This document shows positions 1 through 64,000 of a stretch of DNA of 64,000 nucleotides, in pieces. The notes below the pieces were generated by a model. The model had not been told where the DNA came from, ran no database searches, and saw only the letters and a program-made list of their open reading frames with translations. Source of the stretch: a bacterium. GTDB taxonomy: Bacteria > SAR324 > NAC60-12. The position numbers and the translations under genes were made by a program. The stretch's first letter is position 1. Each line of letters starts with the position of its first letter. The stretch covers positions 640,001 to 704,000 of the forward strand of contig CBDBHR010000029.1 in the NCBI GenBank assembly GCA_965205865.1, read 5' to 3'.

Positions 1-791
1 CCAAAAATGGCAAAAAGTGAAGGGGCAGCCCGCTTGGGAAGGGTGTGAGTTTTCCCACCAATGTGAAACTTGGAGGAGGTCAAGAAAATTCATGGCCGTA
101 CGCAGGGAGAAAGAGGAGGAACTCAAAGGGATGGCCACCCTCTTTGAGATGAAGGAGTACGATTATTTTTGTTATGTTCTCACTGACGCGCTCACTCCCT
201 GGCAGGCTCACAAAGAGTATGGCCAAAGGGCGGTCGCTGAGACATGGATTGAGGAAGCAAAAAATCAAACTGCGCTGGCTCAGATTAAAACCGACGATTT
301 TTGGGCCAACAGTGCCTTGTTCCAATGCGCGATACTCGCTTACAACACGCTGCGCTGGATGGCCCTTTGTAGTGGTAACGCAATACTGCGCCGTTGGGAA
401 CCGGCCACCATGCGCACCTATCTTGTCCGAATGGCAGGAAAATGGACGAGTGGCGCTCGTCAACAAAAACTGAGAGTTCCGGAAAGAACACTTTACAATG
501 CTCAATGGGATGCATGGGTCGCTGTTGGAGAGACCTGGATCCTTTGTTTCACTCCAGTGGATACATTTTGCTGAGATGTAGATTCCCAAATCCAGGGAGA
601 AGTACGTCTTGAATCTTGTGCCCGCGAAAGCGGGTATCAGATCATCACAAAATATGACGATCTAATGGAGGGCGGAAAAACCTTTATGAGCAAGGACTGA
701 TGGAAATTCAACTCTCAACTCCTTTTTTTTAAAAAAACCTCTCAAAGAGTGAGGGGAAACTCAATCAAAATATTCAATTGCAGGATTTAGG
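1..791 (+). mobile_element. IS1380-family insertion sequence, copy 1 (left part outside window)
   Basis: Near-identical to 2292-3082; ends in right TIR AATTGCAGGATTTAGG at 776-791. Confidence 0.9.
2..574 (+). CDS. IS1380-family DDE transposase, C-terminal part (cut by window edge)
   Basis: Translation identical to the C-terminus of 1483..2865. Confidence 0.9.
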   Translation, partial: QKWQKVKGQPAWEGCEFSHQCETWRRSRKFMAVRREKEEELKGMATLFEMKEYDYFCYVLTDALTPWQAHKEYGQRAVAETWIEEAKNQTALAQIKTDDFWANSALFQCAILAYNTLRWMALCSGNAILRRWEPATMRTYLVRMAGKWTSGARQQKLRVPERTLYNAQWDAWVAVGETWILCFTPVDTFC

Positions 792-1386
792 TACTATAGG
801 AACTACGGGATAGTTATTGCCTTTTAGGCCAACTACCATACCGTCATAGTTTTCCCCCCTGCAGCTAAGCATCGACATAAAAGTGGCAAACTCCACCTGA
901 TTAATCTCCAGCTCGATGCCAATCTCAGCAAGGTAGGAGGCAACTATTTGGGCCCACCCTACGTCCAGACCGCCGACCCATGAGTCGTTGATATGGTAGG
1001 TGGTCTTAAATCTAATGCCATCGGCACCAGGGGTATACCCAGCCTCATCAAGGAGTGCCTTTGCCTTTTCCGGGTTGTAGGTATGCTCCGCCTGAAGCTC
1101 TTCAGGCCACTCATCAAACGGTTTAAACCACCCGATAACGGCTGGCCCGCCAAAGCCCCTAGGTGTGGGGTCGGTTTTACCCTTGTAGTAGGTCTGGGAA
1201 ACGGTGGGGATGTCAATTGCCATCTGCATCGCCTTGCGCACCCTGTTGTCATCAAAGGGTGGCTTTGTGACGTTCAGGGCCATATTTTGCTTGTTTTGGC
1301 CTAACGGTCCTGCCCTGAATTGGAGTTCAGGGCTGTTCTCTATTAGACCCTCTGCCACTTTGGGTTCAACACCAATTAATATATCA
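792..1386 (-). pseudogene. Peptide/nickel ABC substrate-binding protein (SBP family 5), middle fragment between two IS1380 copies
   Basis: PPFDDNRVRKAMQMAID and YNPEKAKALLDEAGY motifs; continues 3083..4064 once the IS is removed. Confidence 0.88.
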
Positions 1387-3082
1387 CCTAAATCCTGCAA
1401 TTAGATGACAATCAAACATGGAAATGGTAATATACTCAAATAGTTAACAGCAGAATCAACATTTTAAGAGATCACCATTACCATGAAAAACAAAGGTAGC
1501 GCAAGATCGGCAAGAACGACAGCAAAAAACATCCATATCAGCCAGGGAGGCAGAGACCTGACCGCGCAAGCAGGCTTGATTCCGGTTGTCAAATTTTTTC
1601 ACAAAGAAGGGATTGTTTCAAAGACAGAGCAGACCGTAGATCATCGGCGTGGCGCCACGGGTCTTTATGACGCGGTGGACATGGTCATTTTGTCGGTGGT
1701 CGGCATTGTTGGTGGCGCCCGTTCGATTCGTTCGATTGTGACAGTTTGGAACGACCGTGTTTTGAGTCGTGTGGCCGGTTGGCTGAGGATTCCGGATGAA
1801 ACCACATTCGGCCGGATACTGCGTACTTTCACACAGAAAAACATCAATGAGATGGAGAGCTTGAACCATCGGATTCGAGCCGGTATCTGGCGTAAGGCGC
1901 TTCGAAGTGGGACAAGCATCGTTGGGGTGTTACACTGTCTTGTGATTGACGTGGACTCCACTGTGAAAACGGCCTACGGCAAGCAGCAAGGAGTGTCTGT
2001 CGGATATAATCCCCACAAACGCGGTGCAGCTTCGTATCATCCTCTGCTGGCATTTTGCGCAGAGACAAAGGAGATTCTTCAGGGTTGGCTTCGTGATGGG
2101 AGTGCCTATACCAGCAATGGAGTCGTTGAATTCATGCGGCAACTTCTCGCTCACCTTCCAAATCGGACTCGCACTCTGTTTCGTGGAGACAGTGGTTTTT
2201 TTGTGGGGGATTTGCTGGATTTCCTCGAAGAACGAGGCCATGGCTATCTGATCAAGGTCAAACTCAAGGGGCTTGTCTCGTTGTTGGAAACCCAAAAATG
2301 GCAAAAAGTGAAGGGGCAGCCCGCTTGGGAAGGGTGTGAGTTTTCCCACCAATGTGAAACTTGGAGGAGGTCAAGAAAATTCATGGCCGTACGCAGGGAG
2401 AAAGAGGAGGAACTCAAAGGGATGGCCACCCTCTTTGAGATGAAGGAGTACGATTATTTTTGTTATGTTCTCACTGACGCGCTCACTCCCTGGCAGGCTC
2501 ACAAAGAGTATGGCCAAAGGGCGGTCGCTGAGACATGGATTGAGGAAGCAAAAAATCAAACTGCGCTGGCTCAGATTAAAACCGACGATTTTTGGGCCAA
2601 CAGTGCCTTGTTCCAATGCGCGATACTCGCTTACAACACGCTGCGCTGGATGGCCCTTTGTAGTGGTAACGCAATACTGCGCCGTTGGGAACCGGCCACC
2701 ATGCGCACCTATCTTGTCCGAATGGCAGGAAAATGGACGAGTGGCGCTCGTCAACAAAAACTGAGAGTTCCGGAAAGAACACTTTACAATGCTCAATGGG
2801 ATGCATGGGTCGCTGTTGGAGAGACCTGGATCCTTTGTTTCACTCCAGTGGATACATTTTGCTGAGATGTAGATTCCCAAATCCAGGGAGAAGTACGTCT
2901 TGAATCTTGTGCCCGCGAAAGTGGGTATCAGATCATCACAAAATATGACGATCTAATGGAGGGCGGAAAAACCTTTATGAGCAAGGACTGATGGAAATTC
3001 AACTCTCAAATCCTTTTTTTTAAAAAAACCTCTCAAAGAGTGGGGGGAAACTCAATCAAAATATTCAATTGCAGGATTTAGG
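1387..3082 (+). mobile_element. IS1380-family insertion sequence, copy 2 (complete)
   Basis: 16-bp TIR CCTAAATCCTGCAATT / AATTGCAGGATTTAGG; 5-bp target duplication TATCA at 1382-1386 and 3083-3087. Confidence 0.93.
1483..2865 (+). CDS. IS1380-family DDE transposase
   Basis: 460 aa; IDVDST, YHPLLAF, RGDSGF and YGQRAVAETWIEEAK motifs. Confidence 0.92.
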   Translation: MKNKGSARSARTTAKNIHISQGGRDLTAQAGLIPVVKFFHKEGIVSKTEQTVDHRRGATGLYDAVDMVILSVVGIVGGARSIRSIVTVWNDRVLSRVAGWLRIPDETTFGRILRTFTQKNINEMESLNHRIRAGIWRKALRSGTSIVGVLHCLVIDVDSTVKTAYGKQQGVSVGYNPHKRGAASYHPLLAFCAETKEILQGWLRDGSAYTSNGVVEFMRQLLAHLPNRTRTLFRGDSGFFVGDLLDFLEERGHGYLIKVKLKGLVSLLETQKWQKVKGQPAWEGCEFSHQCETWRRSRKFMAVRREKEEELKGMATLFEMKEYDYFCYVLTDALTPWQAHKEYGQRAVAETWIEEAKNQTALAQIKTDDFWANSALFQCAILAYNTLRWMALCSGNAILRRWEPATMRTYLVRMAGKWTSGARQQKLRVPERTLYNAQWDAWVAVGETWILCFTPVDTFC

Positions 3083-4064
3083 TATCAAGTTTGCCCGAGC
3101 TTAACGCGGCTAGTCTTGTCCCCATGTCGGGCATGATCAATACTTCGGCTTCGTCAACATAGGGTAACCTGTTTTCCGGGTAACGGGGGTCATAGGCCCA
3201 GTAGTCGGGGTTCTTGGCGAAGGACCACGAGGAACCGTCGACATGGTCGATTATTATGAAAGGCCCGGTGCCGATGGCGTACCGCCAGTCGTTCATACTT
3301 CCGTACATGTCAATCGGTTCGCGCGGTACTATTAGCGCTACCTCCTCCTCGTATAAAATTGTCGTCAGCGCTATGGAGCTTGGCCTCGATAGCTTAAACT
3401 CAACAGTATATTCATCCGTAGCCGTTACGGATTCTATCGGTATATTGTCTATAGTAGCCGCCCTGTCAGATTGCCCAACCTCCTCAAACTCGCCAAGACC
3501 GGTTAGCCGCTCGAAGGTGTATTCGACATCTTTAGCCGTCAGCTCCCGACCGTTCACCGGAGGTTTATTCTGCCAGTGCACCCCTTGACGGATGTGAATG
3601 ATGATGGTGGTTGAGTCGGGCGTTTCCCAGCCTGTAGCAAGATGGGTCACCATAACCTCGAAGGGCATATACTTGCTCGTAAAGTCAAACATATCCCGGT
3701 CTACTTTGAAGTCACCGATAACCATCTTTTCTAAGAAGAAACCCGATAAGGCTCTGGCTTGGATGGCCTCGTAGTAGTCGGTAGTCTCAGTATCATCTAC
3801 CATAAAGGTGGTGATTTTGCCACCATACTGTGGCAGCCCTACCATCTTGCCGGTTGCCGGGTCTTTGACCATCTCGGCCGCAATGGCCGAACTACTCCAA
3901 AGGACGATCAGACCCAGGATGAGGGCTGGCAGGGTTGCACTGAAGGTTGATTTGCTTTTTTGATGATCCATCTTTTTCCTTTCGATTGCATGTTCAAAAT
4001 TAAGGATTGCTTTAAAACCTGCTTTCGGTCCCGAAAGCACGTTGTCGAGGATTTCTCTACCCAT
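3083..4064 (-). pseudogene. Peptide/nickel ABC substrate-binding protein, N-terminal part, IS-disrupted
   Basis: Signal peptide, PQYGG, HLATGWETPD, GVHWQNKPPVNGRELTA and GTGPF motifs. Confidence 0.9.
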
Positions 4065-4179
4065 TGGGTCTCCTTCATTTTGGAGTGATTAAAAACCGAT
4101 CCATTGGCTCCAGGATGGGGCCATGAACCCTGAGCTTTCAATGCTCTTGAGGAATTTCCATTGGCTGAAATGAACTGAG

Positions 4180-4270
4180 GTGAAATTTAAGGATCTCTTC
4201 CCCTCGGACTAGGCGTCGCTTCCGCGTACGGCCCCGTCGAGATAACATAAGGGGGGACAACCCAATGAAT
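4180..4270 (-). other. Conserved leader motif, copy A (candidate structured RNA)
   Basis: Homologous to 9488-9626, 18003-18076 and 50100-50180; always downstream of the same promoter and a heptamer array. Confidence 0.55.
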
Positions 4271-4371
4271 TTGGGGCTTAGGACTTAGAACTTGGAGCTT
4301 GGAGTTGGGTGCCGGGTGCTTGGATTTTGGAACTGTGACTGGGAACTAGGAACTAAGTGCAGGGTGCAGGA

Positions 4372-4400
4372 ATTGTACTCTCATATTAACCTCGTGTCAA
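4372..4400 (-). promoter_or_regulatory. Sigma70-type promoter TTGACA-17-TACAAT facing the SBP gene
   Basis: Near-consensus hexamers, 17-bp spacer, conserved in three other copies. Confidence 0.75.
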
Positions 4401-4479
4401 GTTATTTTTTATGCTCGAAACAGACATGTCATCTTAATTTCAGACTTTCTGACGGTACATCCGAAAAACGAAAGATCGC

Positions 4480-4997
4480 ATGATTGCCTTTCTGTCAGCC
4501 CAAGGCGATTTCGTTGAAAATTATCAAAAAAGAAATAGAAAAACAAGCCGAAATTCTTAAAAACCGTCAGCCCAAGGCGATTTCTTGAAAACGATCACAA
4601 AAGAACGATGATGGCAATATCCTGGTAGATTTCATTATCCCCTTCAGTATCCTCTCAATATAACAATGTTTAGAGGAGGTCAATCGATTTTTTTGCTCAT
4701 CTTAACTCCTCAGTGGCGAGTGCTTGTCTCATCCAGGACTTGATCCTCGCTCCTATTTGTATCAGTCTTTGAAAATAGCGAAGGCATCCTTCCAGCATAG
4801 TATAACAATATTTAGAGGAGGTCAATAGATTTTTTTGCTCATCTTAACTCCTCAGGGGCGAGTGCTTGTCTCATCCTGGACTTGATCCTCGCTGCTCTCT
4901 GTGTCAGTCCTTGAAAATACTGGGCAATCCTGCCCTTCCCGGAACGAAAAGCATGGGATTCAGAGCGCATCATTTCAAGGAGTGATGCGCACTCGGC
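4480..4997 (-). repeat. Upstream promoter-platform repeat with a tandem ~142-bp unit (small-gene 3' end + TTGACC -35 box)
   Basis: Homologous to ~51030-51675 and, inverted, to ~9028-9195; TTGACC-17-TACTAT at 4825-4797. Confidence 0.8.
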
Positions 4998-5141
4998 CAA
5001 TTGAAAATCAGGGATATGGGAAAGTTGTCTCTGGTCCTCATTCAATTGATAAAATTCAGTCCACTTAACAAGAAGATCCACCTGCGGAGCAAAGCGGAGT
5101 CAGGTGAAACGACTGGTTGGAAAATCCTGTCCCAAACTCAT
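4839..5141 (-). pseudogene. Small hypothetical protein with in-frame TGA at codon 14
   Basis: ATG at 5141 overlaps the regulator stop (ATGA) and is in frame with ORF 4839..5081. Confidence 0.5.
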
Positions 5142-5767
5142 CGATACTTTTTCTTTTTCTCGACAACGACTCCGATTATTCGGTATTGTGTATTCTTGCT
5201 CAGCTCAATGTCCTCATATTTAGCGTTCAATGGATGCAGTACCCTTACTTTTCCATATTTCTTTAATTGTTTGAAAGTTGCTTCCCACTCTTCATTACAA
5301 ACCACAATATAATCATTGTGCCCGGCCTTGAGATAAGGATTAATCACAATGATGTCTTCTTGATAAAATTCTGGTTCCATGCTATCTCCCCGAACCCGCA
5401 AAGCAAAAGTTCCTTTGGAGTCTGTCTCCATAAAATCCCCATCCTCCTGTTGGGAATTCGCGCATTCTCTCCAATGACCCGCCTGTGTCCATGCCAGGAT
5501 CGGGATCTGTTTGATCCTGCCTTTTTGTTCTGGTTTTCTCTCTACAGAAAGATAGCCTGTTTCTCTGAGAAATTCTTCAATTTCGATGCGATAAGTCTCC
5601 AAGAACCCCATCACCATCTCAAAGGAAGGCACACTGCTGCCGTTTTCTATGTCTCGGATGTGGGTATGAGAGACGCCTGAGAGCTGGGACGCTTGGCGCA
5701 GCGATAATCCTGCTTGATTCCTTTTCTCCTTTAAAAAGACTCCAATCGTTTTCATAGTGTAAATCAT
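5138..5767 (-). CDS. XRE-HTH / S24 peptidase (CI/LexA-like) transcriptional regulator
   Basis: N-terminal HTH (LSLRQASQLSGVSHTHIRDIENG); FALRVRGDSMEP and ATFKQL catalytic Ser/Lys motifs; start may be ATG at 5755. Confidence 0.9.
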   Translation of the reverse strand: MIYTMKTIGVFLKEKRNQAGLSLRQASQLSGVSHTHIRDIENGSSVPSFEMVMGFLETYRIEIEEFLRETGYLSVERKPEQKGRIKQIPILAWTQAGHWRECANSQQEDGDFMETDSKGTFALRVRGDSMEPEFYQEDIIVINPYLKAGHNDYIVVCNEEWEATFKQLKKYGKVRVLHPLNAKYEDIELSKNTQYRIIGVVVEKKKKYR

Positions 5768-5820
5768 ATCTTACTTTTTTATTGGGACCAATTTTATTTT
5801 AAATGTAAGATATATATTAC
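5759..5820. promoter_or_regulatory. Two GTAA-N8-TTAC palindromes, candidate operators of the adjacent repressor
   Basis: 5759-5774 and 5805-5820, at the regulator 5' end. Confidence 0.5.
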
Positions 5821-5895
5821 AATCATATATTTCTCAAGTTAAAGGACAAATTTCATGACAATGACACAATTCGAATATTTGAAATGAAAGATATA

Positions 5896-6390
5896 ATGAA
5901 CGAATAGGAGAATCATTCATTGATCTATAAGCGACGTCATCCCGAAAAAACAGAATACTATCGCATTATTTAAGCCAATTTTGAAGCATTTGAAAGGAAC
6001 TATCCGGAACTCTTTGAGGAGAATTATGGCTACCTGAGGAAAGACATCATGCCCGCCATTTACGCCTATCTGGACTGTGGAATTCCAGAGAACGGTGTGG
6101 CAAGGGTGAGGTGTGAATGTGGAGAAGACTTCTTTGTGGCTTTTTCCTGCAAAAAAAGAATGATTTGTCCCAGTTGCTCGACAAAAAGGTCCATCCTCTT
6201 TGGCGAGAAAGTCCGAGAAATCGTCAAGCCGTTTCCTCATCTTCATGTGACCTTTACTATCCCCAAAATCCTCAGAGGCTATTTCCGCAGAAACAGAAAA
6301 TTATTGAAATTGCTGACACAAAGTGCGAATTTCGCCATCAAACAATATTTTCACGAAACGTTAAGCATCAAGGACGGATATACTGGCGGA
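5896..6390 (+). pseudogene. IS91-family transposase, zinc-binding N-terminal fragment
   Basis: YLDCG..ARVRCECG..VAFSCKKRMICPSC..HVTFTIP; upstream in-frame stops; cut by IS256. Confidence 0.85.
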
Positions 6391-7773
6391 GAGTTATTGT
6401 CAAAAGTGGTGTTTGAGTTAAAAATCAAGCGGCAATCCGGATTTCAGGAATCACCTCGATTCCATCAGAGAATTGTACACCTTCAATCACCTTTGCCAGG
6501 TAATCAAAGCCACGTAACTTTCTCCAATTCTTTTCTGCGCATTGTCCCAGCTTAAACATCATGTGCAGCATCCCTTCACGATTGAGACAGCCCTTTGATC
6601 TTTTGGTTCTGTGCCTTATGGTACCAAAGGTGGATTCAATCGGGTTGCTGGTTCGTATACTCTGCCAATGTTTAGCAGGGAAATCATAAAAGGCCAGTAA
6701 CTCTTCACGATCTTGCTGTAGAGAAAGGGTGGCCTTTGGATATTTATCCTGATAGGTTTCAATGAAGAGTTCAAAGGCTTTCTCCGCATTGATTTTAGTC
6801 TCTGCCTGCCAGATTTCATGTATCGCCTCTTTAGCTTTAGGCTGTGAGCTTTTGGGCAGAGAGTTAAGGATATTAGCTGTTTTGTGTACCCAGCAGCGCT
6901 GATGACGTGTCTGAGGATATACTTCATCCATGGCAGCCCAAAACCCCATGGCTCCATCACCAATAGCTAACTGAGGAACATTCATGCCACGGCTTTTGAG
7001 TTTCAGCAGAACCTCTCTCCAACTCTGAGTGGACTCTCGTACACCATCTTCGATGGCTAAAAAACGTTTCTGACCTCTTTCGTTGACTCCAATGATAACC
7101 AATGCGCAAAGTTTATCCTTCTCGGATCGAAGACCTGAATAGATGCCATCTACCCAGACATAGGCCCAGCGGTCTTCATCCAGTGGTGCCTCCCGCCAAC
7201 GTTGATATTCATTTGCCCATTCACTCTTGAGGCGTGAGACAGTGCTGGCTGAGAGGCCCTGTGCATCATGACCGACCAGGACTTTTAATGCTTCCCCCAT
7301 CTCTCCGGTAGAAACACCTTTCAGGTACAGCCATGGTAATGCTGCTTCCAGGGTTCTGGTTTTTCTGACATAGGGCGGAACCAAGGCAGAACGGAAAGTC
7401 AGTGCCTTCCCATCTTTTGAACGTACCTTGGGGATGCGGACACTGACTGGGCCTATACCTGTCAGGATTTCTCGTTTTGGCAGGTAGCCGTTGCGTACCA
7501 ACGCAAGCCTTCCATCATCGGCTATGCGTTGATGCTGAGACAAATACTCGCTCAATTCTGTTTCTACTGCCTGACGTATTAATTGCTGTGCCCCGTCTCG
7601 TAACAACTCGTTCAGAACATCTGAAACACTCTCTTTATTATCGAACTCTAAAATGCTGTTCTTTCCCATAGTGGCATATCCTTTTTATTTGGTTGATTGA
7701 TATTCGAAAATTCTAGTCAACCAGATATGCCGCCTTTTTTCAATTCCTCAAACACCAGATTCGATTATAGCTC
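6391..7773 (-). mobile_element. IS256-family insertion sequence
   Basis: Imperfect 27-bp TIR GAGTTATTGTCAAAAGTGGTGTTTGAG / CTCAAACACCAGATTCGATTATAGCTC; no matching target duplication. Confidence 0.88.
6425..7669 (-). CDS. IS256-family (mutator-type) transposase
   Basis: 414 aa; RNGYLPKRE, YVWVDGIY, AIGDGAMGFW, QRCWVHK and IRTSNPIES motifs. Confidence 0.93.
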   Translation of the reverse strand: MGKNSILEFDNKESVSDVLNELLRDGAQQLIRQAVETELSEYLSQHQRIADDGRLALVRNGYLPKREILTGIGPVSVRIPKVRSKDGKALTFRSALVPPYVRKTRTLEAALPWLYLKGVSTGEMGEALKVLVGHDAQGLSASTVSRLKSEWANEYQRWREAPLDEDRWAYVWVDGIYSGLRSEKDKLCALVIIGVNERGQKRFLAIEDGVRESTQSWREVLLKLKSRGMNVPQLAIGDGAMGFWAAMDEVYPQTRHQRCWVHKTANILNSLPKSSQPKAKEAIHEIWQAETKINAEKAFELFIETYQDKYPKATLSLQQDREELLAFYDFPAKHWQSIRTSNPIESTFGTIRHRTKRSKGCLNREGMLHMMFKLGQCAEKNWRKLRGFDYLAKVIEGVQFSDGIEVIPEIRIAA

Positions 7774-8018
7774 ATTCCTTGTTTTCCATATCCCAATTTT
7801 CTTTCAAAAGGATGTTCAAACTTTGGAGAAATGACTCTCATAAAAGTATCTGTTGCTTCAAGAATCCGTTTCCTTTGGGCGACAAGATGATTATCTGTTA
7901 CTGTTTCTTGATAGACTGCTTCAGGGATATATACTATCTCAAAAAGCTGGAAAAGAATGTCTAGCTGATCAACACTACTCAGTGCTATAAGAGGACTTGA
8001 ATTGGAAATGACAATCAT
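7774..8018 (-). pseudogene. DUF3368-like PIN-domain toxin, truncated by IS256
   Basis: MIVISNSSPLIAL..IPEAVYQE; coupled to a UPF0175 gene. Confidence 0.8.
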
Positions 8019-8290
8019 TTTTTGATTTGTTCCATCAAGTGTTGGAAGGAGGAATAACTTTCACGCAATTCATCAGGCGCCGCATTTATAAATGAAAGTC
8101 CTTTTTTCCCCAACAACTCGAAAAACTCAGTATATGTAATGCCTAGCAGTTGTGCTGCTTCCCCAAGGCTTAGATTTCCATATTGACGTTGTTCCATAAT
8201 AAAATCTTCATACATAGTTCGGCGAACATCCTCAATACTCTCAAATTGACTGACTATTTCATCGGGAATTTCTACTGTAATCTTTGCCAT
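8015..8290 (-). CDS. UPF0175-family antitoxin-like protein
   Basis: LSLGEAAQLLGITYTEFFELLGKKG motif; overlaps the PIN gene start. Confidence 0.8.
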   Translation of the reverse strand: MAKITVEIPDEIVSQFESIEDVRRTMYEDFIMEQRQYGNLSLGEAAQLLGITYTEFFELLGKKGLSFINAAPDELRESYSSFQHLMEQIKK

Positions 8291-8425
8291 TGGCTCTTCC
8301 TTTTTGATTACCTGAATTGGTTGCTATTTTTCATCTTAGAGTACAGTCTGCTCTTTTATTCAATCAAGAGTTTTTCACTTCTCGAATTTCTCGCTTTCGC
8401 AATTCTTGGTATGGTTGCTCGCAAG

Positions 8426-8677
8426 CTAGATCAAAGGGAATGGTCGGAATAGTGCTGAAGAATAGCACGGTTCCATCAGCTTCTGGTAGGCATGAACTCT
8501 GCGTTCTCCCTCTGCGCGTCGTGCCAGCACCGCTAAACATCCTCGCAGCATCTCTTCAACGGTAATAATGCTTACTGCCAGCGAATCTGGGGAAACTGCT
8601 GCAAAACGAATCTTTAGTGTGGGATGCCCTCTCTCCAGTAGGCTGAGATGATCGGTATCAAAGATCCGTTCAACCAT
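8426..8677 (-). pseudogene. VapC-like PIN toxin fragment
   Basis: IFDTDHLSLL..SIITVEEMLRG; C-terminus degenerate. Confidence 0.75.
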
Positions 8678-8790
8678 TATGTCCCATTCTCTGTTCGTTC
8701 GCGGTTGATTTCCTCGATGAAATCGTCGAAATCCGGGTCATCCGCCGATCGTCCGAAGGCCTTGAGCCATGGATGAGAGGATTCCAACCC
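8677..8790 (-). pseudogene. Antitoxin C-terminal fragment
   Basis: Translates HPWLKAFGRSADDPDFDDFIEEINRER; stop abuts the VapC start. Confidence 0.55.
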
Positions 8791-9027
8791 TGGAATCTCT
8801 ATATCGCTTCTCCAGTGCGGTATTTTCGATCTGATGATCTCAATTATGTCTCAATCGTGCTATGATTGGCAAGTTTTCATTCTTCTCTGTTTCTTCGGCG
8901 GCTATCTTTTATTGGACGCAAAAATTCGCAGATATCCACTGCATCGTTATAGATGCTTGCCTCTCTTTCAAAAAAAGCGCTCTCTTCACTCAAGAGAATT
9001 TCTAAATGATTGATGCACTTGCTCCAA

Positions 9028-9195
9028 TTTCAAGGATTGACACAGAGAAGAGCGAGGATCAAGTCCAGGATGACACAAGCACTCGCCCACTGAGGAGTTA
9101 AGATGAGCAAAAAAATCTATTGACATCCTCTAATATTTTATATAGACAGGATACTGAATGGGATCATGAAATTCACCAGGTTTTTGCCATCATAA
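9028..9195 (+). repeat. Promoter-platform upstream unit, inverted copy
   Basis: Reverse complement of the unit repeated in 4610-4915; TTGACA at 9120-9125. Confidence 0.75.
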
Positions 9196-9405
9196 TCTCC
9201 CATTGGTCGAAATGACACGTTTTTTCTTTAAATCACGGGAAATCTCAAAGAGCCATGAAATCTACCAGGTTTTTGCCATCAAAGTTAATGAGTTGCCGTA
9301 TTTAAAGAAAAGCTTGAGAAACATTTCCAGAACGAGTAAACATATTTCCAATTTCCAAGGACAAAAGAGCAATTCAGAGAGTCACCATATTAAAAATAAT
9401 AAAGA

Positions 9406-9434
9406 TTGACAAAAGGGTAAAATGAGAGTAAGTT
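9406..9434 (+). promoter_or_regulatory. Sigma70-type promoter TTGACA-17-TAAGTT
   Basis: Homologous to 4372-4400; faces the group II intron/RAYT element. Confidence 0.65.
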
Positions 9435-9487
9435 CAAGCACTCAGTTCTAAGTTCCCAGTCACAATTTCCAAGTTTCAAATCCCAAG

Positions 9488-9626
9488 TTCATTGGGTTCT
9501 ACACCGTGGTGTCATCTCGATGGGGCCGTCGGTACGCCCGATACGCGCACGGTGGTCCGCATACGGCGCATCGGCGTACCGGAAGCGGCGCCTGGTCTTC
9601 AGGGAGGGATCCTTAAGATTCCTCGT
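9488..9626 (+). other. Conserved leader motif, copy B (with expanded internal hairpin)
   Basis: Matches copy A flanks; insert GGTACGCC...GGCGTACC is self-complementary. Confidence 0.5.
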
Positions 9627-9695
9627 TCCAAATTCCAAGCCCCAAGTCCTACGTTCCAAGTTTCAGGAACAGAAGGGCAAAAAAGGGGTCAGGCT

Positions 9696-10387
9696 GTGCG
9701 CCAGGAAAGCTGGCAAGAAATAGAGAGTGAAAGTCTCTTACTCGGTAAGGCAGTAACGACCCGCTGAGTCCCCGAGTCATGAGTGGTTATTCGCAAGGAT
9801 AGGCGCTAAGCGTTGACAGGGGAGAACATAGGCTCGGTATTGAGCTCCGAAATCATAGTTTCAGGCGCTGACCTTGTGGTCTGGTGGAAAAGGCAATATC
9901 AACCGAAGGCCTTAGCGTGAGTCTCGGCTGAGCCTGGCGGAGTCAAAGACCCGGTGCATGTGTGGAAGTTTCTTGATCGGAACCTGGGAGATCCTGAAGA
10001 CGACTGTCAACATTCTATTGGTAGTCGGATCGGGAAAATTAATAAATAACCCCGATATCTACGTCTTCAGGAAGTCGGACAAGTTCGTAGTAGCGATGAA
10101 GCGGCGAACAATGAGATAATTTGCAGAGAGTAACAATGCAAAGGAAATCAACGGAGCCTGTGGAGCAAAGGGACTTGGCTGAGAGGAATTCTGCTTGCCC
10201 TCCTGTGTTCGGAACTCAGAGGCCGGTAAAATCAGAGAGCGGTTTAAGCAGGGTGCGCCAAACGGCAACGTTTGAGCGTCTGACTCGAAGCAGGAGCCGG
10301 ATGCGTTAGCAGCGCACGTCCGGATCTGTACTGGAGGAATGACGAAAGGTGGCTGGAAACCACTATAAGTCAGTTCTTTACGGTGAC
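9696..10387 (+). ncRNA. ORF-less group II intron (692 nt)
   Basis: 5' GTGCG; domain V GAGCCGGATGCGTTAGCAGCGCACGTCCGGATC (10294-10326); domain VI ending ..GGTGAC; typical domain I-III motifs (GTATTGAGCTCCGAAA, GGAACCTGGGAGATCC, GGAAGTCGGAC, GGAGCAAAGGG); no RT ORF. Confidence 0.9.
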
Positions 10388-10459
10388 TTTGATTAAATTG
10401 TATTTTGTTAAATTCTATGGTTAGCATTGCTCCAGACTTGAGAGCAACCGAGAGGAAAA

Positions 10460-11304
10460 ATGGCAAGAAAACGAAGAGTTCATTAACCGGGAGCGGTCTA
10501 TCATGTGATGCTTCGTGGCAATGGGGGGCAGGGCTTTTTTTTGATGATGATCGTTTTTATTTTGGAGAGTTACTTTTGGAGGGAGTGGCGCGTTTTGAAC
10601 ATCGTATCCACGGGTTTTGTTTTATGGGCAATCATGTTCACTTGGTGGTTCAAGTGGGTGTGATTCCGCTGTCTCGCATTGTTCAAAATGTGTCATTTCG
10701 TTATACTCGCTGGATCAACAAAAAACAAAAACGGATGGGAAATTTGTTTCAGAGGCGCTATAAAGCGATTTTAGTGGATGCCGATCAGTATTTATTAGAG
10801 TTAATTCGCTATGTTCACCTGAATCCGATTCGGAACGGGCTCGTCAACGATCCGAAACAATATTTTTGGTCAAGCCATGCCGTGTATACGGGAAAGAGAA
10901 AGATGCCTTGGGTTCATACAGAGTGGGTTCACGCTCAATTTTCCAGGCACTCAGGTCATGCTCGACGGATGTATCGTCGCTATGTTGAGGAAGCTATGGA
11001 GGACACCCTACCCCCCGAGTTCGAAAAAGGGAATAAAGAAGGAAGGATTTTGGGAGATGATCACTTTGCGGAAAGTGCATTACAACAAGCGGGAGAGCCC
11101 ATTCACCAAACATTGGAGTTGGAAGTCTGGGGAGAGCGTTGTGGTCGAGATGGTGTCACCTTAAGCAATGCCATTCAAATTTTGCTAAAACGCACCAAAA
11201 CAGACAAAGATTTGGTAAACAGAATGAAAGAAATTGAGGAAAAACTATTAATCTCTTTCGGGTCTAACTCGCCGCAGCCGCTCAGCGTACCGTTGCTGCG
11301 TTGA
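10460..11304 (+). pseudogene. REP-associated tyrosine transposase (RAYT, Y1 HUH)
   Basis: MARKRRVH*PGAVYHVMLRGN, then a frameshift; FCFMGNHVHL (HUH), LFQRRYKAILV, YVHLNP, WSS. Confidence 0.88.
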
Positions 11305-11435
11305 AAAAAAGATAATCCGACAAAATACTCCGCTCGAGCGAAGCGAAAGTCGAGCCTCAACGAGAGAGCATGCTTCAGGATAGTTTATTTGAATAATGAA
11401 ACGTCAAATGAAATAATAAAAGGCCTGACCCCATT

Positions 11436-11810
11436 TTGCGCCATATCCTGATTCTCCATGTCCTGCCCAATATTATGGCGCCGATCATCATCATCTTCTC
11501 GATCAACATTGGCGGCGTCATCATTGCCGAGGCGTCGCTGAGCTTCCTCGGATTCGGGTTACCCCTCAAGATTCCCAGTTGGGGAGGAATGCTCAGCCGG
11601 GAAGGGCGTCAGTTCATGGAGATTGCCCCCCGGCTGGCGCTCTGGCCGGGGCTTTGTCTGACTCTTGTCGTCTACTCCCTCAACATGTTCGGCGACGCGG
11701 TGAGAGACCTGCTCGATCCCCGGTTGAGGGGCAGTGGGGGCCGTTATAGCACCACGATGAAACGCAAACGAGGCCTCCTGGCCCGACTGATCAACCCTTT
11801 CAATGGGTAA
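11436..11810 (+). pseudogene. DppC/OppC-type ABC permease, C-terminal fragment
   Basis: HVLPN..EASLSFLGFG..GDAVRDLLDPR; begins 3 nt after the TGACCCC end. Confidence 0.88.
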
Positions 11811-11917
11811 TCAGAAAAATGAAAATAGCCTTTGCTCTTTCAAAGTAGTAGGGTTAAAATCATACTGCTCGATACAGCGGATCACTCAGCACTTTAAAAT
11901 CTATAAGGAGTATATGT

Positions 11918-12135
11918 ATGCCTACTTACATAACCCCGCTTGATACAAAAGAGGATGCCCTTGAAGTCGTCGGCGGTAAAGGCCGATCGCTTGCCAAATT
12001 GGCAAACACCGGTTTTCAAGTCCCTGGCGGTTTTCAGATAACCACGGCGGCTTATCGGCGTTTTGTCGCTGATAACGGCCTGCAGGAACAAATCATTGAT
12101 TTAGCCAAGCCCGCTGTCGTCGAGGGGAGAGCTTT
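11918..12135 (+). pseudogene. PEP/pyruvate-binding enzyme, N-terminal fragment
   Basis: VGGKGRSLAKL..VPGGFQITTAAY; paralogous to 56516..58726; truncated after ~72 codons. Confidence 0.82.
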
Positions 12136-12257
12136 GATAAAATATTTTAAATTTTATGCGAAAGGCTCCTCAGTGAACTGCGGGAACGTGGTAAGTGAAC
12201 TCACCATGAGACAGACCCCGGTGCTGTGAGCGCAAACCTTAATCTTGAGTAAGACAA

Positions 12258-13100
12258 ATGGAAGCAACACTTGAACTCAATCAATACCTTTATGACCTCT
12301 AGGGCTACCTCGTCATCGAAGACGTGCTCACTAAGTTGCAGGTCGAGGAATTAAATGCGCTCATTGACGAGCGATTTCCCCCCTTTCCGGACAACTGGCG
12401 CGAGATCGTCCAAAAAGATCCTCAGGAAGCCATTCGCTTTTATCGATTTGGGATGGCCGGCGGTTCGCATGAGACCGGGCCGGGCTTTCTGGAGTGGGGC
12501 CAATCGTTTCTCGATTTAGTCGATCATCCGGTCGTCATGCAAATCCTGCGTTTGCAGTTAGGGGATTGTTTTCGCTTAGATCGGATCTTTGGGATGCGCA
12601 TGGAAAAGGGGATGCCGAACGGACGTTTGCATTCGGACTATGGGCACTCGGAACCCTATACCCGTGCCCAACCGAGTCAGTATTACGTTCAGCCAGCCTA
12701 TCAAGCGTTGCATGGCTTTGGTGTGGTGGTGTTCAATTTAACAGACAGTGGGCCCGAGACTGGAGGCTTGCGACTCATTCCAGGAAGTCACAACAGCCAC
12801 TTCAAGCTACCGGAGCAGATTCGCAACGAAGAATATGCCGACGTCGTGATCAGCCCGCGAGCGCCAGCAGGGAGTGTTACAATATTTTCAGAAGCAACCA
12901 CCCACGGCACAGCTTCATGGCAAACCGATCATGAACGCCGGACACTGCTCTACAAATACTGTGCGTCCCAATTGACCTATGCGCGCACCCGGGTCACAGC
13001 CCCCGAAGGACTCCTCTTGAGCAAACGTCAGCAACGCCTTTTAGAATCACCTGCAGCGGCCCATTCGTTCTTTCCCTCACTGTTCGACGAGAAAAGATAG
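12258..13100 (+). pseudogene. Phytanoyl-CoA dioxygenase (PhyH) family, in-frame TAG at 12300
   Basis: MEATLELNQYLYDL*GYLVIEDVL; LHSD, IPGSH, THG and RR motifs. Confidence 0.8.
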
Positions 13101-13179
13101 TCTCTGAAACAACCCGTCGAATATCTGAAAGAATGAGTGTGATATCCTCGACATTAAAGGAAGGGAGCATTCTTTTGAG

Positions 13180-13562
13180 CAAATGTGTATTTTCTGGCAG
13201 CCAGGGCCGTGGGCGTCCCCATGTACCAAATCCTCTTCCGGCATGTGCTGCCCAACATCATGGCGCCCATGATCGTCATCTTCACCGTGACCATTGGCGA
13301 CGTGATCATTGCCGAGGCCTCCCTGAGCTTCCTCGGTCTTGGGCTTCCCCCCGATGTCACCAGCTGGGGGGGGATGCTCAGTTGGGAAGGACGCCGATAC
13401 ATGGAGAGGGTCCCGGCGCTGGCTCTCTGGCCCGGGCTTTCCCTGTGCATCGTTGTCTGGGGCACCAACTTGTTCGGCGACGCGTTGAGAGACCTGCTCG
13501 ACCCCAGCCTGAGGGGTGGTGTCGGGCGCTTTGGAGCCGCGAAGATGAAGAAGGCTCTATGA
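13180..13562 (+). pseudogene. DppC/OppC-type ABC permease, C-terminal fragment
   Basis: YFLAARAVG (EAA loop)..HVLPN..GDALRDLLDP; N-terminal half missing. Confidence 0.85.
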
Positions 13563-13651
13563 AATAACCTAAGGACGCCAACCTCCAGCGCTGCGGCCGG
13601 TCACCGGTGACGCAGTCCAAAACATTATCATTTAGAAAGGTAGGGATACTC

Positions 13652-14563
13652 ATGACTGATTTTAAAGCAATCGCCTCCTCGCTCGAGGAACAGGGCTTCT
13701 GCGTTATCCCGGAATTCCTGAGCCGTGAAGAGATCGACTTCCTCGTGGAAGAATTCGATGCAAGCCCAGACTATGGTCCGGAATCCGTGGCCACAGCGCG
13801 AATTGGGCGAAAAGAAGCCTTCGCAAAAATGCGTCCTCGCATGGAAGCGTTCGCCCAGGAGATCACCGGAGCCAAGGCCGCGCTCTATCAAATGCAATAT
13901 TTCCAAACTCCAGTAATCAACCACCCCTTTCATCAGGATCACGATCAATTTTTCATGACGGAGTACAATCGGACAAATCTCAATTCCTGGATTCCGTTGG
14001 TCAAGCCCTCGCGCACCGAGTGGGGACTGCACCTGATTCCCTTTGATCGGCTTGGCGAAAATTCGCCGCGACTCTTCAACCTCTGTCGGCGCTCAGGCGC
14101 GAGTAGACTGCTCTCGCTTCGTGGTGGGGGGACCTTTTACATCTCCGACTGGAGCGAGGTCACCTGGATCGAGGAGGGCCTCGAAGTCGAGGAGGTCATG
14201 GAGACGCCAGAGGTGGGCCCCGGCGACATGCTGCTGATGCGCTTCAACGTAATCCACGCGACACAGAGCAAGAATAGGAAGTGGATTCACCCAATCGATG
14301 CTACGCCTATGCCCGCCGCGACACAGACGACCGAGGATCGGCGCATCGCTGTGGCGTTACGCACTTGCGATCCGGAGACGCCGATCGACTGGCATCGGGT
14401 GGCCGCCAGTCACACACCGGTAAAAATTCTTGATCTCGTGACCGGAAGCCAGCAATCGGACCGGCATAGGTTGAATTTCACGGCTTTTCGACACAACCGG
14501 GAAAACAACTTCGGCACCACTCTGGGGGACATCGTGCCGACCCTGACTGGTGTGCGGGACTGA
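13652..14563 (+). CDS. PhyH-like Fe(II)/2OG dioxygenase
   Basis: EQGFCVIPEFLS, FHQD, WIPL, PGDMLL..IHAT; RBS before ATG 13652. Confidence 0.72.
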   Translation: MTDFKAIASSLEEQGFCVIPEFLSREEIDFLVEEFDASPDYGPESVATARIGRKEAFAKMRPRMEAFAQEITGAKAALYQMQYFQTPVINHPFHQDHDQFFMTEYNRTNLNSWIPLVKPSRTEWGLHLIPFDRLGENSPRLFNLCRRSGASRLLSLRGGGTFYISDWSEVTWIEEGLEVEEVMETPEVGPGDMLLMRFNVIHATQSKNRKWIHPIDATPMPAATQTTEDRRIAVALRTCDPETPIDWHRVAASHTPVKILDLVTGSQQSDRHRLNFTAFRHNRENNFGTTLGDIVPTLTGVRD

Positions 14564-14587
14564 AAATCCGGGGACAGTTACTAATTT

Positions 14588-15523
14588 TTAAATGCTGGGA
14601 TCGGAATCTTTATCTTGGAGGAGAACACGGAGCCGTTCGACTTCCGCAAGAGCTTTTTCTTCTCTTTGCAAGGCGTCTTCTTTTTGTTGCCGCTCTTTTT
14701 CTTTTTGTTGTCGCTCTTTTTCTTCTCTTTGCAAGGCGTCTTCTTTTTGTTGTCGCTCTTTTTCTTCTCTTTGCAAGGCGTCTTCTTTTTGTTGTCGCTC
14801 TTTTTCTTTTTGTTGTCGCTCTTGTTGGAAGCTTTTCAGGAGGAACGGCTGGTAGAGGGGATCATCGATTAATTTTTCAAAGGCCACCTGTTTTTCTAAA
14901 TCCTGAAGACGAAATGCGAATCGATCCAAAACCCTGGAATGAATCACGCCGGGCTCTTTGCTCTTCATCCTTTCATAAACCCCCTGCTCATTGAGAGCAT
15001 AGAAGGCGGTATGCTTGCGCAAACGGTCTAATATATAATATTCCGCTACCCCCGCTTTGGCGTATTCTTCTTTTTTGTGAATCGTATCCCGTTCCACCTC
15101 CGAGGGAGTCGAGTCGGATAAAAACTCTATACAGAGGTCACACACCCCATGAAACGAACGATCCAACTGTTTGGCCTCGACAGGATTGGAGTGAAGAATC
15201 ACGGCCAGATCCGGTTTGCGAATACTCACCTTTTTCTTTCCCAGTTCCAAACGAAAGCCCATTTCCAATGCCATGATTCGCCCTTGAGGGAAGACGGTTA
15301 AATATTCTTCTAATAAGCGCAAGAACCATTGATACAGGGAGATGCTTAAAAAATCTGGCATGGGCTTTTCCTCCAAGAGTCCATTGTTCCATTCATATTG
15401 ACTATCCGGGTGTTCATAGTACGTCTTCCAATACTCTGCCTCACTCACCCTGAGGGGCTCCCTGGCAGATGGAGGAAACCGTGTAGGAGTGGTGTTGTTT
15501 TTGATGGATTCTAAAGAAGCCAT
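14588..15523 (-). CDS. Uma2-family endonuclease with repetitive coiled-coil tail
   Basis: RKPDL, DLCIEFLS, KKEEYAKAGVAEYYILD; GAGGAC RBS before ATG 15523; 21/42-bp repeats at ~14650-14825. Confidence 0.88.
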   Translation of the reverse strand: MASLESIKNNTTPTRFPPSAREPLRVSEAEYWKTYYEHPDSQYEWNNGLLEEKPMPDFLSISLYQWFLRLLEEYLTVFPQGRIMALEMGFRLELGKKKVSIRKPDLAVILHSNPVEAKQLDRSFHGVCDLCIEFLSDSTPSEVERDTIHKKEEYAKAGVAEYYILDRLRKHTAFYALNEQGVYERMKSKEPGVIHSRVLDRFAFRLQDLEKQVAFEKLIDDPLYQPFLLKSFQQERQQKEKERQQKEDALQREEKERQQKEDALQREEKERQQKEKERQQKEDALQREEKALAEVERLRVLLQDKDSDPSI

Positions 15524-15719
15524 GAGGTCCTCAATGGGAATGAGAAGTGAAATTTGTGGTCTTTTTAACAGGATAACATAGTGTGAGGAGGACTGCAATT
15601 TTCCATTTTTGTAATTCGGAGGCGCATTCATCGGTGAGTTGCTATATTCAAACAAAAAAAGCTTGACCCCTTCTGAAGCCTCAAAGAGGGTTAAAGAATT
15701 TCTGCTGGTCTTTTGTTTT

Positions 15720-15990
15720 CTTTTTTGATAATTTTCAACGAAAATGCCTTTAGTTGAAGGTTTTATTTCAATTTCGCTACTTATTTAGCCGAAAGTCATG
15801 TAAAATATTATATTCTCCCCAGAGGATTTTTAGAAACTGTCAACTGGGAATGGAAAAGTGCAAAAAATGTTGACTTCTGTATCTTAACATGAAAAAGTCT
15901 TTTCGTTGATCATCAGAAGACACTCCTGAATGAGTCGCCCTACTTAAAAAAAGTTTGACAAACGTTTGCGGAGCGATTATAGTTTCTACC
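15720..15990 (+). repeat. Promoter-platform segment with promoter TTGACA-17-TATAGT (15955-15983)
   Basis: Inverted homologue of ~50765-51040. Confidence 0.75.
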
Positions 15991-16012
15991 AAGGATAAAA
16001 GGGCAAATGCGA

Positions 16013-17764
16013 CCCTGCAATTAGCAGTGTACCATCAAACATGGAAATGTAATAGTACTTGAATAGTTAACCCAGTTTCAACATTTTAACCTAGATCACC
16101 AATTGACCATGAAAAACAAAGAGTAGCGCAAGATCGGCAAGAACGTTTTTTTAAAAAAATCCATTTGAGCCAGTTGATTTCCATCAGTCCTTGCGCAAGC
16201 AGGCTTGATTCCGCCCTCCATTAGTCGTCAAATTTTTTCACAAAGAAGGGATTGTTTCGCGGGACAGAGCAGACCGTAGATCATCGGCGTGGCGCCATTT
16301 GGGTCTTTATGACGCGGTGTATCCATGGTCATTTTGAAACGGTGGTCGGCATTGTTCTGGCGACCCATGCGATTCGTTCGATTGTGACAGTTTGGAACGA
16401 CCGTGTTCTTGAGTCGTGTGGCCGGTTTTTGAGGATTCCGGATGAAACCACATTCGGCCGGATTTTACTGCGTACTTTCACACAGAAAAAGTCGCATGAG
16501 ATGGCCGAGCTTGAACCATCGGATTCGAGCCGGTATCTGGCGTAAGGCACTTCGAAGTGGGACAAGCATCGTTGGGGTGTTACACTGTCTTGTGATTGAC
16601 GTGGACTCGCACTGTGAAAACGGCCTGTTGGCAAGCCAAGGAGTGTCTGTCGGATATAATCCACACAAACGCAGGTGCAGCTTCGTCAATCATCCTCTGC
16701 TGACCGCATTTTGGCCATACTCAAAGGAGATTCTTCAGGGTTGGCTTCGTGATGTGAGTGCCTATACCAAAAATGGAGTCGTTGACTCCTTCATCTCAAA
16801 GAGGGTGCGGCAACTTCTCGAGTCACCTTCCAAATCGGACTCGCACTCTGTTTCGTGGAGACAGTGGTTTTTTTGTGGGGGACCATTGCTGGATTTCCTC
16901 GAAGAACGAGGCCATGGCTATCTGATCAAGGTCAAACTCAAGGGGCTTGTCTCGTTGTTGGAAACCCAAAAATGGCAAAAAGTGAAAGCCCGCTTGGGAA
17001 GGGTTTGAGTGATTAGCCACCAATCGTGAAACTTCGAGGAGGTCAAGAAAATTCATGGCCGTACGCAGGGAGAAAGAGGAGGAACTGTCTCAAAGGGATG
17101 GCCACCCTCTTTGAAGATGAAGAAGTACGATGAATTTTTGCTGGTTATGCACTCATCACTGAAGCTCACTCCCTGGCAGGCTCACAAAGAGTATGGCCAA
17201 AGGGCGGTCGCTGAGACATGGATGAGGAAGCAAAAAATCAAACTGCGCTGGTGGGGATTAAATCCGACATTTTTGGGCCAACAGTGCCTTGTTGCTTGCG
17301 CGATAGGCTCGTTTTCAACACGCTGGAGTCCACGTCCCTTTGTAGTGTAAACGCAATACTGCGCTTGGGAACCGGCCACCATGCGCACCTATCTTGTCCG
17401 AATGGCAGGAAAATGGACGATGGCGCTCGTCAACAAAAACTGAGAGTTCCGGAAAGAACACTTTACAATGCTCAATGGGATGCATGGAATCGCTGTTGGA
17501 GAGACCTGGAACCTTTGTTTCACTCAATACATTTTGCTGAGATGTAGTTCCAAATCCAGGGACAAGTACGTCTTGAATCTTGTGCGCCACCAAGCGGGTA
17601 TCAGACCATCGACAAAATATGACGCGTCTAATGGAGGGCGGAAAAACCTTTATGATCAAGGACTGATGGAAATTCAACTCTCAAATCCTTTTTTTAAAAA
17701 AACCCGGAATCAAAGAGGGGTCAGGTCTCTGCCTCAATGGCAAAATATTCAATTGCAGGATTTA
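16013..17764 (+). mobile_element. IS1380 copy 3, riddled with indels (probable consensus artefact)
   Basis: Colinear with 1387-3082, with many 1-3 nt indels and a duplicated flank. Confidence 0.75.
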
Positions 17765-17885
17765 TCTTGGTACTATAGTTTCTTCCAAGGATAAAAGGGC
17801 AATATGCGACCCTTCACTTTGCAGTCGTACCATCAAGAGGACATGAGTTTGAAATTAACCCGTTTCAAATATAAAATAAAAAAAA

Positions 17886-17914
17886 TTGACAAGAGGTTAA
17901 AATGAGAGTACGAT
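17886..17914 (+). promoter_or_regulatory. Sigma70-type promoter TTGACA-17-TACGAT
   Basis: Homologous to 4372-4400 and 9406-9434. Confidence 0.72.
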
Positions 17915-18002
17915 CCCGGCACCCGCGCACCTAGCCCCTAGTTCCAAGTTTCCATTCTCAAGTTCTCAGTTCCAAGCACCAAGCACCAAGTTCCCCATCC
18001 CA

Positions 18003-18076
18003 AGTTCTACCCCCTTATCTCATCTTGACGGCGACGCCCAGTCCGAGGGGAAGAGATCCTTCAGATTCCTCGTTCC
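18003..18076 (+). other. Conserved leader motif, copy C
   Basis: TTCTACCCCCTT..TCTTGACGGCGACGCCCAGTCCGAGGGGAAGAGATCCTT. Confidence 0.55.
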
Positions 18077-18119
18077 CCGTTCCAGGATTGGAACGTCACG
18101 GGGGAATTTGGACATCATC

Positions 18120-18142
18120 GACGCCTGAGTGCGTCTTTTTTT
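18120..18142 (+). terminator. Candidate intrinsic terminator
   Basis: GACGC-CTGAGT-GCGTC-T7. Confidence 0.55.
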
Positions 18143-18218
18143 CATGCATTTCTTATCAGGAGCAGCCTATGGTGAAATGAAGTAAGCCGAAAATGAATTT
18201 TTATTCCTTCAACCTAAA

Positions 18219-20540
18219 TAGTGCTTGGCCGAAAAATACTCAAATTGCTGATATTAAATGACAATTCTTCAATTTCACAGGATGAAGATTGGTTTGATGC
18301 AGTGTTCAGATGGCCAAAATCAGCAAAAAATGGGATTTTTATGAGTTTCTCCAAAATCTTCGTTTCTTGAAAATAGGTGAATACCATTAAATATCATGTA
18401 AAGTCTTTCATTAATTATATCAAGATGATAAACTGATACTTGTGACGCGAAGATTTGAGAAAACCCGAGTGCGCGCCACCTCGCATGAAGGGTCAATCGT
18501 TGCAGTTACAGTATCTTCGGACTGGTTTCTTTCGTTTTTCCGTAAATCTTCAAGATTTGAAATTTTATGCGCACCATAGGTGACCCCCAGATGAAGTTCG
18601 GCGAAGTCGACATTGCCGCCATCGAGTTGGATCTAAAATCCCGTGATGACATCCCCCCTATCCTTCGCGGTTTGCAATACATATACGCCACGCCAGCATT
18701 ACGCGCATCGGTATTCAAGGTTCTGGAACGAGTCATCCCCTCGCGAAGCGGTCCGGGCCTGAGCAACGAAGACAGGCATCGCAAAGCGGACCCCCGTCTT
18801 GGGCGTCCCGGGATGGAGCAGTGGAAGATTCTGGTGCTTGGCGTACTGCGCCTGGGTCTCAACACCGATTACGACCGCATCCATGAGTTGGCTAACCATC
18901 ACGACACCATCCGGCAGATGCTCGGACATGGTGGGTGGGAGGACAAAACGACATACAACCGGCAGACTATCAAGGATAACCTGCGTCTTTTCACACCTGA
19001 GATTCTCGATGAGATCAATCAGTTGGTTGTCAAAGCCGGACATGGGCTGGTAAAAAAAAACGCCCCAAAAGATGGGCCAACCCGAATTCGCACGGAGAAG
19101 AAGATTGAACTTCATGATTCAAGCAAGGCGCTACGTGCACGCTGCGACTCCTTTGTGGTTGAAACCAATGTACATTATCCGACCGACATCAACCTGCTCT
19201 TCGACGCCGTACGCAAGACGGTTGAAGAATGCGCCAGGCTTTCACGGAGTTGCCAGTTGGAGGGCTGGCGACAATATCGGTTCAACCTCAGGCAGTTCAA
19301 AAAGCAGTATCGTCTCATCCAAAAGCTCAGGCTCTCCACTTCGAAAGTTGAGCAAATAAAGCGTGCCCGTGAAGATAAAGAGGCGCAAGGAATATCTCAA
19401 ATACGTCCTCATGGCCAATGGGTATCAACTGCGAGTCCGGACAAGCCTGGAACTTTTGGAAAAACGGGTGCGCTCCTCCAAACTGCTACGCTTGCGGGAG
19501 TACATGGGCTATGCAAAAAAACTCATGAGCCAAATCATCCGCAGGGTGCGCTTCAACGAAACCATCCCTCATCATGAAAAAATCTTCTCCATCTTCGAGC
19601 CCCACACCGAGTGGATCAGCAAGGGCAAGGTGGGAGTGCCGGTGGAACTCGGACTCAGGGTCAACCTCATTGAGGACCAGGATCAATTCATCCTTCACCA
19701 TCAGGTGATGCGCAGGCAGACCGATGAGAAGGTGGCCGTGGAAATCGTCGAAGAAACCAAAAAACGCTTCCCCGAGCTTGCGGTCGTGAGTTGGGACAAG
19801 GGCGCTCACAGCCCACAGAATCAGCGTGAACTCAAAGCACTGCTGGATCTTGTCGTGCTTCCCAAAAAAGGCAAGTTGAGCAAAGCAGACCGGCAGAGAG
19901 AAGATTCCCGGGAATTCAAACTCCTGCGCCGCCAACACTCTGCGGTCGAATCCGCCATCAACGCTCTGGAAGTGCACGGACTCGACCGATGTCCGGATCA
20001 TGGAATCAAGGGGTTCGAACGCTATGTCGCTCTGGCTGTGCTTGCAAAAAACATCCACCGTCTCGGCACCGTCCTGCGTGAACAGCAAAAAGAACGGCAG
20101 CGTCGTAAACGAGGACCCTGCAAAAAAGCGGCCTGAACCCAAGAGTGACTCCCCATTCTGAAACAAGAGGGGAGGCCGGGAGAGGGGGCGAGTGTCCAAA
20201 AATAGAGGGGGTAACAAAAAATTAGGGATCCCAAAGAAAAATAGCTTCAATTCTCTAAAATCTCGACTTTGAACATTTTATTCAACTTTTGGGTTTAATA
20301 AAATCAATGTCTTACGAATCTGTATTGGAATTAATACAGGTCGTGTCATCAAAAATGGAAAACAGTAACCTGTATTAATTTTTTACAGAATTTCAACCAA
20401 TTGATATTATTGAATAATGAAAATTAAAAGAATAAATCGAATATCCAAAGTCCAGCTAAAATATGGCTTGTTCAAAAACAAATGTTCTCGCGGGTTCTAC
20501 ACCTCCTATTAGTAAAATTGTATTTTTCTGTCAGGCACTA
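18219..20540 (+). mobile_element. ISNCY/IS5-like insertion sequence
   Basis: Imperfect 21-bp TIR TAGTGCTTGGCCGAAAAATAC / GTATTTTTCTGTCAGGCACTA. Confidence 0.8.
18567..20136 (+). pseudogene. DDE transposase split by a frameshift near 19370-19390
   Basis: DSFVVETNVHYPTD in ORF1; KIFSIFEPHT, WDKG and RHSAVESAI-type motifs in ORF2. Confidence 0.82.
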
Positions 20541-21175
20541 TTTATGCGGCTATTACGGGAGCTACTAATACACCCTGCAGGAAGAGGGTCTCTCACTCAC
20601 TCATTAGACGAAGGGTCAAGTAAAAGATAAACTATTCCAACCACAAATCAGGTAACATTTTTGTACGAAACCCTCAGAATTCGCTGCTTCAAATTGTTAT
20701 AAACGCACCATCATTTTCATTCAATGGATCTATTTCCTTCCAGTCAGAAAACACTCCAGTCATTCATCGGGATCTAGGAGGACCGGTCATCTGGGTCATC
20801 CCCAGGCCAACTGGCCCCAGAAAAACGGATGTACCTGGTTGTGTCCAAGTGGTGATACAGGCTTTTAGCTCACGAATCAGATCGTGTCCATCCCCTTGAT
20901 GGCTCACAACCAGGGCGTTGCTCAATTAGTTCAGATTCATTTGAGGGGTGGGAGACCGGTTTCCAATCAGGCTTTTGGCTCATCGTCCACCCCCATTGCT
21001 GGTTCACGGTCTCCGATTTCAATCGGTTTGAGTCTTTATTGACTTATTTAAATCCTTGAATAACACAACAACAAAGGCCTGATAAACATCTAGCAGGAGG
21101 TGAGACATCGTCCCAGATTATGGTAATATTTATTTTTCACCCATAAATATTTTTACCATAACAAGGAGATGTCTC

Positions 21176-21760
21176 ATGAGAGAATTATATGCAGGAATTG
21201 ATTTACATTCAAACAATAATTACCTTTGTATCATTGATGAAGCGGATAAGCGGCTACATGAAGTGAAATCAGAGAATAATCTAAGGGCGGTTTTGTTTGC
21301 TCTGTTTCCTTATAAAGATGATTTAGTAGGAACGGTGGTGGAATCGACGTTCAATTGGTATTGGTTAATCGACGGACTGATGGAAGCGGGATATCAGGTT
21401 CATTTGGCCAATCCAGCTAAAAATGTTCAATATTCTGGACTGAAACATAGCAATGATAAATATGACGCTTTCTGGTTGGCTCATCTTCTGCGGCTTAATA
21501 TACTGGCGGAAGGTTATATTTATCCGAAAGAAGAGCGCGCGGTTCGAAATGAAAATAGTTCCCGCTGATCTTCCTTATATGCTTAAAAATGAGGACACGA
21601 TTATGGCCTTGGAGAGCAATCTCATGATGATCCATATTCTGAAGGAACGAATAAAACAGGTGGAAAAGCGGATTCGTCAACGGATCCAATTAAAACCAGA
21701 GTTTAAAAAATTGTTAACCGTCTCAGGGATCGGAACAATCCTCGCCTTAACCGTTTGGAA
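21176..21760 (+). pseudogene. IS110-family recombinase fragment (internal deletion, C-terminus missing)
   Basis: GIDLHS, VESTFNWYW, SNDKYDAFWLA, LLTVSGIG. Confidence 0.82.
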
Positions 21761-21872
21761 ACTGCATTGCGGTATCGGTTACTTATGCGGGTTGAGTGCT
21801 TCCTTGCCGTATGTCTTTCTGATAATCAAGACAATCCTTCCCTTGAATTTCGAATGTGAGATCGAAAATCTT

Positions 21873-22856
21873 TTATTGGGATCGGTACGCCAGAAGCATG
21901 GTATTGACGATACTGTGGATATCGCTGTTTTGCGCTTGCCAGTCCAATAGTTGATGAGCTTTTTGAGAATCTGCCACAACAATAGGAGGATCCCCGGACC
22001 TTCGCGGTCTTATTTGTACAGGGAAATCCACTTCTGAAAGATCTTTGCTCACCTGAAGCACTTGCATCACGCTCAAACCCAAGGACGCGCCCAAATTGAT
22101 AACCTCGCTTTTGTTCTCTTTTTCCAAGTAATGTAGGGCACGGACATGAGCATCGGCCAAATCGTTGACGTGGATATAGTCTCGAATTCCTGTACCATCA
22201 GGAGTATCAAAATCCTGACCAAAAACTGGAACGAATTCGCGTTTCCCCATGATGGTTTCCATAACTATAGGGAATAAATTTAGTGAATTTTGCTCCAGCC
22301 CTTTCACCCTTCCTTGCAAATCATAACCGGCAGCGTTGAAATAACGCAGACTGACCGAACGCAGTCCTCGCAGTCGATCATACCAATGTAAAAGTTGCTC
22401 GATTTCCAGCTTTGTATAGCCGTAAAAACTAATTGGATGCGTGGGGTGCTTTTCATCCATTGGTGTGTATTGAGGCAATCCATAAACAGCAGCTGATGAA
22501 GAAAAAATGATTTTTGCTATTCCAGCTTTGACTGTTGCATTTAAGAGATTGATCGTCCCTGTCAAGTTATTTATTGCATACTTTTCAGGGTATTGCATCG
22601 ATTCTCCCGTTGCTTTCAAAGCTGCAAGGTGGATGACCGCATCCATTTTCTGCAAAGCTTGTTGAATTTGAGCAGAAAAAAGAATATCTCCCTGGATGAA
22701 TGGGACTTCTGGAAAAAGATTCGTTTTCAAACCCGTACTTAAATTATCAAATACAATGGGCTGATGACCTGCGTCCAGTAATGCTTGTGTCACATGGCTT
22801 CCAATGTAGCCTGCTCCACCAACCACAAGGACTTGCAACGAGGAGGAATTGTTCAT
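21873..22856 (-). CDS. galE: UDP-glucose 4-epimerase
   Basis: GGAGYIGSH, FSSSAAVYG, YGYTK, LRYFNAAG, DGTGIRDYIHV. Confidence 0.93.
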   Translation of the reverse strand: MNNSSSLQVLVVGGAGYIGSHVTQALLDAGHQPIVFDNLSTGLKTNLFPEVPFIQGDILFSAQIQQALQKMDAVIHLAALKATGESMQYPEKYAINNLTGTINLLNATVKAGIAKIIFSSSAAVYGLPQYTPMDEKHPTHPISFYGYTKLEIEQLLHWYDRLRGLRSVSLRYFNAAGYDLQGRVKGLEQNSLNLFPIVMETIMGKREFVPVFGQDFDTPDGTGIRDYIHVNDLADAHVRALHYLEKENKSEVINLGASLGLSVMQVLQVSKDLSEVDFPVQIRPRRSGDPPIVVADSQKAHQLLDWQAQNSDIHSIVNTMLLAYRSQ

Positions 22857-22983
22857 TTCGGCACTTTCACTCTGAGTAATTTTATAACTATTTTACCTAT
22901 TCAGACCAAAGATTTTTATATGATCACGAAAGGAATGCCCAATCCGAAGGGAGTTTGCTTTATAGCCCAAGTACGAGTTTGAT

Positions 22984-25764
22984 TTGAACGATGCCATTTC
23001 TCTATTTTGCGTGTTTTCTATTTTTCTCATAATGAGGTATATTTTTATTTCAAAAGAAAGTAAAGAAAAGTATAGTACATTTTTCAGAGATAAATGGATG
23101 AGATTTTTGTTTGATTTGCTAAGGTGGATGAGAAAATGCGGGGATCAAAAAACCGGCCTCCGCTGGGAGATCTTTTTTTTATGGAGCCTTCTCATTTTCC
23201 CTGGTCCAATTCTCTTGGGACAAGAGACATCGGAGCAATTCATATCAACCAGATTGGGGACCTATTCCGTGAAACGCTCCCCTCCCACCTTGAGCAATCT
23301 TAAAACCATTCCTCTATTCGCAGATATTGCTCCCAGATTTCCAAATAGACCCTCTTGGCGCGAAACTGCAAATCCTCCAGGATTTATTTTTTTTGCCAAC
23401 GCTGAAGATCTGTATCAATCGGCACTTGACCGTTATAATAAAAGGGAGTTGCGCAATAGCCTGGATGAATTTGATGAAACGATTCAAAAATTTCCGGAAA
23501 GCCAATTTTACCAGGCAAGCTTATTTTGGAAATCCCAGATTTATATCCTGCTTAAACAATATGATGATGCTCAAAAAATCTTGCTACAAATCATAGAAGA
23601 CGGAAAACATTCGGAATACTTGCTGCGAAGTGCGCATATCCAGATTTGGCTCACTCTTTTTCGGGGAGACGCTCGTCAAGCAATCGACTATGCGAATCAA
23701 TACACTCAAACCATTCTAATGCCTGAAATTCTTGAAGAAATATTGCCTCTCCAAATCTTCGCCTATCTTAAAGAAAATCAGCATGTCGAAGCACTGAATT
23801 CCTTGTTGAAACTGCAGGAGCAATTTCCTCAGAACTCCCAATACTTTGAAAATACAGTTCAAATCGCGCAACTTTACCACCGACTCCAACAGTGGGACCC
23901 CGTCGACCCCCTGATTCAATCAGTCCACTCGCGTTTTAGAAACCATCATCAAATGGAACATTTGCTCTTGATCGGTTTATCCAGTGATCTACAAAGAAAG
24001 AATTGGCAAGCGGCCCAACAGAAATTGAGTTGGATGGAAGAAAATGTCATTCAAAAAAGAGACCTCTTTGCGCAAGGGTTTTTCTACTTCAATTTATGGC
24101 AGAATAATCCCGATCAGGCTGGACTGGGGTTGGACCAATTTTCCACGGACCAATTGAAAAGTGAAAATTTGCGTTTTCTGTTTCACTATGCTTTTGACAA
24201 GCAATGGTTCACCTTTCTAACTAATTTTGATTATGATGAATCCCTTATTTCAAAATGGGGACTGAATGCCCATTGGATTCTAGGATATGCTCATGACCAG
24301 TTGAAAGTACATGAAGAAGCTCATTTGGAATATCAAAAGGCTCTATCCTACGTGAAACAACCAGCTTGGAAAGAAAAACTGTCCTTTTATTTAGCATCCC
24401 TCGAGTTGCAAACCAATAATTTTGAAAAAGCCAGTAACCGACTGAATAGAATGTTGATTGATTACCAACAATCTCCGAAAAAATCGGAATATGTCTTTTG
24501 GTATGGCATCGCTCAGGGAGAATTAGGATCCTCCATGGTGCCTCTTATTCTCAAACAGGTCAATCCTACGCATGAAAGATTGGATGACAGCTTCTTTTAC
24601 CTGCAGCGTTTCTACCATGACGAACAAAATTGGGAGCGAACACGCTTTTATTTCAAAAAATTGATTTCATCCTTTCCTCAGACCCCATTTTTGTTGGATG
24701 CTTATTACTATCATGCAGACGCATTGTTTGCCATCCAACAGTATGAAGATGCAAACCAGGTATTGGAAGATTGGCGAAAAATGCAGCCTCGCGAAGAAAT
24801 GCCAACATCAATGAGAGTACTCTGGGTTCGTGTTCTGATGGAACTGAGACAGTTTTCGGAAGCCAACCTGTTATTGGAGCAGATAGAAGCCAGTGCTTTG
24901 AGTTTTGAAATGATTCAATTGAAAATCCGGTCCCTTATGGAACTGGGACGATTTGAAGCCGTGGTGGAAACCATTACCCATGTTTTGGAACGATCCTGGA
25001 ATGCGGAGCAATTGGGCTATCTCTATTTCACACGTGCCGAATCGGCTTATGTTTTGCCACATTCGGAGCAGACTATTCAGTTTTATCGTCAAGCACTCGA
25101 ATATAATCTCCATGGCGATGTGCGTTATCTCTATCATAAACTGGCAAAATTGACTTATGTTACCGGGAATTATGTGGAGTTTTTAGAATCGAGTGAAAAG
25201 GTTTTGCAAGGTCCGCCGGATCAGATGAGTGTCAATGTTCTCATTCTTCTCATCGAATATTATTTCCAATCGGGAAACAAAAACCGGGAACAGCAATATT
25301 TGCAAACATTGGCCATGAATTATGAACTTCAATTGAGCCGAGGTCCATTTTCTCCCTCAGCTAAAGCCGAGATACTCTTCGAATTGGCGATCGTGAAAAA
25401 AAGATTGGATTTGTATCAGGAAGCACATCAACTTTTGGATCAAATATTGGCCCTGGATGATTCGAATATACCCTCTTTTGACGTACTTAAAGAAAAAGGT
25501 GACATCGCGCTCCTGGCCAAACAATTCAATCAGGCAGCTGCCCTTTTTTTGAAAGTAATTTATCTGGATGCGAATGCTCAACCTGTTGAAAAATTCAATC
25601 TCCTCAGAAAAATTGCTTTTAGTTATGAACAAGTAAAAAAATTCAAGCAAGCCGAATCGGTTTACCAAAAGATGTTGCAGGAATTCGAAGATCAAGACCT
25701 TCAGAAACAAGCCAGAGATTACCTGGAAAGATTGAAAGTTTTTCCACGTGAAACACAAGAATGA
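22984..25764 (+). CDS. Large tetratricopeptide-repeat protein (start uncertain, probably downstream)
   Basis: Repeated helical TPR-like motifs (FPESQF..SLFWKS; FPQTPF..AYYYHA); stop overlaps cmk start. Confidence 0.75.
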   Translation: MNDAISLFCVFSIFLIMRYIFISKESKEKYSTFFRDKWMRFLFDLLRWMRKCGDQKTGLRWEIFFLWSLLIFPGPILLGQETSEQFISTRLGTYSVKRSPPTLSNLKTIPLFADIAPRFPNRPSWRETANPPGFIFFANAEDLYQSALDRYNKRELRNSLDEFDETIQKFPESQFYQASLFWKSQIYILLKQYDDAQKILLQIIEDGKHSEYLLRSAHIQIWLTLFRGDARQAIDYANQYTQTILMPEILEEILPLQIFAYLKENQHVEALNSLLKLQEQFPQNSQYFENTVQIAQLYHRLQQWDPVDPLIQSVHSRFRNHHQMEHLLLIGLSSDLQRKNWQAAQQKLSWMEENVIQKRDLFAQGFFYFNLWQNNPDQAGLGLDQFSTDQLKSENLRFLFHYAFDKQWFTFLTNFDYDESLISKWGLNAHWILGYAHDQLKVHEEAHLEYQKALSYVKQPAWKEKLSFYLASLELQTNNFEKASNRLNRMLIDYQQSPKKSEYVFWYGIAQGELGSSMVPLILKQVNPTHERLDDSFFYLQRFYHDEQNWERTRFYFKKLISSFPQTPFLLDAYYYHADALFAIQQYEDANQVLEDWRKMQPREEMPTSMRVLWVRVLMELRQFSEANLLLEQIEASALSFEMIQLKIRSLMELGRFEAVVETITHVLERSWNAEQLGYLYFTRAESAYVLPHSEQTIQFYRQALEYNLHGDVRYLYHKLAKLTYVTGNYVEFLESSEKVLQGPPDQMSVNVLILLIEYYFQSGNKNREQQYLQTLAMNYELQLSRGPFSPSAKAEILFELAIVKKRLDLYQEAHQLLDQILALDDSNIPSFDVLKEKGDIALLAKQFNQAAALFLKVIYLDANAQPVEKFNLLRKIAFSYEQVKKFKQAESVYQKMLQEFEDQDLQKQARDYLERLKVFPRETQE

Positions 25765-26432
25765 CGGATTTTAAAATCATTGCAATTGATGGTCCCACTG
25801 GAAGTGGAAAAAGCACCATTGCCCGGCTTTTGGCTCAGGAAAAACAATTTCTTTATGTGGACACTGGGGCCATGTTTCGATGTCTGGCATATGTTTGGAA
25901 ACGGCAAGGGATGAATGAGAGCGAAGCGGCATTGCAACAATTAGAGCTGGACACAAACATTCGATTTGAGCCAAGGGGTAGAGTCTTCTGCAACGGCGTG
26001 GATATCAGCCATGCAATTCGAAAAGAAGAAATCTCGCAGATGGCGTCACAGATCAGTCGATTTTCCGGGATTCGATTCAATATGAAAGAACGGCAGCGTC
26101 AAATTGTAGAAGATGCCAAAGGGGCTGGAAAATACGAGGGAGCCGTTCTAGAAGGTCGTGATATAGGGACAGTCGTTTTTCCCGATGCAACGTTTAAGTT
26201 TTTTTTAGACGGAGATCAAGGTGTTCGAGCCCAACGTCGTCACCAACAGTTGCTGACCCAAGGAGAAGATCTACCCTATGAAAAAATTTTCAATGCTTTG
26301 GAAATCCGTGATGCCCAAGACAGTACTCGTGAGCTTGCCCCCTTGCTGCCTGCCAAAGATGCAATCCACGTGGATTCTACTCATTTGTCTATTCCGGAAG
26401 TACTGAAAACGATCAGTGAGCGAATCAATTGA
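25761..26432 (+). CDS. cmk: Cytidylate kinase
   Basis: IAIDGPTGSGKST, DTGAMFR, EGRDIGTVVFPDA. Confidence 0.95.
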   Translation: MTDFKIIAIDGPTGSGKSTIARLLAQEKQFLYVDTGAMFRCLAYVWKRQGMNESEAALQQLELDTNIRFEPRGRVFCNGVDISHAIRKEEISQMASQISRFSGIRFNMKERQRQIVEDAKGAGKYEGAVLEGRDIGTVVFPDATFKFFLDGDQGVRAQRRHQQLLTQGEDLPYEKIFNALEIRDAQDSTRELAPLLPAKDAIHVDSTHLSIPEVLKTISERIN

Positions 26433-26510
26433 TTCCGGAATTTTTTTAGTTGTGATCTTTCCCGTGAATTTTATCATTATCCTCACTATTATCTTCCTCT
26501 TGAGAAAGTC

Positions 26511-27719
26511 ATGAAAGCCGTGATATTGGCCGCAAATCGAAGTGAGCGGCTCAGCCCATTCACTGAAACTCGGCCCAAACCAATGATCCGCATTGCCGGA
26601 AAATATATCTTGGAAAGCACCATTGAATTTTTAAAAGAAGTGGGGATTCGGGACATTCTCTTGGTAGTCAATTATAAAAAGGAGATGATACGAGATTATT
26701 TTGCCCATGGGGATCATTTTGGAGTCAATATAGAATATGTGTTTCAGGAATCGATCGAAGGGATTGGACATGCATTGCGCTTATGTGAAGCGGCTTTAGG
26801 CAGTCTTGAACCATTTCTTTTGGTTTATGGAGACGTGCTGGCCGATGGCAACATCTTTCATGAAGCTCTGAAAGTCCACTACGAAACGGGAAATGATTTG
26901 GCCGTTGTGACATTGCCTCCTTCTTCTGAAGAATTTGGCAATGTATACTTGGATCACGAAATGAAAATCCGCCGCCTTATTGAAAAACCTCGGGAAGGCC
27001 AGCGGGCCAATTATGTGTTTTCCGGAATTTTTGTGCTTTCTTCTTGCGTTTTCCGACACTTGGTGACGTATCAAAACGATATGGAGCAATGCTTTCAGGC
27101 ATTGATTCGCGACAATGGACTGCAGGCAACACTATGGGAAAATGGATGGATCGATATCATTTATCCGTGGCATATCTTGGAAGCCAATAAGATGATGATG
27201 AATCTTTGGCAGGAAGCCCGAGTTCATGATTCGGTACGCATGAAAGGACAAGTTCATCTGGAAGGACCTCTCATTGTTGAGAAAAATGTGGTGATTGAAT
27301 CCGGCACTATTCTTCAAGGCCCTTGTTACATTGGACAGAATTCCTATGTGGGAAACAATAGTTTGCTACGCCACTATAGTGTCTTGGGTCCCGATTCAAT
27401 TATCGGTTATGGCTGTGAATTGAAAAATTGTGTTTTGCTGGGAGCCAATTCCGTCGGAAGACTGTCTTTTGTGGGGGATAGCGTCGTGGGAGAGAACGTG
27501 AAACTGGGATCAGGGATTACTACAGTCAATCATTGGTCTGATTTTTTAGAAATCGATTATACCTCTCATGGCAAGACAGTCAACTCCAGACTGAAAAAGC
27601 TCGGTTCTTTTATAGGTGACAACGTGATCATTGGTGCCCGGCATACCCTCGCTCCGGGGACTGCCATTCAGCCGAATGAAGTGATTCCTAATAATCTCTC
27701 TCTTCCCTCTAATCGTTAG
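26511..27719 (+). CDS. Bifunctional sugar-1-phosphate nucleotidylyltransferase/acetyltransferase (archaeal GlmU-like)
   Basis: MKAVILAA..RLSPFTETRPKPM; C-terminal hexapeptide repeats; directly upstream of glmS. Confidence 0.82.
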   Translation: MKAVILAANRSERLSPFTETRPKPMIRIAGKYILESTIEFLKEVGIRDILLVVNYKKEMIRDYFAHGDHFGVNIEYVFQESIEGIGHALRLCEAALGSLEPFLLVYGDVLADGNIFHEALKVHYETGNDLAVVTLPPSSEEFGNVYLDHEMKIRRLIEKPREGQRANYVFSGIFVLSSCVFRHLVTYQNDMEQCFQALIRDNGLQATLWENGWIDIIYPWHILEANKMMMNLWQEARVHDSVRMKGQVHLEGPLIVEKNVVIESGTILQGPCYIGQNSYVGNNSLLRHYSVLGPDSIIGYGCELKNCVLLGANSVGRLSFVGDSVVGENVKLGSGITTVNHWSDFLEIDYTSHGKTVNSRLKKLGSFIGDNVIIGARHTLAPGTAIQPNEVIPNNLSLPSNR

Positions 27720-27728
27720 GGAACATTT

Positions 27729-29549
27729 ATGTGTGGAATTAGCGGGATCGTCAGTACGAACAATATTGCGAAAGATTTATTGAGTTCAATCCGTAATTTG
27801 GAATATCGGGGATATGACTCGTGCGGGATGGCTACCTTCAAGAATGGAAAAATTCTTACAAAAAAAAACACAGGGACGGTTGATGAAGTCGATAAAAAGG
27901 AACAACTGAGTCTAATGACGGGCACGGTGGGCATTGCTCATACACGCTGGGCAACTCATGGCGGGGTGACTCAAGATAACTCTCATCCGCACTTTTCGGC
28001 CAATGAGGAGTTTGCCATTGTGCATAATGGCATTTTTACCAATTATCAAGAATTGAAAGAGAAACTCCTCGGGGAAGGCACGATTTTTCGATCGATGACT
28101 GATTCGGAAGTTTTTGCTCATTTGATCGAACGGGCTTATAAGCAATGCCATAATGTGGAAGAAGCCTTTGTCACAGCTCTCAATCAAGTCGAAGGAGCCT
28201 TTGCTACGGCAATGCTCACCGTTCATCAACCCGAGTATCTGTATTGCGCAAAAAATATCTCCCCTTTGATTTTAGGCATGGGTGAGGACCGTCATTATAT
28301 TGGATCCGATATCAATGCATTTCTCGAATTCACCAAGACCGCGATCTCCCTTGATGACGACGATTACGCCATTCTCAGCAAAGATCAGTATTGGATCAAA
28401 AATGCGAAAACCCGGCGACCCGTCCAAAAACAAACCTTTACCATTAATTGGGATATAGAAACGACGAAAAAAGGTGGCTATTCTCACTATATGCTCAAAG
28501 AAATTTTTGACCAACCCCACACTGCCAAGCAAGCATTGAAAATAGAAATAAGAAAAATCAGGAAAATGGCGGCCATGGTCCAACAGTCTCGGCAATGCTT
28601 TTTGGTAGGTGTGGGAACTACTTTTTACGTGGCGATGGTCGGACAGTATTTATTTACTCAATTCGCCAGACGCTATCTGCCTGCTGTGAGCTCGGATGAA
28701 TTCCAAGATAATGCCATTCTGACAAAAGCCGATATGATGCTGACCGTTTCTCAATCAGGAGAAACCTATGATACTAAAATGGCTATCAACTTTGCCCGAA
28801 CTCAACAGACTAAAACTGCGGCAATCGTCAATGTGATGGGTTCTGCCATCAGTATGATGGTCGATCATGTCATCATGCAGGACTCTGGCGCGGAAATATG
28901 CGTGGTCTCCACGAAAGCCGCCTTTTCCCAGATGATCATACTATTGCGAATTGTACTGGAACTGGCTCTCACTGAAACGCAACTATCCCCAAGCGACTAT
29001 GAAAAATATTGTAATATTCTCAGTGAATTTCCTGAAATCATTGAAACGGCTTTGAATGAACAATCCGGATTCATTCGCAATATGGCCCGTCAATCCAGTC
29101 AAGTGCATAACTGGTTGTTTCTTGGTTGTGGAATTTATTACCCGATTGCTATGGAATCCGCCTTGAAAATGAAAGAAGTGACGTATCTACATTCAGAAGG
29201 AATGTCGACTGGTTTTCTGAAACATGGCACCCTCGCCATGATAGATGATTCTTTGTATTCTTTGTTTTTTATCCCCCCTCCTGAACAACAGGAATTGCAC
29301 CATCGTACCCTGGTCGCTGTGGAAGAAATCAAAGCGCGGGGAGGGACTGTATTGGGATTTGTTTTTGATGGGGATAGTAAAGCAATCGCCTTGCTGGATC
29401 ATTGGATCCAATTGCCTCGAGTACATTATTTGGTCGCTCCTTTCTTGCAATTGATTATGGCACAACTTTTTGCCTACTATACCGCTTTGGATTTAGGTCG
29501 TAATATCGACAAACCCAGAAATTTGGCCAAATCCGTCACCGTAGCTTAA
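27729..29549 (+). CDS. glmS: Glutamine--fructose-6-phosphate transaminase
   Basis: MCGI, LEYRGYDS, HTRWATHG, SQSGET, PRNLAKSVTV. Confidence 0.96.
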   Translation: MCGISGIVSTNNIAKDLLSSIRNLEYRGYDSCGMATFKNGKILTKKNTGTVDEVDKKEQLSLMTGTVGIAHTRWATHGGVTQDNSHPHFSANEEFAIVHNGIFTNYQELKEKLLGEGTIFRSMTDSEVFAHLIERAYKQCHNVEEAFVTALNQVEGAFATAMLTVHQPEYLYCAKNISPLILGMGEDRHYIGSDINAFLEFTKTAISLDDDDYAILSKDQYWIKNAKTRRPVQKQTFTINWDIETTKKGGYSHYMLKEIFDQPHTAKQALKIEIRKIRKMAAMVQQSRQCFLVGVGTTFYVAMVGQYLFTQFARRYLPAVSSDEFQDNAILTKADMMLTVSQSGETYDTKMAINFARTQQTKTAAIVNVMGSAISMMVDHVIMQDSGAEICVVSTKAAFSQMIILLRIVLELALTETQLSPSDYEKYCNILSEFPEIIETALNEQSGFIRNMARQSSQVHNWLFLGCGIYYPIAMESALKMKEVTYLHSEGMSTGFLKHGTLAMIDDSLYSLFFIPPPEQQELHHRTLVAVEEIKARGGTVLGFVFDGDSKAIALLDHWIQLPRVHYLVAPFLQLIMAQLFAYYTALDLGRNIDKPRNLAKSVTVA

Positions 29550-30017
29550 AGCCTTCCCTATCCCTTCCTCACTCTCGAGTTTCGATACGTCTCCCTAAAA
29601 ATTCGTAATTTTGACGAATAAATGCTTTCTTTGGACCGGTTTTTATATTGATTACAAATAAACCCCTTTTGAAAGATTGAGGAAATGGAAATGTTCCCTG
29701 CCGCTCTATTTTTTCCCTTCGGACAAATGACAAAAATCGTGATTGCTTGATTTGAAACTGGCCATGCTCCATTTTTTCTGAACGTTCAGAAAAAAAGGAT
29801 GCCGGAGAAGATCAATGCGCAATTGTCGAATGGAAGCGAATGTTTGCGATTAACCCTCTGTCGTTGATAAAAATCCTAAGTCCGCAAAAATTATGGCTTC
29901 TAAAATCGACGCTGCGGTTTTTTTTTGTAAATAACCTGAGTTCGAGATAAGAATTTAATAAATTCAATATGTTATGGAATCTTCATATCTTAGAGTAACC
30001 TTGTCATTCCTGCGAAA

Positions 30018-31754
30018 CAGGCTGTTGCAGATTTTATTTGCTTTTTCCAGGTGGATTTTGCTACACTTTTCATAGTCTAGTATCTGGTTTGAGTCCACTT
30101 TTCATATAACCATAGTAAAAATGGATTTCTATTATGGGTTTTCTGAGTAATGATCGTTCCACCCTCCAATTATCCACCACCGATTTGAACCACTTGATCC
30201 CGGATAACGATAAATGCCGTTTTGTGGTAGATTTCGTTTCCCGCTTGGATTTATCCTCGCTTTATGGCTCCTACAAATCGCAAGGGGGGGATGCCTATGA
30301 TCCGGCGATTCTGTTAGCGACCTGGTTTTATGCCTACAGTGAAGGCATTGAGAGTAGTCGTGTTTTGGAGAAACTTTGTAAACGCGATCTTTGTTATATC
30401 TATGTTTCAGCGCATCTGACCCCCGACCACTGTGCCTTGAGCCGGTTCCGTCGTCGTCATTTGCAACGCCTGCCCTTCTATTTTGAGCAATTGATTCAAA
30501 TGGCCATTGATCAGCAGGTCTCCGGTTTCGCTGAAATAAACCTTGACGGTTCGAAGCTGAAAACCTCTGCCAGTAAGAAACGCTCGAAAAATGCAGAACA
30601 ATTAGAACGTCTTTTAGAAAAAACGCGTCAATCGATCGCCTCCCCTCTAAATTGCGAGTCTGAAGATCATCAAGGCGATGAAGAAGACTTAGCCGCCCTT
30701 CGTGGCGAAAAAGCCCGTCTTGAGCAATTCGAAGCAACGATTCTCCAATCTCAGCAAGATCTTCAAGCGCGTCAGCAAACCCTCAAACCCGAACATCGGG
30801 ATGGCCATAAGATCAATCTGACCGATGCCGACGCACGCATGATGCCCTCGATTAACACACCCGGTTATAATGTGCAGGCAGCCGTCGATCGTGCCACTCA
30901 TCTGATTGTGGCCGCTGAGGTGGTCTGCGAAGCCAACGATACCCAACAATTTGCGCCGATGCATCAACAGGCAGAAACCCACCTTCCCGAAGATCGGCAA
31001 CGTCGTTATAATATGGATGCCGGTTATCATAGTTTTGAGCAACTCAACTATATCGAGCAGCATCAGATTGATGCCGTCATTGCCGACCCGCAACCGCAAA
31101 ATAGAGCCAACCCTCTCCAGCCGACCCCCCTGGAAGAATTACTGCAAAACGATCGAAAGCTCGAACGTTCTGATTTTTTCTTCGATGCAAAAAATGATGT
31201 CTATCAGTGTCCCAATGGGCAACAGCTCTCCTTTCAGCGTAACTTCAAGCGGGGCCAGGCCCAAGGGAGCACCTATCAGGCCCCATCCTGTGAAGATTGT
31301 CCCCTCGCTCAGCGGTGTCTGCCCCCGAAGAATCGCTCGCGACTCAAACAGATCCATCGCCAAGAGCGCGAGCCCTACGCCGAAGCCATGCGCAATAAAT
31401 TGCAAACCCCAGAAGCCAAACAACGACTCAAAACGCGCATGAGTACCGTCGAACCGGTCTTCGGCAACTTGAAGGCCAATCTCGGTTTTACCTCATTTCG
31501 ATTTCGAGGGCAGAGACAAGTCAAAGGCGAATTTATGCTCATGGCCATTGCTCACAACCTCAATATTCTCTATCGCCTCCTTGAGGTGATTCGATTGATT
31601 CGCTTTCTCTACGCTTCATACGCAAAGGTTTATATGATTCTAACAATTTTAAAGATCAAAAACCATTTCATCATTATGATGAGAATTGGGATCATACCCC
31701 GTTCTCACTGATTGTATGACCCGTTATGCAGGCAAAAAAATCTGCAACAGCCTG
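30018..31754 (+). mobile_element. IS1182-family insertion sequence
   Basis: 18-bp TIR CAGGCTGTTGCAGATTTT / AAAATCTGCAACAGCCTG; 4-bp TSD GAAA. Confidence 0.92.
30134..31711 (+). CDS. IS1182-family transposase
   Basis: AYDPAILL..SSRVLE, LDGSKL, TDADARMM, GYNVQ, DAGY, VEPVFGNLK. Confidence 0.92.
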   Translation: MGFLSNDRSTLQLSTTDLNHLIPDNDKCRFVVDFVSRLDLSSLYGSYKSQGGDAYDPAILLATWFYAYSEGIESSRVLEKLCKRDLCYIYVSAHLTPDHCALSRFRRRHLQRLPFYFEQLIQMAIDQQVSGFAEINLDGSKLKTSASKKRSKNAEQLERLLEKTRQSIASPLNCESEDHQGDEEDLAALRGEKARLEQFEATILQSQQDLQARQQTLKPEHRDGHKINLTDADARMMPSINTPGYNVQAAVDRATHLIVAAEVVCEANDTQQFAPMHQQAETHLPEDRQRRYNMDAGYHSFEQLNYIEQHQIDAVIADPQPQNRANPLQPTPLEELLQNDRKLERSDFFFDAKNDVYQCPNGQQLSFQRNFKRGQAQGSTYQAPSCEDCPLAQRCLPPKNRSRLKQIHRQEREPYAEAMRNKLQTPEAKQRLKTRMSTVEPVFGNLKANLGFTSFRFRGQRQVKGEFMLMAIAHNLNILYRLLEVIRLIRFLYASYAKVYMILTILKIKNHFIIMMRIGIIPRSH

Positions 31755-31899
31755 GAAAGCAGGAATCCAGAGGTATGCAGCCAGACTGAAATCTGGATCC
31801 CCGCATTCGCGAGGATGACATATACACTAGGATACTCATATTATTAAATTCTTATCTCGAACTCAGGTTAAATATTTATCTGAACATGCTAAAAATTTT

Positions 31900-33037
31900 C
31901 GGAATGATAGACATTAAGGCTTAAGCGATTAATGGTAAGTTAGGTCTCTTTCCTTGACTAATAGCATATTCCTTTCTGCAATCCGCTCATTTGTAACGTC
32001 GTGAGGTTTAACGATCTCACGGCGTTTATTTTTTGTCAATATCAACCCCCCAGGCAAAGTTTCAAGGTATCGGTGAACATGTTTTCATTGCGTCTATGGT
32101 TGTATTTGAAGCATGATTCGCCGATATAAAGATGCGCATACCGACGACTATACCAGTGATGTTGGCCATACCATGCGCGTTTTAAAAGACTCCAAAAACT
32201 CTCAATCGTGTTTGTGTGGATATTCCCGTCTACGAATTGCTTTTCATGATCAACAGAATAATGAAATATTTCATCTTTCATTGCTCGGTACCCTGAATAT
32301 TGATCCGTCATCAAAACAGCCTTCGCCAGGTCAACGTGCTCCTTCAGCATCTCTTTGAAATTCTTGTTCGATAAGGACTTGTCATCAAAGAGCTCTGCCG
32401 CAACTCCCCCCTTACGCTCCGCAATACCTACAACAGGAAGCTTTTTTGTTCCCCTACCACGCTTGTTGTCATCATCCCTGTCTTCCTTCTTGTTCTCCTT
32501 CCTGGGCTTTCCTCCGACATAGGTTTCATCCATCTCGACGATTCCTTTGAATAGACGTTGTTGCTCGCCATCTTTTCCCATGGCTTCCCGGATTCGTTTC
32601 CCGAATGACCAGGCAGTTTTGACACTCAAATCCAAGTCTCTTCCGAGTTGACGGTTTGAAATTGATTTCTTGGCATTCAAAACGAGAACGATCCCCAGGA
32701 ACCATTTTCTCAAGGAAAGTTTGCTGTTATGGAAGATCGTATTGACGGTTGCCGAAAAAGAACGATGGCAGGATTGACATTGAAGCCGGCTTCTTTGGTT
32801 CTTTTCTTTGTGTCTCGACACCTTCTGGGAATGACAGTAGGGACACTCTGGTTTATCGCTCCATCGTAGATTTTCAAGATGCTTCAGTGCTTCTTCTTCT
32901 GTTGGGAATTTATTGATTATTTCCATGAGACTTGTGCTTTTCATTTTCAATCTCCTCTGATAGATTCTTGTTTAATTCATTTGAATCTATCATAGCAGAT
33001 TCCAAGTATATGCCAAGCCTTTTTGTCTATCATTCCG
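31900..33037 (-). mobile_element. IS1595-family insertion sequence
   Basis: TIR CGGAATGATAGACA / TGTCTATCATTCCG; 8-bp TSD AAAATTTT. Confidence 0.92.
32042..32950 (-). CDS. IS1595-family transposase
   Basis: CPYC..CQSC zinc ribbon, VEMDETYVGG, TDQY, HTNTIESFWSLLKR. Confidence 0.93.
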   Translation of the reverse strand: MKMKSTSLMEIINKFPTEEEALKHLENLRWSDKPECPYCHSQKVSRHKEKNQRSRLQCQSCHRSFSATVNTIFHNSKLSLRKWFLGIVLVLNAKKSISNRQLGRDLDLSVKTAWSFGKRIREAMGKDGEQQRLFKGIVEMDETYVGGKPRKENKKEDRDDDNKRGRGTKKLPVVGIAERKGGVAAELFDDKSLSNKNFKEMLKEHVDLAKAVLMTDQYSGYRAMKDEIFHYSVDHEKQFVDGNIHTNTIESFWSLLKRAWYGQHHWYSRRYAHLYIGESCFKYNHRRNENMFTDTLKLCLGG

Positions 33038-33082
33038 AAAATTTTTAAAGGCTCAAGGAGTCAATTAACCCTCTTATAAACC

Positions 33083-35500
33083 CTATTGAAAATTGTACGG
33101 ATTAATGTCAATGGCAATACGGTCTTCTCTGCGAGGGTTCAGCGGGGTAGGTGAGTGAAGGGCAGATTGCAACAGTAGATGTAAATAATTCACTTGGGGC
33201 GCTTTTAGAATCACCATCCAACGATAACGATTATTAATTCTTTTTATGGGTGCTTCGATAGGCCCTAGAGAGTCGAATCCTATTTTTTTTTCAGTCATCA
33301 GGTTTTGATAAAATAAATGCGCAAGAGTTTGAGCCCGGTCATTTTTTAGACTGCTAAATAGTACGAGTACCATAGCTACAAAAGGAGGTACCTTCAATTG
33401 CTGACGATTATGAAACTCCCTTTGTTGAAACTGCGAAAAGTCGTGATCCCGTGTACACTGCAGGGCATGATGTAAAGGATTATAAGTTTGAATAAGAACT
33501 TCCCCTGGCTTACTGCCCCGCCCTGCCCGTCCCGCGACTTGAGTCAATAGTTGAAATGTCCGTTCTGCAGAGCGAAAATCAGAAAAATTGAGAGACAGGT
33601 CTGCCAGAATGACCCCGACAAATGTGATATTGGCAAAATCATGTCCCTTGGTGACGAGTTGGGTACCGATGATGATGTCCACTTCATGTGATCGAATTTG
33701 ATCCAGCATTTGCCCCAGAGTGTGTTTGCGCCGCAAGGTATCACGATCCATTCTCAATATTCGTGCTTCCGGAAACATAGTTTGCAGTTCCGAAACAATT
33801 TGTTCCGTTCCAACTCCTCGTTTTTTGAGATCATTAACTGCGCAGTGAGGACAATATTGAGGTGGAGACATACTATGGTCACATAGATGACACAGGAGCT
33901 TGTTCACGCTTTGATGATAAACCAGACTGAGACTGCAATGCGGGCATGTGACTACTCCTTCGCAGGAAGCGCATTGTACCATTGTGGCATATCCACGTCG
34001 ATTCAAAAACAGCAGACTTTGTTCTTTATTCAAGAGCCGCACGCGTAATGCGTCAACCATCTGAGTAGAAAAAAAATGACTGCCTTTTTGACGGGGACAA
34101 TGTTTCAGATTTAACAAAACTACTTTTGGTAGCGCTGCCTGATGGATTCGAGACGGGAGAGTGAGGAGAATATTTTTTTTTTTGATGATATTGTAATAAG
34201 ACTCTAACGAGGGAGTAGCCGATCCTAAAACGACGGTGGCACCAGTACGGTATCCTCGAAATATTGCTACATCTCTTCCATTATAGCGTGGAGATTCTTC
34301 CTGTTTGTAAGAACTATCATGTTCTTCGTCGATAATAATTAGCCCGATATTGTTAAGAGGCGCAAAAACAGCGCTTCGCGCGCCAATGACGATCGAAATG
34401 TCTCCTTGCAGAATTTTACACCACTCATCAAATCGTTCCCCTTCATCCATTCCGCTATGTAGAACCGCAATACAATCTCCAAAACGAGCCTGAAATCGAT
34501 CGATCAACTGAGGGGTCAGAGAAATCTCGGGCACCAGTATCAGTGATTGTTTCCCTTTGGCCTGGGCTTTTCTGACAGCATGCAGATAGACTTCCGTTTT
34601 TCCGCTTCCAGTGACGCCGTGTAAGAGAAATGTTTGATATTTTTCCTGTTCGATCGCAATATCAATGCGACTATAGGCTAATTCCTGATCTTCATTGAGA
34701 GCCAGAAACGGTTCCAAAAGAGGAGAAGGAGTTTGCAGAAACCGTCGATACACCCGTTTTTCAAATATTTCAATTATGCCGTCCTCTTTGAGCTTTTTCA
34801 CCGCCTGTGCAGGTGTTGGCACTTGATTTTTCAAGGATGCCAAGGATATTTCAGCATTTTTTTGTAGCAAAAATAGAATTTTTTCTTTTTTTGTCTGCTT
34901 GCGAAGATTTCTCTTTTTTGTGGAATAAGAGATCGTAGTCAACCTTGCCCAACGTTCGAGTTTGGGTTTTATTTTTGTACCTCTGAGTGTTTGAATACGC
35001 TCGACTGATCTTTCTCTGATCCATTGATTCAACTGTTTTCGATCCTTCTCTGTGGCACCTGCTTTCAGCCAGTCTCGCGAACTCCAGACGCTTTGAGCAC
35101 GGACCAGCTTTTGAAGCGGTAAACTGAGATTTTGCAAACCCTCAAGTTGCTTTTTTTCAATGGAACATTGAAATGAAGTGTGGAAGCGAACACCCAAGCC
35201 TCCGGGGATAGCGCAGCTCAATACCTCACCCCAACTGCAAAAATAATACGCTGCTACCCACCGGGTCAATTCCAATATATTCTCAAAAAAAATCGGATCA
35301 TTGTCCAATACGGATTCCACCTGCTTTAAATCGGAAATTTCAGAAGAAGATTTAATTTTGACAATGACTCCACTTTTTTTCCGCGTACCAAAAGGAACTA
35401 ATACTCGAATTCCTGGTTGAGGGGTAATATTTAGTTGTGCGGGCCAATCGTAGTCAAAGTTTTGTCGGAGGGGCAAATTGAATGCAATTTCAACAACCAT
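33083..35500 (-). CDS. priA: Primosomal protein N'
   Basis: LLHGVTGSGKTEVY, DEEH, zinc-finger Cys pairs, QVAGRAGR. Confidence 0.96.
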   Translation of the reverse strand: MVVEIAFNLPLRQNFDYDWPAQLNITPQPGIRVLVPFGTRKKSGVIVKIKSSSEISDLKQVESVLDNDPIFFENILELTRWVAAYYFCSWGEVLSCAIPGGLGVRFHTSFQCSIEKKQLEGLQNLSLPLQKLVRAQSVWSSRDWLKAGATEKDRKQLNQWIRERSVERIQTLRGTKIKPKLERWARLTTISYSTKKRNLRKQTKKEKILFLLQKNAEISLASLKNQVPTPAQAVKKLKEDGIIEIFEKRVYRRFLQTPSPLLEPFLALNEDQELAYSRIDIAIEQEKYQTFLLHGVTGSGKTEVYLHAVRKAQAKGKQSLILVPEISLTPQLIDRFQARFGDCIAVLHSGMDEGERFDEWCKILQGDISIVIGARSAVFAPLNNIGLIIIDEEHDSSYKQEESPRYNGRDVAIFRGYRTGATVVLGSATPSLESYYNIIKKKNILLTLPSRIHQAALPKVVLLNLKHCPRQKGSHFFSTQMVDALRVRLLNKEQSLLFLNRRGYATMVQCASCEGVVTCPHCSLSLVYHQSVNKLLCHLCDHSMSPPQYCPHCAVNDLKKRGVGTEQIVSELQTMFPEARILRMDRDTLRRKHTLGQMLDQIRSHEVDIIIGTQLVTKGHDFANITFVGVILADLSLNFSDFRSAERTFQLLTQVAGRAGRGSKPGEVLIQTYNPLHHALQCTRDHDFSQFQQREFHNRQQLKVPPFVAMVLVLFSSLKNDRAQTLAHLFYQNLMTEKKIGFDSLGPIEAPIKRINNRYRWMVILKAPQVNYLHLLLQSALHSPTPLNPRREDRIAIDINPYNFQ

Positions 35501-35705
35501 ATTTTTTTTAAAGACGACGGAAAATTTTTTAGCGGAGATGTAATTTAAACGTTAGGAATATGATTTGGAAGCATTTTATTTAATAGGATGAATAAGTCAT
35601 TCAACACGGCGATTCGCCCAATTTCAGAGGTCTCTGGTTCATGGAGAACGTATCTTGCGAGGCAGTCAGGATTTTTTTAGTAGAATTAGTTCAAAAAATA
35701 AAAAG

Positions 35706-37685
35706 TCAGGTGCTTAATCCAATCAATTTGTTTTTCAACAAGGCAATTTGATCTCGTAACTCAGCAGCTCTTTCAAAATTAAGAATTTCGGCTGCCTGGC
35801 GCATTTCTGCTTCGTGTGCTTTAATTTGGGAATCCAACTGGCCGGTATTTTGATAGGAAACAGGCGTCTCTGCGACTAAGGGCGCGTCTTCGGCAGAAAC
35901 TAGTGAGTCTTGTATACGTTTGTAAACGGTCTGAGGGGTGATACGGTGTCTTAGGTTATAAGCTTTTTGTTTCTCGCGTCGTTGTTCGGTCAATTGGATT
36001 GCATTTTTCATTGAATCGGTGATGCGATCGGCATACATAATCACTGTTCCATTGACGTTTCGCGATGCACGACCAATCGTTTGAATCAGAGAAGTACTTG
36101 ATCGTAAAAAGCCTTCTTTATCAGCATCGAAAATCCCCACCAAGGATACTTCAGGGAGATCAAGGCCTTCCCGCAAAAGGTTGATTCCGATCAAGACGCT
36201 GAAGGCACCTTTTCTCAAGTTATAAAGAATCTGGGTTCGCTCGATGGCGTCGATATCAGAGTGCATGTAGCGGACTGGAACATTCAGGTCTTCGTAATAT
36301 TCGGTCAAGTCTTCCGCCATCCGCTTGGTCAAGGTAGTGATGAGTACGCGTTCCTTTCTTTCCAGTCGGATACGTAGTTCATGGAGCATGTCATCGACCT
36401 GTCCCATCATTGGGCGGACCTCAACTAGCGGATCCAATAATCCCGTTGGACGAATAACTTGTTCAACCACTGTACTATTCTTTTGTGCCAACTCGTAAGG
36501 ACCCGGAGTTGCCGAAACATAGACGCGTTGTTGAGTTGTCGCTTCAAATTCCTTGAATTTGAAAGGTCGGTTGTCCAAGGCGGAAGGAAGACGGAAGCCA
36601 TATTCAACCAAAGTGGATTTGCGAGTAAAATCCCCCTCATACATGCCTCTCAATTGCGGCATGGTAACATGGCTTTCGTCGATGAAAATCAACGCGTCCT
36701 TGGGAAAATAATCGATCAGTGTCGGAGATGCGGAACCAGGGGGCCGACGCTGGATAATCCGACTATAGTTTTCAATTCCCTTGCAAAAGCCTGTTTCTTC
36801 CATCATTTCCAAATCATATTCAGTTCTTTGTTTCAACCGTTGGAGTTCGACAATTTTTCCTTGTTTGTCAAATTCTTCTAAGCGTTTTTTTAATTCTTGC
36901 CGAATCATTTTCAGGGTCGTGGGCAATCGATTCGCCGGAGTGACATAATGGGAATTGGGAAAAATTGCGATGCGGGATAAAGTATCGATTTTTTTCCCGG
37001 TAAGGGGATCGAATTTCGTCAACTGCTCCACTTCATCACCAAACAATTCGACTCGAATCGCAAAATCCGATTCAGCCATATAAATGTCAATGACATCGCC
37101 CCTCACCCGAAAGGCGCCCCGATGAAAATCGATATCATTGCGTTCGTAGCGCAACTCGATTAATCGTTGCAATAGAGAGTTTCTGGAAAGTTGGTCTCCA
37201 GTTCTAAAAAAAAGCATCATGTCTCCGTATTCTTGCGGAGATCCCAAACCATAAATACAGGAAACGCTGCTAACAATGACGACATCTTCTCTTTCTATAA
37301 GCGAACGGGTTGCGGAAAGGCGAAGCCTCTCCAATTCATCGTTGATGGATGTATCTTTTTCAATATACAAATCACGGCTCGCAACATAAGCTTCTGGTTG
37401 GTAATAGTCATAAAAACTGACGAAATATTCGATCGCATTGTTTGGAAAATAATCCTTGAATTCATTGTAAAGTTGGGCGGCCAGAGTTTTATTATGGGCG
37501 ATAACCAGTGTGGGACGTTGCCAATGTTGAATAATGTTGGCCATAGTGAAAGTTTTTCCGGAACCGGTAATTCCCAGTAATACCTGATGCCTTTTATTTT
37601 GCTTCAGGCTGTCCAACAGAGTTTGGATCGCTTGAGGCTGATCTCCTTTGGGAGCATAATCCGCACTGAGTTCAAACTGAGACAC
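35706..37685 (-). CDS. uvrB: Excinuclease ABC subunit B
   Basis: GITGSGKT, YDYYQPEAY, DESH, INLLREGLDLPEV, C-terminal UVR domain. Confidence 0.97.
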   Translation of the reverse strand: MSQFELSADYAPKGDQPQAIQTLLDSLKQNKRHQVLLGITGSGKTFTMANIIQHWQRPTLVIAHNKTLAAQLYNEFKDYFPNNAIEYFVSFYDYYQPEAYVASRDLYIEKDTSINDELERLRLSATRSLIEREDVVIVSSVSCIYGLGSPQEYGDMMLFFRTGDQLSRNSLLQRLIELRYERNDIDFHRGAFRVRGDVIDIYMAESDFAIRVELFGDEVEQLTKFDPLTGKKIDTLSRIAIFPNSHYVTPANRLPTTLKMIRQELKKRLEEFDKQGKIVELQRLKQRTEYDLEMMEETGFCKGIENYSRIIQRRPPGSASPTLIDYFPKDALIFIDESHVTMPQLRGMYEGDFTRKSTLVEYGFRLPSALDNRPFKFKEFEATTQQRVYVSATPGPYELAQKNSTVVEQVIRPTGLLDPLVEVRPMMGQVDDMLHELRIRLERKERVLITTLTKRMAEDLTEYYEDLNVPVRYMHSDIDAIERTQILYNLRKGAFSVLIGINLLREGLDLPEVSLVGIFDADKEGFLRSSTSLIQTIGRASRNVNGTVIMYADRITDSMKNAIQLTEQRREKQKAYNLRHRITPQTVYKRIQDSLVSAEDAPLVAETPVSYQNTGQLDSQIKAHEAEMRQAAEILNFERAAELRDQIALLKNKLIGLST

Positions 37686-37746
37686 AAGACCGAAATCCTC
37701 GAAGACAGGTAGTCTGTTTTTTCAGCAGAGATTCTCCAGAATTTCT

Positions 37747-38559
37747 TTATAAATCAATCACCGGGGAAGGCCACTGTACATCTTGATCATCGTAATAAAC
37801 TTTTAGCACATATAGACCATAAGGAGGAGCGGTTTTTCCACTTTTCTGACGATCTTTGCTTTGCAGAATATCAGGAATATCCTCCGGAAATAGACGCTGT
37901 TCTCCCACGGCAACTAAGGTACCGGTGATGATCCGAACCATGTGCTGTAAAAATGAATTCGCCTCAACTTCGATGCGTATGGAAGCATAAGGAGTATGGA
38001 TGGGAGAGACAACCAAGTCTTTAATGGTCTTCACAGGAGAAGGAGCCAAACATTGAGATGCACGAAAGGCAGAAAAGTCATGTTCTCCAATAAAGTGCCT
38101 GGCTGCTTGCCGCATTGCTTTTAAATTCAATGATTTACGGAGCCACCAACTATAATGGGAATTGAATGGAGAAGGGTAGGATTTGTTATGAATAAGATAG
38201 CGATACCGTTTTGCAAAGCAACTACGACGGGCATGAAACGTGGACGAAACAGGTAATACATACTTTACGGCGACGTCAGCAGGAAGAACCGCATTAAGAG
38301 CAGAACACCAACTTTCGGCAGAAAAGTTTGCGTCCGAAAAAAAATGCGCAGTTTGATTGATAGCGTGTACTTTGCTGTCTGTCCGTCCCGCACCAAAAAC
38401 TTTTACAGCACTTCCTGTTAGGGTAAGGATTGCTTTTTCAAGCTCCCCCTCGATTGTATTTTTATCATTTTGGATTTGCCATCCATGATAATTGAATCCA
38501 TCGTACGAGAGGAGTATGAGCCAATTGCGGAGTGAGGGATTATCTTCCAAAAAAACCAA
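37747..38559 (-). CDS. truA: tRNA pseudouridine(38-40) synthase
   Basis: YDG..GWQ, AGRTDSKVHA, FLQHMVR, TAPPYGL. Confidence 0.95.
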   Translation of the reverse strand: MVFLEDNPSLRNWLILLSYDGFNYHGWQIQNDKNTIEGELEKAILTLTGSAVKVFGAGRTDSKVHAINQTAHFFSDANFSAESWCSALNAVLPADVAVKYVLPVSSTFHARRSCFAKRYRYLIHNKSYPSPFNSHYSWWLRKSLNLKAMRQAARHFIGEHDFSAFRASQCLAPSPVKTIKDLVVSPIHTPYASIRIEVEANSFLQHMVRIITGTLVAVGEQRLFPEDIPDILQSKDRQKSGKTAPPYGLYVLKVYYDDQDVQWPSPVIDL

Positions 38560-38566
38560 TCATCTT

Positions 38567-38893
38567 TCAATTGACAAGAGCGCGGTCTACCATTTCTCTG
38601 ATTTTTTGAGGACTATTCCCGGTAAACATATCGGTTTGTTCCCCATTTCTAAATAGAATCACAGTAGGGATTCCCCGAATACCAAAACGTGCTGGAATCG
38701 ACTGATTGTGGTCCACATCAACTTTACACACTTTCAAGCGGCCATCATAAGTGTTGGCCAATTCATTGATTGCCGGAGCCAATGCCAAACAGGGACCGCA
38801 CCATTCTGCCCAGAAATCGACTAAGGCCAAACCAGATTTAATTTCTTCATCAAAATTTGCGTCGGTTAGATGAATGACTTTATCAAGTGACAT
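38567..38893 (-). CDS. trxA: Thioredoxin
   Basis: DFWAEWCGPC; start assigned to ATG 38893. Confidence 0.93.
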   Translation of the reverse strand: MSLDKVIHLTDANFDEEIKSGLALVDFWAEWCGPCLALAPAINELANTYDGRLKVCKVDVDHNQSIPARFGIRGIPTVILFRNGEQTDMFTGNSPQKIREMVDRALVN

Positions 38894-39095
38894 GTTTTTC
38901 CTCTGTTTAAAGGTGGTTGTCATTGTTCCCCGAAAGAGGTTCGGAATCCCGATTCCAACTCCTCTCAATTATTAGTGCTCAAATCGTCGAAGTTTCCGGT
39001 TTCTCAGCAATTACACTTCAATTTGTAAATTCAAAAACCAAAATGAATTAAGAAGAAACGATTTGATCGGGTTCGGTTTTTTCATTTAAGTGGTT

Positions 39096-40043
39096 TTAGG
39101 CTATTAATTCTGCTGCTGATTGACCAAGCTGACCGGAATTCGCAACAGATTTTAGTTTTCTTTCAATGTAAAATTCTGCAGCCCGATAAGAACTGCGAAC
39201 CAAAGGACCGGAAGCAACGTACTCGAATCCCATATGTTCACCGATTTTAGCCAACTCTTCAAATTCATCAGGATGTACGAAGCGGGACTCTCTCAGTTTA
39301 GAAGGAGCGGGTTGTAAATACTGACCAAGCGTTAAAAAATTGACATCTATTTGCCGCAAATCTTCCATGGCCTTAATGATTTCATCCTGGGTTTCTCCCA
39401 ACCCCAGCATCAAAGACGACTTGGTCGAAATCTGAGGATTTTGCTGTTTAATGGTCTGCAACACTTGCAATGATCTTTGGTATCCTGCCCGTGGGTCTCT
39501 TACTTTGGGAGTCAGTCTTTCCACAGTTTCCAAATTGTGAGCCAGAACATGAGGTTGGGCGGCGACCACCGTTTGAATCAAAGTCGGGATTCCACAAAAA
39601 TCAGGAATCAGTATTTCAACCAGCAACCCTGGATTCTTCTGCTTGACAGATCGAATCGACGCCGCGATATGCCGGGCTCCCTGATCTGGAAGATCGTCCC
39701 GGTCCACACTGGTGATTACCACGTAATTCAATCTCATTTGAAAAATAGTCTCTGCTAGCTTTCGAGGTTCTGCCAAATCCAAAGGAAGTGGGGTTTTAGT
39801 CGTTTTCACAGAGCAGAATCTGCATCCTCGCGTGCATGTGTCTCCCATCAACATAAAGGTAGCCGTTCCTCCCTGCCAGCACTCTCCGATATTTGGACAA
39901 CGAGCTTCCTGACAAACAGTGCTCAGTCGGAGCGTCCCGGACTTTTCTTTAATCCAGTTATACTTCTCCCCACGTGGCAGCCGCACTTTGAGCCAAATCG
40001 GTTTTGGTGATCGAGACCTTTGCTTTTTGGAAAAATTGCTCAT
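39096..40043 (-). CDS. lipA: Lipoyl synthase
   Basis: CQEARCPNIGEC, CTRGCRFC, VRSSY. Confidence 0.96.
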   Translation of the reverse strand: MSNFSKKQRSRSPKPIWLKVRLPRGEKYNWIKEKSGTLRLSTVCQEARCPNIGECWQGGTATFMLMGDTCTRGCRFCSVKTTKTPLPLDLAEPRKLAETIFQMRLNYVVITSVDRDDLPDQGARHIAASIRSVKQKNPGLLVEILIPDFCGIPTLIQTVVAAQPHVLAHNLETVERLTPKVRDPRAGYQRSLQVLQTIKQQNPQISTKSSLMLGLGETQDEIIKAMEDLRQIDVNFLTLGQYLQPAPSKLRESRFVHPDEFEELAKIGEHMGFEYVASGPLVRSSYRAAEFYIERKLKSVANSGQLGQSAAELIA

Positions 40044-40133
40044 AATGCATTAAAAATCTGGATTTGTTCTATTCCTAATTTCTCATGGATGCTCTGAATT
40101 TTAGGATTAATTGAATTCAATCACAAGGATTTT

Positions 40134-40335
40134 TTCCGACCTTTGAAGGCGACTGACCTCTACGCCCACTTGGCCGGTTCATCCCCGTTGTCATATGAAG
40201 TTGGTGGCTAAACTTCTTCAAACCAGATGCAGGTTGCTACAACGCGAATGAGAAAGCCTACCAGAAAAGCCCGGACTGAATGTCGATCAATACCGTTGCC
40301 ATCCAGCCCCGAACCGACTTCGGCTTCTACCGGAA
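40134..40335 (-). ncRNA. ssrS: Probable 6S RNA
   Basis: ~200-nt intergenic segment downstream of zapB whose ends pair (TTCCG..GAAGCCGA with TCGCCTTC..CGGAA), consistent with a rod-like fold; zap-6S synteny is common; not confirmed with a covariance model. Confidence 0.55.
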
Positions 40336-40366
40336 GGGGTACGGAGGGTTTGAAAATGAAAGGAGG

Positions 40367-40654
40367 TTACGCAGAAAAATCGGGTTCGCTTGAATCGTCC
40401 TCTCCAGAAGAATTATTTCCTTCAGGAGAAACATCCACTGCGGTTTCTGCTTCTGCTACATTAGTTCCTACAGTTTCTTCAAGTTGTTCAAATTTTCCAA
40501 TCAGGTTGGTCAATTTTTCTTCCCATTGAGAGCGTACTTCTCTCAGTGTGGTATTCTCTTCCGTTAGTTCCTCGATTTCTGCTTTCAGAAGCTCAACCAA
40601 TTCTACAGCATATTGAACTTTATTTTCTAAAGTTTTAAGCAAATCTTCTGACAT
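40367..40654 (-). CDS. zapB: Cell division protein ZapB-like
   Basis: LENKVQYAVELVELLKAEIEEL..WEEKLTNLIGK coiled coil. Confidence 0.78.
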   Translation of the reverse strand: MSEDLLKTLENKVQYAVELVELLKAEIEELTEENTTLREVRSQWEEKLTNLIGKFEQLEETVGTNVAEAETAVDVSPEGNNSSGEDDSSEPDFSA

Positions 40655-40793
40655 GACTCATTTCCCTATGATGAAGTTAGGACTGACAAATTACAGTTTG
40701 GTAGAAGTGAAGTTATATGGAATAGCAATTTTTACGAGAAAAGTAAATCTTAGGTTATCACGGTGCCAAAAGAAATGAACAATCCAAACATTG

Positions 40794-42767
40794 TCAGATG
40801 GCAACCGCCTTGTTTTGTTTATAAAAACGGATTGTTTTTTTGGATTTCTGAGGAAGACACTCCCATTTTTTGAGAATTGCGTCAAGCACCAGTGTGACAC
40901 TCAATCCTGCCTCTTCCTGCTGCTGTTCCTGACTGCCTTGGGGAATGAACTCATCGGGTACGCCAAGGATCAAGGTCAAGGGAGCTAGTCCATGTTCACT
41001 TAATTTCTCCAGAACGGCACTGCCGAATCCTCCGTGGACCGTATTTTCCTCCATGGTCACCAAGAGTTTGCTCTTCCGGCCAAATCGCAGGATCAATTCA
41101 GAATCAAGTGGTTTGACAAAACGGGCGTTGATTACGGCAACGGAATACCCTCGTTTTTCCAGGAGTTTTGATACTTCCAGAGCGGTTTTTACCATTACTC
41201 CCACTGCCCATAAAGCGATATCATGACCTTCTTTCAACACCTGCGCGCGGCCCGCTTCAATGGGCGTGATTTCCGATTCATCCAGTTGATCGCTATTGCC
41301 CCGAGGATAGCGCACTGCGCAAGGACCTGAATCATACTGATAGGCAAAATCCATCATCACTTTCAACTCGGCGCCATTTTTAGGCACCAGGATGGTCATC
41401 CCCGGAATCATTCGCAAAAAGGTGAGATCGTATACCCCTTGATGAGTGGGGCCATCCGAACCAACAAGACCTGCCCGATCGATCATGAAACGAACCGGCA
41501 AATTCTGTATGGCAACATCGTGAATCACATGATCAATCGCACGTTGCAAGAAGGTGGAATAAATTGCCACAAAAGGTTTGAGACCAGTCGTTGCCATCCC
41601 TGCGGCAAAAGTTACGCAATGTCCCTCCGCAATTCCTACATCAAAAATGCGGTCAGGATATTTCGCCAGCAAATGGATCATTCCGGATCCACTGAGCATG
41701 GCAGGGCTGATGCCGACAACTCTCCGATCATGTTCCATCAAGTCTTCAAGTTTTTCTCCAAAGATTTTGGAATAATTCATCGCCTTGGGATTGGAATTTG
41801 CTTTTTTGATAAATTCACCACTTTCTGGGACAAAAGGAGTAACACCATGATATTTGTACGCATCATTTTCTGCAAATGAATAACCCCTGCCTTTTTGAGT
41901 AAGGGCGTGGATGACAATGGGACTTTTTAGTTCTTTGGCATCACCTAAAATCTCGAGCAAATCTGGAATGTTGTGTCCATCGATAGGGCCAAAATAGCGC
42001 CAACCGAGCTGCTCGAACAGCATGCCGGGAATGATGAATGCCTTGAGAGAAGCATTGATTTTATGCATTCCAGCCCGGACAATCTCGGAAAATGGAATCC
42101 TGCCTGCTATTTCCCATGCTTCCTCCCTGAAACGATTGTAGGATTTGGAGGAAATGACGCGGGTGATAACTTTGGACAAGGCTCCGACATTGGGGTCGAT
42201 ACTCATACCATTGTCGCTGAGAATGATGATCAAGTTCTTGCCTAGATAACCATTGTGATTGAGTGCTTCAAACGCCAGCCCCCCTGTCAATCCCCCGTCA
42301 CCTATGACAGCAATGATATGATGGTCTTGTTCACAAAGATCCCGGCCTACCGCCATTCCCAAAGATGCGGAAAGTGATGTAGACGCATGACCTGCACCAA
42401 AATGATCATAAGGACTTTCGGAGCGTGAAAGAAATTTCTTGATTCCATTTTTTTGAGTCAATGTTTCGAATCGCGCATTGCGCCCCGTAAGAATCTTGTG
42501 CGCATAGGCCTGATGCCCCACATCCCATACGATGCGGTCTGCCCGGAAATCAAAAAGTTTGAAGAGCGCAATTGTGATTTCGATGGATCCCAGGGACGAA
42601 GCCAGGTGCCCTCCCGTTTTACTGGTGACGTCGATAATTCGTTGACGGCACTCCTGGGAAAGTTGCATCAACTCTTGCAGAGTGAAATGATGAATTTGAT
42701 GAGGATCAGTAATAGAATCGAGTAAATTTTTTCGCATGATTTTATTGGATTCATTCGAAAGATTCAT
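40794..42767 (-). CDS. dxs: 1-deoxy-D-xylulose-5-phosphate synthase
   Basis: GGHLASSLG, WDVGHQAY, GDGG, DRAGLVGSDGPTHQG, RYPRG. Confidence 0.97.
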   Translation of the reverse strand: MNLSNESNKIMRKNLLDSITDPHQIHHFTLQELMQLSQECRQRIIDVTSKTGGHLASSLGSIEITIALFKLFDFRADRIVWDVGHQAYAHKILTGRNARFETLTQKNGIKKFLSRSESPYDHFGAGHASTSLSASLGMAVGRDLCEQDHHIIAVIGDGGLTGGLAFEALNHNGYLGKNLIIILSDNGMSIDPNVGALSKVITRVISSKSYNRFREEAWEIAGRIPFSEIVRAGMHKINASLKAFIIPGMLFEQLGWRYFGPIDGHNIPDLLEILGDAKELKSPIVIHALTQKGRGYSFAENDAYKYHGVTPFVPESGEFIKKANSNPKAMNYSKIFGEKLEDLMEHDRRVVGISPAMLSGSGMIHLLAKYPDRIFDVGIAEGHCVTFAAGMATTGLKPFVAIYSTFLQRAIDHVIHDVAIQNLPVRFMIDRAGLVGSDGPTHQGVYDLTFLRMIPGMTILVPKNGAELKVMMDFAYQYDSGPCAVRYPRGNSDQLDESEITPIEAGRAQVLKEGHDIALWAVGVMVKTALEVSKLLEKRGYSVAVINARFVKPLDSELILRFGRKSKLLVTMEENTVHGGFGSAVLEKLSEHGLAPLTLILGVPDEFIPQGSQEQQQEEAGLSVTLVLDAILKKWECLPQKSKKTIRFYKQNKAVAI

Positions 42768-43332
42768 GATCGTTTGGAATCATGACAATAACCCTGACTG
42801 CCCTTATACACCTTTCTAAGAGAATGGAAAGTCAATCAATGATGGATTTCATTCACCTGTTTGCCAAGGCGCATACATTACTTTGATGGATAAATTTACA
42901 CCAATGAGATGATATTCTCTTCCAACCCGAAAATAAAAGAGGAAATCGGCTGCCACTTTCCTCTATGGTTTCCCGGGATGGCCTCTTTCCATTCCAAATG
43001 CCGGAACTCGAGTTTGGCACCTTCTAAAATACCGATGCTCTCCCTCTCGAGTGTTGTTACCCTGAAAACCGGGGGAAACGCACCGGAAAACGCCGTCTAT
43101 TTGCAAAATAACAACACTCCAGAGGGTCAATTTTACTGAGAACAGACACCAACACTCCAGAGGGTGATTACCCATGAAAGAGGGTTCTCTTTTTATCCTC
43201 TTGTGAAGAAAATGAGGTCAGCTTCCACATTGGTTTCCATTCAAAAAATGAGAAATCACATGAAGAACTGGTAAAAAAGAGAGGAGGTGATTATACTCAA
43301 ATGCCAATGTCCAACCAATCGGAGCGAAAACT

Positions 43333-44217
43333 ATGACAGAGAAACGAATCATCCGTTTTGACTGGGCTATCAAAACGGTCCTACGCGATAAAGCCAATTT
43401 TGATATTCTGGAAGGGTTTCTGACGGCTCTCCTCAAGGAAGAGATCCGCGTGGTTTCCCTTTTAGAGAGTGAGAGCAATAGCGCGGAGGAACAACAAAAG
43501 TTCAATCGGGTGGACCTACTGGTGAAGGATTCTCGAGACCGTCATTTAATTATTGAAATTCAAAATCAGCAGGAAGCGGATTATTTGGAAAGACTGCTCT
43601 TCGGAACCTCGAAGGTGATTGTCGAAAACCTGCCACTCGGAGAGACCTACGATCAGATCAAAAAAGTCATTTCCATCAGTATTCTATACTTCAACCTGGG
43701 TTTGGGAAAGGATTATGTTTATTATGGAAAGACGGAATTTCGTGGCATCCATAGCAATGATCTCTTAAAAATCCGTGAGAAAGTCAAAGGTCCTGATCAT
43801 CTCACTCATCTTCAAGCAAAAAAGAACCTCTTTCCTGAATACTACTTGATCCGTGTGGAGAGCTTCCAGGATATGATCGAAGCAGACTTGGATGAATGGA
43901 TCTATATGTTAAAACACGAATCCATCAAGTCGGAATTTAAATCGAAGCACATTCGTGAAGCCGGGAAAAAATTAGACCTTTTGAAAATGGGTTCTGAAGA
44001 ACGCAAACGTTATGAAAGGTATCTTATGCATTTGGTTTCGGAACGAGGAATCATCGAGACAGCAAAAGCAGAGGGGAGAGAAGAAGGAATCGAAAAAGGA
44101 ATCGAAAAAGGAATCGAAAAAGGAATCGCTGACATGGCAAGAGAAATGAAACAAAAAGGGATTGATCTAAAAATGATCAGTGAAATTTCCGGATTGTCTC
44201 CGGAGGAGATTGAATAA
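43333..44217 (+). CDS. Rpn family PD-(D/E)XK nuclease / putative transposase, copy 1
   Basis: RFDWAIK, RVDLL..IIEIQ; GIEK x3. Confidence 0.9.
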   Translation: MTEKRIIRFDWAIKTVLRDKANFDILEGFLTALLKEEIRVVSLLESESNSAEEQQKFNRVDLLVKDSRDRHLIIEIQNQQEADYLERLLFGTSKVIVENLPLGETYDQIKKVISISILYFNLGLGKDYVYYGKTEFRGIHSNDLLKIREKVKGPDHLTHLQAKKNLFPEYYLIRVESFQDMIEADLDEWIYMLKHESIKSEFKSKHIREAGKKLDLLKMGSEERKRYERYLMHLVSERGIIETAKAEGREEGIEKGIEKGIEKGIADMAREMKQKGIDLKMISEISGLSPEEIE

Positions 44218-44271
44218 TTATAAGATCCTCTTACTTCTTTCCTAAAACGAGCTAACCATCAGCTTTAGCCC

Positions 44272-44500
44272 ACCAATCCGGTGAATGCGCTGTGGATGGT
44301 TCCCGGGACCCACCAGCAGGACGAGCTCGATATCGTCGCACGGATCCAGGCCAATGGGGGGTCGGATCGTCTCCCGGGGGCCGTCCCGATGCTGTGTCAA
44401 CCGGGCGATGTGGTGATCATGAACCGCCAGGTGTTGCATGGACCCTTTGCCAACACCTCGCCGGTCATGCGGGCGACTTAACAGTTTGGCTTTCACAGTA
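44272..44500 (+). pseudogene. PhyH-family internal fragment (also ~54908-55133 and ~62393-62621)
   Basis: ALWMVPGTH..PGDVVIMNRQVLHG.FANTS. Confidence 0.75.
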
Positions 44501-44504
44501 GAGA

Positions 44505-44745
44505 AGTCCGCGACCAGGCGTCCCCGCGCCTCACAGTAATGTGGGGTATAAAGCCGGATGGACCAAGAGTGTAGACCTCGTCATTGAGCCCCGAAAGCGA
44601 AGGATCATGTTGGAGGAAAGCCGACAGCCTTCAAGTGTCGGAAGGCAGCAGTCCGAGTGCGCATCAAAGGGCTGGCACAAGGACACCACCGAAAGGTCGA
44701 CCCCGCAGGCTCGAAGAGCGGGGCATGCGCTCATATGAGTAAAGT
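44505..44745 (+). ncRNA. Group II intron domain I fragment (also ~55138-55375 and ~62625-62865)
   Basis: ATTGAGCCCCGAAA..GCCGAC..GGAAGGCAGCA..AAGAGCGGGGCATG, in the same order as domain I motifs of the 9696 intron; no 5' GTGCG or domain V. Confidence 0.65.
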
Positions 44746-44863
44746 AAGCAAAAGTCACCCCGCAGACTTGACCCCTTTACTGAGCATCCCCCCAGTTGGG
44801 AACATCGGGTGGTAAGCCCAGTCCAAGGAAGCTCAGCGCGGCCTCCCACAAAGGGAGAGATTC

Positions 44864-45802
44864 CTACTGATGGAAGGGGTTGACCAGTCGGGCCAGGAGG
44901 CCTCGTTTGTGTTTCCTTGCGGCGCCGTAACTGCCCTCTCCGCCCCTGAGCCGGGGATCGAGCAGATCGCGCATGGCATCGCCGAACATGTTGAAGGAGT
45001 AGACGACAATCGTCAGGCAAAGCCCCGGCCACAGGGCTAGATGGGGCGCTATCTCCATGTACCTGCGACCTTCTCGGCTGAGCAGACCGCCCCAACTGGG
45101 AACACTGAGGGGCAGACCGAATCCCAGGAAGCTCAAAGAAGCCTCAGAGATAATCACCCCGCCGATGTTGATGGTGAAAATGATGAGGACGGGCGCCACA
45201 ATATTGGGCAGGACATGCTGGATAAATATTCTCTCCTGGGTGCAGCCAATCGCCTTGGCTGCCTGAAAATACACATTCTCTTTGATACCAATCACGGCGC
45301 TGCGGACAATTCTTGAGGCGCTGATGCCCCCGACGACCCCCAGGACCACGATGATCTGCAGGACCCCCCGTCCCACGATGGACATGATGGTCAACAGCAA
45401 GAGCAGTCCCGGAAAAGACATCCAGGCATCGACGAAGCGCTGCACCGCCAAGTCGAATTTACCGCCAATGAATCCTGAGAGACCGCCTATCAGGACACCG
45501 ACCCCCACATTGAGGGTGGTCGCCGCCAGACCGACCATTAAAGAAAGACGCGCCCCATAGATCAGGCGGCTCAGGAAGTCTCGCCCCAGATGGTCCGTCC
45601 CCAGCAGATACTTGGTGGATGCCCCCTGCAGCCTGTCTGCCGGGTGGACTTCCGCAAAGGGATAAGGGGCCAGCACCTCGGCAAAGATCGCCACCAGAAT
45701 AAAGAGCAATACAATCATCCCACTGAAGGCCCCCAGTGGCTTCTCCTTGAAAAGTCTGACAAAGAAATGAGCCAGTCGGCTCCGTCGCCTGGATTCACTC
45801 AT
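44864..45802 (-). CDS. Peptide/nickel ABC permease (DppC/OppC type)
   Basis: LGTDHLGRD, EAA loop, HVLPN, GDAMRDLLDPR. Confidence 0.93.
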   Translation of the reverse strand: MSESRRRSRLAHFFVRLFKEKPLGAFSGMIVLLFILVAIFAEVLAPYPFAEVHPADRLQGASTKYLLGTDHLGRDFLSRLIYGARLSLMVGLAATTLNVGVGVLIGGLSGFIGGKFDLAVQRFVDAWMSFPGLLLLLTIMSIVGRGVLQIIVVLGVVGGISASRIVRSAVIGIKENVYFQAAKAIGCTQERIFIQHVLPNIVAPVLIIFTINIGGVIISEASLSFLGFGLPLSVPSWGGLLSREGRRYMEIAPHLALWPGLCLTIVVYSFNMFGDAMRDLLDPRLRGGEGSYGAARKHKRGLLARLVNPFHQ

Positions 45803-46793
45803 ACCGCACCCTCGGATCTAAATAAGGATAAATCAGGTCGATCAGGAGATTGATGGCCATCACCCCGGCGGCGAAAAACAGGTTGATTCCGGAGACCACC
45901 GGGTAGTCTCGGTCGTTGAGGGCTGTCAGCATCAGACCGCCCAACCCCGGCAGGTTGAAGATGTTCTCTATGATCACAGAGCCCCCAACCAGGATCGGCA
46001 ACTGCAGGCCAATCAGGGTCACCACCGGGATGAGGGCATTTTTGATGGTATGTCTGATCACCACGACCCGCTCCCTGAGCCCCTTGGACCAGGCCGTTCG
46101 GATGTAATCCTGCCGCAGCACCTCCAGCATCATGGTGCGTGTCATGCGCATGGTGGTTGCCGAAGCAGCCGTCCCCAGAATCACGCTGGGAATGAATAAC
46201 CCCTTGAGACTTCCCAGTGGGTCTTCGGTGAAAGGAATGTATACCAGAGGGGGCGCCCGGTCCCACCAGATTGCCGGGTATATCATGACCATCAGGGCCA
46301 GCCAGAAGTTAGGCGTGGCCAGGCCGATGATGGCGATGGAGCGTCCTGCGTAGTCGGCGGCGGTATCCTGGCGAATCGCCGAGTAGATGCCGACCGGCAG
46401 GGCTATGACGAGCCCGATTACGATGGCCATGACACCGAGCTCAATGGTTACCGGCAATCTACCTATTATCTTTTCCTCTACCGTCCAACTGCCCATCAGT
46501 GATTCGCCAAGGGTGCCCTGGAGGAGACCTTTAAAGTGGGACTCACCGGTAATCCAGTCAGGGGTTGGCAACACTCCTATCCAGCGTCCATACTGCACGT
46601 GGACGGGCACGTCTAATCCCAGCATATGCACAAGAGCTTCACGGTCAAGGAAGACAGCCTGGTAGCTCAGCCTGCCCAACATTGCGTCTATTGTATCGCC
46701 CGGGATGAAACGGGCCGAGAGAAAGACGAGGATGGTCAATATAAACAAGGTGGGGATTATCAGCAATAACCGCCTGATAATATAGGTTCTCAT
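45795..46793 (-). CDS. Peptide/nickel ABC permease (DppB/OppB type)
   Basis: YIIRRLL, RLPVTIEL, QDYIRTAWSKGL, NLPGLG, LDPRVR. Confidence 0.93.
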   Translation of the reverse strand: MRTYIIRRLLLIIPTLFILTILVFLSARFIPGDTIDAMLGRLSYQAVFLDREALVHMLGLDVPVHVQYGRWIGVLPTPDWITGESHFKGLLQGTLGESLMGSWTVEEKIIGRLPVTIELGVMAIVIGLVIALPVGIYSAIRQDTAADYAGRSIAIIGLATPNFWLALMVMIYPAIWWDRAPPLVYIPFTEDPLGSLKGLFIPSVILGTAASATTMRMTRTMMLEVLRQDYIRTAWSKGLRERVVVIRHTIKNALIPVVTLIGLQLPILVGGSVIIENIFNLPGLGGLMLTALNDRDYPVVSGINLFFAAGVMAINLLIDLIYPYLDPRVRYE

Positions 46794-46822
46794 GTCACGC
46801 TACTCCTCCTATAATACTCTAG

Positions 46823-47800
46823 CTATGTGTCTGTTAACGCCAGGCTGTAGTACTCAGGTTTCGATCTTACCTCTTTAATGAAATCGGCCACTATCTTTTC
46901 GAAATCCGCATACAATGGCTTCCACCCCCATTCCTCACGAGCCCGGCTATCATCGATATTATTGATACTGCGGTAATAATCCATGACCCATGGGTCCGGC
47001 TTATAGGTAAATTTAGCTTCCGGAATGAACTTCTTTATAGCCAGTTCTACCTCCTTGGCCGTTAGTGATGGGAAGACCCCTACTACGTTATAGCAGACGG
47101 TCTCTATTTGCTCTTTTGGTGCATCATACAGCATTTGCGTGGCCCGCATCGCATCTTCATAGTACAGGACAGGAAGTTTGGTGTCTTCGCTGACAGGACA
47201 TTCAGCAGGCCTGCCCAGGGCCGCACTTTGAATCATCCAGGCAATATATTGCAGTTTCTTACTGATCCTAACACTGGGACCAAAGATGTTGGGGTATCGT
47301 ATGCAGCGAAAGTCAAGGTCAAATTTCTTCCGATAGAATCTGCCAATAAGCTCACCATATACCTTGGTTACACCGTACACGCTAGCAGGCCGTTGTAGTG
47401 TCTCATCGGTGATAGTTTCAGTAGGTATTCCCAGCCCATAGGTCATTATACTGCTGGTAAACACCACCCGCTTTACCCCGAAGAGTCGCGCCGCTTCCAG
47501 GACATTCATTATTCCGGCGACATTCCCTTCATAAACGGCCCAGGGGTTCGCGTAATTTTTGGAGCTCGGTATATTTCCAAGGTGAAATACGCCTTCTACG
47601 TTATTTTCCTTGACAACATTCAACACTTCAGGCCAGACCTTTTGGTCTCCCTGGACAACCTTTACGTTATTCTTGATATCCGCCACGCCCTCTATTTGCG
47701 GAGCGATGTCAAACAATATGAGGTCTTCGCCCCTCTCTACCAGTCTATGTGCCAGGCCAGTACCAACCCAACCTGTTCCGCCGGTAATAAGTATAGACAT
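46823..47800 (-). CDS. NAD-dependent epimerase/dehydratase (extended SDR)
   Basis: TGGTGWVG, YGVTK. Confidence 0.88.
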   Translation of the reverse strand: MSILITGGTGWVGTGLAHRLVERGEDLILFDIAPQIEGVADIKNNVKVVQGDQKVWPEVLNVVKENNVEGVFHLGNIPSSKNYANPWAVYEGNVAGIMNVLEAARLFGVKRVVFTSSIMTYGLGIPTETITDETLQRPASVYGVTKVYGELIGRFYRKKFDLDFRCIRYPNIFGPSVRISKKLQYIAWMIQSAALGRPAECPVSEDTKLPVLYYEDAMRATQMLYDAPKEQIETVCYNVVGVFPSLTAKEVELAIKKFIPEAKFTYKPDPWVMDYYRSINNIDDSRAREEWGWKPLYADFEKIVADFIKEVRSKPEYYSLALTDT

Positions 47801-47892
47801 CCTTCTATGCTTCCTTAATTAATATTTCCCTCTTGCTGAAAAAATGGCGTAAATAAGAAACTATCTAACCAACTATTTCACTATTCAATGAG

Positions 47893-47928
47893 AAGGGAGC
47901 TGGGAAGCCTGAGCCCCCCAGCTCCCTT
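47893..47928 (-). terminator. 12-bp stem-loop downstream of the SBP gene
   Basis: AAGGGAGCTGGG..CCCAGCTCCCTT. Confidence 0.55.
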
Positions 47929-47958
47929 AGACGTTTCAGTTATCCCCGAGACCAGGCA

Positions 47959-49767
47959 CTAATGACCCATGGCTTTCTTCAGCTCACTATCAATCCAGAG
48001 ACGGGCGAAGAGGTTAGCATATCTATTATTAACCCCCAAGTCATATTCACCGTTGAAACCTATAACCCACGGCTGGTACACCAGAAAGTTTGGAACTCTA
48101 GGACCCCACCAGAACCAGTGGTTCTCTAACGCGTACATATTGATCTCTTTAGACAACCTGATTTTCTCTTCCATGTCCAGAGTGGCTCCGGCGGCGTCCA
48201 TCATGGCGTCCAGTTCCGGGATGCTAATCCCCGGGTAGTTCGCTATTGCATCCGTGTAAAGATGTGCCTGGAAAACATTAAGGGGGTCGGTATAATCGAA
48301 GCCCATCGCCAATCCACCGGCCAGACCTTTAAAAAGTTGGTTACGTATATTAGCTATAAAAGTGGCGCTCTCGAGTACCATGACCTCTACATCAACGCCA
48401 ATCTCACGCCAGTACGCAGCGTATAATTCATCATCGCCTGGATCGAGACCGGTCCCGATTTGCAAGACGGTCTTGAATCTAATGCCATCCGCGCCGCGCG
48501 GATATCCAGCCGCATCAAGCAACGCTTCTGCCCCTTCCGGGTCATAGATATAGTATTGCTTGACCTCTTCAGGCCACTCTTCAAATGGGACGAAATAATC
48601 CGTAAGGCCTGTCCCTATAAACCCCTGAGGTATCCAATCTGCAAGACCCTTATAGTAGGTCTGGTTCATTGACTCAAGGTCCAGTGCCATCTGCATCGCG
48701 TGGCGCACCCTGATGTCGTCAAAGGGCGGCTTCGTAGTGTTATAGGCACCAGACGTCTCCGACCGAATCGAAAAAGGCCAGAACACGAGTTCGGGGTTGG
48801 TCTCCTTGAGCCTCTCCGCCGTGTCGATAGATCCTATTTGAGCACCTCCACTATTTTCCAGGAAATCGACCACACCCGTGCGCAGTGCCGCTATTCGTGT
48901 TGCCTCTTCTCTCATAAGCAGAGATATGGTCTCGTCAACATAGGGCAGGCGGTTCTCCGGGTATTTTTCGTCAAAGCCCCAGTAGTCAGGATTCTTGATC
49001 CAGGTGATAGAGACGTCATCGGTAAAGTCAGTCAGCATAAAGGGCCCGGTGCCGACCATGTTCCTCCAGTCCGCAACATCACCGTGTTCCTCGATTACCT
49101 CGGGGGAGTTTATAGCAGCACGGGAGTTGAGGAGGATATCACTCAGTCCAGCGAGGGATGGCTTCTCGAGCTTAAAAACAACCGTCCAATCGTCGGTGGC
49201 CGTTACCGATTCGAATCTCGCTGAGAATCTATGTGCTGGGGTAGGTCCGGCTTCACTGAACTTGCCCAGTCCCATTAGACGCTGCCAGTTATATACGACA
49301 TCATCGGCAGTTAGCTCCCGACCGTTCACCGGTGCCTTATTATGCCAGCGAACGCCCTTCCGGATGTGGAAGATTATCGTTGTGTCGTCGGGCGTTTCCC
49401 AGCTTTCCGCCAGCACCCCTTTCATGTTAGACATAGGTACGAACATGCTCTTGAGGTTAAAGACACTCCTGTCCACTCCCCAGTCCGCGATTGCTAGCCT
49501 CTGTACAACGCCGGAGGTGAGGACAGTCCCGCCAGAGAACCAGGAATCACTAGTCGGAGGTTCGGAGATACGAGCCCAGGTTAATGTCCCGCCATACTCT
49601 GGCGCGCTCACCACCTTGCCGGTGGTGGGGTCGGTCACATACTTCTTCTCCGCAGCAACGGCTGCCAAACCAGTCCAAAGGACGATCAGACCCAGGATGA
49701 GGGCCAGCAGGGTTCCACTGAAGGTTGATTTGCTTCTTATCTTTTTCATGATAATTTCCTTTCCCAA
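47959..49767 (-). CDS. Peptide/nickel ABC substrate-binding protein (family 5)
   Basis: Signal peptide, PEYGG, LAESWETPD, GTGPF, PPFDDIRVR; start probably ATG 49749. Confidence 0.93.
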   Translation of the reverse strand: MGKEIIMKKIRSKSTFSGTLLALILGLIVLWTGLAAVAAEKKYVTDPTTGKVVSAPEYGGTLTWARISEPPTSDSWFSGGTVLTSGVVQRLAIADWGVDRSVFNLKSMFVPMSNMKGVLAESWETPDDTTIIFHIRKGVRWHNKAPVNGRELTADDVVYNWQRLMGLGKFSEAGPTPAHRFSARFESVTATDDWTVVFKLEKPSLAGLSDILLNSRAAINSPEVIEEHGDVADWRNMVGTGPFMLTDFTDDVSITWIKNPDYWGFDEKYPENRLPYVDETISLLMREEATRIAALRTGVVDFLENSGGAQIGSIDTAERLKETNPELVFWPFSIRSETSGAYNTTKPPFDDIRVRHAMQMALDLESMNQTYYKGLADWIPQGFIGTGLTDYFVPFEEWPEEVKQYYIYDPEGAEALLDAAGYPRGADGIRFKTVLQIGTGLDPGDDELYAAYWREIGVDVEVMVLESATFIANIRNQLFKGLAGGLAMGFDYTDPLNVFQAHLYTDAIANYPGISIPELDAMMDAAGATLDMEEKIRLSKEINMYALENHWFWWGPRVPNFLVYQPWVIGFNGEYDLGVNNRYANLFARLWIDSELKKAMGH

Positions 49768-49917
49768 TACGATTGAATTAAACAGGGATTTCGAAAGTGA
49801 TTTCGTCCCCCTACCCTGGCTTCTCTTAATTTTTTCATGATAATTTCCTTTCCCAATACGATTGAATTAAACAGGGATTTCGAAAGTGATTTCGTCCCCC
49901 TACCCTGGCTTCTCTTA
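49742..49917. repeat. 89-bp tandem duplication spanning the SBP start region
   Basis: CATGATAATTTCC.. at 49747 and 49836. Confidence 0.9.
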
Positions 49918-50099
49918 TTTTTGGTCATCTCCATAATTTTTCCTTTCTTGTTATGTAACTATTCAGGTCTCTGAAAAACCCGTTCGATATATTTCGTTAG
50001 AGTAAGGAGCGTATTTGCCGCGTTCCTGCTGCTCTGCGGAGTGCTCTACAAATTCCCCATTGGCCTTCCGTTCCAGGAATTTGGAACGTGGGATTTGGG

Positions 50100-50180
50100 G
50101 CTTGGAACTGGGAAACTTAAGGATCTCTCCCCCTCGGACTGGGCGCCGCCGTTGAGACGATACCAAAGGGTAGAACTTGT
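50100..50180 (-). other. Conserved leader motif, copy D
   Basis: TTCTACCCTTT..TCTCAACGGCGGCGCCCAGTCCGAGGGGGAGAGATCCTTAA on the minus strand. Confidence 0.55.
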
Positions 50181-50240
50181 GATTTGTGAATTGGAGTTTG
50201 TGATTGGGAACGTTGAGCTTGTTGCTCGGATCTAATTATA

Positions 50241-50307
50241 CTGGGAGCTGGGAGCTGGGAGCTGGGAGCTGGGAGCTGGGAGCTGGGAGCTGGGAGCTGG
50301 GAGCTGG
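50241..50307. repeat. Perfect heptamer tandem repeat (CTGGGAG)x9
   Basis: Direct count; lies just downstream of the minus-strand -10 box at 50314-50319. Confidence 0.95.
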
Positions 50308-50313
50308 CTTTTA

Positions 50314-51675
50314 AGTTTACTTTCATATCCACCTCATTTTCAAGATGCTTTTATACTTGAAACGGTTTAATTTCAGACTTTCATGTCATCCTGAGGAATT
50401 ATTATGATTAAATCAACACAAAAATGCATTTGGCTCTCTTTTTTGTTAACAGCACTGACAAAGTGTAGCAAAAACGTTAGTATCAACGGACAATATTGCT
50501 CTTCTGTCCCTGGAATAATATTTATAATCGCTCTGCAAATGTTTGTCAAGTATTTAAGGCTATCTGTTCTCAGCTAACCATTTTCACTGACAAAAAAACG
50601 GTATATCAATATGATTCAAAAACTGATAGCTGACAGCAGACGGCTAAAAGCCATTTCGAGACAGCAACTATTTAATGATAATATTTTATAACTAGCAATA
50701 AATCAACTCTTTTTCTTAAGACATATCCGATTAGTCATTTAAAGCAATTTTATCTCATATTGATCTAGAAATAGTATAATCGATCTGCAAATGTATCAAG
50801 ATTTTTTAAATATGGCGACTCATTCATTCATGAGTGTCTTCTGATGATCAACGAAAATATTTTTTCATATTGAGATCCAGAAGTCAACATTTTTGGCACT
50901 TTTCCATTCCCCGTTGACCGTTTCTAAAAATCCTCTGGTGAGGATATGGGTTTTTACATGACTTTCGGCTAAATAATATGAGCGAAATTGAAATAAAACC
51001 TTCATCCAAAGATGATTTCTTGAAATCTATCAAAAAAGAAATAGAAAGACAAGCCGAAATTCTTAAAAACCTTAAGCCCAAGGCGTTTTCGTGAGAACTA
51101 TCAAAATTGCCCTTCCGTCGGCCCAAAGCGTATTCGTTGAAACTTATCAAAAGAGAAAACGAAAAACAAGCAGCCTTTCTTAAAATCCTTCAGCCAAAGG
51201 CGATTTCTTGAAAACTATCACAAAAGAAAAAGAAAGACCAGCAGCCATAAAGACGATTTCTTGAAAACTATCACAAAAGAACGATGATGGCAAAATCCTG
51301 GTAGATTTCATGATCCCCTTCAGTATCCTCTCTATATAACAATATTCAGAGGAGGTCAATCGATTTTTTTTTGCTCACCTTGATTCCTCAGTAGCGAGTG
51401 CTTGTCTCATCCTGGAGTTGATCCTCGCTGCTCTCTGTCTCAGTCCTTGAAAATAGCGAAGGCATCCTTGCAGCACAATATAAAAATATTTAGAGGATGT
51501 CAATAGATTTTTTTTGCTCATCTTAACTCCTCAGTGGCGAGTGCTTGTCTCATCCTGGACTTGATCCTCGCTCTTCTCTGTGTCAGTCCTTGAAAATACT
51601 GGGCAATCCTGCCCTTCCCGGAACGAAAAGCATGGGATTCAGGGCGAATCATTTCAAGGACAGATGCCCACTCGG
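50314..51675 (-). promoter_or_regulatory. Stacked sigma70-type promoters (platform copy D)
   Basis: TTGAAA-18-TAAACT (50343-50314), TTGACA-17-TATAAA (50549-50521), TTGATA-17-TACTAT (~50799-50771), plus two units with -35 boxes near 51359 and 51503. Confidence 0.65.
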
Positions 51676-52074
51676 TAGGCGTTTCGATGGTCCACTGAGA
51701 TAACTGGGAAAACTCTTTCCGTTCTGCAATGCTGAGGACTTTCCTCTTTTGGAAAAATACTTCTAACAGTTTTGAAATACATATGAAGTATTCTTTGTTC
51801 TGTACACAGAATCAATGACACAGTCACCGGGATTGCTTGAATTATTTCAAACTGAGAAACTGACTCAGAGTTGTAAATAATTCAGATACTTTTTCTAAGT
51901 ATTTGAAATGATTTATTTTCAATTTATTAAGAATTAAAAAAATGTCAGAACCATTGTTGGAAGAAGGCAAAGTTATTTTTCTCGATGGGTTTGTCTGTTC
52001 GGTTCCTTTTGACCGGAGACTCCCCTTATCTTTCAAGGGATTGCGGGAAAATCTACCAGGATGTTGCCTTCAGA

Positions 52075-52160
52075 GAGCAAGTGGCGATAAAGCTGATGAA
52101 ATCATGGAGGATTTTCCGAATTGGAAGGCAGAGGATATTGAGGCTTGTCTCGCCACTGAA
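52075..52160 (+). pseudogene. DUF433-like antitoxin fragment
   Basis: DEIMEDFPNWKAEDIEACL. Confidence 0.45.
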
Positions 52161-52355
52161 CTTTGTCGGATGTGGATGCGCATTGGGCATCCATCATCAG
52201 TGAGGGGGGATCGGGCAAAAGGTAGATAACAGTGAACAGTGAGAACCCTTAAGCAGTGGCGGAAGCTTTATTCTCATTGACAAATACTCAGGTTGGATTA
52301 CCATTAATCTTGAAAATTCGGTGATAATCAAAGTAATTTCAATGAAAAAAGGCAA

Positions 52356-53498
52356 ATGATTCCACGTATTCAAGAGACAGCAGAGCTCCAATCCCGTCTC
52401 AAGTATTTCAAAGTTACAGCATTGCTGGGCCCCCGGCAATCTGGGAAAACGACTCTGGCCCGGCAATTTCAGGCGGATCATTATTTTGATTTGGAGAACC
52501 CGCAGACCTTGGCGCAATTTCAGAACCCGCAACTGACCTTGGAGCGATGCCAGGGATTGATTGTCATTGATGAAGTGCAACGCAAGCCGGATCTATTTGC
52601 TTTGATTCGTTATCTGGTGGACACAAACTTCAAGCAGCATTATTTGATCTTAGGCAGCGCCAGTCGTGATTTAATTCGCCAGAGTTCAGAAAGTCTGGCA
52701 GGGCGGATATCGTATTATACCCTTTTGGGGTTTCGTAAAGAAGATGTGCAGACTGATGAGTTGGAACAATTATGGTTACGAGGCGGGTTGCCTCCTTCCT
52801 TTTTAGCAGAAGATGAGGCAGTCAGTATGCAATGGAGAGAGGATTACATCCAGACTTTTCTGGAAAGAGATATTCCTGGATTGGGCATCCGGATTGCCGC
52901 GGAAACCTTGCGGCGTTTTTGGCAAATGGTGAGTCATTATCATGGGAACATCCTCAATTTTTCAGAATTGGGACAATCCTTCGGGATTGCGGACACCACG
53001 GTCCGGCATTATACGGATATATTGAAGGGCACTTTCATGATTCGGGTTTTGCCACCTTGGCATGCCAATATTGGGAAGCGTTTGGTCAAAAGACCAAAGT
53101 TGTATTTTAGGGATTCCGGCCTTTTTCATGCGCTGCTCTCCGTTGGCAGCTCCCTTGCCCTCCATACCCATCCTAAGTTGGGCAGTTCCTGGGAAGGGTT
53201 TGCTCTAGATTGTGTGTGGCGGAGTGTGGGTAAATCGGACGAACAGGCATTTTTTTGGGCGACCCATTCGGGGGCGGAAGTGGATTTATTTTGGCAGCAT
53301 GAAGGGAAAGGATGGGCGTGTGAATTCAAATACACCGACGCGCCGACTTTGACAAAGTCCATGATTTCTGCCCTCTCCAGCCTTCAGTTGGAAAAACTCT
53401 GGGTGGTCTATCCCGGAAAAACCCGCTATCCCCTCCACGAGAAGGTGGAGGTGCTCCCCTTGCAGGACATTCCTGCCCGTTGGGTATATAAGACATAG
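52356..53498 (+). CDS. AAA+ ATPase (AAA_14 + DUF4143 type)
   Basis: GPRQSGKT, IDEVQ, LGSAS, RGGLP, PKLYFRDSG, EVD..CEFK. Confidence 0.9.
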   Translation: MIPRIQETAELQSRLKYFKVTALLGPRQSGKTTLARQFQADHYFDLENPQTLAQFQNPQLTLERCQGLIVIDEVQRKPDLFALIRYLVDTNFKQHYLILGSASRDLIRQSSESLAGRISYYTLLGFRKEDVQTDELEQLWLRGGLPPSFLAEDEAVSMQWREDYIQTFLERDIPGLGIRIAAETLRRFWQMVSHYHGNILNFSELGQSFGIADTTVRHYTDILKGTFMIRVLPPWHANIGKRLVKRPKLYFRDSGLFHALLSVGSSLALHTHPKLGSSWEGFALDCVWRSVGKSDEQAFFWATHSGAEVDLFWQHEGKGWACEFKYTDAPTLTKSMISALSSLQLEKLWVVYPGKTRYPLHEKVEVLPLQDIPARWVYKT

Positions 53499-53526
53499 AG
53501 TCATTCATCATGAATATCGAGGAAAG

Positions 53527-53589
53527 GGGGACATGTACACCGCTGCGCATCCCAACTCTACTGTTTTATGCCTGCTGTTACGTGTCCCC
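53527..53589. repeat. 63-bp mini-element with GGGGACA..TGTCCCC inverted ends
   Basis: GGGGACATGTA / TACGTGTCCCC (10 of 11 match as an inverted repeat). Confidence 0.55.
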
Positions 53590-53796
53590 TAATTTTGCGT
53601 ATCCATACTTCTAACTTATTTAAATTTCATTCCTTAGTTATTTAACTGAGATTTCAGTTCAGTGAGAATATTTTGCAATTCACCACCGTCTTTCTGGTTT
53701 AGTTCTTCTAAAGGGCTAACAGGCTGCTTCAGCAAGTCTTGTACCATTTGAATTTGGCTGACCAATCTTTCCTTTCTTCCTCTTTTCTGTCCCCTT

Positions 53797-55402
53797 CATG
53801 AAAGAGGGTTCTCTTTTTATCCTCTTCTGAAGAAAATGAGGTCAGCTTCCACATTGGTTTCCATTCAAAAAATGAGAAATCACATGAAGAACTGGTAAAA
53901 ACGAGTGGAGGTGATTATACTCAAATGCCAATGTCCAACCAATCGGAGCGAAAACTATGACAGAGAAACGAATCATCCGTTTTGACTGGGCTATCAAAAC
54001 GGTCCTACGCGATAAAGCCAATTTTGATATTCTGGAAGGGTTTCTGACGGCTCTCCTCCAGGAAGAGATCCGCGTGGTTTCCCTTTTAGAGAGTGAGAGC
54101 AATAGCGCGGAGGAACAACAAAAGTTCAATCGGGTGGACCTTCTGGTGAAGGATTCTCAAGACCGTCATTTAATTATTGAAATCCAAAATCAGCAGGAAG
54201 CGGATTATTTGGAAAGACTGCTCTTCGGAACCTCGAAGGTGATTGTCGAAAACCTGCCACTCGGAGAGACCTACGATCAGATCAAAAAAGTCATTTCCAT
54301 CAGTATTCTTTACTTCAACCTGGGTTTGGGAAAGGATTATGTTTATTATGGAAAGACGGAATTTCGTGGCATCCATAGCAATGATCTCTTAAAAATCCGT
54401 GAGAAAGTCAAAGGTCCTGATCATCTCACTCACCTTCAAGCAAAAAAGAACCTCTTTCCTGAATACTACTTGATCCGTGTGGAGAGCTTCCAGGATATGA
54501 TCGAAGCGGACTTAGATGAATGGATCTATATGTTAAAACACGAATCCATCAAGTCGGAATTTAAATCGAAGCACATTCGTGAAACCGGGAAAAAATTAGA
54601 CCTTTTGAAAATGGGTTCTGAAGAACGCAAACGTTATGAAAGGTATCTTATGCATTTGGTTTCGGAACGAGGAATCATCGAAACAGCAAAAGCAGAGGGG
54701 AGAGAAGAAGGAATCGAAAAAGGAATCGAAAAAGGAATCGAAAAAGGAATCGAAAAAGGAATCACTGACATGGCAAGAGAAATGAAACAAAAAGGGATTG
54801 ATCTAAAAATGATCAGTGAAATTTCCGGATTGTCTCCGGAGGAGATTGAAAAATTATAAGATCCTCTTACTTCTTTCCTAAAACGAGCAAACCATCAGCT
54901 TTAGCCCACCAATCCGGTGAATGCGCTGTGGATGGTTCCCGGGACCCACCAGCAGGACAAGCTCGATATCGTCGCACGGATCCAGGCATGGGGGTCGGAT
55001 CGTCTCCCGGGGGCCGTCCCGATACTGTGTCAACCGGGCAATGTGGTGATCATGAACCGCCAGGTGTTGCATGGACCCTTTGCCAACACCTCGACGGTCA
55101 TGCGGGCGACTTAGCAGTTTGGCTTTCACAGTAGAGAATTCCGCAACCAGGCGTCCCCGCGCCTCACAGAAATGTGGGGTATAAAGCCGGATGGACCAAG
55201 AGTGTAGGCCTCGTCATTGAGCCCCGAAAGCGAAGGATCATGTTGGAGGAAAGCCGACAGCCTTCAAGTGTCGGAAGGCAGCAGTCCGAGTGCGCATCAA
55301 AGGGCTGGCACAAGGACACCACCGAAAGGTCGACCCCGCATCGAAGAGCGGGGCATGCGCTCATATGAGTAAAGTAAGCAAAAGTCGGGACTTGACCCCT
55401 TT
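53797..55402 (+). repeat. Rpn module, copy 2
   Basis: Bounded by TGTCCCCTT (53788) on the left and TGACCCCTT (55393) on the right. Confidence 0.92.
53957..54859 (+). CDS. Rpn family PD-(D/E)XK nuclease, copy 2
   Basis: Near-identical to copy 1; GIEK x4. Confidence 0.9.
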   Translation: MTEKRIIRFDWAIKTVLRDKANFDILEGFLTALLQEEIRVVSLLESESNSAEEQQKFNRVDLLVKDSQDRHLIIEIQNQQEADYLERLLFGTSKVIVENLPLGETYDQIKKVISISILYFNLGLGKDYVYYGKTEFRGIHSNDLLKIREKVKGPDHLTHLQAKKNLFPEYYLIRVESFQDMIEADLDEWIYMLKHESIKSEFKSKHIRETGKKLDLLKMGSEERKRYERYLMHLVSERGIIETAKAEGREEGIEKGIEKGIEKGIEKGITDMAREMKQKGIDLKMISEISGLSPEEIEKL

Positions 55403-55499
55403 ATTGGGGATGGCACTCTGTGTGGTGACGCCTGGATGAGAAGGGGGCAAAAAAACTGGACTCATTCCTAATCAAATAATCAAAGGCCTGACCCCATCT

Positions 55500-55587
55500 C
55501 TCATGACTCGGGGACTCGGCGGGTCGTTACTGCCTTACCGAGTAAGAGACTTTCACTCTCTATTTCTTGCCAGCTTTCCTGGCGCAC
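55500..55587 (-). ncRNA. 5' 88-nt fragment of the 9696 group II intron at a second site
   Basis: Reverse complement matches 9696-9783 with one mismatch; upstream exon is GGGGACAGGTT. Confidence 0.88.
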
Positions 55588-55627
55588 AACCTGTCCCCAT
55601 CTCTCGCCGTCATTGGTATCCCTGAGC

Positions 55628-56437
55628 TTACGCAGTTTCCAGCAAATGCTGGAGAGCGGCTTCTAAGTGAGGCGTATGCTTCGTCAGCACTGGTACGAGG
55701 GTGTCGTCGGTGACCTCGAAGCACAACGGGGTGACGGATATGAGCCCCCTATTGAGAGCCCAGACATCCGTCCCCTCTTCGATGTCGGGATGGTCCTCCG
55801 CGATGGCGGAAAGCTTCTGATAATAGAGTCCATCGTTGCCCTGTTCCGTTCTCAATCTCCAGTATGCAAGAGAAGAGAGTTTGGTGACGACAATACCCCG
55901 GATTTCTCCGCGAGAGACACTGGGGACATTCACATTGAGGGTAATGCCCGCCGGCATTTCACCCTCTGCTATGCGGCGCGCCAACAATTCGGAAACCCTA
56001 CCGGCAAGGTGGAAAAGCGGCTCTCTTTGGTCTTGCGGCCCCTGTTGGCTCAGAGAGATGGCCATTGATGGGATCCTGCGGGTATGAGCCACTCGAGTCG
56101 CCATGGTAGTCCCCGATCCAAGGATACCATGACTGACGTTGGCACCCGTGTTGATGCCGGAGACGACGAGTTCAATATTCCCTTCAGCCAAGGGCCCTAA
56201 CCCCAGGAACACACAATCGCTTGGTGTGCCGCTGACGGCATAGGCACGTGCTCCCTTGATGGAAGCAGTTCGTTCAGCAACAACAATGCCGTTATGAAAG
56301 GATACGGCGGTTCCCACGCCACTCTGCTCTTGGTCCGGGGCAACAATGAGCACTTCCCCGATCCGACTCATCGCTTCGGCGAGAACCCGGATGCCGGGCG
56401 ATTCGATGCCGTCGTCGTTTGTGACCAGAATCTTCAT
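55628..56437 (-). CDS. surE: 5'/3'-nucleotidase SurE
   Basis: ILVTNDDG, GTPSDCV, SGINTGAN, SGT, LNVNVP. Confidence 0.9.
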   Translation of the reverse strand: MKILVTNDDGIESPGIRVLAEAMSRIGEVLIVAPDQEQSGVGTAVSFHNGIVVAERTASIKGARAYAVSGTPSDCVFLGLGPLAEGNIELVVSGINTGANVSHGILGSGTTMATRVAHTRRIPSMAISLSQQGPQDQREPLFHLAGRVSELLARRIAEGEMPAGITLNVNVPSVSRGEIRGIVVTKLSSLAYWRLRTEQGNDGLYYQKLSAIAEDHPDIEEGTDVWALNRGLISVTPLCFEVTDDTLVPVLTKHTPHLEAALQHLLETA

Positions 56438-56515
56438 GGACTTTGTCCCTATTTTGAATTGGAATGGGTCAAAACGGTGCTTCTCAGGGAAACGCTTGTG
56501 AAAACCCCCACACCG

Positions 56516-58726
56516 TCACTCGTCGAGGAGTGCGACCACACCGGTGTCGCCATCCACACGGATCACCTGCCCGTGCTTGATCCTCTTGGTGGCAATCCCG
56601 AGACCGAGCACTGCCGGAATGCCATATTCCCGCGCAACGATCGACCCGTGGGCGAGGATACTGCCCAGATCGGTGACCAGGCCGGCGGCATGGGCAAAGA
56701 GCTGCGTCCAGGCCGGCGTGGTCAACGGAGCAACCAGGATCGATCCCGGCTCTCACTTGTCAAAATCCGCCGGGCCCAGAACCACGCTGGCCTTGGCGGT
56801 CACCTGACCGGAGCTTACCGCAAAACCACGTATGGTAGCACTGGAATCATCATTGAGGATCTGTGCGGTCGTCGCTGCCGCTTGGGCAACAATCCTGTTT
56901 TCCCCCGCCTCTTCAGGAACGACTACCGGCGGGAGATGCTTTCTTCGTGCCTCTCGGAGCTCTCGTCGCTCCGCCGCCAACTCACCCAATCGGGGCAAGG
57001 CTTTGCCCGACTGGCGCGCCTCAATCGCCTGGTTCAACTCGTCGGTGAGCAGGTAGAAGGTGTCTTCGGCATCCAAGAAGGTGCCCACTTCCACCAGGCG
57101 ATGGCCCAGTTCGAAAACCATGGGGCGCAATACCGACCAGCACGAGCCCACCAGGAAGGAGACTTCGTCTTCCCGTAGGCGGGATTCTCGCTTTCCGGCA
57201 TCGTCACCTGAAACGCCAGCTCATCAAGAGGCTGCGAGGCCTCGAATGTGCGAAACGCTTGTCGATCCACCTCCGACAAGTCCGCAACCATTAACGCCAG
57301 GTCATGTTGTTCCTGATCAGGAGCATCCGTGTCGAACGGATGTTTAGGAAGCTCGTCGGCATAGGGCTCTCGCTGCTCGTGCACATGCGGATTGTCCATC
57401 CGGAGGTACGCGTAACCGTTCAGACTCACCATCAGTGCCCCACCGTCGACGAAGGGGCTTTTTTTGCCGCCCGAATGGGGTTTGATCGCCAATCCAGGCC
57501 ATCGGTCAGGTACAACTCGTCAAACAACGGGCAGAGGGGGTCGGGCATGTTTTCGACAATATTGCGGCGCACCAGATGGCGGACCGGTGGTCTCGGGGTC
57601 CAGTCGACCTCGATCGGCTGTACCGGGAGATGGGTGATCGGCCGGGATTGCAGCAAGTGCAGCTTGCCACCGGAGAACGCCCATTCGATATCCTGCGGCA
57701 GGTCATTGTACAGCTGCTCCACTTTAAGGGCCGTTTCCACCAACTCGCTCAGCATGGCATCGGCCAGGGAGGACTGTGCTCGCTCACCCTCGGACACCTC
57801 CTCCAGGCATATCCCCTGCTCGCCGTCGGCCACAATCTTCTGCTCTTTGGGGCCAATCAGGGTTTCCTTTGCGGTCCTGGAGCCCTTATCGATGATGTAG
57901 GTATCGGGAGTGACCTTTCCGCTCACCACCGCTTCGCCAAGACCGAAGCTGGCGTTGATAATCATCTCACCGCGCTCCCCGGTAGCTGGGTTCGCTGTAA
58001 ACAGGATGCCCGACACTTCCGCTGGCACCATCCTCTGGACCACCACGGCCATGGCCACGGAGTCCTGAGCGATCCCGTTCCGGTGCCGGTAACTGATGGC
58101 CTGCGCCGTCCACAGCGAGGCCCAACAATGCTTCACTGCCGCCACAACGGCTTGCGCGCCGGTGACGTTGAGAAAGGTTTCCTGCTGGCCGGCGAAGGAC
58201 AGCCCCGGCAGGTCTTCCGCATTTGCTGAAGAGCGTACCGCGAGCGCGGGTTCGCCTGCCAGCGCACGATAGGCTTCGCTAATTTCAGCACTAATCTCGG
58301 CTGAGAGTTCGGTGTCGGCAAACAGTTGCCGGATGGCGGCGGATGATTGCTCGAAGGAGGCTCTTCCCTCCACGACAGCGGGCTTGGCTAATTCAATGAT
58401 TTGTTCCTGCAGGCCGTTATACTGTGAACGGATGTTTTCTTCATTTTTTATCATCCTGAGGGAACTGAAGGATCTTCTTGACTCCCATGAGATTCTTGCT
58501 TAGGCAGCCACTTTAGCTCAGAATGAAAGGTCTTTTGAAAAGTGAAATTTAAACCCGTTCATAGTATATCAGTGACAAAACGCCGATAAGCCGCTGTGGT
58601 TATCTGAAAACCGCCAGGTACCTGGAAACCGGCGTTTGCCAACTTCGCAAGCGAGCGGCCTTTACCCCCGACGACTTCAAGCGCGTCGTCTTTTGTATCA
58701 AGTGAGGTGATGATGGTTATTTTCAT
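56516..58726 (-). pseudogene. PEP-utilising enzyme (PEP synthase / rifampicin phosphotransferase-like), fragmented
   Basis: GGKG, AVRSSANAED..SFAGQ, GLGEAVVSG, DIEWA, LQSRPIT, HGSIVAREYGIPAV; MITE insertion, frameshifts, internal deletion, internal stop. Confidence 0.88.
58420..58566. mobile_element. 147-bp IS630-type MITE
   Basis: TIR TACTGTGAACGG / CCGTTCATAGTA; TA duplication; removal restores ..FVTDNGLQ.. Confidence 0.85.
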
Positions 58727-58811
58727 TTTTCTGATGACTAATTAATTGGAATAAACCCTACCTCTGGTGGGGGACTCCTATAGGTTTGACCGTGCGCAGT
58801 GGTCATATTTT

Positions 58812-59004
58812 AGTCCCGGAGGGACGAAAGGTCATAGCTCAGCCATTGATGGCTGGGGACCGATTTTTATGATGGATCCAGTCCCGGAGGGACGACACTT
58901 AAAGCGCACTGAAGAAAAAGTGTCGTCCCTCTGGGACTAAAAACGTTTTGTGGCCTATCCCAGCCATAAATGGCTGGGATAGGCCCTGTCACCCCTCCGG
59001 GGTT
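58812..59004. repeat. REP-like palindrome cluster
   Basis: GTCCCGGAGGGAC x2, GTCCCTCTGGGAC, CAGCCA-N4-TGGCTG x2. Confidence 0.75.
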
Positions 59005-59084
59005 TTCTCACCTTCACCTGTGTGAGATCGAACCGGACCCCTCGGGGGGACCCAATAAATAGCCTTTGAGGCGTTCACAATAAT

Positions 59085-59107
59085 AAGCCACCGGCTTTAG
59101 CCGGTGG
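59085..59107. repeat. IS200/IS605-type end hairpin
   Basis: AAGCCACCGGC-TTTA-GCCGGTGG, immediately after the permease stop. Confidence 0.55.
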
Positions 59108-59112
59108 TCACT

Positions 59113-60069
59113 TTAAATGAAAGGGTTGATCAGCCGGGCGAGGAGGCCTCGTTTGCGTTTCCTGGCGCCGTAACTTCCCTGCCCGCCCTTCAGCCGGGGG
59201 TCGAGCAGATCCCTGAGGGCATCGCCGAACATGTTGAGGCTGTAGACGGTAATCGTCAGGCAAAGCCCCGGCCAGAGCGCCAGCTGGGGGGCTAATTCCA
59301 TGTACTGACGCCCTTCCCGGCTGAGCATCCCGCCCCAGCTGGGAACCTTGAGAGGTAGACCAAATCCGAGGAAGCTCAGCGACGCCTCACTGATAATCAC
59401 CGCCCCGATGTTGATGCTGAAGATGATGAGGACGGGCGCCATAATATTGGGCAGGACATGGCGGATCAGGATTTGGCTCGTGGGGGTACCCACGGCCTTG
59501 GCTGCCAGAAAATAGTCATTCTCTTTGACCCCAATCACGGCGCCCCGGACGACTCGGGAGCCACCGATGCCGCCGGATATCCCCAGGACCACGATGATCT
59601 GGAATAAACCCTGCCCGACGATGGTCATGATGGTTAACAAGAGCAGCAGTCCCGGGAAGGCCATCCAGGCATCGACAAAGCGTTGCGCAGCCAGGTCGAC
59701 TTTCCCCCCAAAGAATCCGGAAGTGCCGCCGATGAGGAGCGCGACCACCACATTCAGCAGGGTCGCGGACAGACCGACCATTAACGAAATGCGAGCCCCG
59801 ACGATCAGGCGGCTCAAGAAGTCCCGCCCCATGTGGTCGGTCCCCAGGAGATACCGGGCTGAGGGGGCATGCAGGATGTCTACTAAGTGCATTTCATAAT
59901 AGGGATAAGGCGCCAGAACATCGGCAAAGAGACTGACAAAAATCAAGAGCAATACGATAACCCCGCAGAACGACCCCAGCGGTTTCTCCTTGAGAAGCCT
60001 GATCAGGAAATACGCCAGCCGGCCCCGTCGCTTGGGCTTCCTTACTACTGATTGTGTTTCTTGGGTGTC
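59113..60069 (-). pseudogene. DppC/OppC-type permease, near full length but with its start codon lost
   Basis: Frame open to DTQETQ.. (cf. MNNTQET of 63947) and preceded by TAG; could still start from an internal TTG. Confidence 0.75.
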
Positions 60070-60481
60070 CTAGATTGACTTGCAACTGGGTGGCATTCCG
60101 CTCCATTATGAAAATTACAAAGGCACTACTGAGGGGTCGCAAAAGGAGTCTCTATCGATTCCTTCCATTGTCCGACAAACCCAAGCAGAGAATATGGAGG
60201 CTTTCATTGACAAAATCCAAAATGATGAGGCCTTTGTGAAACAATGGATCAAAGTGTCAAAGGACAATATCAACCACTCTCGAAAAGCAACTAAAGAACT
60301 CCTGGATTTGGACGAGATTAATGATATTGCGCTGCCAAAAACGGCCTGATATAAAAGTGTGCCATCGGCAAAAATTATCAAAAAAAAATTTTCGAAAACT
60401 CAAGAATATATTGCTTGACAAGACAATGCAATTGCATTACCTTATAAAGGGAGGGATGAATATATATATTTTTATCGGGAG

Positions 60482-60817
60482 GTGATTATGGCTCAGTTAT
60501 CTTTATACAGTGACTCTATGCTGACAAATCGGTACCAAACCACAATACCGGATATGGTAAGAAAAGCACTTCATTTAAAAAAACGCGATAAGATCCTTTA
60601 TACTCTTCAAGCTGATGGAACGGTAATGATATCTCGTGCGGATCAGGATGAAAACGATCCTGTTTTGTCTCAGTTCTTATCCTTTCTAGCAAAGGATATC
60701 AGCCAAAACCCTAAAAACGTAAGTTCCCTAGGCTCTGATTTGGTTGAGCGCATCCGGCCCCTCGTCTCTAGCGTTGAAATAGACCTAAATACCCCTCTTT
60801 CTGATGAGGATGATTAA
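60482..60817 (+). CDS. prlF: PrlF/SohA-family antitoxin
   Basis: LTNRYQTTIP..VRKAL..DPVLSQFLSFLAKDI. Confidence 0.88.
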   Translation: MIMAQLSLYSDSMLTNRYQTTIPDMVRKALHLKKRDKILYTLQADGTVMISRADQDENDPVLSQFLSFLAKDISQNPKNVSSLGSDLVERIRPLVSSVEIDLNTPLSDEDD

Positions 60818-60819
60818 GT

Positions 60820-61313
60820 GTGACAAAAGTAAAATCTTTAGTCATCAAGGGGTGGAATATATTTGGCCATGCTTTATTCTTAGACCAAGTGGAATCGCTC
60901 ATCGAGCAAGTGGAATTGCTACGCCAGAAAGATCCTGTCCATTACAAAAAAAAGAATGTGACAAAACGTCTTGCAACCATTTTGAGGCTAGCTTTTGAAA
61001 TCATCCCTCAAGATCCCACTCTTCCGGAGTATCGTCAAGGAATGACGCTCGGAGATCCTCACAAACATTGGTTTCGGGTAAAATTCTTTCAGCAATATCG
61101 GCTTTTTTTCGATATCACTTAGAAAGCAAGGTCATTGTTTATGTTTGGGTGAATGATGAAAGGACGAAACGAGCATTCAACCGGAAAACAGATGCTTATC
61201 GAATATTTAAGAAAATGCTGGAAAAGGGACATCCCCCTAATAATTGGGAACAGCTGATCAAAGAAGCTAAAACCGAAACAACCCGTCTCAAAAAAGCGAT
61301 TGGTGAAAAATGA
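60820..61313 (+). pseudogene. yhaV: YhaV-family toxin, frameshift in a T7 run at ~61103-61109
   Basis: IPQDP..YRQGMTLG..HWFRVKFFQQYRLFF / RY..IVYVWVNDE..DAY. Confidence 0.85.
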
Positions 61314-62893
61314 GGTCAGCTTCCTCATTGGTTTCCTTTCAAAAAATGAGAAATCACATGAAGAACTGGTAAAAACGAGAGGAGGTGATTATACTCAAAT
61401 GTCAACGTCCAACCAATCGGAGCGAAAACTATGACAGAGAAACGAATCATCCGTTTTGACTGGGCTATCAAAACGGTCCTACGCGATAAAGCCAATTTTG
61501 ATATTTTGGAAGGGTTTCTGACGGCTCTCCTCCAGGAAGAGATCCGCGTGGTTTCCCTTTTAGAGAGTGAGAGCAATAGCGCGGAGGAACAACAAAAGTT
61601 CAATCGGGTGGACCTACTGGTGAAGGATTCTCAAGACCGTCATTTAATTATTGAAATTCAAAATCAGCAGGAAGCGGATTATTTGGAAAGACTGCTCTTC
61701 GGAACCTCGAAGGTGATTGTCGAAAACCTGCCACTCGGAGAGACCTACGATCAGATCAAAAAAGTCATTTCCATCAGTATTCTTTACTTCAACCTGGGTT
61801 TGGGAATGGATTATGTTTATTATGGAAAGACGGAATTTCGTGGCATCCATAGCAATGATCTCTTAAAAATCCGTGAGAAAGTCAAAGGTCCTGATCATCT
61901 CACTCATCTTCAAGCAAAAAAGAACCTCTTTCCTGAATACTACTTGATCCGTGTGGAGAGCTTCCAGGATATGATCGAAGCGGACTTGGATGAATGGATC
62001 TATATGTTAAAACACGAATCCATCAAGTCGGAATTTAAATCGAAGCACATTCATGAAGCCGGGAAAAAATTAGACCTTTTGAAATTGGGTTCTGAAGAAC
62101 GCAAACGTTATGAAAGGTATCTTATGCATTTGGTTTCGGAACGAGGAATCATCGAGACAGCAAAAGCAGAGGGAAGAGAAGAAGGAATCGAAAAAGGAAT
62201 CGAAAAAGGAATCGAAAAAGGAATCGAAAAAGGAATCGAAAAAGGAATCGCTGACATGGCAAGAGAAATGAAACAAAAAGGGATTGATCTAAAAATGATC
62301 AGTGAAATTTCCGGATTGTCTCCGGAGGAAATTGAAAAATTATAAACTCCTCTTATTCTTTCCAAAAACGAGCTAACCATCAGCTTTACCCCACCAATCC
62401 GGTGAATGCGCTGTGGGTGGTTCCCGGGACCCACCAGCAGGACAAGCTCGATATCGTCGCACGGACCCAGGCCAATGGGGGGTCGGATCGTCTCCCGTGG
62501 GCCGTCCCGATGCCGTGTCAACCGGGCGATGTGGTGATCATGAACTGCCAGGTGTTGCATGGATCCTTTGCCAACACCTCGCCGGTCATGCAGGCGACTT
62601 AGCAGTTTGGCTTTCACAGTAGAGAAGTCCGCAACCAGGCGTCCCCGCACCTCACAGTAATGTGGGGTATAAAGCCGGATGGACCAAGAGTGTAGGCCTC
62701 GTCATTGAGCCCCAAAAGCGAAGGATCATGTTGGAGGAAAGCCGACAGCATTCAAGTGTCGGAAGGCAGCAGTCCAAGTGCGCATCAAAGGGCTGACACA
62801 AGGACAGCACCGAAAGGTCGACCCCGCAGGATCGAAGAGCGGGGCATGCGCTCATATGAGTAAAGTAAGCAAAAGTCGGGACTTGACCCCTTT
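61307..62893 (+). repeat. Rpn module, copy 3
   Basis: Near-identical to copies 1 and 2; identity with copy 1 extends into the downstream permease tail. Confidence 0.92.
61431..62345 (+). CDS. Rpn family PD-(D/E)XK nuclease, copy 3
   Basis: Near-identical to copy 1; GIEK x5. Confidence 0.9.
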   Translation: MTEKRIIRFDWAIKTVLRDKANFDILEGFLTALLQEEIRVVSLLESESNSAEEQQKFNRVDLLVKDSQDRHLIIEIQNQQEADYLERLLFGTSKVIVENLPLGETYDQIKKVISISILYFNLGLGMDYVYYGKTEFRGIHSNDLLKIREKVKGPDHLTHLQAKKNLFPEYYLIRVESFQDMIEADLDEWIYMLKHESIKSEFKSKHIHEAGKKLDLLKLGSEERKRYERYLMHLVSERGIIETAKAEGREEGIEKGIEKGIEKGIEKGIEKGIADMAREMKQKGIDLKMISEISGLSPEEIEKL

Positions 62894-62978
62894 ACTGAGC
62901 ATCCCCCCAGTTGGGAACATCGGGTGGTAAGCCCAGTCCAAGGAAGCTCAGCGCGGCCTCCCACAAAGGGAGAGATTC

Positions 62979-63947
62979 CTACTGATGGAAGGGGTTGACC
63001 AGTCGGGCCAGGAGGCCTCGTTTGCGTTTCTTTGCGGCGCCGTAACTGCCCTCACCACCCCGTAGCCGGGGATCGAGCAGGTCCCTGAGGGCATCGCCGA
63101 ACATGTTGAAGGAGTAGACGACAATCGTCAGGCAAAGCCCCGGCCAGAGTGCCAGCCAGGGGGCCTGCTCCATGTACTTGCGCCCTTCCCGGCTGAGCAT
63201 GCCGCCCCAATCAGGAATGGTGGGTGGCAGACCGTATCCGAGGAAGCCCAGAGAAGCCAAAGACATAATCACCCCCCCGATGTTAATGGAGAAGATAATA
63301 ATGACAGGTGCCATAATATTGGGTAGCACATGGTGGTTGAGGATTTTGCTCGTGGGGGTGCCCACGGCTTGGGCTGCCAGAAAATAGTCATTCTCTTTGA
63401 TACCGATCACGGCGCTTCTGATGACTCTCGAGCCGCTGATGCCTCCGGCAACCCCCAGCACTACGATGATCTGGAGGAGACCCTTTCCCACAATGGACAT
63501 GATGGTCAGCAAGAGCAGCAGTCCCGGAAAAGCCATCCAGGCATCGACAAAGCGCTGCACCGCCAGGTCCACTTTACCCCCCAGAAATCCGGAAGTGCCG
63601 CCGATCAGGACAGCGATGAGCACATTGAGCACGGTCGCCGCCAGACCGACAAGCACGGAGATACGCGCCCCGATGATCAGGCGGCTGAGCAAGTCTCGTC
63701 CCGCCTGGTCGGTCCCTAGAAGATACTGGGATGATGGGCCCTGAAGCCTGTCTATCAGGTGCATTTCCTTATAGGGATAAGGCGCCAGCGCATCGGCAAA
63801 GATCGCGACAAAAATCAAGAGCAAGACGATCATCCCGCAGAACGTACCGAGGGGCTTCTCTTTGAGCAGCCTGATCAAGAAATCCGCCAGCCGGAAACGT
63901 CTCTTGGGCTCACGGGTGGGGGAGGGTGTTTCTTGGGTGTTGTTCAT
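62979..63947 (-). CDS. Peptide/nickel ABC permease (DppC/OppC type)
   Basis: LGTDQAGRD, EAA loop, HVLPN, GDALRDLLDPR. Confidence 0.93.
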   Translation of the reverse strand: MNNTQETPSPTREPKRRFRLADFLIRLLKEKPLGTFCGMIVLLLIFVAIFADALAPYPYKEMHLIDRLQGPSSQYLLGTDQAGRDLLSRLIIGARISVLVGLAATVLNVLIAVLIGGTSGFLGGKVDLAVQRFVDAWMAFPGLLLLLTIMSIVGKGLLQIIVVLGVAGGISGSRVIRSAVIGIKENDYFLAAQAVGTPTSKILNHHVLPNIMAPVIIIFSINIGGVIMSLASLGFLGYGLPPTIPDWGGMLSREGRKYMEQAPWLALWPGLCLTIVVYSFNMFGDALRDLLDPRLRGGEGSYGAAKKRKRGLLARLVNPFHQ

Positions 63948-63949
63948 GA

Positions 63950-64000
63950 TTTAGGTATTTAGGCTGAAGGCTGAAGACCGAAGATTAGGTATTTAGGCTG
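63950..64000. repeat. Short degenerate 7-8-mer repeats (TTAGGTAT / GGCTGAAG), running off the window
   Basis: TTAGGTATTTAGGCTG occurs twice. Confidence 0.6.

Follow-up and report, generated by a model that had tools for sequence, protein, structure and literature searches.

The GGGG(T/A)CA motif of a SAR324 locus as the probable terminal-repeat core of a TIRtron, present here as a dead copy interrupted by a group II intron

Results

A degenerate TIRtron with an intron in its left repeat

We analysed a stretch of 64,000 nucleotides from a SAR324 contig, referred to here as the window. The region 9685–11432 holds a TIRtron, in which one TIRYT gene lies between inverted repeats of about 22–29 nt. 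This element and its derived pieces comprise the following features:

9677–9695, plus strand: left terminal inverted repeat, outer GCAAAAAA and core GGGGTCAGGCT; the intron lies between these and the inner stretch
9696–10387, plus strand: ORF-less group II intron of 692 nt, with 5' GTGCG, domains V/VI at 10292–10387 and 3' AC
10388–10398, plus strand: inner stretch of the left inverted repeat, TTTGATTAAAT, which resumes after the intron and can be aligned with the corresponding stretches of the right end and the solo arm
10460–11304, plus strand: pseudogene of TIRYT, a RAYT-like Y1 HUH transposase (Pfam Y1_Tnp, E = 1.1e-10)
11411–11439, minus strand: right terminal inverted repeat, a 22-nt arm ending GGCCTGACCCC plus outer ATTTTGC
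11440–11804: OppC 3' fragment, adjoining the right TIRtron repeat
55474–55495, minus strand: solo repeat arm, GGGGTCAGGCCTTTGATTATTT, with similarity to the repeat reaching beyond the core (p = 0.001)
55500–55598, minus strand: another copy of the intron, truncated to its first 88 nt, with its own 5' exon GGGGACAGGTT (55588–55598), 97% identical to 9685–9783

The repeat is laid out as GCAAAA[A/T]-GGGGTCAGGC[C/T]-TTT[G/T]ATTA..., with GGGGTCAGGCT as the left core and GGGGTCAGGCC as the right one. A preliminary description of this DNA had taken the motif to form the inverted ends of a RAYT-like element, and both ends are indeed found, at 9685 and 11426: 10 of the 11 positions of the left core are mirrored at the right end, and the outer GCAAAA[A/T] is found at both. 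The right 22-nt arm differs from the solo arm by a single mismatch. Besides the element's own ends, the solo arm is the only site in the 64 kb that is demonstrably derived from the repeat, as no other site in the window has similarity extending past the core. While the ends of the element were described correctly, the complete ORF-less group II intron at 9696–10387 had been overlooked. It is this 692-nt insertion that makes the TIRtron 1,748 bp long instead of about 1.06 kb (1,056 bp without the intron).

The intron matches Rfam RF02005 over 9730–9952 with 151.8 bits (gathering score 49), and RF00029 over 10292–10387 with 29 bits, which is under the gathering score of 40 (E = 0.0035). It interrupts the left repeat directly 3' of GGGGTCAGGCT, and plasmid introns align with it from the first intron base onward. 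Its EBS1 loop, GGUCUG (intron nt 183–188), is complementary to the 5' exon CAGGCU, that is, to the last six bases of the target site GGGG[T/A]CAGG[C/T]T, with covariation in two related plasmid introns that we inspected (L010 and L011) and that occupy unrelated sites. The truncated second copy has three mismatches, two of them in the 11-nt exon and one in the 88 intron nucleotides; since the differences fall mostly in the exon, this copy was inserted independently, at an identical position. In two separate copies of the repeat, the intron sits at exactly one position, after GGGG[T/A]CAGG[C/T]T. Because it is ORF-less, a reverse transcriptase would be needed in trans. In the literature searched, no paper that we found combines the term 'REP-associated tyrosine transposase' with 'group II intron'.

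The local TIRYT gene is dead through three lesions, placed by translations, tblastn and alignment with the intact protein P0003: codon 9 is a TAA (10484–10486), the reading frame shifts within 10525–10540, and 46 aa comprising the DnaA-like HTH are deleted. The caution given earlier that the local RAYT is a pseudogene is therefore borne out. The remnant scores 59.7 bits against NCBIfam REP_Tyr_transpos, under the cut-off of 80. Most of its 1899 homologues combine Y1_Tnp with Bac_DnaA_C in about 312 aa. P0003 (328 aa) is a close intact relative, and its AlphaFold model (pLDDT 89.5) is structurally closest to 4er8, a REP-associated tyrosine transposase (TM on target 0.74), and next to the TnpA of IS608 and ISDra2. 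The C-terminus of P0003 corresponds to the DnaA DNA-binding domain 3pvp by structure (TM 0.90), with a sequence match too.

The repeat core accompanies TIRYT genes in other lineages

A GGGTCAG-type repeat core flanks relatives with 30–52% protein identity, from other lineages, in 11 of the 13 loci inspected; L003 and L013 have no such flanking repeats. Seven of eight complete Zetaproteobacteria-type loci (48–52% protein identity) have the gene between inverted repeats containing (C/G)GGGTCAGGC, and so do four of five plasmid loci (30–38% identity), with the repeat core of the Sporomusa plasmid locus, GGGGTCAGGCC, being identical to the local one. Solo and tandem repeat copies adjoin the TIRYT-type genes in L001, L005 and L016.

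These observations fit the published account of TIRYT genes, which describes flanking TIRs that have GGGGWSAS in common and TIR families that occur as single, dimeric or grouped copies, with GGGGWSAS shared between different families (Di Nocera, De Gregorio & Rocco 2013, PMC3733652). The Bac_DnaA_C domain is described for TnpA-REP subclass 2.1 (Quentin et al. 2018, PMC6006769). In the local repeat, the GGGGWSAS part reads GGGGTCAG at both ends. It is therefore probable, and we hold this with good confidence, that the GGGG(T/A)CA motif belongs to a TIRtron with a RAYT-like Y1 HUH gene, as the conserved core of its terminal inverted repeats. The earlier description was right to connect the motif with a Y1 HUH enzyme, and this connection is stronger than supposed, given that the motif is the GGGGWSAS of TIRYT-flanking repeats as these articles describe them. 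What lies at this locus is a dead TIRtron copy with its debris, whose end-signature was already known (Di Nocera 2013).

Most motif matches are chance or derived copies

All motif positions given in the preliminary description exist. On both strands of the window, TGWCCCC occurs 25 times, against 16.2 ± 3.8 in 100 shuffles, two of which reached 25. These matches divide into 11 in genes, four in TIRtron or intron debris, three at one duplicated site and seven at other non-coding sites, which have just 7–11 nt in common with the TIRtron repeat. ORFs with a family match contain 11 (9–11.6 expected); these intragenic matches are chance, as an earlier caveat had anticipated. Outside such ORFs there are 14 (4.6–5.3 expected), a number that falls to 8 against about 5 once the four TIRtron- or intron-derived matches and two Rpn-end duplicates are removed; this remainder is not significant (our own Poisson estimate, P about 0.13). 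The excess of GGGGWSAS (22 against 13.65 expected, reached by 1 of 100 shuffles) is largely due to derived copies, and the core chosen a priori, GGGTCAGGC with at most one mismatch, is not enriched in the window (11 against 10.95 expected), so that a claim of copies dispersed in the genome has very little basis.

The intragenic matches, the non-coding remainder and the two core counts are in line with the view that, beyond the TIRtron and its debris, the motifs are chance or compositional, arising from G-runs in purine-rich leaders and heptamer-repeat DNA with no common origin, and the sites at 4253 and 53788 do fall in G/A-rich or heptamer-repeat sequence. We regard this as possible, though improbable: the geometry of the motifs around the Uma2 gene, an inverted repeat of 63 bp with an outer flank common to the TIRtron ends, and the 11-mer GGGGWCARGYY (nine matches against 0.4 expected, chosen post hoc) all speak against it.

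Motif sites at Uma2, the 63-bp unit and the Rpn copies

The motif sites without a demonstrable origin in the TIRtron repeat include the following:

14570–15670: Uma2 unit, with the gene at 14588–15655 (minus strand) between inward-facing GGGGACA (14570) and AGCTTGACCCC (15660–15670)
17717–17727, plus strand: GGGGTCAGGTC, within IS-copy-3 sequence and absent at the equivalent place in IS copies 1 and 2
44765–44775, minus strand: GGGGTCAAGTC at the end of Rpn module copy 1, with equivalent sites in copy 2 (55389–55399) and copy 3 (62880–62890)
53527–53589, no strand assigned: 63-bp unit with 13-nt inverted ends GGGGACA[T/C]GTA..., its right end followed by TAATTTTGC as at the TIRtron ends
53788–53796, plus strand: TGTCCCCTT, directly before Rpn copy 2 and an 8/9 direct repeat with TGACCCCTT at 55393–55401

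The inverted motif pair noted earlier around Uma2 is present, 11 nt and 8 nt outside the ORF, and a bracket this tight had a simulated chance of 0.001–0.003, calculated post hoc. The mini-element of 63 bp is likewise real and folds as a hairpin (z = -3.4). We could speculate that both are non-autonomous TIR elements mobilised in trans by TIRYT proteins. The Uma2 unit would then be a passenger-gene carrier and the 63-bp unit a miniature, belonging to other TIR families with only the GGGGWSAS core in common, and repeat cores, as hot spots of aberrant cleavage and joining, would have given rise to the junctions of Rpn copy 2 and of the OppC fragments, with no array-building function implied. The presence of three inward-facing pairs, which span 1.75 kb, 1.1 kb and 63 bp, an improbable bracket, a Uma2 unit (1,101 bp) close in size to the intron-free TIRtron, the outer GCAAAAT that the right end of the 63-bp unit, which has its own 13-nt inverted repeat, shares with both TIRtron ends, and the known GGGGWSAS-sharing families and TIR dimers or clusters (as described in PMC3733652) are consistent with this. 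However, the Uma2 flanks have no inverted repeat past the 7-mer, neither unit has a second copy in the window, no Uma2 relative was found on plasmids at E <= 1e-10, and the statistics are post hoc; we therefore consider this reading unlikely.

All three Rpn modules had been said to end at the motif. This holds for copy 2, whose homology ends at 55406, after TGACCCCTTTA, but not for copies 1 and 3, in which 96–100% identity continues for about 250 nt beyond the motif, to about 45020. The inner similarity of the Rpn-end site to the TIRtron repeat is marginal (p = 0.02–0.05). Copy 2 does start right after the motif, as described (homology from 53797, directly 3' of TGTCCCCTT), and is the only one with TGTCCCCTT upstream, copies 1 and 3 lacking it. 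The direct TGWCCCCTT flanks of copy 2 and the tight inverted bracket around Uma2 are suggestive but unproven, and the TIRtron leaves both unaccounted for. For the tip-like sites (Uma2 flanks, Rpn ends, 63-bp unit, 17717 and 4253), the window leaves three possible origins: repeats that belong to other TIR families, copies that have decayed, and chance.

Breakpoints and the idea of integron-like capture

The preliminary description went further, treating dispersed TG[AT]CCCC as recombination sites through which a trans-acting Y1 enzyme strings genes and fragments into integron-like arrays. The three co-oriented copies at 55393, 55489 and 55592 that it reported do exist. Several observations are in line with its model. 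In the window, a self-BLAST HSP end is found no more than 10 nt away from 9 of the 25 7-mers, whereas random positions give 1.29; the permease fragment beside 11432 is an OppC-type fragment starting at 11436–11440, and OppC fragments begin directly after the motif at 11440 and 44780. The direct repeat around Rpn copy 2 resembles an IS200/IS605 arrangement, the inward-facing pair lies within 8–11 nt of Uma2, and a close intact Y1 relative exists in P0003.

Nevertheless, the motif is found at only 9 of 126 homology breakpoint clusters in the window and is absent from the other 117, among them those of the OppC fragment 13182–13545 and the PPDK fragment 11929–12132. The nine breakpoint-near motifs amount to about five independent events. 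Three of these trace back to the ends of the TIRtron itself or to debris of the intron, and half of the junctions cited earlier are likewise ends of the element or debris. At two of the three Rpn module ends there is no break, the AGACCCC at 12213 lies 81 nt from the nearest homology end (12132), and the motif at 17717 is not at a junction but within a segment over which the IS copies are homologous. The sites at Uma2, at Rpn and in the mini-element match the repeat over just 7–11 nt, orientations are mixed, no co-oriented cassette array is seen beyond 55393–55598, and the non-coding excess shrinks as described above. The 56 ORFs scanned include no Phage_integrase-type recombinase, in keeping with the earlier concession that no IntI is encoded here. 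Group II intron homing into the repeat contributes to the junction signal, and the coincidence of the motif with some breakpoints is explained by its being the end of a mobile unit and by intron attraction. Integron-like gene capture by the motif is thus not supported, and we consider it very unlikely.

Discussion

If the motif is the TIRtron repeat core, as we favour, the behaviour of E. coli TnpA-REP and IS608 TnpA suggests by analogy that the repeats would be bound by an intact TIRYT encoded elsewhere, its HUH domain contacting the conserved GGGGWSAS core and its HTH the inner arm, which is lineage-specific. Such an enzyme may nick and rejoin single strands at the repeats, which would move TIRtrons and leave solo, paired or clustered repeats in non-coding DNA. 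On cutting and moving by TIRYT, the discussion of the original description goes no further than proposing biochemical assays (PMC3733652). In our folding test, single repeat arms showed no significant hairpin, unlike REP or IS200/IS605 ends, and for this reason the single-strand model may not transfer.

The closest known systems are the TIRtrons with their TIRYT genes (PMC3733652), equivalent to TnpA-REP subclass 2.1 (PMC6006769). As described there, a RAYT-like Y1 HUH gene lies between TIRs and not between REP hairpins, GGGGWSAS is part of the repeat, intact relatives have a C-terminal Bac_DnaA_C HTH, and additional repeat copies occur singly or clustered. In contrast, the local copy is dead and its left repeat is interrupted by a group II intron. 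A further difference is that the inverted repeat reaches 3–7 nt outside the GGGG motif, as it does in every lineage examined.

REPtrons, in which RAYT/TnpA-REP is associated with REP/REPIN sequences, also have one gene between inverted copies of a short repeat found elsewhere too, and the E. coli enzyme 4er8 is the best structural match of the P0003 HUH domain. However, the arms here are not self-complementary hairpins, no GTAG tag was seen when the arms were read, and the TIRYT protein is about twice as long, with an additional HTH.

The peel-and-paste elements of the IS200/IS605 family (IS608, ISDra2) share the Y1 HUH fold. They have subterminal hairpins and are not known to have terminal inverted repeats. 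The motif at the left flank of Rpn copy 2 and the similar one at its right end recall target and right-end cleavage sites, but the Rpn module has no Y1 enzyme and only one of the three Rpn copies shows this arrangement. With integrons (IntI, attI and attC cassettes), the likeness goes no further than the concept of gene-sized units delimited by short sites: no IntI-type recombinase (56 ORFs scanned) and no co-oriented cassette array is found here, the sites are not attC-like imperfect palindromes, and the enzyme belongs to another class.

Finally, the intron resembles other bacterial group II introns of mobile DNA and repeats in its ribozyme, with 5' GUGCG and domains V/VI, in the reading of its target through EBS-IBS base pairing, and in its residence in a mobile element. 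It differs from them in having no ORF and in its target, which is the conserved core of the TIRYT repeat.

The motif marks the ends of a dead TIRtron

The segment at 9685-11432 is a dead TIRtron, a mobile unit in which a TIRYT gene (a RAYT-like Y1 HUH transposase) lies between terminal inverted repeats; it has been invaded by an intron and has left debris. The element and its debris comprise the following.

9685-9695: left core
9696-10387: 692-nt group II intron without an ORF, directly after the left 11-mer
10405-11304: ORF with a Y1_Tnp domain (Pfam PF01797, E = 1.1e-10)
11422-11432: right core
55474-55495: solo repeat arm
55500-55587 (-): second copy of the first 88 intron nucleotides

The element has inverted ends, GGGGTCAGGCT at 9685 and GGCCTGACCCC at 11422-11432, with cores identical at 10/11 positions. 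The left repeat resumes 3' of the intron as TTTGATTAAAT..., matching the right arm, and an outer GCAAAA[A/T] is common to both ends. Without the intron, the element measures 1,056 bp. Both ends contain GGGGTCAG, which conforms to the published consensus GGGGWSAS. Single repeat arms showed no hairpin significant against shuffles (z = +0.63 and -1.34), and no GTAG tag was seen on reading their sequences.

The translated gene retains the HUH motif (HVH in GNHVHLVVQ) and the catalytic tyrosine (Y in RYVHLNP), and H60, H62 and Y119 do not vary among 44 relatives. Its two reading frames together give a broken version of a ~330-aa protein. The preliminary description had called it a pseudogene, as its three lesions bear out: a TAA at codon 9 after the ATG at 10460, a frameshift between 10525 and 10540, and the loss, relative to the intact close relative P0003, of 46 aa from the C-terminal HTH. 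There are 1899 homologues, and among the matches listed most have ~312 aa and combine Y1_Tnp with Bac_DnaA_C (PF08299). The AlphaFold model of P0003 (pLDDT 89.5) best matches the E. coli REP-associated tyrosine transposase (4er8), followed by the TnpA proteins of IS608 and ISDra2, and its C-terminus matches the DnaA DNA-binding domain (3pvp).

Relatives share the repeats and conserve the core

A scan of genome contigs with the Y1 fragment returned nine loci at 48-52% identity, mostly from Zetaproteobacteria, one of which (L009) is a 587-nt fragment outside the eight whole-gene loci. In 7/8 of the latter, inverted repeats of 21-47 nt that start with (C/G)GGGTCAGGC or GGGTCAGCT flank the gene, in elements of ~1.0 kb with extra solo or tandem repeat copies nearby; the exception, L003, showed no such repeats. 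Two of the relative contigs, L007 (1008 nt) and L008 (1530 nt), stop very close to the repeats, and so does the 951-nt contig of another relative, P0002, at the inverted repeats of its ~1-kb element. Since such ends are the usual assembler product of multi-copy repeats, this hints that TIRtrons are multi-copy in these genomes. Among five plasmid loci fetched from 11 matched records (30-38% identity), four have such flanking repeats; the Skermanella locus has none among its five repeats listed.

Table. Repeats flanking TIRYT-like genes on plasmids
Sporomusa: GGGGTCAGGCC
Rhodospirillum rubrum: GGGGTCAGACC
Legionella adelaidensis: AGGGTCAGGCC
Pseudoalteromonas: GGGGTCAGAG, in clusters

In all lineages compared, the inverted repeat reaches 3-7 nt outside GGGG. 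A core of the GGGTCAG type is conserved from Bacillota to Proteobacteria and the SAR324-like genome, and the inner arm varies with lineage. The UvrB of this genome shows 80% identity to proteins assigned to SAR324 cluster bacteria and 98-100% to further records. The constant core stands out as the candidate site of HUH cleavage, and the inner arm as that of the HTH.

RAYT-like genes with flanking TIRs were named TIRYT, and the units TIRtrons, by Di Nocera et al. 2013 (PMC3733652); the TIRs share GGGGWSAS (PMC3733652, PMC6006769) and occur in some hosts as single, dimeric or grouped units (PMC3733652). Quentin et al. 2018 assign most TIRYTs to TnpA-REP subclass 2.1, with Bac_DnaA_C-like C-termini (PMC6006769). 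The local repeats and gene match these descriptions. The proposed link between TG[AT]CCCC and a Y1 enzyme is thus correct, and the puzzling 7-mer is the published end-signature of TIRYT elements, which should not be taken for a new recombination system.

A group II intron without an ORF lies directly after the conserved core

The domain I core of the intron (9730-9952) matches Rfam RF02005 at 151.8 bits (gathering score 49), and domains V/VI (10292-10387) match over the full model length with 29 bits (E = 0.0035), short of the gathering score of 40. Its boundaries are GTGCG at 9696 and AC at 10386-10387. No internal ORF has a family match (the ORF at 10059-10466 (-) matched 0 families), and the ORF family scan found no reverse transcriptase in the intron or elsewhere in the window; in related plasmid introns, ltrA begins at about intron nt 355. 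The second, truncated copy is preceded by GGGGACAGGTT. Over the 99 nt compared, the two copies differ at three positions, two in the 11-nt exon and one in the 88 intron nucleotides, and they therefore represent two insertions at the same position of different cores rather than one duplicated insertion.

We aligned the intron with two related introns from plasmid loci L010 and L011 and found the EBS1 loop by covariation; it is the loop of a hairpin and unpaired in the Rfam consensus.

Table. EBS1 loop and 5' exon end
L011: TAAGCG; CGCTTA
L010: CATTG; CAATG
Window: GGUCUG (nt 183-188); CAGGCU / CAGGUU

In the window, pairing of the loop with its own exon involves G-U pairs, and uninterrupted CAGGCC would be the better fit. 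The complementarity of GGUCUG to CAGG[C/U][C/U] of the conserved core indicates that the intron reads the core by EBS1-IBS1 pairing. A candidate EBS2 is GACCC (nt 63-67) against GGGTC, with support from L011 only, and the candidate target sequence is GGGGTCAGGC[C/T]. Candidates from the MFE fold, ACCCC (nt 354) and AGCCUG (nt 236 and nt 460), lie partly in stems and were replaced by the loop at nt 183-188. Eight loci of relatives showed no intron in their repeats, and neither of the two target sites inspected for plasmid introns, those of L010 and L011, is related to the motif.

The homing site of this ORF-less intron thus appears to be the conserved, multi-copy and selectively neutral TIRYT core, which suggests an intron specialised on TIRYT repeats and reliant on a reverse transcriptase encoded elsewhere. 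This would be a neat instance of a mobile element that has specialised on a second one, with a defined EBS1/IBS1 pair. Our literature search returned no paper joining 'group II intron' with 'REP-associated tyrosine transposase', nor with 'SAR324'.

The excess of the motif is non-coding and not significant without derived and duplicate copies

All coordinates of the preliminary description proved correct. The window contains 25 occurrences of TG[AT]CCCC or its complement, in mixed orientations, compared with 16.2 +/- 3.8 in dinucleotide-preserving shuffles, 2/100 of which reach 25. We divided the window between ORFs that have a Pfam or NCBIfam match (69% of bases) and all other sequence. Inside these ORFs the count (11) is that expected by chance under Markov models (9-11.6), whereas outside them 14 stand against 4.6-5.3; the excess is therefore real and non-coding. 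After removal of four TIRtron- or intron-derived matches and two duplicates, eight non-coding matches remain against about five, which is not significant by a Poisson estimate. The 11-mer GGGGWCARGYY has nine matches against 0.4 expected, but its derivation rests on these very sites; the core GGGTCAGGC, chosen a priori, has 11 against 10.95 with at most one mismatch allowed, and GGGGWSAS has 22 against 13.65.

Repeat copies in the window amount to one clear solo arm and one further core, that with the intron fragment. The solo arm (0-1 mismatch in 22) is the only copy outside the element that is clearly repeat-derived beyond the 7-mer (p = 0.001). A 22-mer arm scan allowing up to eight mismatches gave 47 matches against 21-26 in three shuffles; beyond the query arm (0 mismatches) and the right end (one), the best has six, and further decayed arms were rejected. 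Two other readings of the sites were set aside: AAAGAGGG as a common flank (10 matches where 3.65 are expected, half of them within IS copies or genes), and terminators (two terminator-like sites against 3.0 expected in 53300-55800).

Module junctions were the central claim made for the motif. Of its matches, 9/25 lie within 10 nt of the end of a self-BLAST HSP, against 1.29 for random positions, and 0/2000 trials reach nine. These nine reduce to about five events.

Table. Junction events at motif matches
TIRtron left end and its copy
TIRtron right end abutting an OppC 3' fragment
Solo arm beside the truncated intron
Two ends of Rpn copy 2
One intragenic match at 59526

On the other side, 117/126 breakpoint clusters lack the motif, including the ends of the OppC fragment 13182-13545 and of the PPDK fragment 11929-12132. 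The motif does not mark junctions in general. The window is a mosaic: besides three Rpn modules it contains a number of IS families and the decayed paralogues of an opp operon, and coincidences of a short motif with a junction arise easily in such a setting.

Neighbouring features of this mosaic are the following.

1-3084 and 16014-17778: IS with a DDE_Tnp_1_4 transposase, two copies 99.6% identical, one 87%
774-1400 / 3078-4064: SBP_bac_5 solute-binding gene, split by an IS copy at ~1394-3080
6425-7669: IS256-type (Transposase_mut) gene overlapping an IS91-type zinc-binding transposase fragment (6049-6555); at 6049-7669 one IS was probably inserted into another
4189-4408, 9602-9680, 17878-18076 and 50060-50221: recurring repeats of the opp operon upstream region
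4277-4370, 9602-9680 and 50241-50314: heptanucleotide tandem repeats, e.g. (CTGGGAG)n, which may resemble the short tandem heptamer repeats of filamentous cyanobacteria
4483-4996, 9028-9193, 15691-15981 and 50775-51675: ~120-145-nt repeat family, 83-95% identity, partly tandem, in both orientations, with no Rfam match at gathering level
11440-11804, 13182-13545, 44780-44845, 62895-62960 and 59113-59952: OppC permease fragments and full paralogues
57432-58454: pyruvate phosphate dikinase gene fragment, its N-terminal piece duplicated at 11918-12229
58812-58857 (-): Acido-Lenti-1 RNA (Rfam, 41.3 bits, gathering score 37), adjoining the dikinase fragment
60482-61122: PrlF antitoxin / YhaV toxin pair

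Rpn modules, Uma2 and the 63-bp unit

Three modules carry Rpn (PDDEXK_2) genes and are 96-98% identical.

43173-45798: Rpn copy 1
53797-55406: Rpn copy 2
61307-63913: Rpn copy 3

All three had been described as ending at the motif. The sites at 44765, 55389 and 62880 correspond to a single site that recurs in each of the three copies of a duplicated module, with marginal inner similarity to the repeat (p = 0.02-0.05). Copies 1 and 3 remain 96-100% identical for ~250 nt beyond it, so there is no break there; only copy 2 behaves as described: it diverges after TGACCCCTTTA and, unlike the other two, has TGTCCCCTT before it. The resulting direct repeat, TGTCCCCTT/TGACCCCTT (8/9 match), gives copy 2 flanks resembling those of an IS200/IS605-type insertion. 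The cluster at 55393-55598 comprises this Rpn end, the solo arm, and a core with the truncated intron.

The modules also differ in the copy number of a 12-nt tandem repeat, GGAATCGAAAAA, which encodes GIEK units. An OppC gene follows copies 1 and 3, with a 66-nt internal OppC piece just 3' of the stop codon of the full genes; at ~45020 identity falls from 96-100% to ~78%, which suggests that older paralogues were recently overlaid by conversion or duplication. Just upstream of copy 3, the YhaV ORF spans only profile positions 1-85 of 138 and is thus probably truncated.

At 14570-15670, inward-facing motifs lie 11 and 8 nt from the ends of the Uma2 ORF, an arrangement with P of 0.001-0.003 under uniform placement of 10-14 non-coding matches, in a post hoc test. 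The flanks share no repeat beyond the 7-mer, and a search for Uma2 relatives on plasmids, made to see if the bracket recurs, gave no match. Within the 3' part of the gene lie seven 21-nt tandem repeats (14632-14826) encoding a repetitive, charged C-terminal tail. The 63-bp unit (53527-53589) has a 13-nt inverted repeat, folds with z = -3.4, and is followed at its right end by GCAAAAT, as seen outside both TIRtron ends. The site at 17717 lies in sequence that the IS copies have in common, but the other two copies lack it.

The Uma2 bracket, the 63-bp unit and the flanks of Rpn copy 2 fit either TIR-bounded non-autonomous units or aberrant joining at cores, and are too few to show either; a modest form of trans-mobilisation may occur. 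A broader proposal, which we regard as improbable, is that an intact TIRYT of the P0003 type, acting in trans, cuts and joins single strands at dispersed GGGG[A/T]CA cores and moves DNA between or 3' of them. In that case the Uma2 unit would represent a passenger element bounded by TIRs, Rpn copy 2 would have inserted 3' of TGTCCCCTT by peel-and-paste, and the OppC fragments would stem from aberrant strand transfer. If true, this would offer a first mechanism by which the Uma2 and Rpn nuclease paralogues, whose expansions are unexplained, multiply.

Comparison with known systems

Integrons have IntI, attI and co-oriented attC cassettes, whereas the local motifs are mixed in orientation, and no Phage_integrase match was obtained among 56 chosen ORFs of at least 100 aa of the 93 listed. 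Together with the motif-free majority of breakpoint clusters, this leaves the integron-like capture system envisaged earlier unsupported. IS200/IS605 elements lack terminal inverted repeats and have subterminal hairpins, unlike the local element, and insert 3' of a fixed 4-5-nt target; no common target or duplication was seen on reading the three inward-facing units. REPtrons pair a RAYT with GTAG-tagged palindromic REP hairpins, in contrast to the local arms, in which no significant hairpin and no GTAG were seen.

The segment at 9696-10387 has the domain I core, domains V/VI, 5' GUGYG and 3' AY of a group II intron, and differs from autonomous members, which carry a reverse transcriptase/maturase in domain IV. 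The TIRYTs of subclass 2.1 have a C-terminal HTH (Bac_DnaA_C / HTH_23 / HTH_28), which is found in the relatives and from which the local copy has lost 46 aa. With TIRtrons, the local element shares a Y1 HUH domain with HUH motif and catalytic tyrosine, a gene placed between terminal inverted repeats rather than REP hairpins, and GGGGWSAS in the repeat at both ends.

Follow-up and report, generated by a model that had tools for sequence, protein, structure and literature searches.

The window, by which we mean the whole 64-kb stretch of DNA that was analysed, carries an element of the RAYT (HUH tyrosine transposase) type whose left terminal repeat is split by a group II intron, and at 55.5 kb it carries a short piece of the same intron next to a further element end. 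The features of the two sites are as follows.

9681–9695, plus strand: AAAAGGGGTCAGGCT, the outermost 15 nt of the element's left terminal repeat, which form the 5′ exon; flank homology stops at 9680
9688–9695, plus strand: predicted IBS1, GTCAGGCT, pairing with EBS1
9696–10387, plus strand: complete ORF-less group II intron, GUGCG...GAC (RF02005, RF00029, no ORF, 89.7% identity to the copies in MAG OZ242383.1)
9878–9885, plus strand: predicted EBS1, GGUCUGGU, lying in the first Id hairpin loop; its pairing partner is the exon from −8 to −1, with a 6-nt core at 9878–9883
9914–9920, plus strand: loop of the second hairpin, AGCGUGA, with CG..GCGAG flanks conserved in all relatives; not EBS1 (helix of at least 5 bp with its own exon in 1 of 9 introns)
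10294–10327, plus strand: predicted domain V (34 nt), with an A instead of a U opposite the G of its AGC triad
10331–10387, plus strand: predicted domain VI, with the branch-point A bulged at 10380 (consensus fold and coordinates)
10388–10411, plus strand: inner part of the left terminal repeat, TTTGATTAAATTG..., which forms the 3′ exon; matches the reverse complement of the right end
10460–11304, plus strand: probable RAYT pseudogene with the HUH motif NHVHL present (Pfam PF01797, NCBIfam NF047646, frame reading)
11413–11436, minus strand: right terminal repeat, AAATGGGGTCAGGCCTTTTATTAT, without intron (string comparison)
55467–55499, minus strand: complete, unoccupied element end abutting the intron stub, AGATGGGGTCAGGCCTTTGATTATTTGATTAGG (AGATGGGGTCAGGCC + TTTGATTATTTGATTAGG); 28/33 to the RAYT right end
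55500–55587, minus strand: intron stub, nt 1–88, with 1 mismatch to 9696–9783 (alignment; sub-threshold RF02005 match)
55588–55602, minus strand: motif copy before the stub, AGATGGGGACAGGTT, ~25 nt past the surE stop codon (sequence reading)

The host element and its intron

The host element is ~1.76 kb long. Its edges were placed at about 9681 and 11436 because the paralogous flank sequences end there: the left flank is homologous to a copy of an opp-operon leader (50060–50114, minus strand) up to 9680, and the right flank is homologous to three oppC paralogues from about 11441. The terminal repeat flanks the RAYT gene as inverted copies, and a solo copy is also present at 55467–55499. With the intron excised, AAAAGGGGTCAGGCT is joined to TTTGATTAA, and 20 of the 24 positions (hand count) then agree with the reverse complement of the right end, AAATGGGGTCAGGCCTTTTATTAT (11436–11413), which bears out the claim of a first-pass annotation of this DNA that removal of the intron restores the left end as an inverted match of the right end. 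The insertion point lies 15 nt inside the left terminal inverted repeat, and the intron runs in the same direction as the RAYT gene. That gene is broken: the downstream ORF spans 10405–11304 and its true start is the ATG at 10460, but the frame is interrupted by an in-frame TAA at codon 9 and by a frame change near a T-run at ~10535–10542. Pfam PF01797 scores 42.1 bits on this ORF (cut-off 23), and NCBIfam NF047646 scores 59 bits, below its cut-off of 80 and over profile positions 46–146 only (the C-terminal two-thirds). No REP hairpin (imperfect palindrome) was found at the right end or the solo end, whose DNA folds have z values of 0.87 and 0.40, respectively, relative to shuffled sequences. 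The motif GGGGWCAGG occurs five times in the 64-kb window versus 0.92 expected, and none of 100 shuffles reached five.

The intron itself is complete. It extends over 692 nt (9696–10387, plus strand), starting with GTGCG (9696–9700) and ending with GTGAC, and thus has both a GUGYG-type 5′ terminus and an AY-type 3′ terminus. Predicted domains V and VI were located together with the bulged branch-point A at 10380, 8 nt before the 3′ end of the intron, in agreement with the first-pass description of a complete intron from GTGCG through domain V to AC. The covariance-model check proposed with that description gave a split result. RF02005 (group-II-D1D4-6) matches 9730–9952 over the full model (1–225) with 151.8 bits against a cut-off of 49 (E = 1.4e-43), whereas RF00029 (domain V/VI) matches 10292–10387 with 29 bits, below its cut-off of 40. 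The low RF00029 score arises partly from the G·A pair in domain V, which is also found in all MAG copies and in two RT-encoding relatives (L001 and L007) that score 40.3–40.4 bits with this model. Because the pair is common to RT-encoding relatives at the cut-off, it appears to be typical of the RF02005 intron type and not a sign of decay.

The relatives are eight RF02005-type plasmid loci, five of which have complete annotated RT ORFs, the others being partial or degraded. All eight match RF02005, with 137–200 bits. Among plasmid matches in general, none exceeds 73% identity to the window intron apart from D5 matches of 46–51 nt. The five RTs contain RVT_1 and no HNH endonuclease domain (5/5), and one has a sub-threshold maturase domain.

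The window intron is ORF-less, as had been claimed. All six frames are filled with stops, and tblastn with the RT proteins of six relatives detected nothing resembling an RT domain in the intron, elsewhere in the 64-kb window or in 24 kb of MAG loci; RVT_1 was likewise absent from the 51 ORFs of the window. The RT-encoding parent that the first-pass annotation had proposed to look for was accordingly not found in the window or in the MAG loci. What tblastn does pick up around the gap in domain IV are weak matches (E 7e-5 to 0.34) to the two ends of the ORFs annotated in the relatives, namely the first ~40 and the last ~22 codons. The lack of an RT-domain match together with these weak remnants of ORF ends around the gap suggests that 9696–10387 is an internal-deletion derivative of a mobile group II intron of the RF02005 structural type. 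The Rfam family carries no label for an RT class (A–F, CL or ML), and the relatives are not named in the available portion of PMC3552965. A promoter previously placed at 9406 (TTGACA, 17 nt, TAAGTT) is absent from the output of a consensus scan, which gives 9373–9400 (plus strand). Within the window, no further copies or 3′ fragments of the intron were found with blastn-short (E up to 1), and a sensitive Rfam scan returned only the 88-nt stub and a second, diverged family, which lies at 44.5, 55.1 and 62.6 kb.

Recurrence at the tips of RAYT-type repeats

In this comparison the source genome is represented by the 64-kb window and MAG OZ242383.1 by 24 kb of sequence. The MAG was identified by scanning genome contigs for the exact 22-mer at the 5′ end of the intron, a scan that would miss copies with a changed 5′ end and that gave four matches, all in this one chromosome, which is not from the window's genome. 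Three of the four are full-length ORF-less introns, 89.5–89.8% identical to the window copy. Their upstream flanks are identical and they lie in a duplicated unit of ~2.5 kb (95–97% identity over 1.5–2.7 kb); given these shared flanks and the segmental duplication, we count them as one insertion event. They stand behind AAAGGGGGTCTGGCT and before TGATGGAAAATTA, which is followed by the start of a degenerate RAYT-like gene, and this position is the same spot of a diverged RAYT-type end as in the window. The RAYT-like remnants have 37–49% protein identity over 34–62 residues and have lost the HUH motif. The RAYT genes behind the intron are broken in both genomes.

The fourth MAG match, L002, is an 88-nt stub, and the window has a stub of the same kind. 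As the first-pass annotation had noted, a second copy of the 5′ 88 nt is present at 55500–55587 on the minus strand, with one mismatch, behind a different exon that carries the same motif: the 5′ exon of the stub, GGGGACAGGTT, differs from GGGGTCAGGCT of the full intron at 2 of 11 positions, and the flanks further upstream are unrelated. The annotation had also raised the possibility that the 55.5-kb piece was copied from the insertion at 9.7 kb and that its flank has since mutated. This is not the case, since the upstream flanks are unrelated and the downstream structure is different.

A comparison of the 5′ exons of homologues, also proposed at the outset, shows a consistent pattern among the close copies. 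In all four separate loci (window 9695/9696, window 55588/55587, L002 and L003/L004) the intron sequence is directly preceded by GGGGNCNGGYT, and all four (4/4) lie at the tip of a RAYT-type terminal repeat. The right ends are unoccupied in both elements (2/2; window 11424–11432 and L004 position 1987). These counts rest on two full-length insertion events and two stubs, and the sample is small.

The window and MAG introns are 89.7% identical, and this similarity ends with the intron. In global alignments, identity is 0.50 over the 100 nt before the motif (shuffle mean 0.51) and 0.56 over the 100 nt after the intron (shuffle mean 0.52). The inner repeat sequences also differ between the two genomes (TTTGATTA.. 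versus TGATGGAA..). Within the intron, divergence is highest in D2 and D4 (15–17%) and is only 4–5% in D5 and D6; paired positions changed less often than unpaired ones (7.5% versus 14.3%), and most changes in helices preserve pairing. Because ~90% identity falls to the shuffle level exactly at both intron borders, the two introns seem to have been inserted independently, into elements that had already diverged, and the pattern is hard to reconcile with one ancient insertion.

The 88-nt stubs

In both genomes the stub breaks off after nt 88 (..GAGTCATGAG), and the next nucleotide is already the first base of a complete element end. The end in the window (55499–55467), AGATGGGGTCAGGCC|TTTGATTATTTGATTAGG, shares 28 of 33 positions (hand count) with the RAYT element's right end. 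This intact end directly after the stub had been missed in the first-pass annotation. The L002 stub stands behind GGTAGGGGGGCAGGCT and runs directly into AAGGGGGTCGGGCC TGGAAGTTTGGC, which is an end of the MAG type; the stub has changes that break a loop and a stem. The element end at each stub is thus of the type of that stub's own genome.

Several origins were considered for the stubs and rejected. Incomplete reverse transcription removes the 5′ parts of introns, not the 3′ parts, and a product of this kind would have lost its 5′ part, whereas here the 3′ part is missing. A plain target duplication does not fit, because the flanking motif copies differ at 3 of 18 positions versus 1 of 88 in the stub (p about 0.015). 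Nor do the stubs look like one inherited accident, each being joined to the inner-end type of its own genome.

A more speculative reading, which we put forward tentatively and consider somewhat unlikely, is that the composite of motif, nt 1–88 and empty end arose separately in the two genomes as the trace of a so far undescribed reaction in which a retroelement and an HUH element took part. Two routes are possible on this reading: (i) the tyrosine transposase may have joined an element end to a pseudo-site in intron DNA; or (ii) a group II RT may have switched template onto a fragment of precursor RNA ending at nt 88, which lies inside a long helix. If this reading were true, the intron lineage would, in a wider sense, be a hyperparasite of RAYT-type elements, putting them out of action by splitting their ends. 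Another possible origin of the stubs is the insertion of a piece of ~100 nt that duplicated a short target, GAGAGAT in the window and GAAGG in L002. Of all these results, the recurrence of the 88-nt stub is what would surprise a specialist.

Target recognition and mode of arrival

To locate EBS1, nine introns were compared: the window intron, the MAG copies and the seven relatives with a settable 5′ end. The loop of the first Id hairpin forms a helix of at least 5 bp with its own exon in 7 of the 9, versus 10% of non-self combinations. In six of the seven relatives, which are of the RT-encoding type, this loop provides 5–7 nt of pairing anchored at −1, and the exon ends that it pairs with are mutually unrelated (CGAUUA, CAAUG, ACAAG, GGACGG, ACAGU and CGCUUA). 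We therefore place EBS1 of the window intron, on the strength of this comparison, at 9878–9885. The first-pass annotation had proposed the loop of the following hairpin, AGCGTGA (9914–9920), as a candidate EBS1. Its pairing with TCAGGCT at 6 of 7 positions had been counted correctly, but this second loop does not track the exon in the relatives (at least 5 bp with its own exon in 1 of 9 introns versus 7 of 9 for the first loop) and was rejected.

The predicted EBS1 of the window intron, GGUCUG(GU), makes 8 contiguous pairs, G·U included, with the exon GUCAGGCU; against (GU)CAGGCU the pairs are G·U, G–C, U·G, C–G, U–A, G–C, G·U and U·G. In the MAG copies the corresponding sequence is AGCCUG(GU), which is perfectly complementary to CAGGCU, the exon found at the window copy and at L002, but has one U·U mismatch, at position −5, with its own site, CUGGCU. 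EBS1 thus differs between the genomes by two changes, A to G and C to U, and pairing is preserved by each of them. Unoccupied sites with 8 contiguous pairs to the window EBS1 are found at the right end (11424), at 55487 and at 17717.

A search for EBS2 in eight introns, in which the whole of domain I was screened for 5-nt helices with the exon from −7 to −20, gave no recurring alignment column, and no EBS2–IBS2 pairing was found for positions −11 to −9 (GGG). The segment GNCCCC (intron nt 76–81) is complementary to the exon GGGGNC but was discarded as EBS2, as it sits in a helix that is invariant in all relatives. With no EBS2–IBS2 pairing found, the GGGG common to the four sites has no assigned reader; positions −11 to −9 may be contacted by the RT, or they may be shared since the targets are related ends.

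Taken together, we consider it likely that this ORF-less intron reaches the tip of RAYT-type terminal repeats by base-pair-guided retrohoming, probably by means of an RT acting in trans. In the proposed mechanism, an RT made by a related intron elsewhere in the genome would splice and carry the ORF-less intron RNA, which would then reverse-splice into GUCAGGCU|U at exposed element ends. The insertion would part the 15-nt tip from the inner repeat, and the element would probably be disabled and decay. Because their repeat tip is cut off from the remainder of the end, invaded elements are likely to be immobile, and such disabling fits both the broken RAYT genes in the two genomes and what the available text of PMC5894124 reports for RmInt1 in ISRm2011-2.

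Several observations weigh against retrohoming: (i) No RT gene was found in the 64-kb window or in the 24 kb of MAG loci. (ii) The three sites that pair equally well with EBS1 (11424, 55487 and 17717) are unoccupied. (iii) The right ends are unoccupied in 2/2 elements. (iv) The three full MAG copies result from segmental duplication, not homing. (v) The MAG intron has a U·U mismatch at −5 of its own site. (vi) No EBS2–IBS2 pairing was found in the window intron or its relatives.

Part of this evidence would also be expected if the intron had entered an ancestral RAYT element only once and had hitch-hiked ever since by transposition, duplication or descent, with the motif being no intron target at all. 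The three full MAG copies do lie within a duplicated ~2.5-kb unit, the two full-length events occupy the same place in the same direction relative to the RAYT gene, and the window and the MAG loci yielded no RT. If an end with the intron in it had transposed, a new flank just outside the motif would be seen as well. We nevertheless regard a single entry as unlikely. Identity drops from 89.7% to the shuffle level at both borders, though even the least constrained parts of the intron differ by only 15–17%, and the inner repeat sequences are unlike between the genomes. In the window, the motif of the stub has 2 differences in 11 positions versus 1 in 88 for its intron part (Fisher p 0.03), and EBS1 stays complementary to the exon despite the two changes between genomes.

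Base-pair-guided retrohoming could also belong entirely to the past. The intron would then be a dead relic that neither splices nor moves at present, and its conservation between the two genomes would stem from a recent horizontal transfer in which the end region moved as a whole. In both genomes the host RAYT gene is a pseudogene, the L002 stub has loop- and stem-breaking changes, the RF00029 score is below the cut-off, and no RT was found in the window or the MAG loci, all of which agree with such a state. However, paired positions changed half as often as unpaired positions (7.5% versus 14.3%), D5 and D6 differ by only 4–5% between the genomes, most helix changes are pair-preserving, and the low RF00029 score is common to RT-encoding relatives (40.3–40.4 bits, with the same G·A pair). 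These signs of constraint make a dead relic, in our judgement, quite improbable.

A further question is whether the site is read as a structure. Introns of the IIC-attC group home into integron attC sites, and the first-pass annotation had drawn an analogy to them. As in that group, the window intron belongs to a family tied to recombination sites of another mobile system. According to the available text of PMC12584367, IIC introns recognise a hairpin in the DNA together with an IBS1 that is very short. The window site differs in both respects: no stem-loop precedes the sites, the DNA folds of the 70 nt upstream of the four sites having z values of −1.08, 0.97, 0.50 and −0.17 relative to shuffles, and the predicted EBS1–IBS1 helix is 6–8 bp long. 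No terminator-like site was found upstream of 9696. Since no hairpin precedes its sites, the window intron is unlike IIC-attC introns in its targeting, and the analogy fails. IIC-like recognition of a folded, single-stranded element end, rather than of its sequence, would suit the action of HUH elements on single-stranded DNA, the lack of an endonuclease domain in the relatives' RTs (5/5) and the lack of an EBS2 partner, but it is very improbable given four of four sites without an upstream stem-loop (z −1.08 to 0.97), ends that fold no better than shuffles (z 0.87 and 0.40), no terminator-like site upstream, and a 6–8 bp EBS1–IBS1 pairing that tracks the exon across relatives, as is typical of sequence-guided homing. 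The terminal-repeat motif may nonetheless be used as single-stranded DNA, for which the endonuclease-less RTs of the relatives (5/5) offer indirect support.

Implications and comparison with known introns

An intron lineage with ~90% identity in two genomes, at one nucleotide position of a RAYT-type repeat, provides a defined test case both for RT-in-trans mobility and for the ways in which HUH elements fall prey to retroelements. It also singles out the tip of the repeat as being exposed often enough to be hit, which bears on the use of the poorly understood RAYT-type ends.

Most bacterial group II introns are found in intergenic DNA or in other mobile elements, as stated in the available text of PMC12584367. 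An association with repeats of the RAYT/REP type has been reported for Pseudomonas putida KT2440, in which two of nine group II intron copies adjoin REP sequences (PMC1525189, available text). That association is loose (22%), with no fixed position given in the text at hand, whereas the position of the window intron is fixed to the nucleotide. In the accessible literature on group II introns and REP or RAYT sequences, we found no description of an intron homing into, or fixed in, such ends.

RF02005-type introns on proteobacterial plasmids, for example those of Cupriavidus taiwanensis (NZ_CP016951.1, ltrA WP_018003737.1) and Roseibium aggregatum (NZ_CP045620.1), have their domain I architecture and EBS1 position in common with the window intron, and the D5 G·A pair is shared where it is readable (L001 and L007). 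The plasmid introns are, however, only 67–73% identical to the window intron over the first ~300 nt, carry an RT/maturase ORF that the window intron lacks, and have exons unrelated to that of the window, with EBS1 changed to match.

A precedent for the target comes from RmInt2 of Sinorhizobium meliloti GR4, all copies of which are located in the inverted repeats of ISRm17, with a lagging-strand bias (PMC4615759 and PMC5894124, available text). As with the window intron, a single family of mobile elements hosts all copies reported there, in its terminal inverted repeats, and the likeness extends to base-pair-guided homing, an RT without endonuclease and invaded elements that are thought to be blocked. 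The first-pass statement that the window intron is specialised on the ends of HUH elements agrees with the position of 4/4 loci at RAYT-type tips, but it reduces to a homing site of a kind for which RmInt2 in ISRm17 is a precedent in the available text of PMC4615759. There are also differences from RmInt2 as described in these accounts: its host is an insertion sequence, ISRm17, whereas that of the window intron is a RAYT/HUH element; it is reported in both repeats, whereas here only left ends are occupied (2/2; right ends 0/2); and the window intron has no RT gene and no identified EBS2. The window intron is also not close to RmInt1-type RNA by blastn, with no Sinorhizobium among the 10 genera (25 records) in the matches listed.

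In its form, the window intron resembles another group. Group II introns that lack an ORF are uncommon in bacteria, according to the available text of PMC4424553, but those of Thermosynechococcus elongatus are described as being mobilised by the RTs of related introns (PMC2882425, available text). In these introns, as in the window intron, the RT ORF of domain IV has been deleted internally, leaving N- and C-terminal remnants, and the compact ribozyme of about 0.7 kb is common to both. Compared with T. elongatus as portrayed in that source, no driver RT is seen here and few copies are known, and the targets are the ends of a transposon, in contrast to the intergenic sites and other introns that are hit there. 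On these comparisons, the window intron appears to be closest to RmInt2 in behaviour and to the ORF-less introns of T. elongatus in form.

Cargo possibly bounded by the RAYT-type end motif

Three copies of a ~1.6-kb repeat in the window carry a PDDEXK_2 ORF together with a diverged fragment resembling group II intron domain I (Rfam model RF02005).

Copies of the ~1.6-kb repeat and their cargo
About 43200-44781: copy 1; PDDEXK_2 ORF 43333-44217; intron fragment 44503-44703 (+), Rfam match below cut-off
About 53830-55413: copy 2; PDDEXK_2 ORF 53957-54859; intron fragment 55136-55336 (+), Rfam match below cut-off
About 61300-62902: copy 3; PDDEXK_2 ORF 61431-62345; intron fragment 62624-62841 (+), Rfam match below cut-off

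The left border of the repeat is AAAATGAGGTCAGCTTCC and its right border is GGGACTTGACCCCTTTA; these are inverted, imperfect copies of a motif of the kind found at the ends of the RAYT (HUH tyrosine transposase) element. Because of this resemblance, the RAYT-type end motif may delimit several cargo units. An additional copy, GGGGTCAGGTC, lies at 17717-17727 (+), immediately 3' of a DDE_Tnp_1_4 repeat copy (17627-17705); it pairs over 8 nt with EBS1 of the main ORF-less intron, yet is unoccupied.

The three fragments score 25.8-27.5 bits against RF02005, under the cut-off of 49, and are copies of a second such sequence, far more divergent than the main intron. Each starts ~34 nt 5' of the model match, reading ATGCG rather than GTGCG, and ends after roughly 310 nt. 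These sequences may point to another intron family in the source genome, which may possibly be a source of RT.

Duplication of the intron-bearing end in a second genome

In the MAG OZ242383.1, whose ORF-less introns are ~90% identical to the window's, the RAYT end that carries the intron lies within a ~2.5-kb unit, of which there are two copies in tandem and a third elsewhere.

Regions of the ~2.5-kb unit
MAG locus L004, reverse complement, 1000-6014
MAG locus L003, reverse complement, 2662-5543

The copy number of this end in the MAG was raised by DNA duplication, not homing. Window segment 31760-31882 is ~80% identical to a segment within the duplicated unit.

Mobile DNA and an opp operon around the RAYT element

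Mobile DNA content is very heavy across the window, L003 and L004, where transposase genes or fragments represent six or more families: DDE_Tnp_1_4 (twice), Mutator, IS91 zinc domain, IS110, IS1595 and DDE_Tnp_1_6. Other features include four oppC-like paralogues or fragments, a PrlF/YhaV pair (60482-61122) and an Acido-Lenti-1 RNA at 58812-58857 (-) (41.3 bits; cut-off 37). This RNA gives a clue to the type of organism.

Copies of the leader-like repeat
9406-9680: copy 1
50060-50300 (-): copy 2

Heptamer-type repeats (TTCCAAG and variants) flank a GC-rich core in this repeat, at 9488-9610 in the first copy and shorter in the second, which has an oppA-like gene downstream (47959-49767, -). No Rfam match was found in the leader region 9400-9700. 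The RAYT element has the leader-like repeat on one side and, on the other, an oppC paralogue of which the 3' portion is present (11441-11810), so that about 3.5 kb of an opp operon is absent there.
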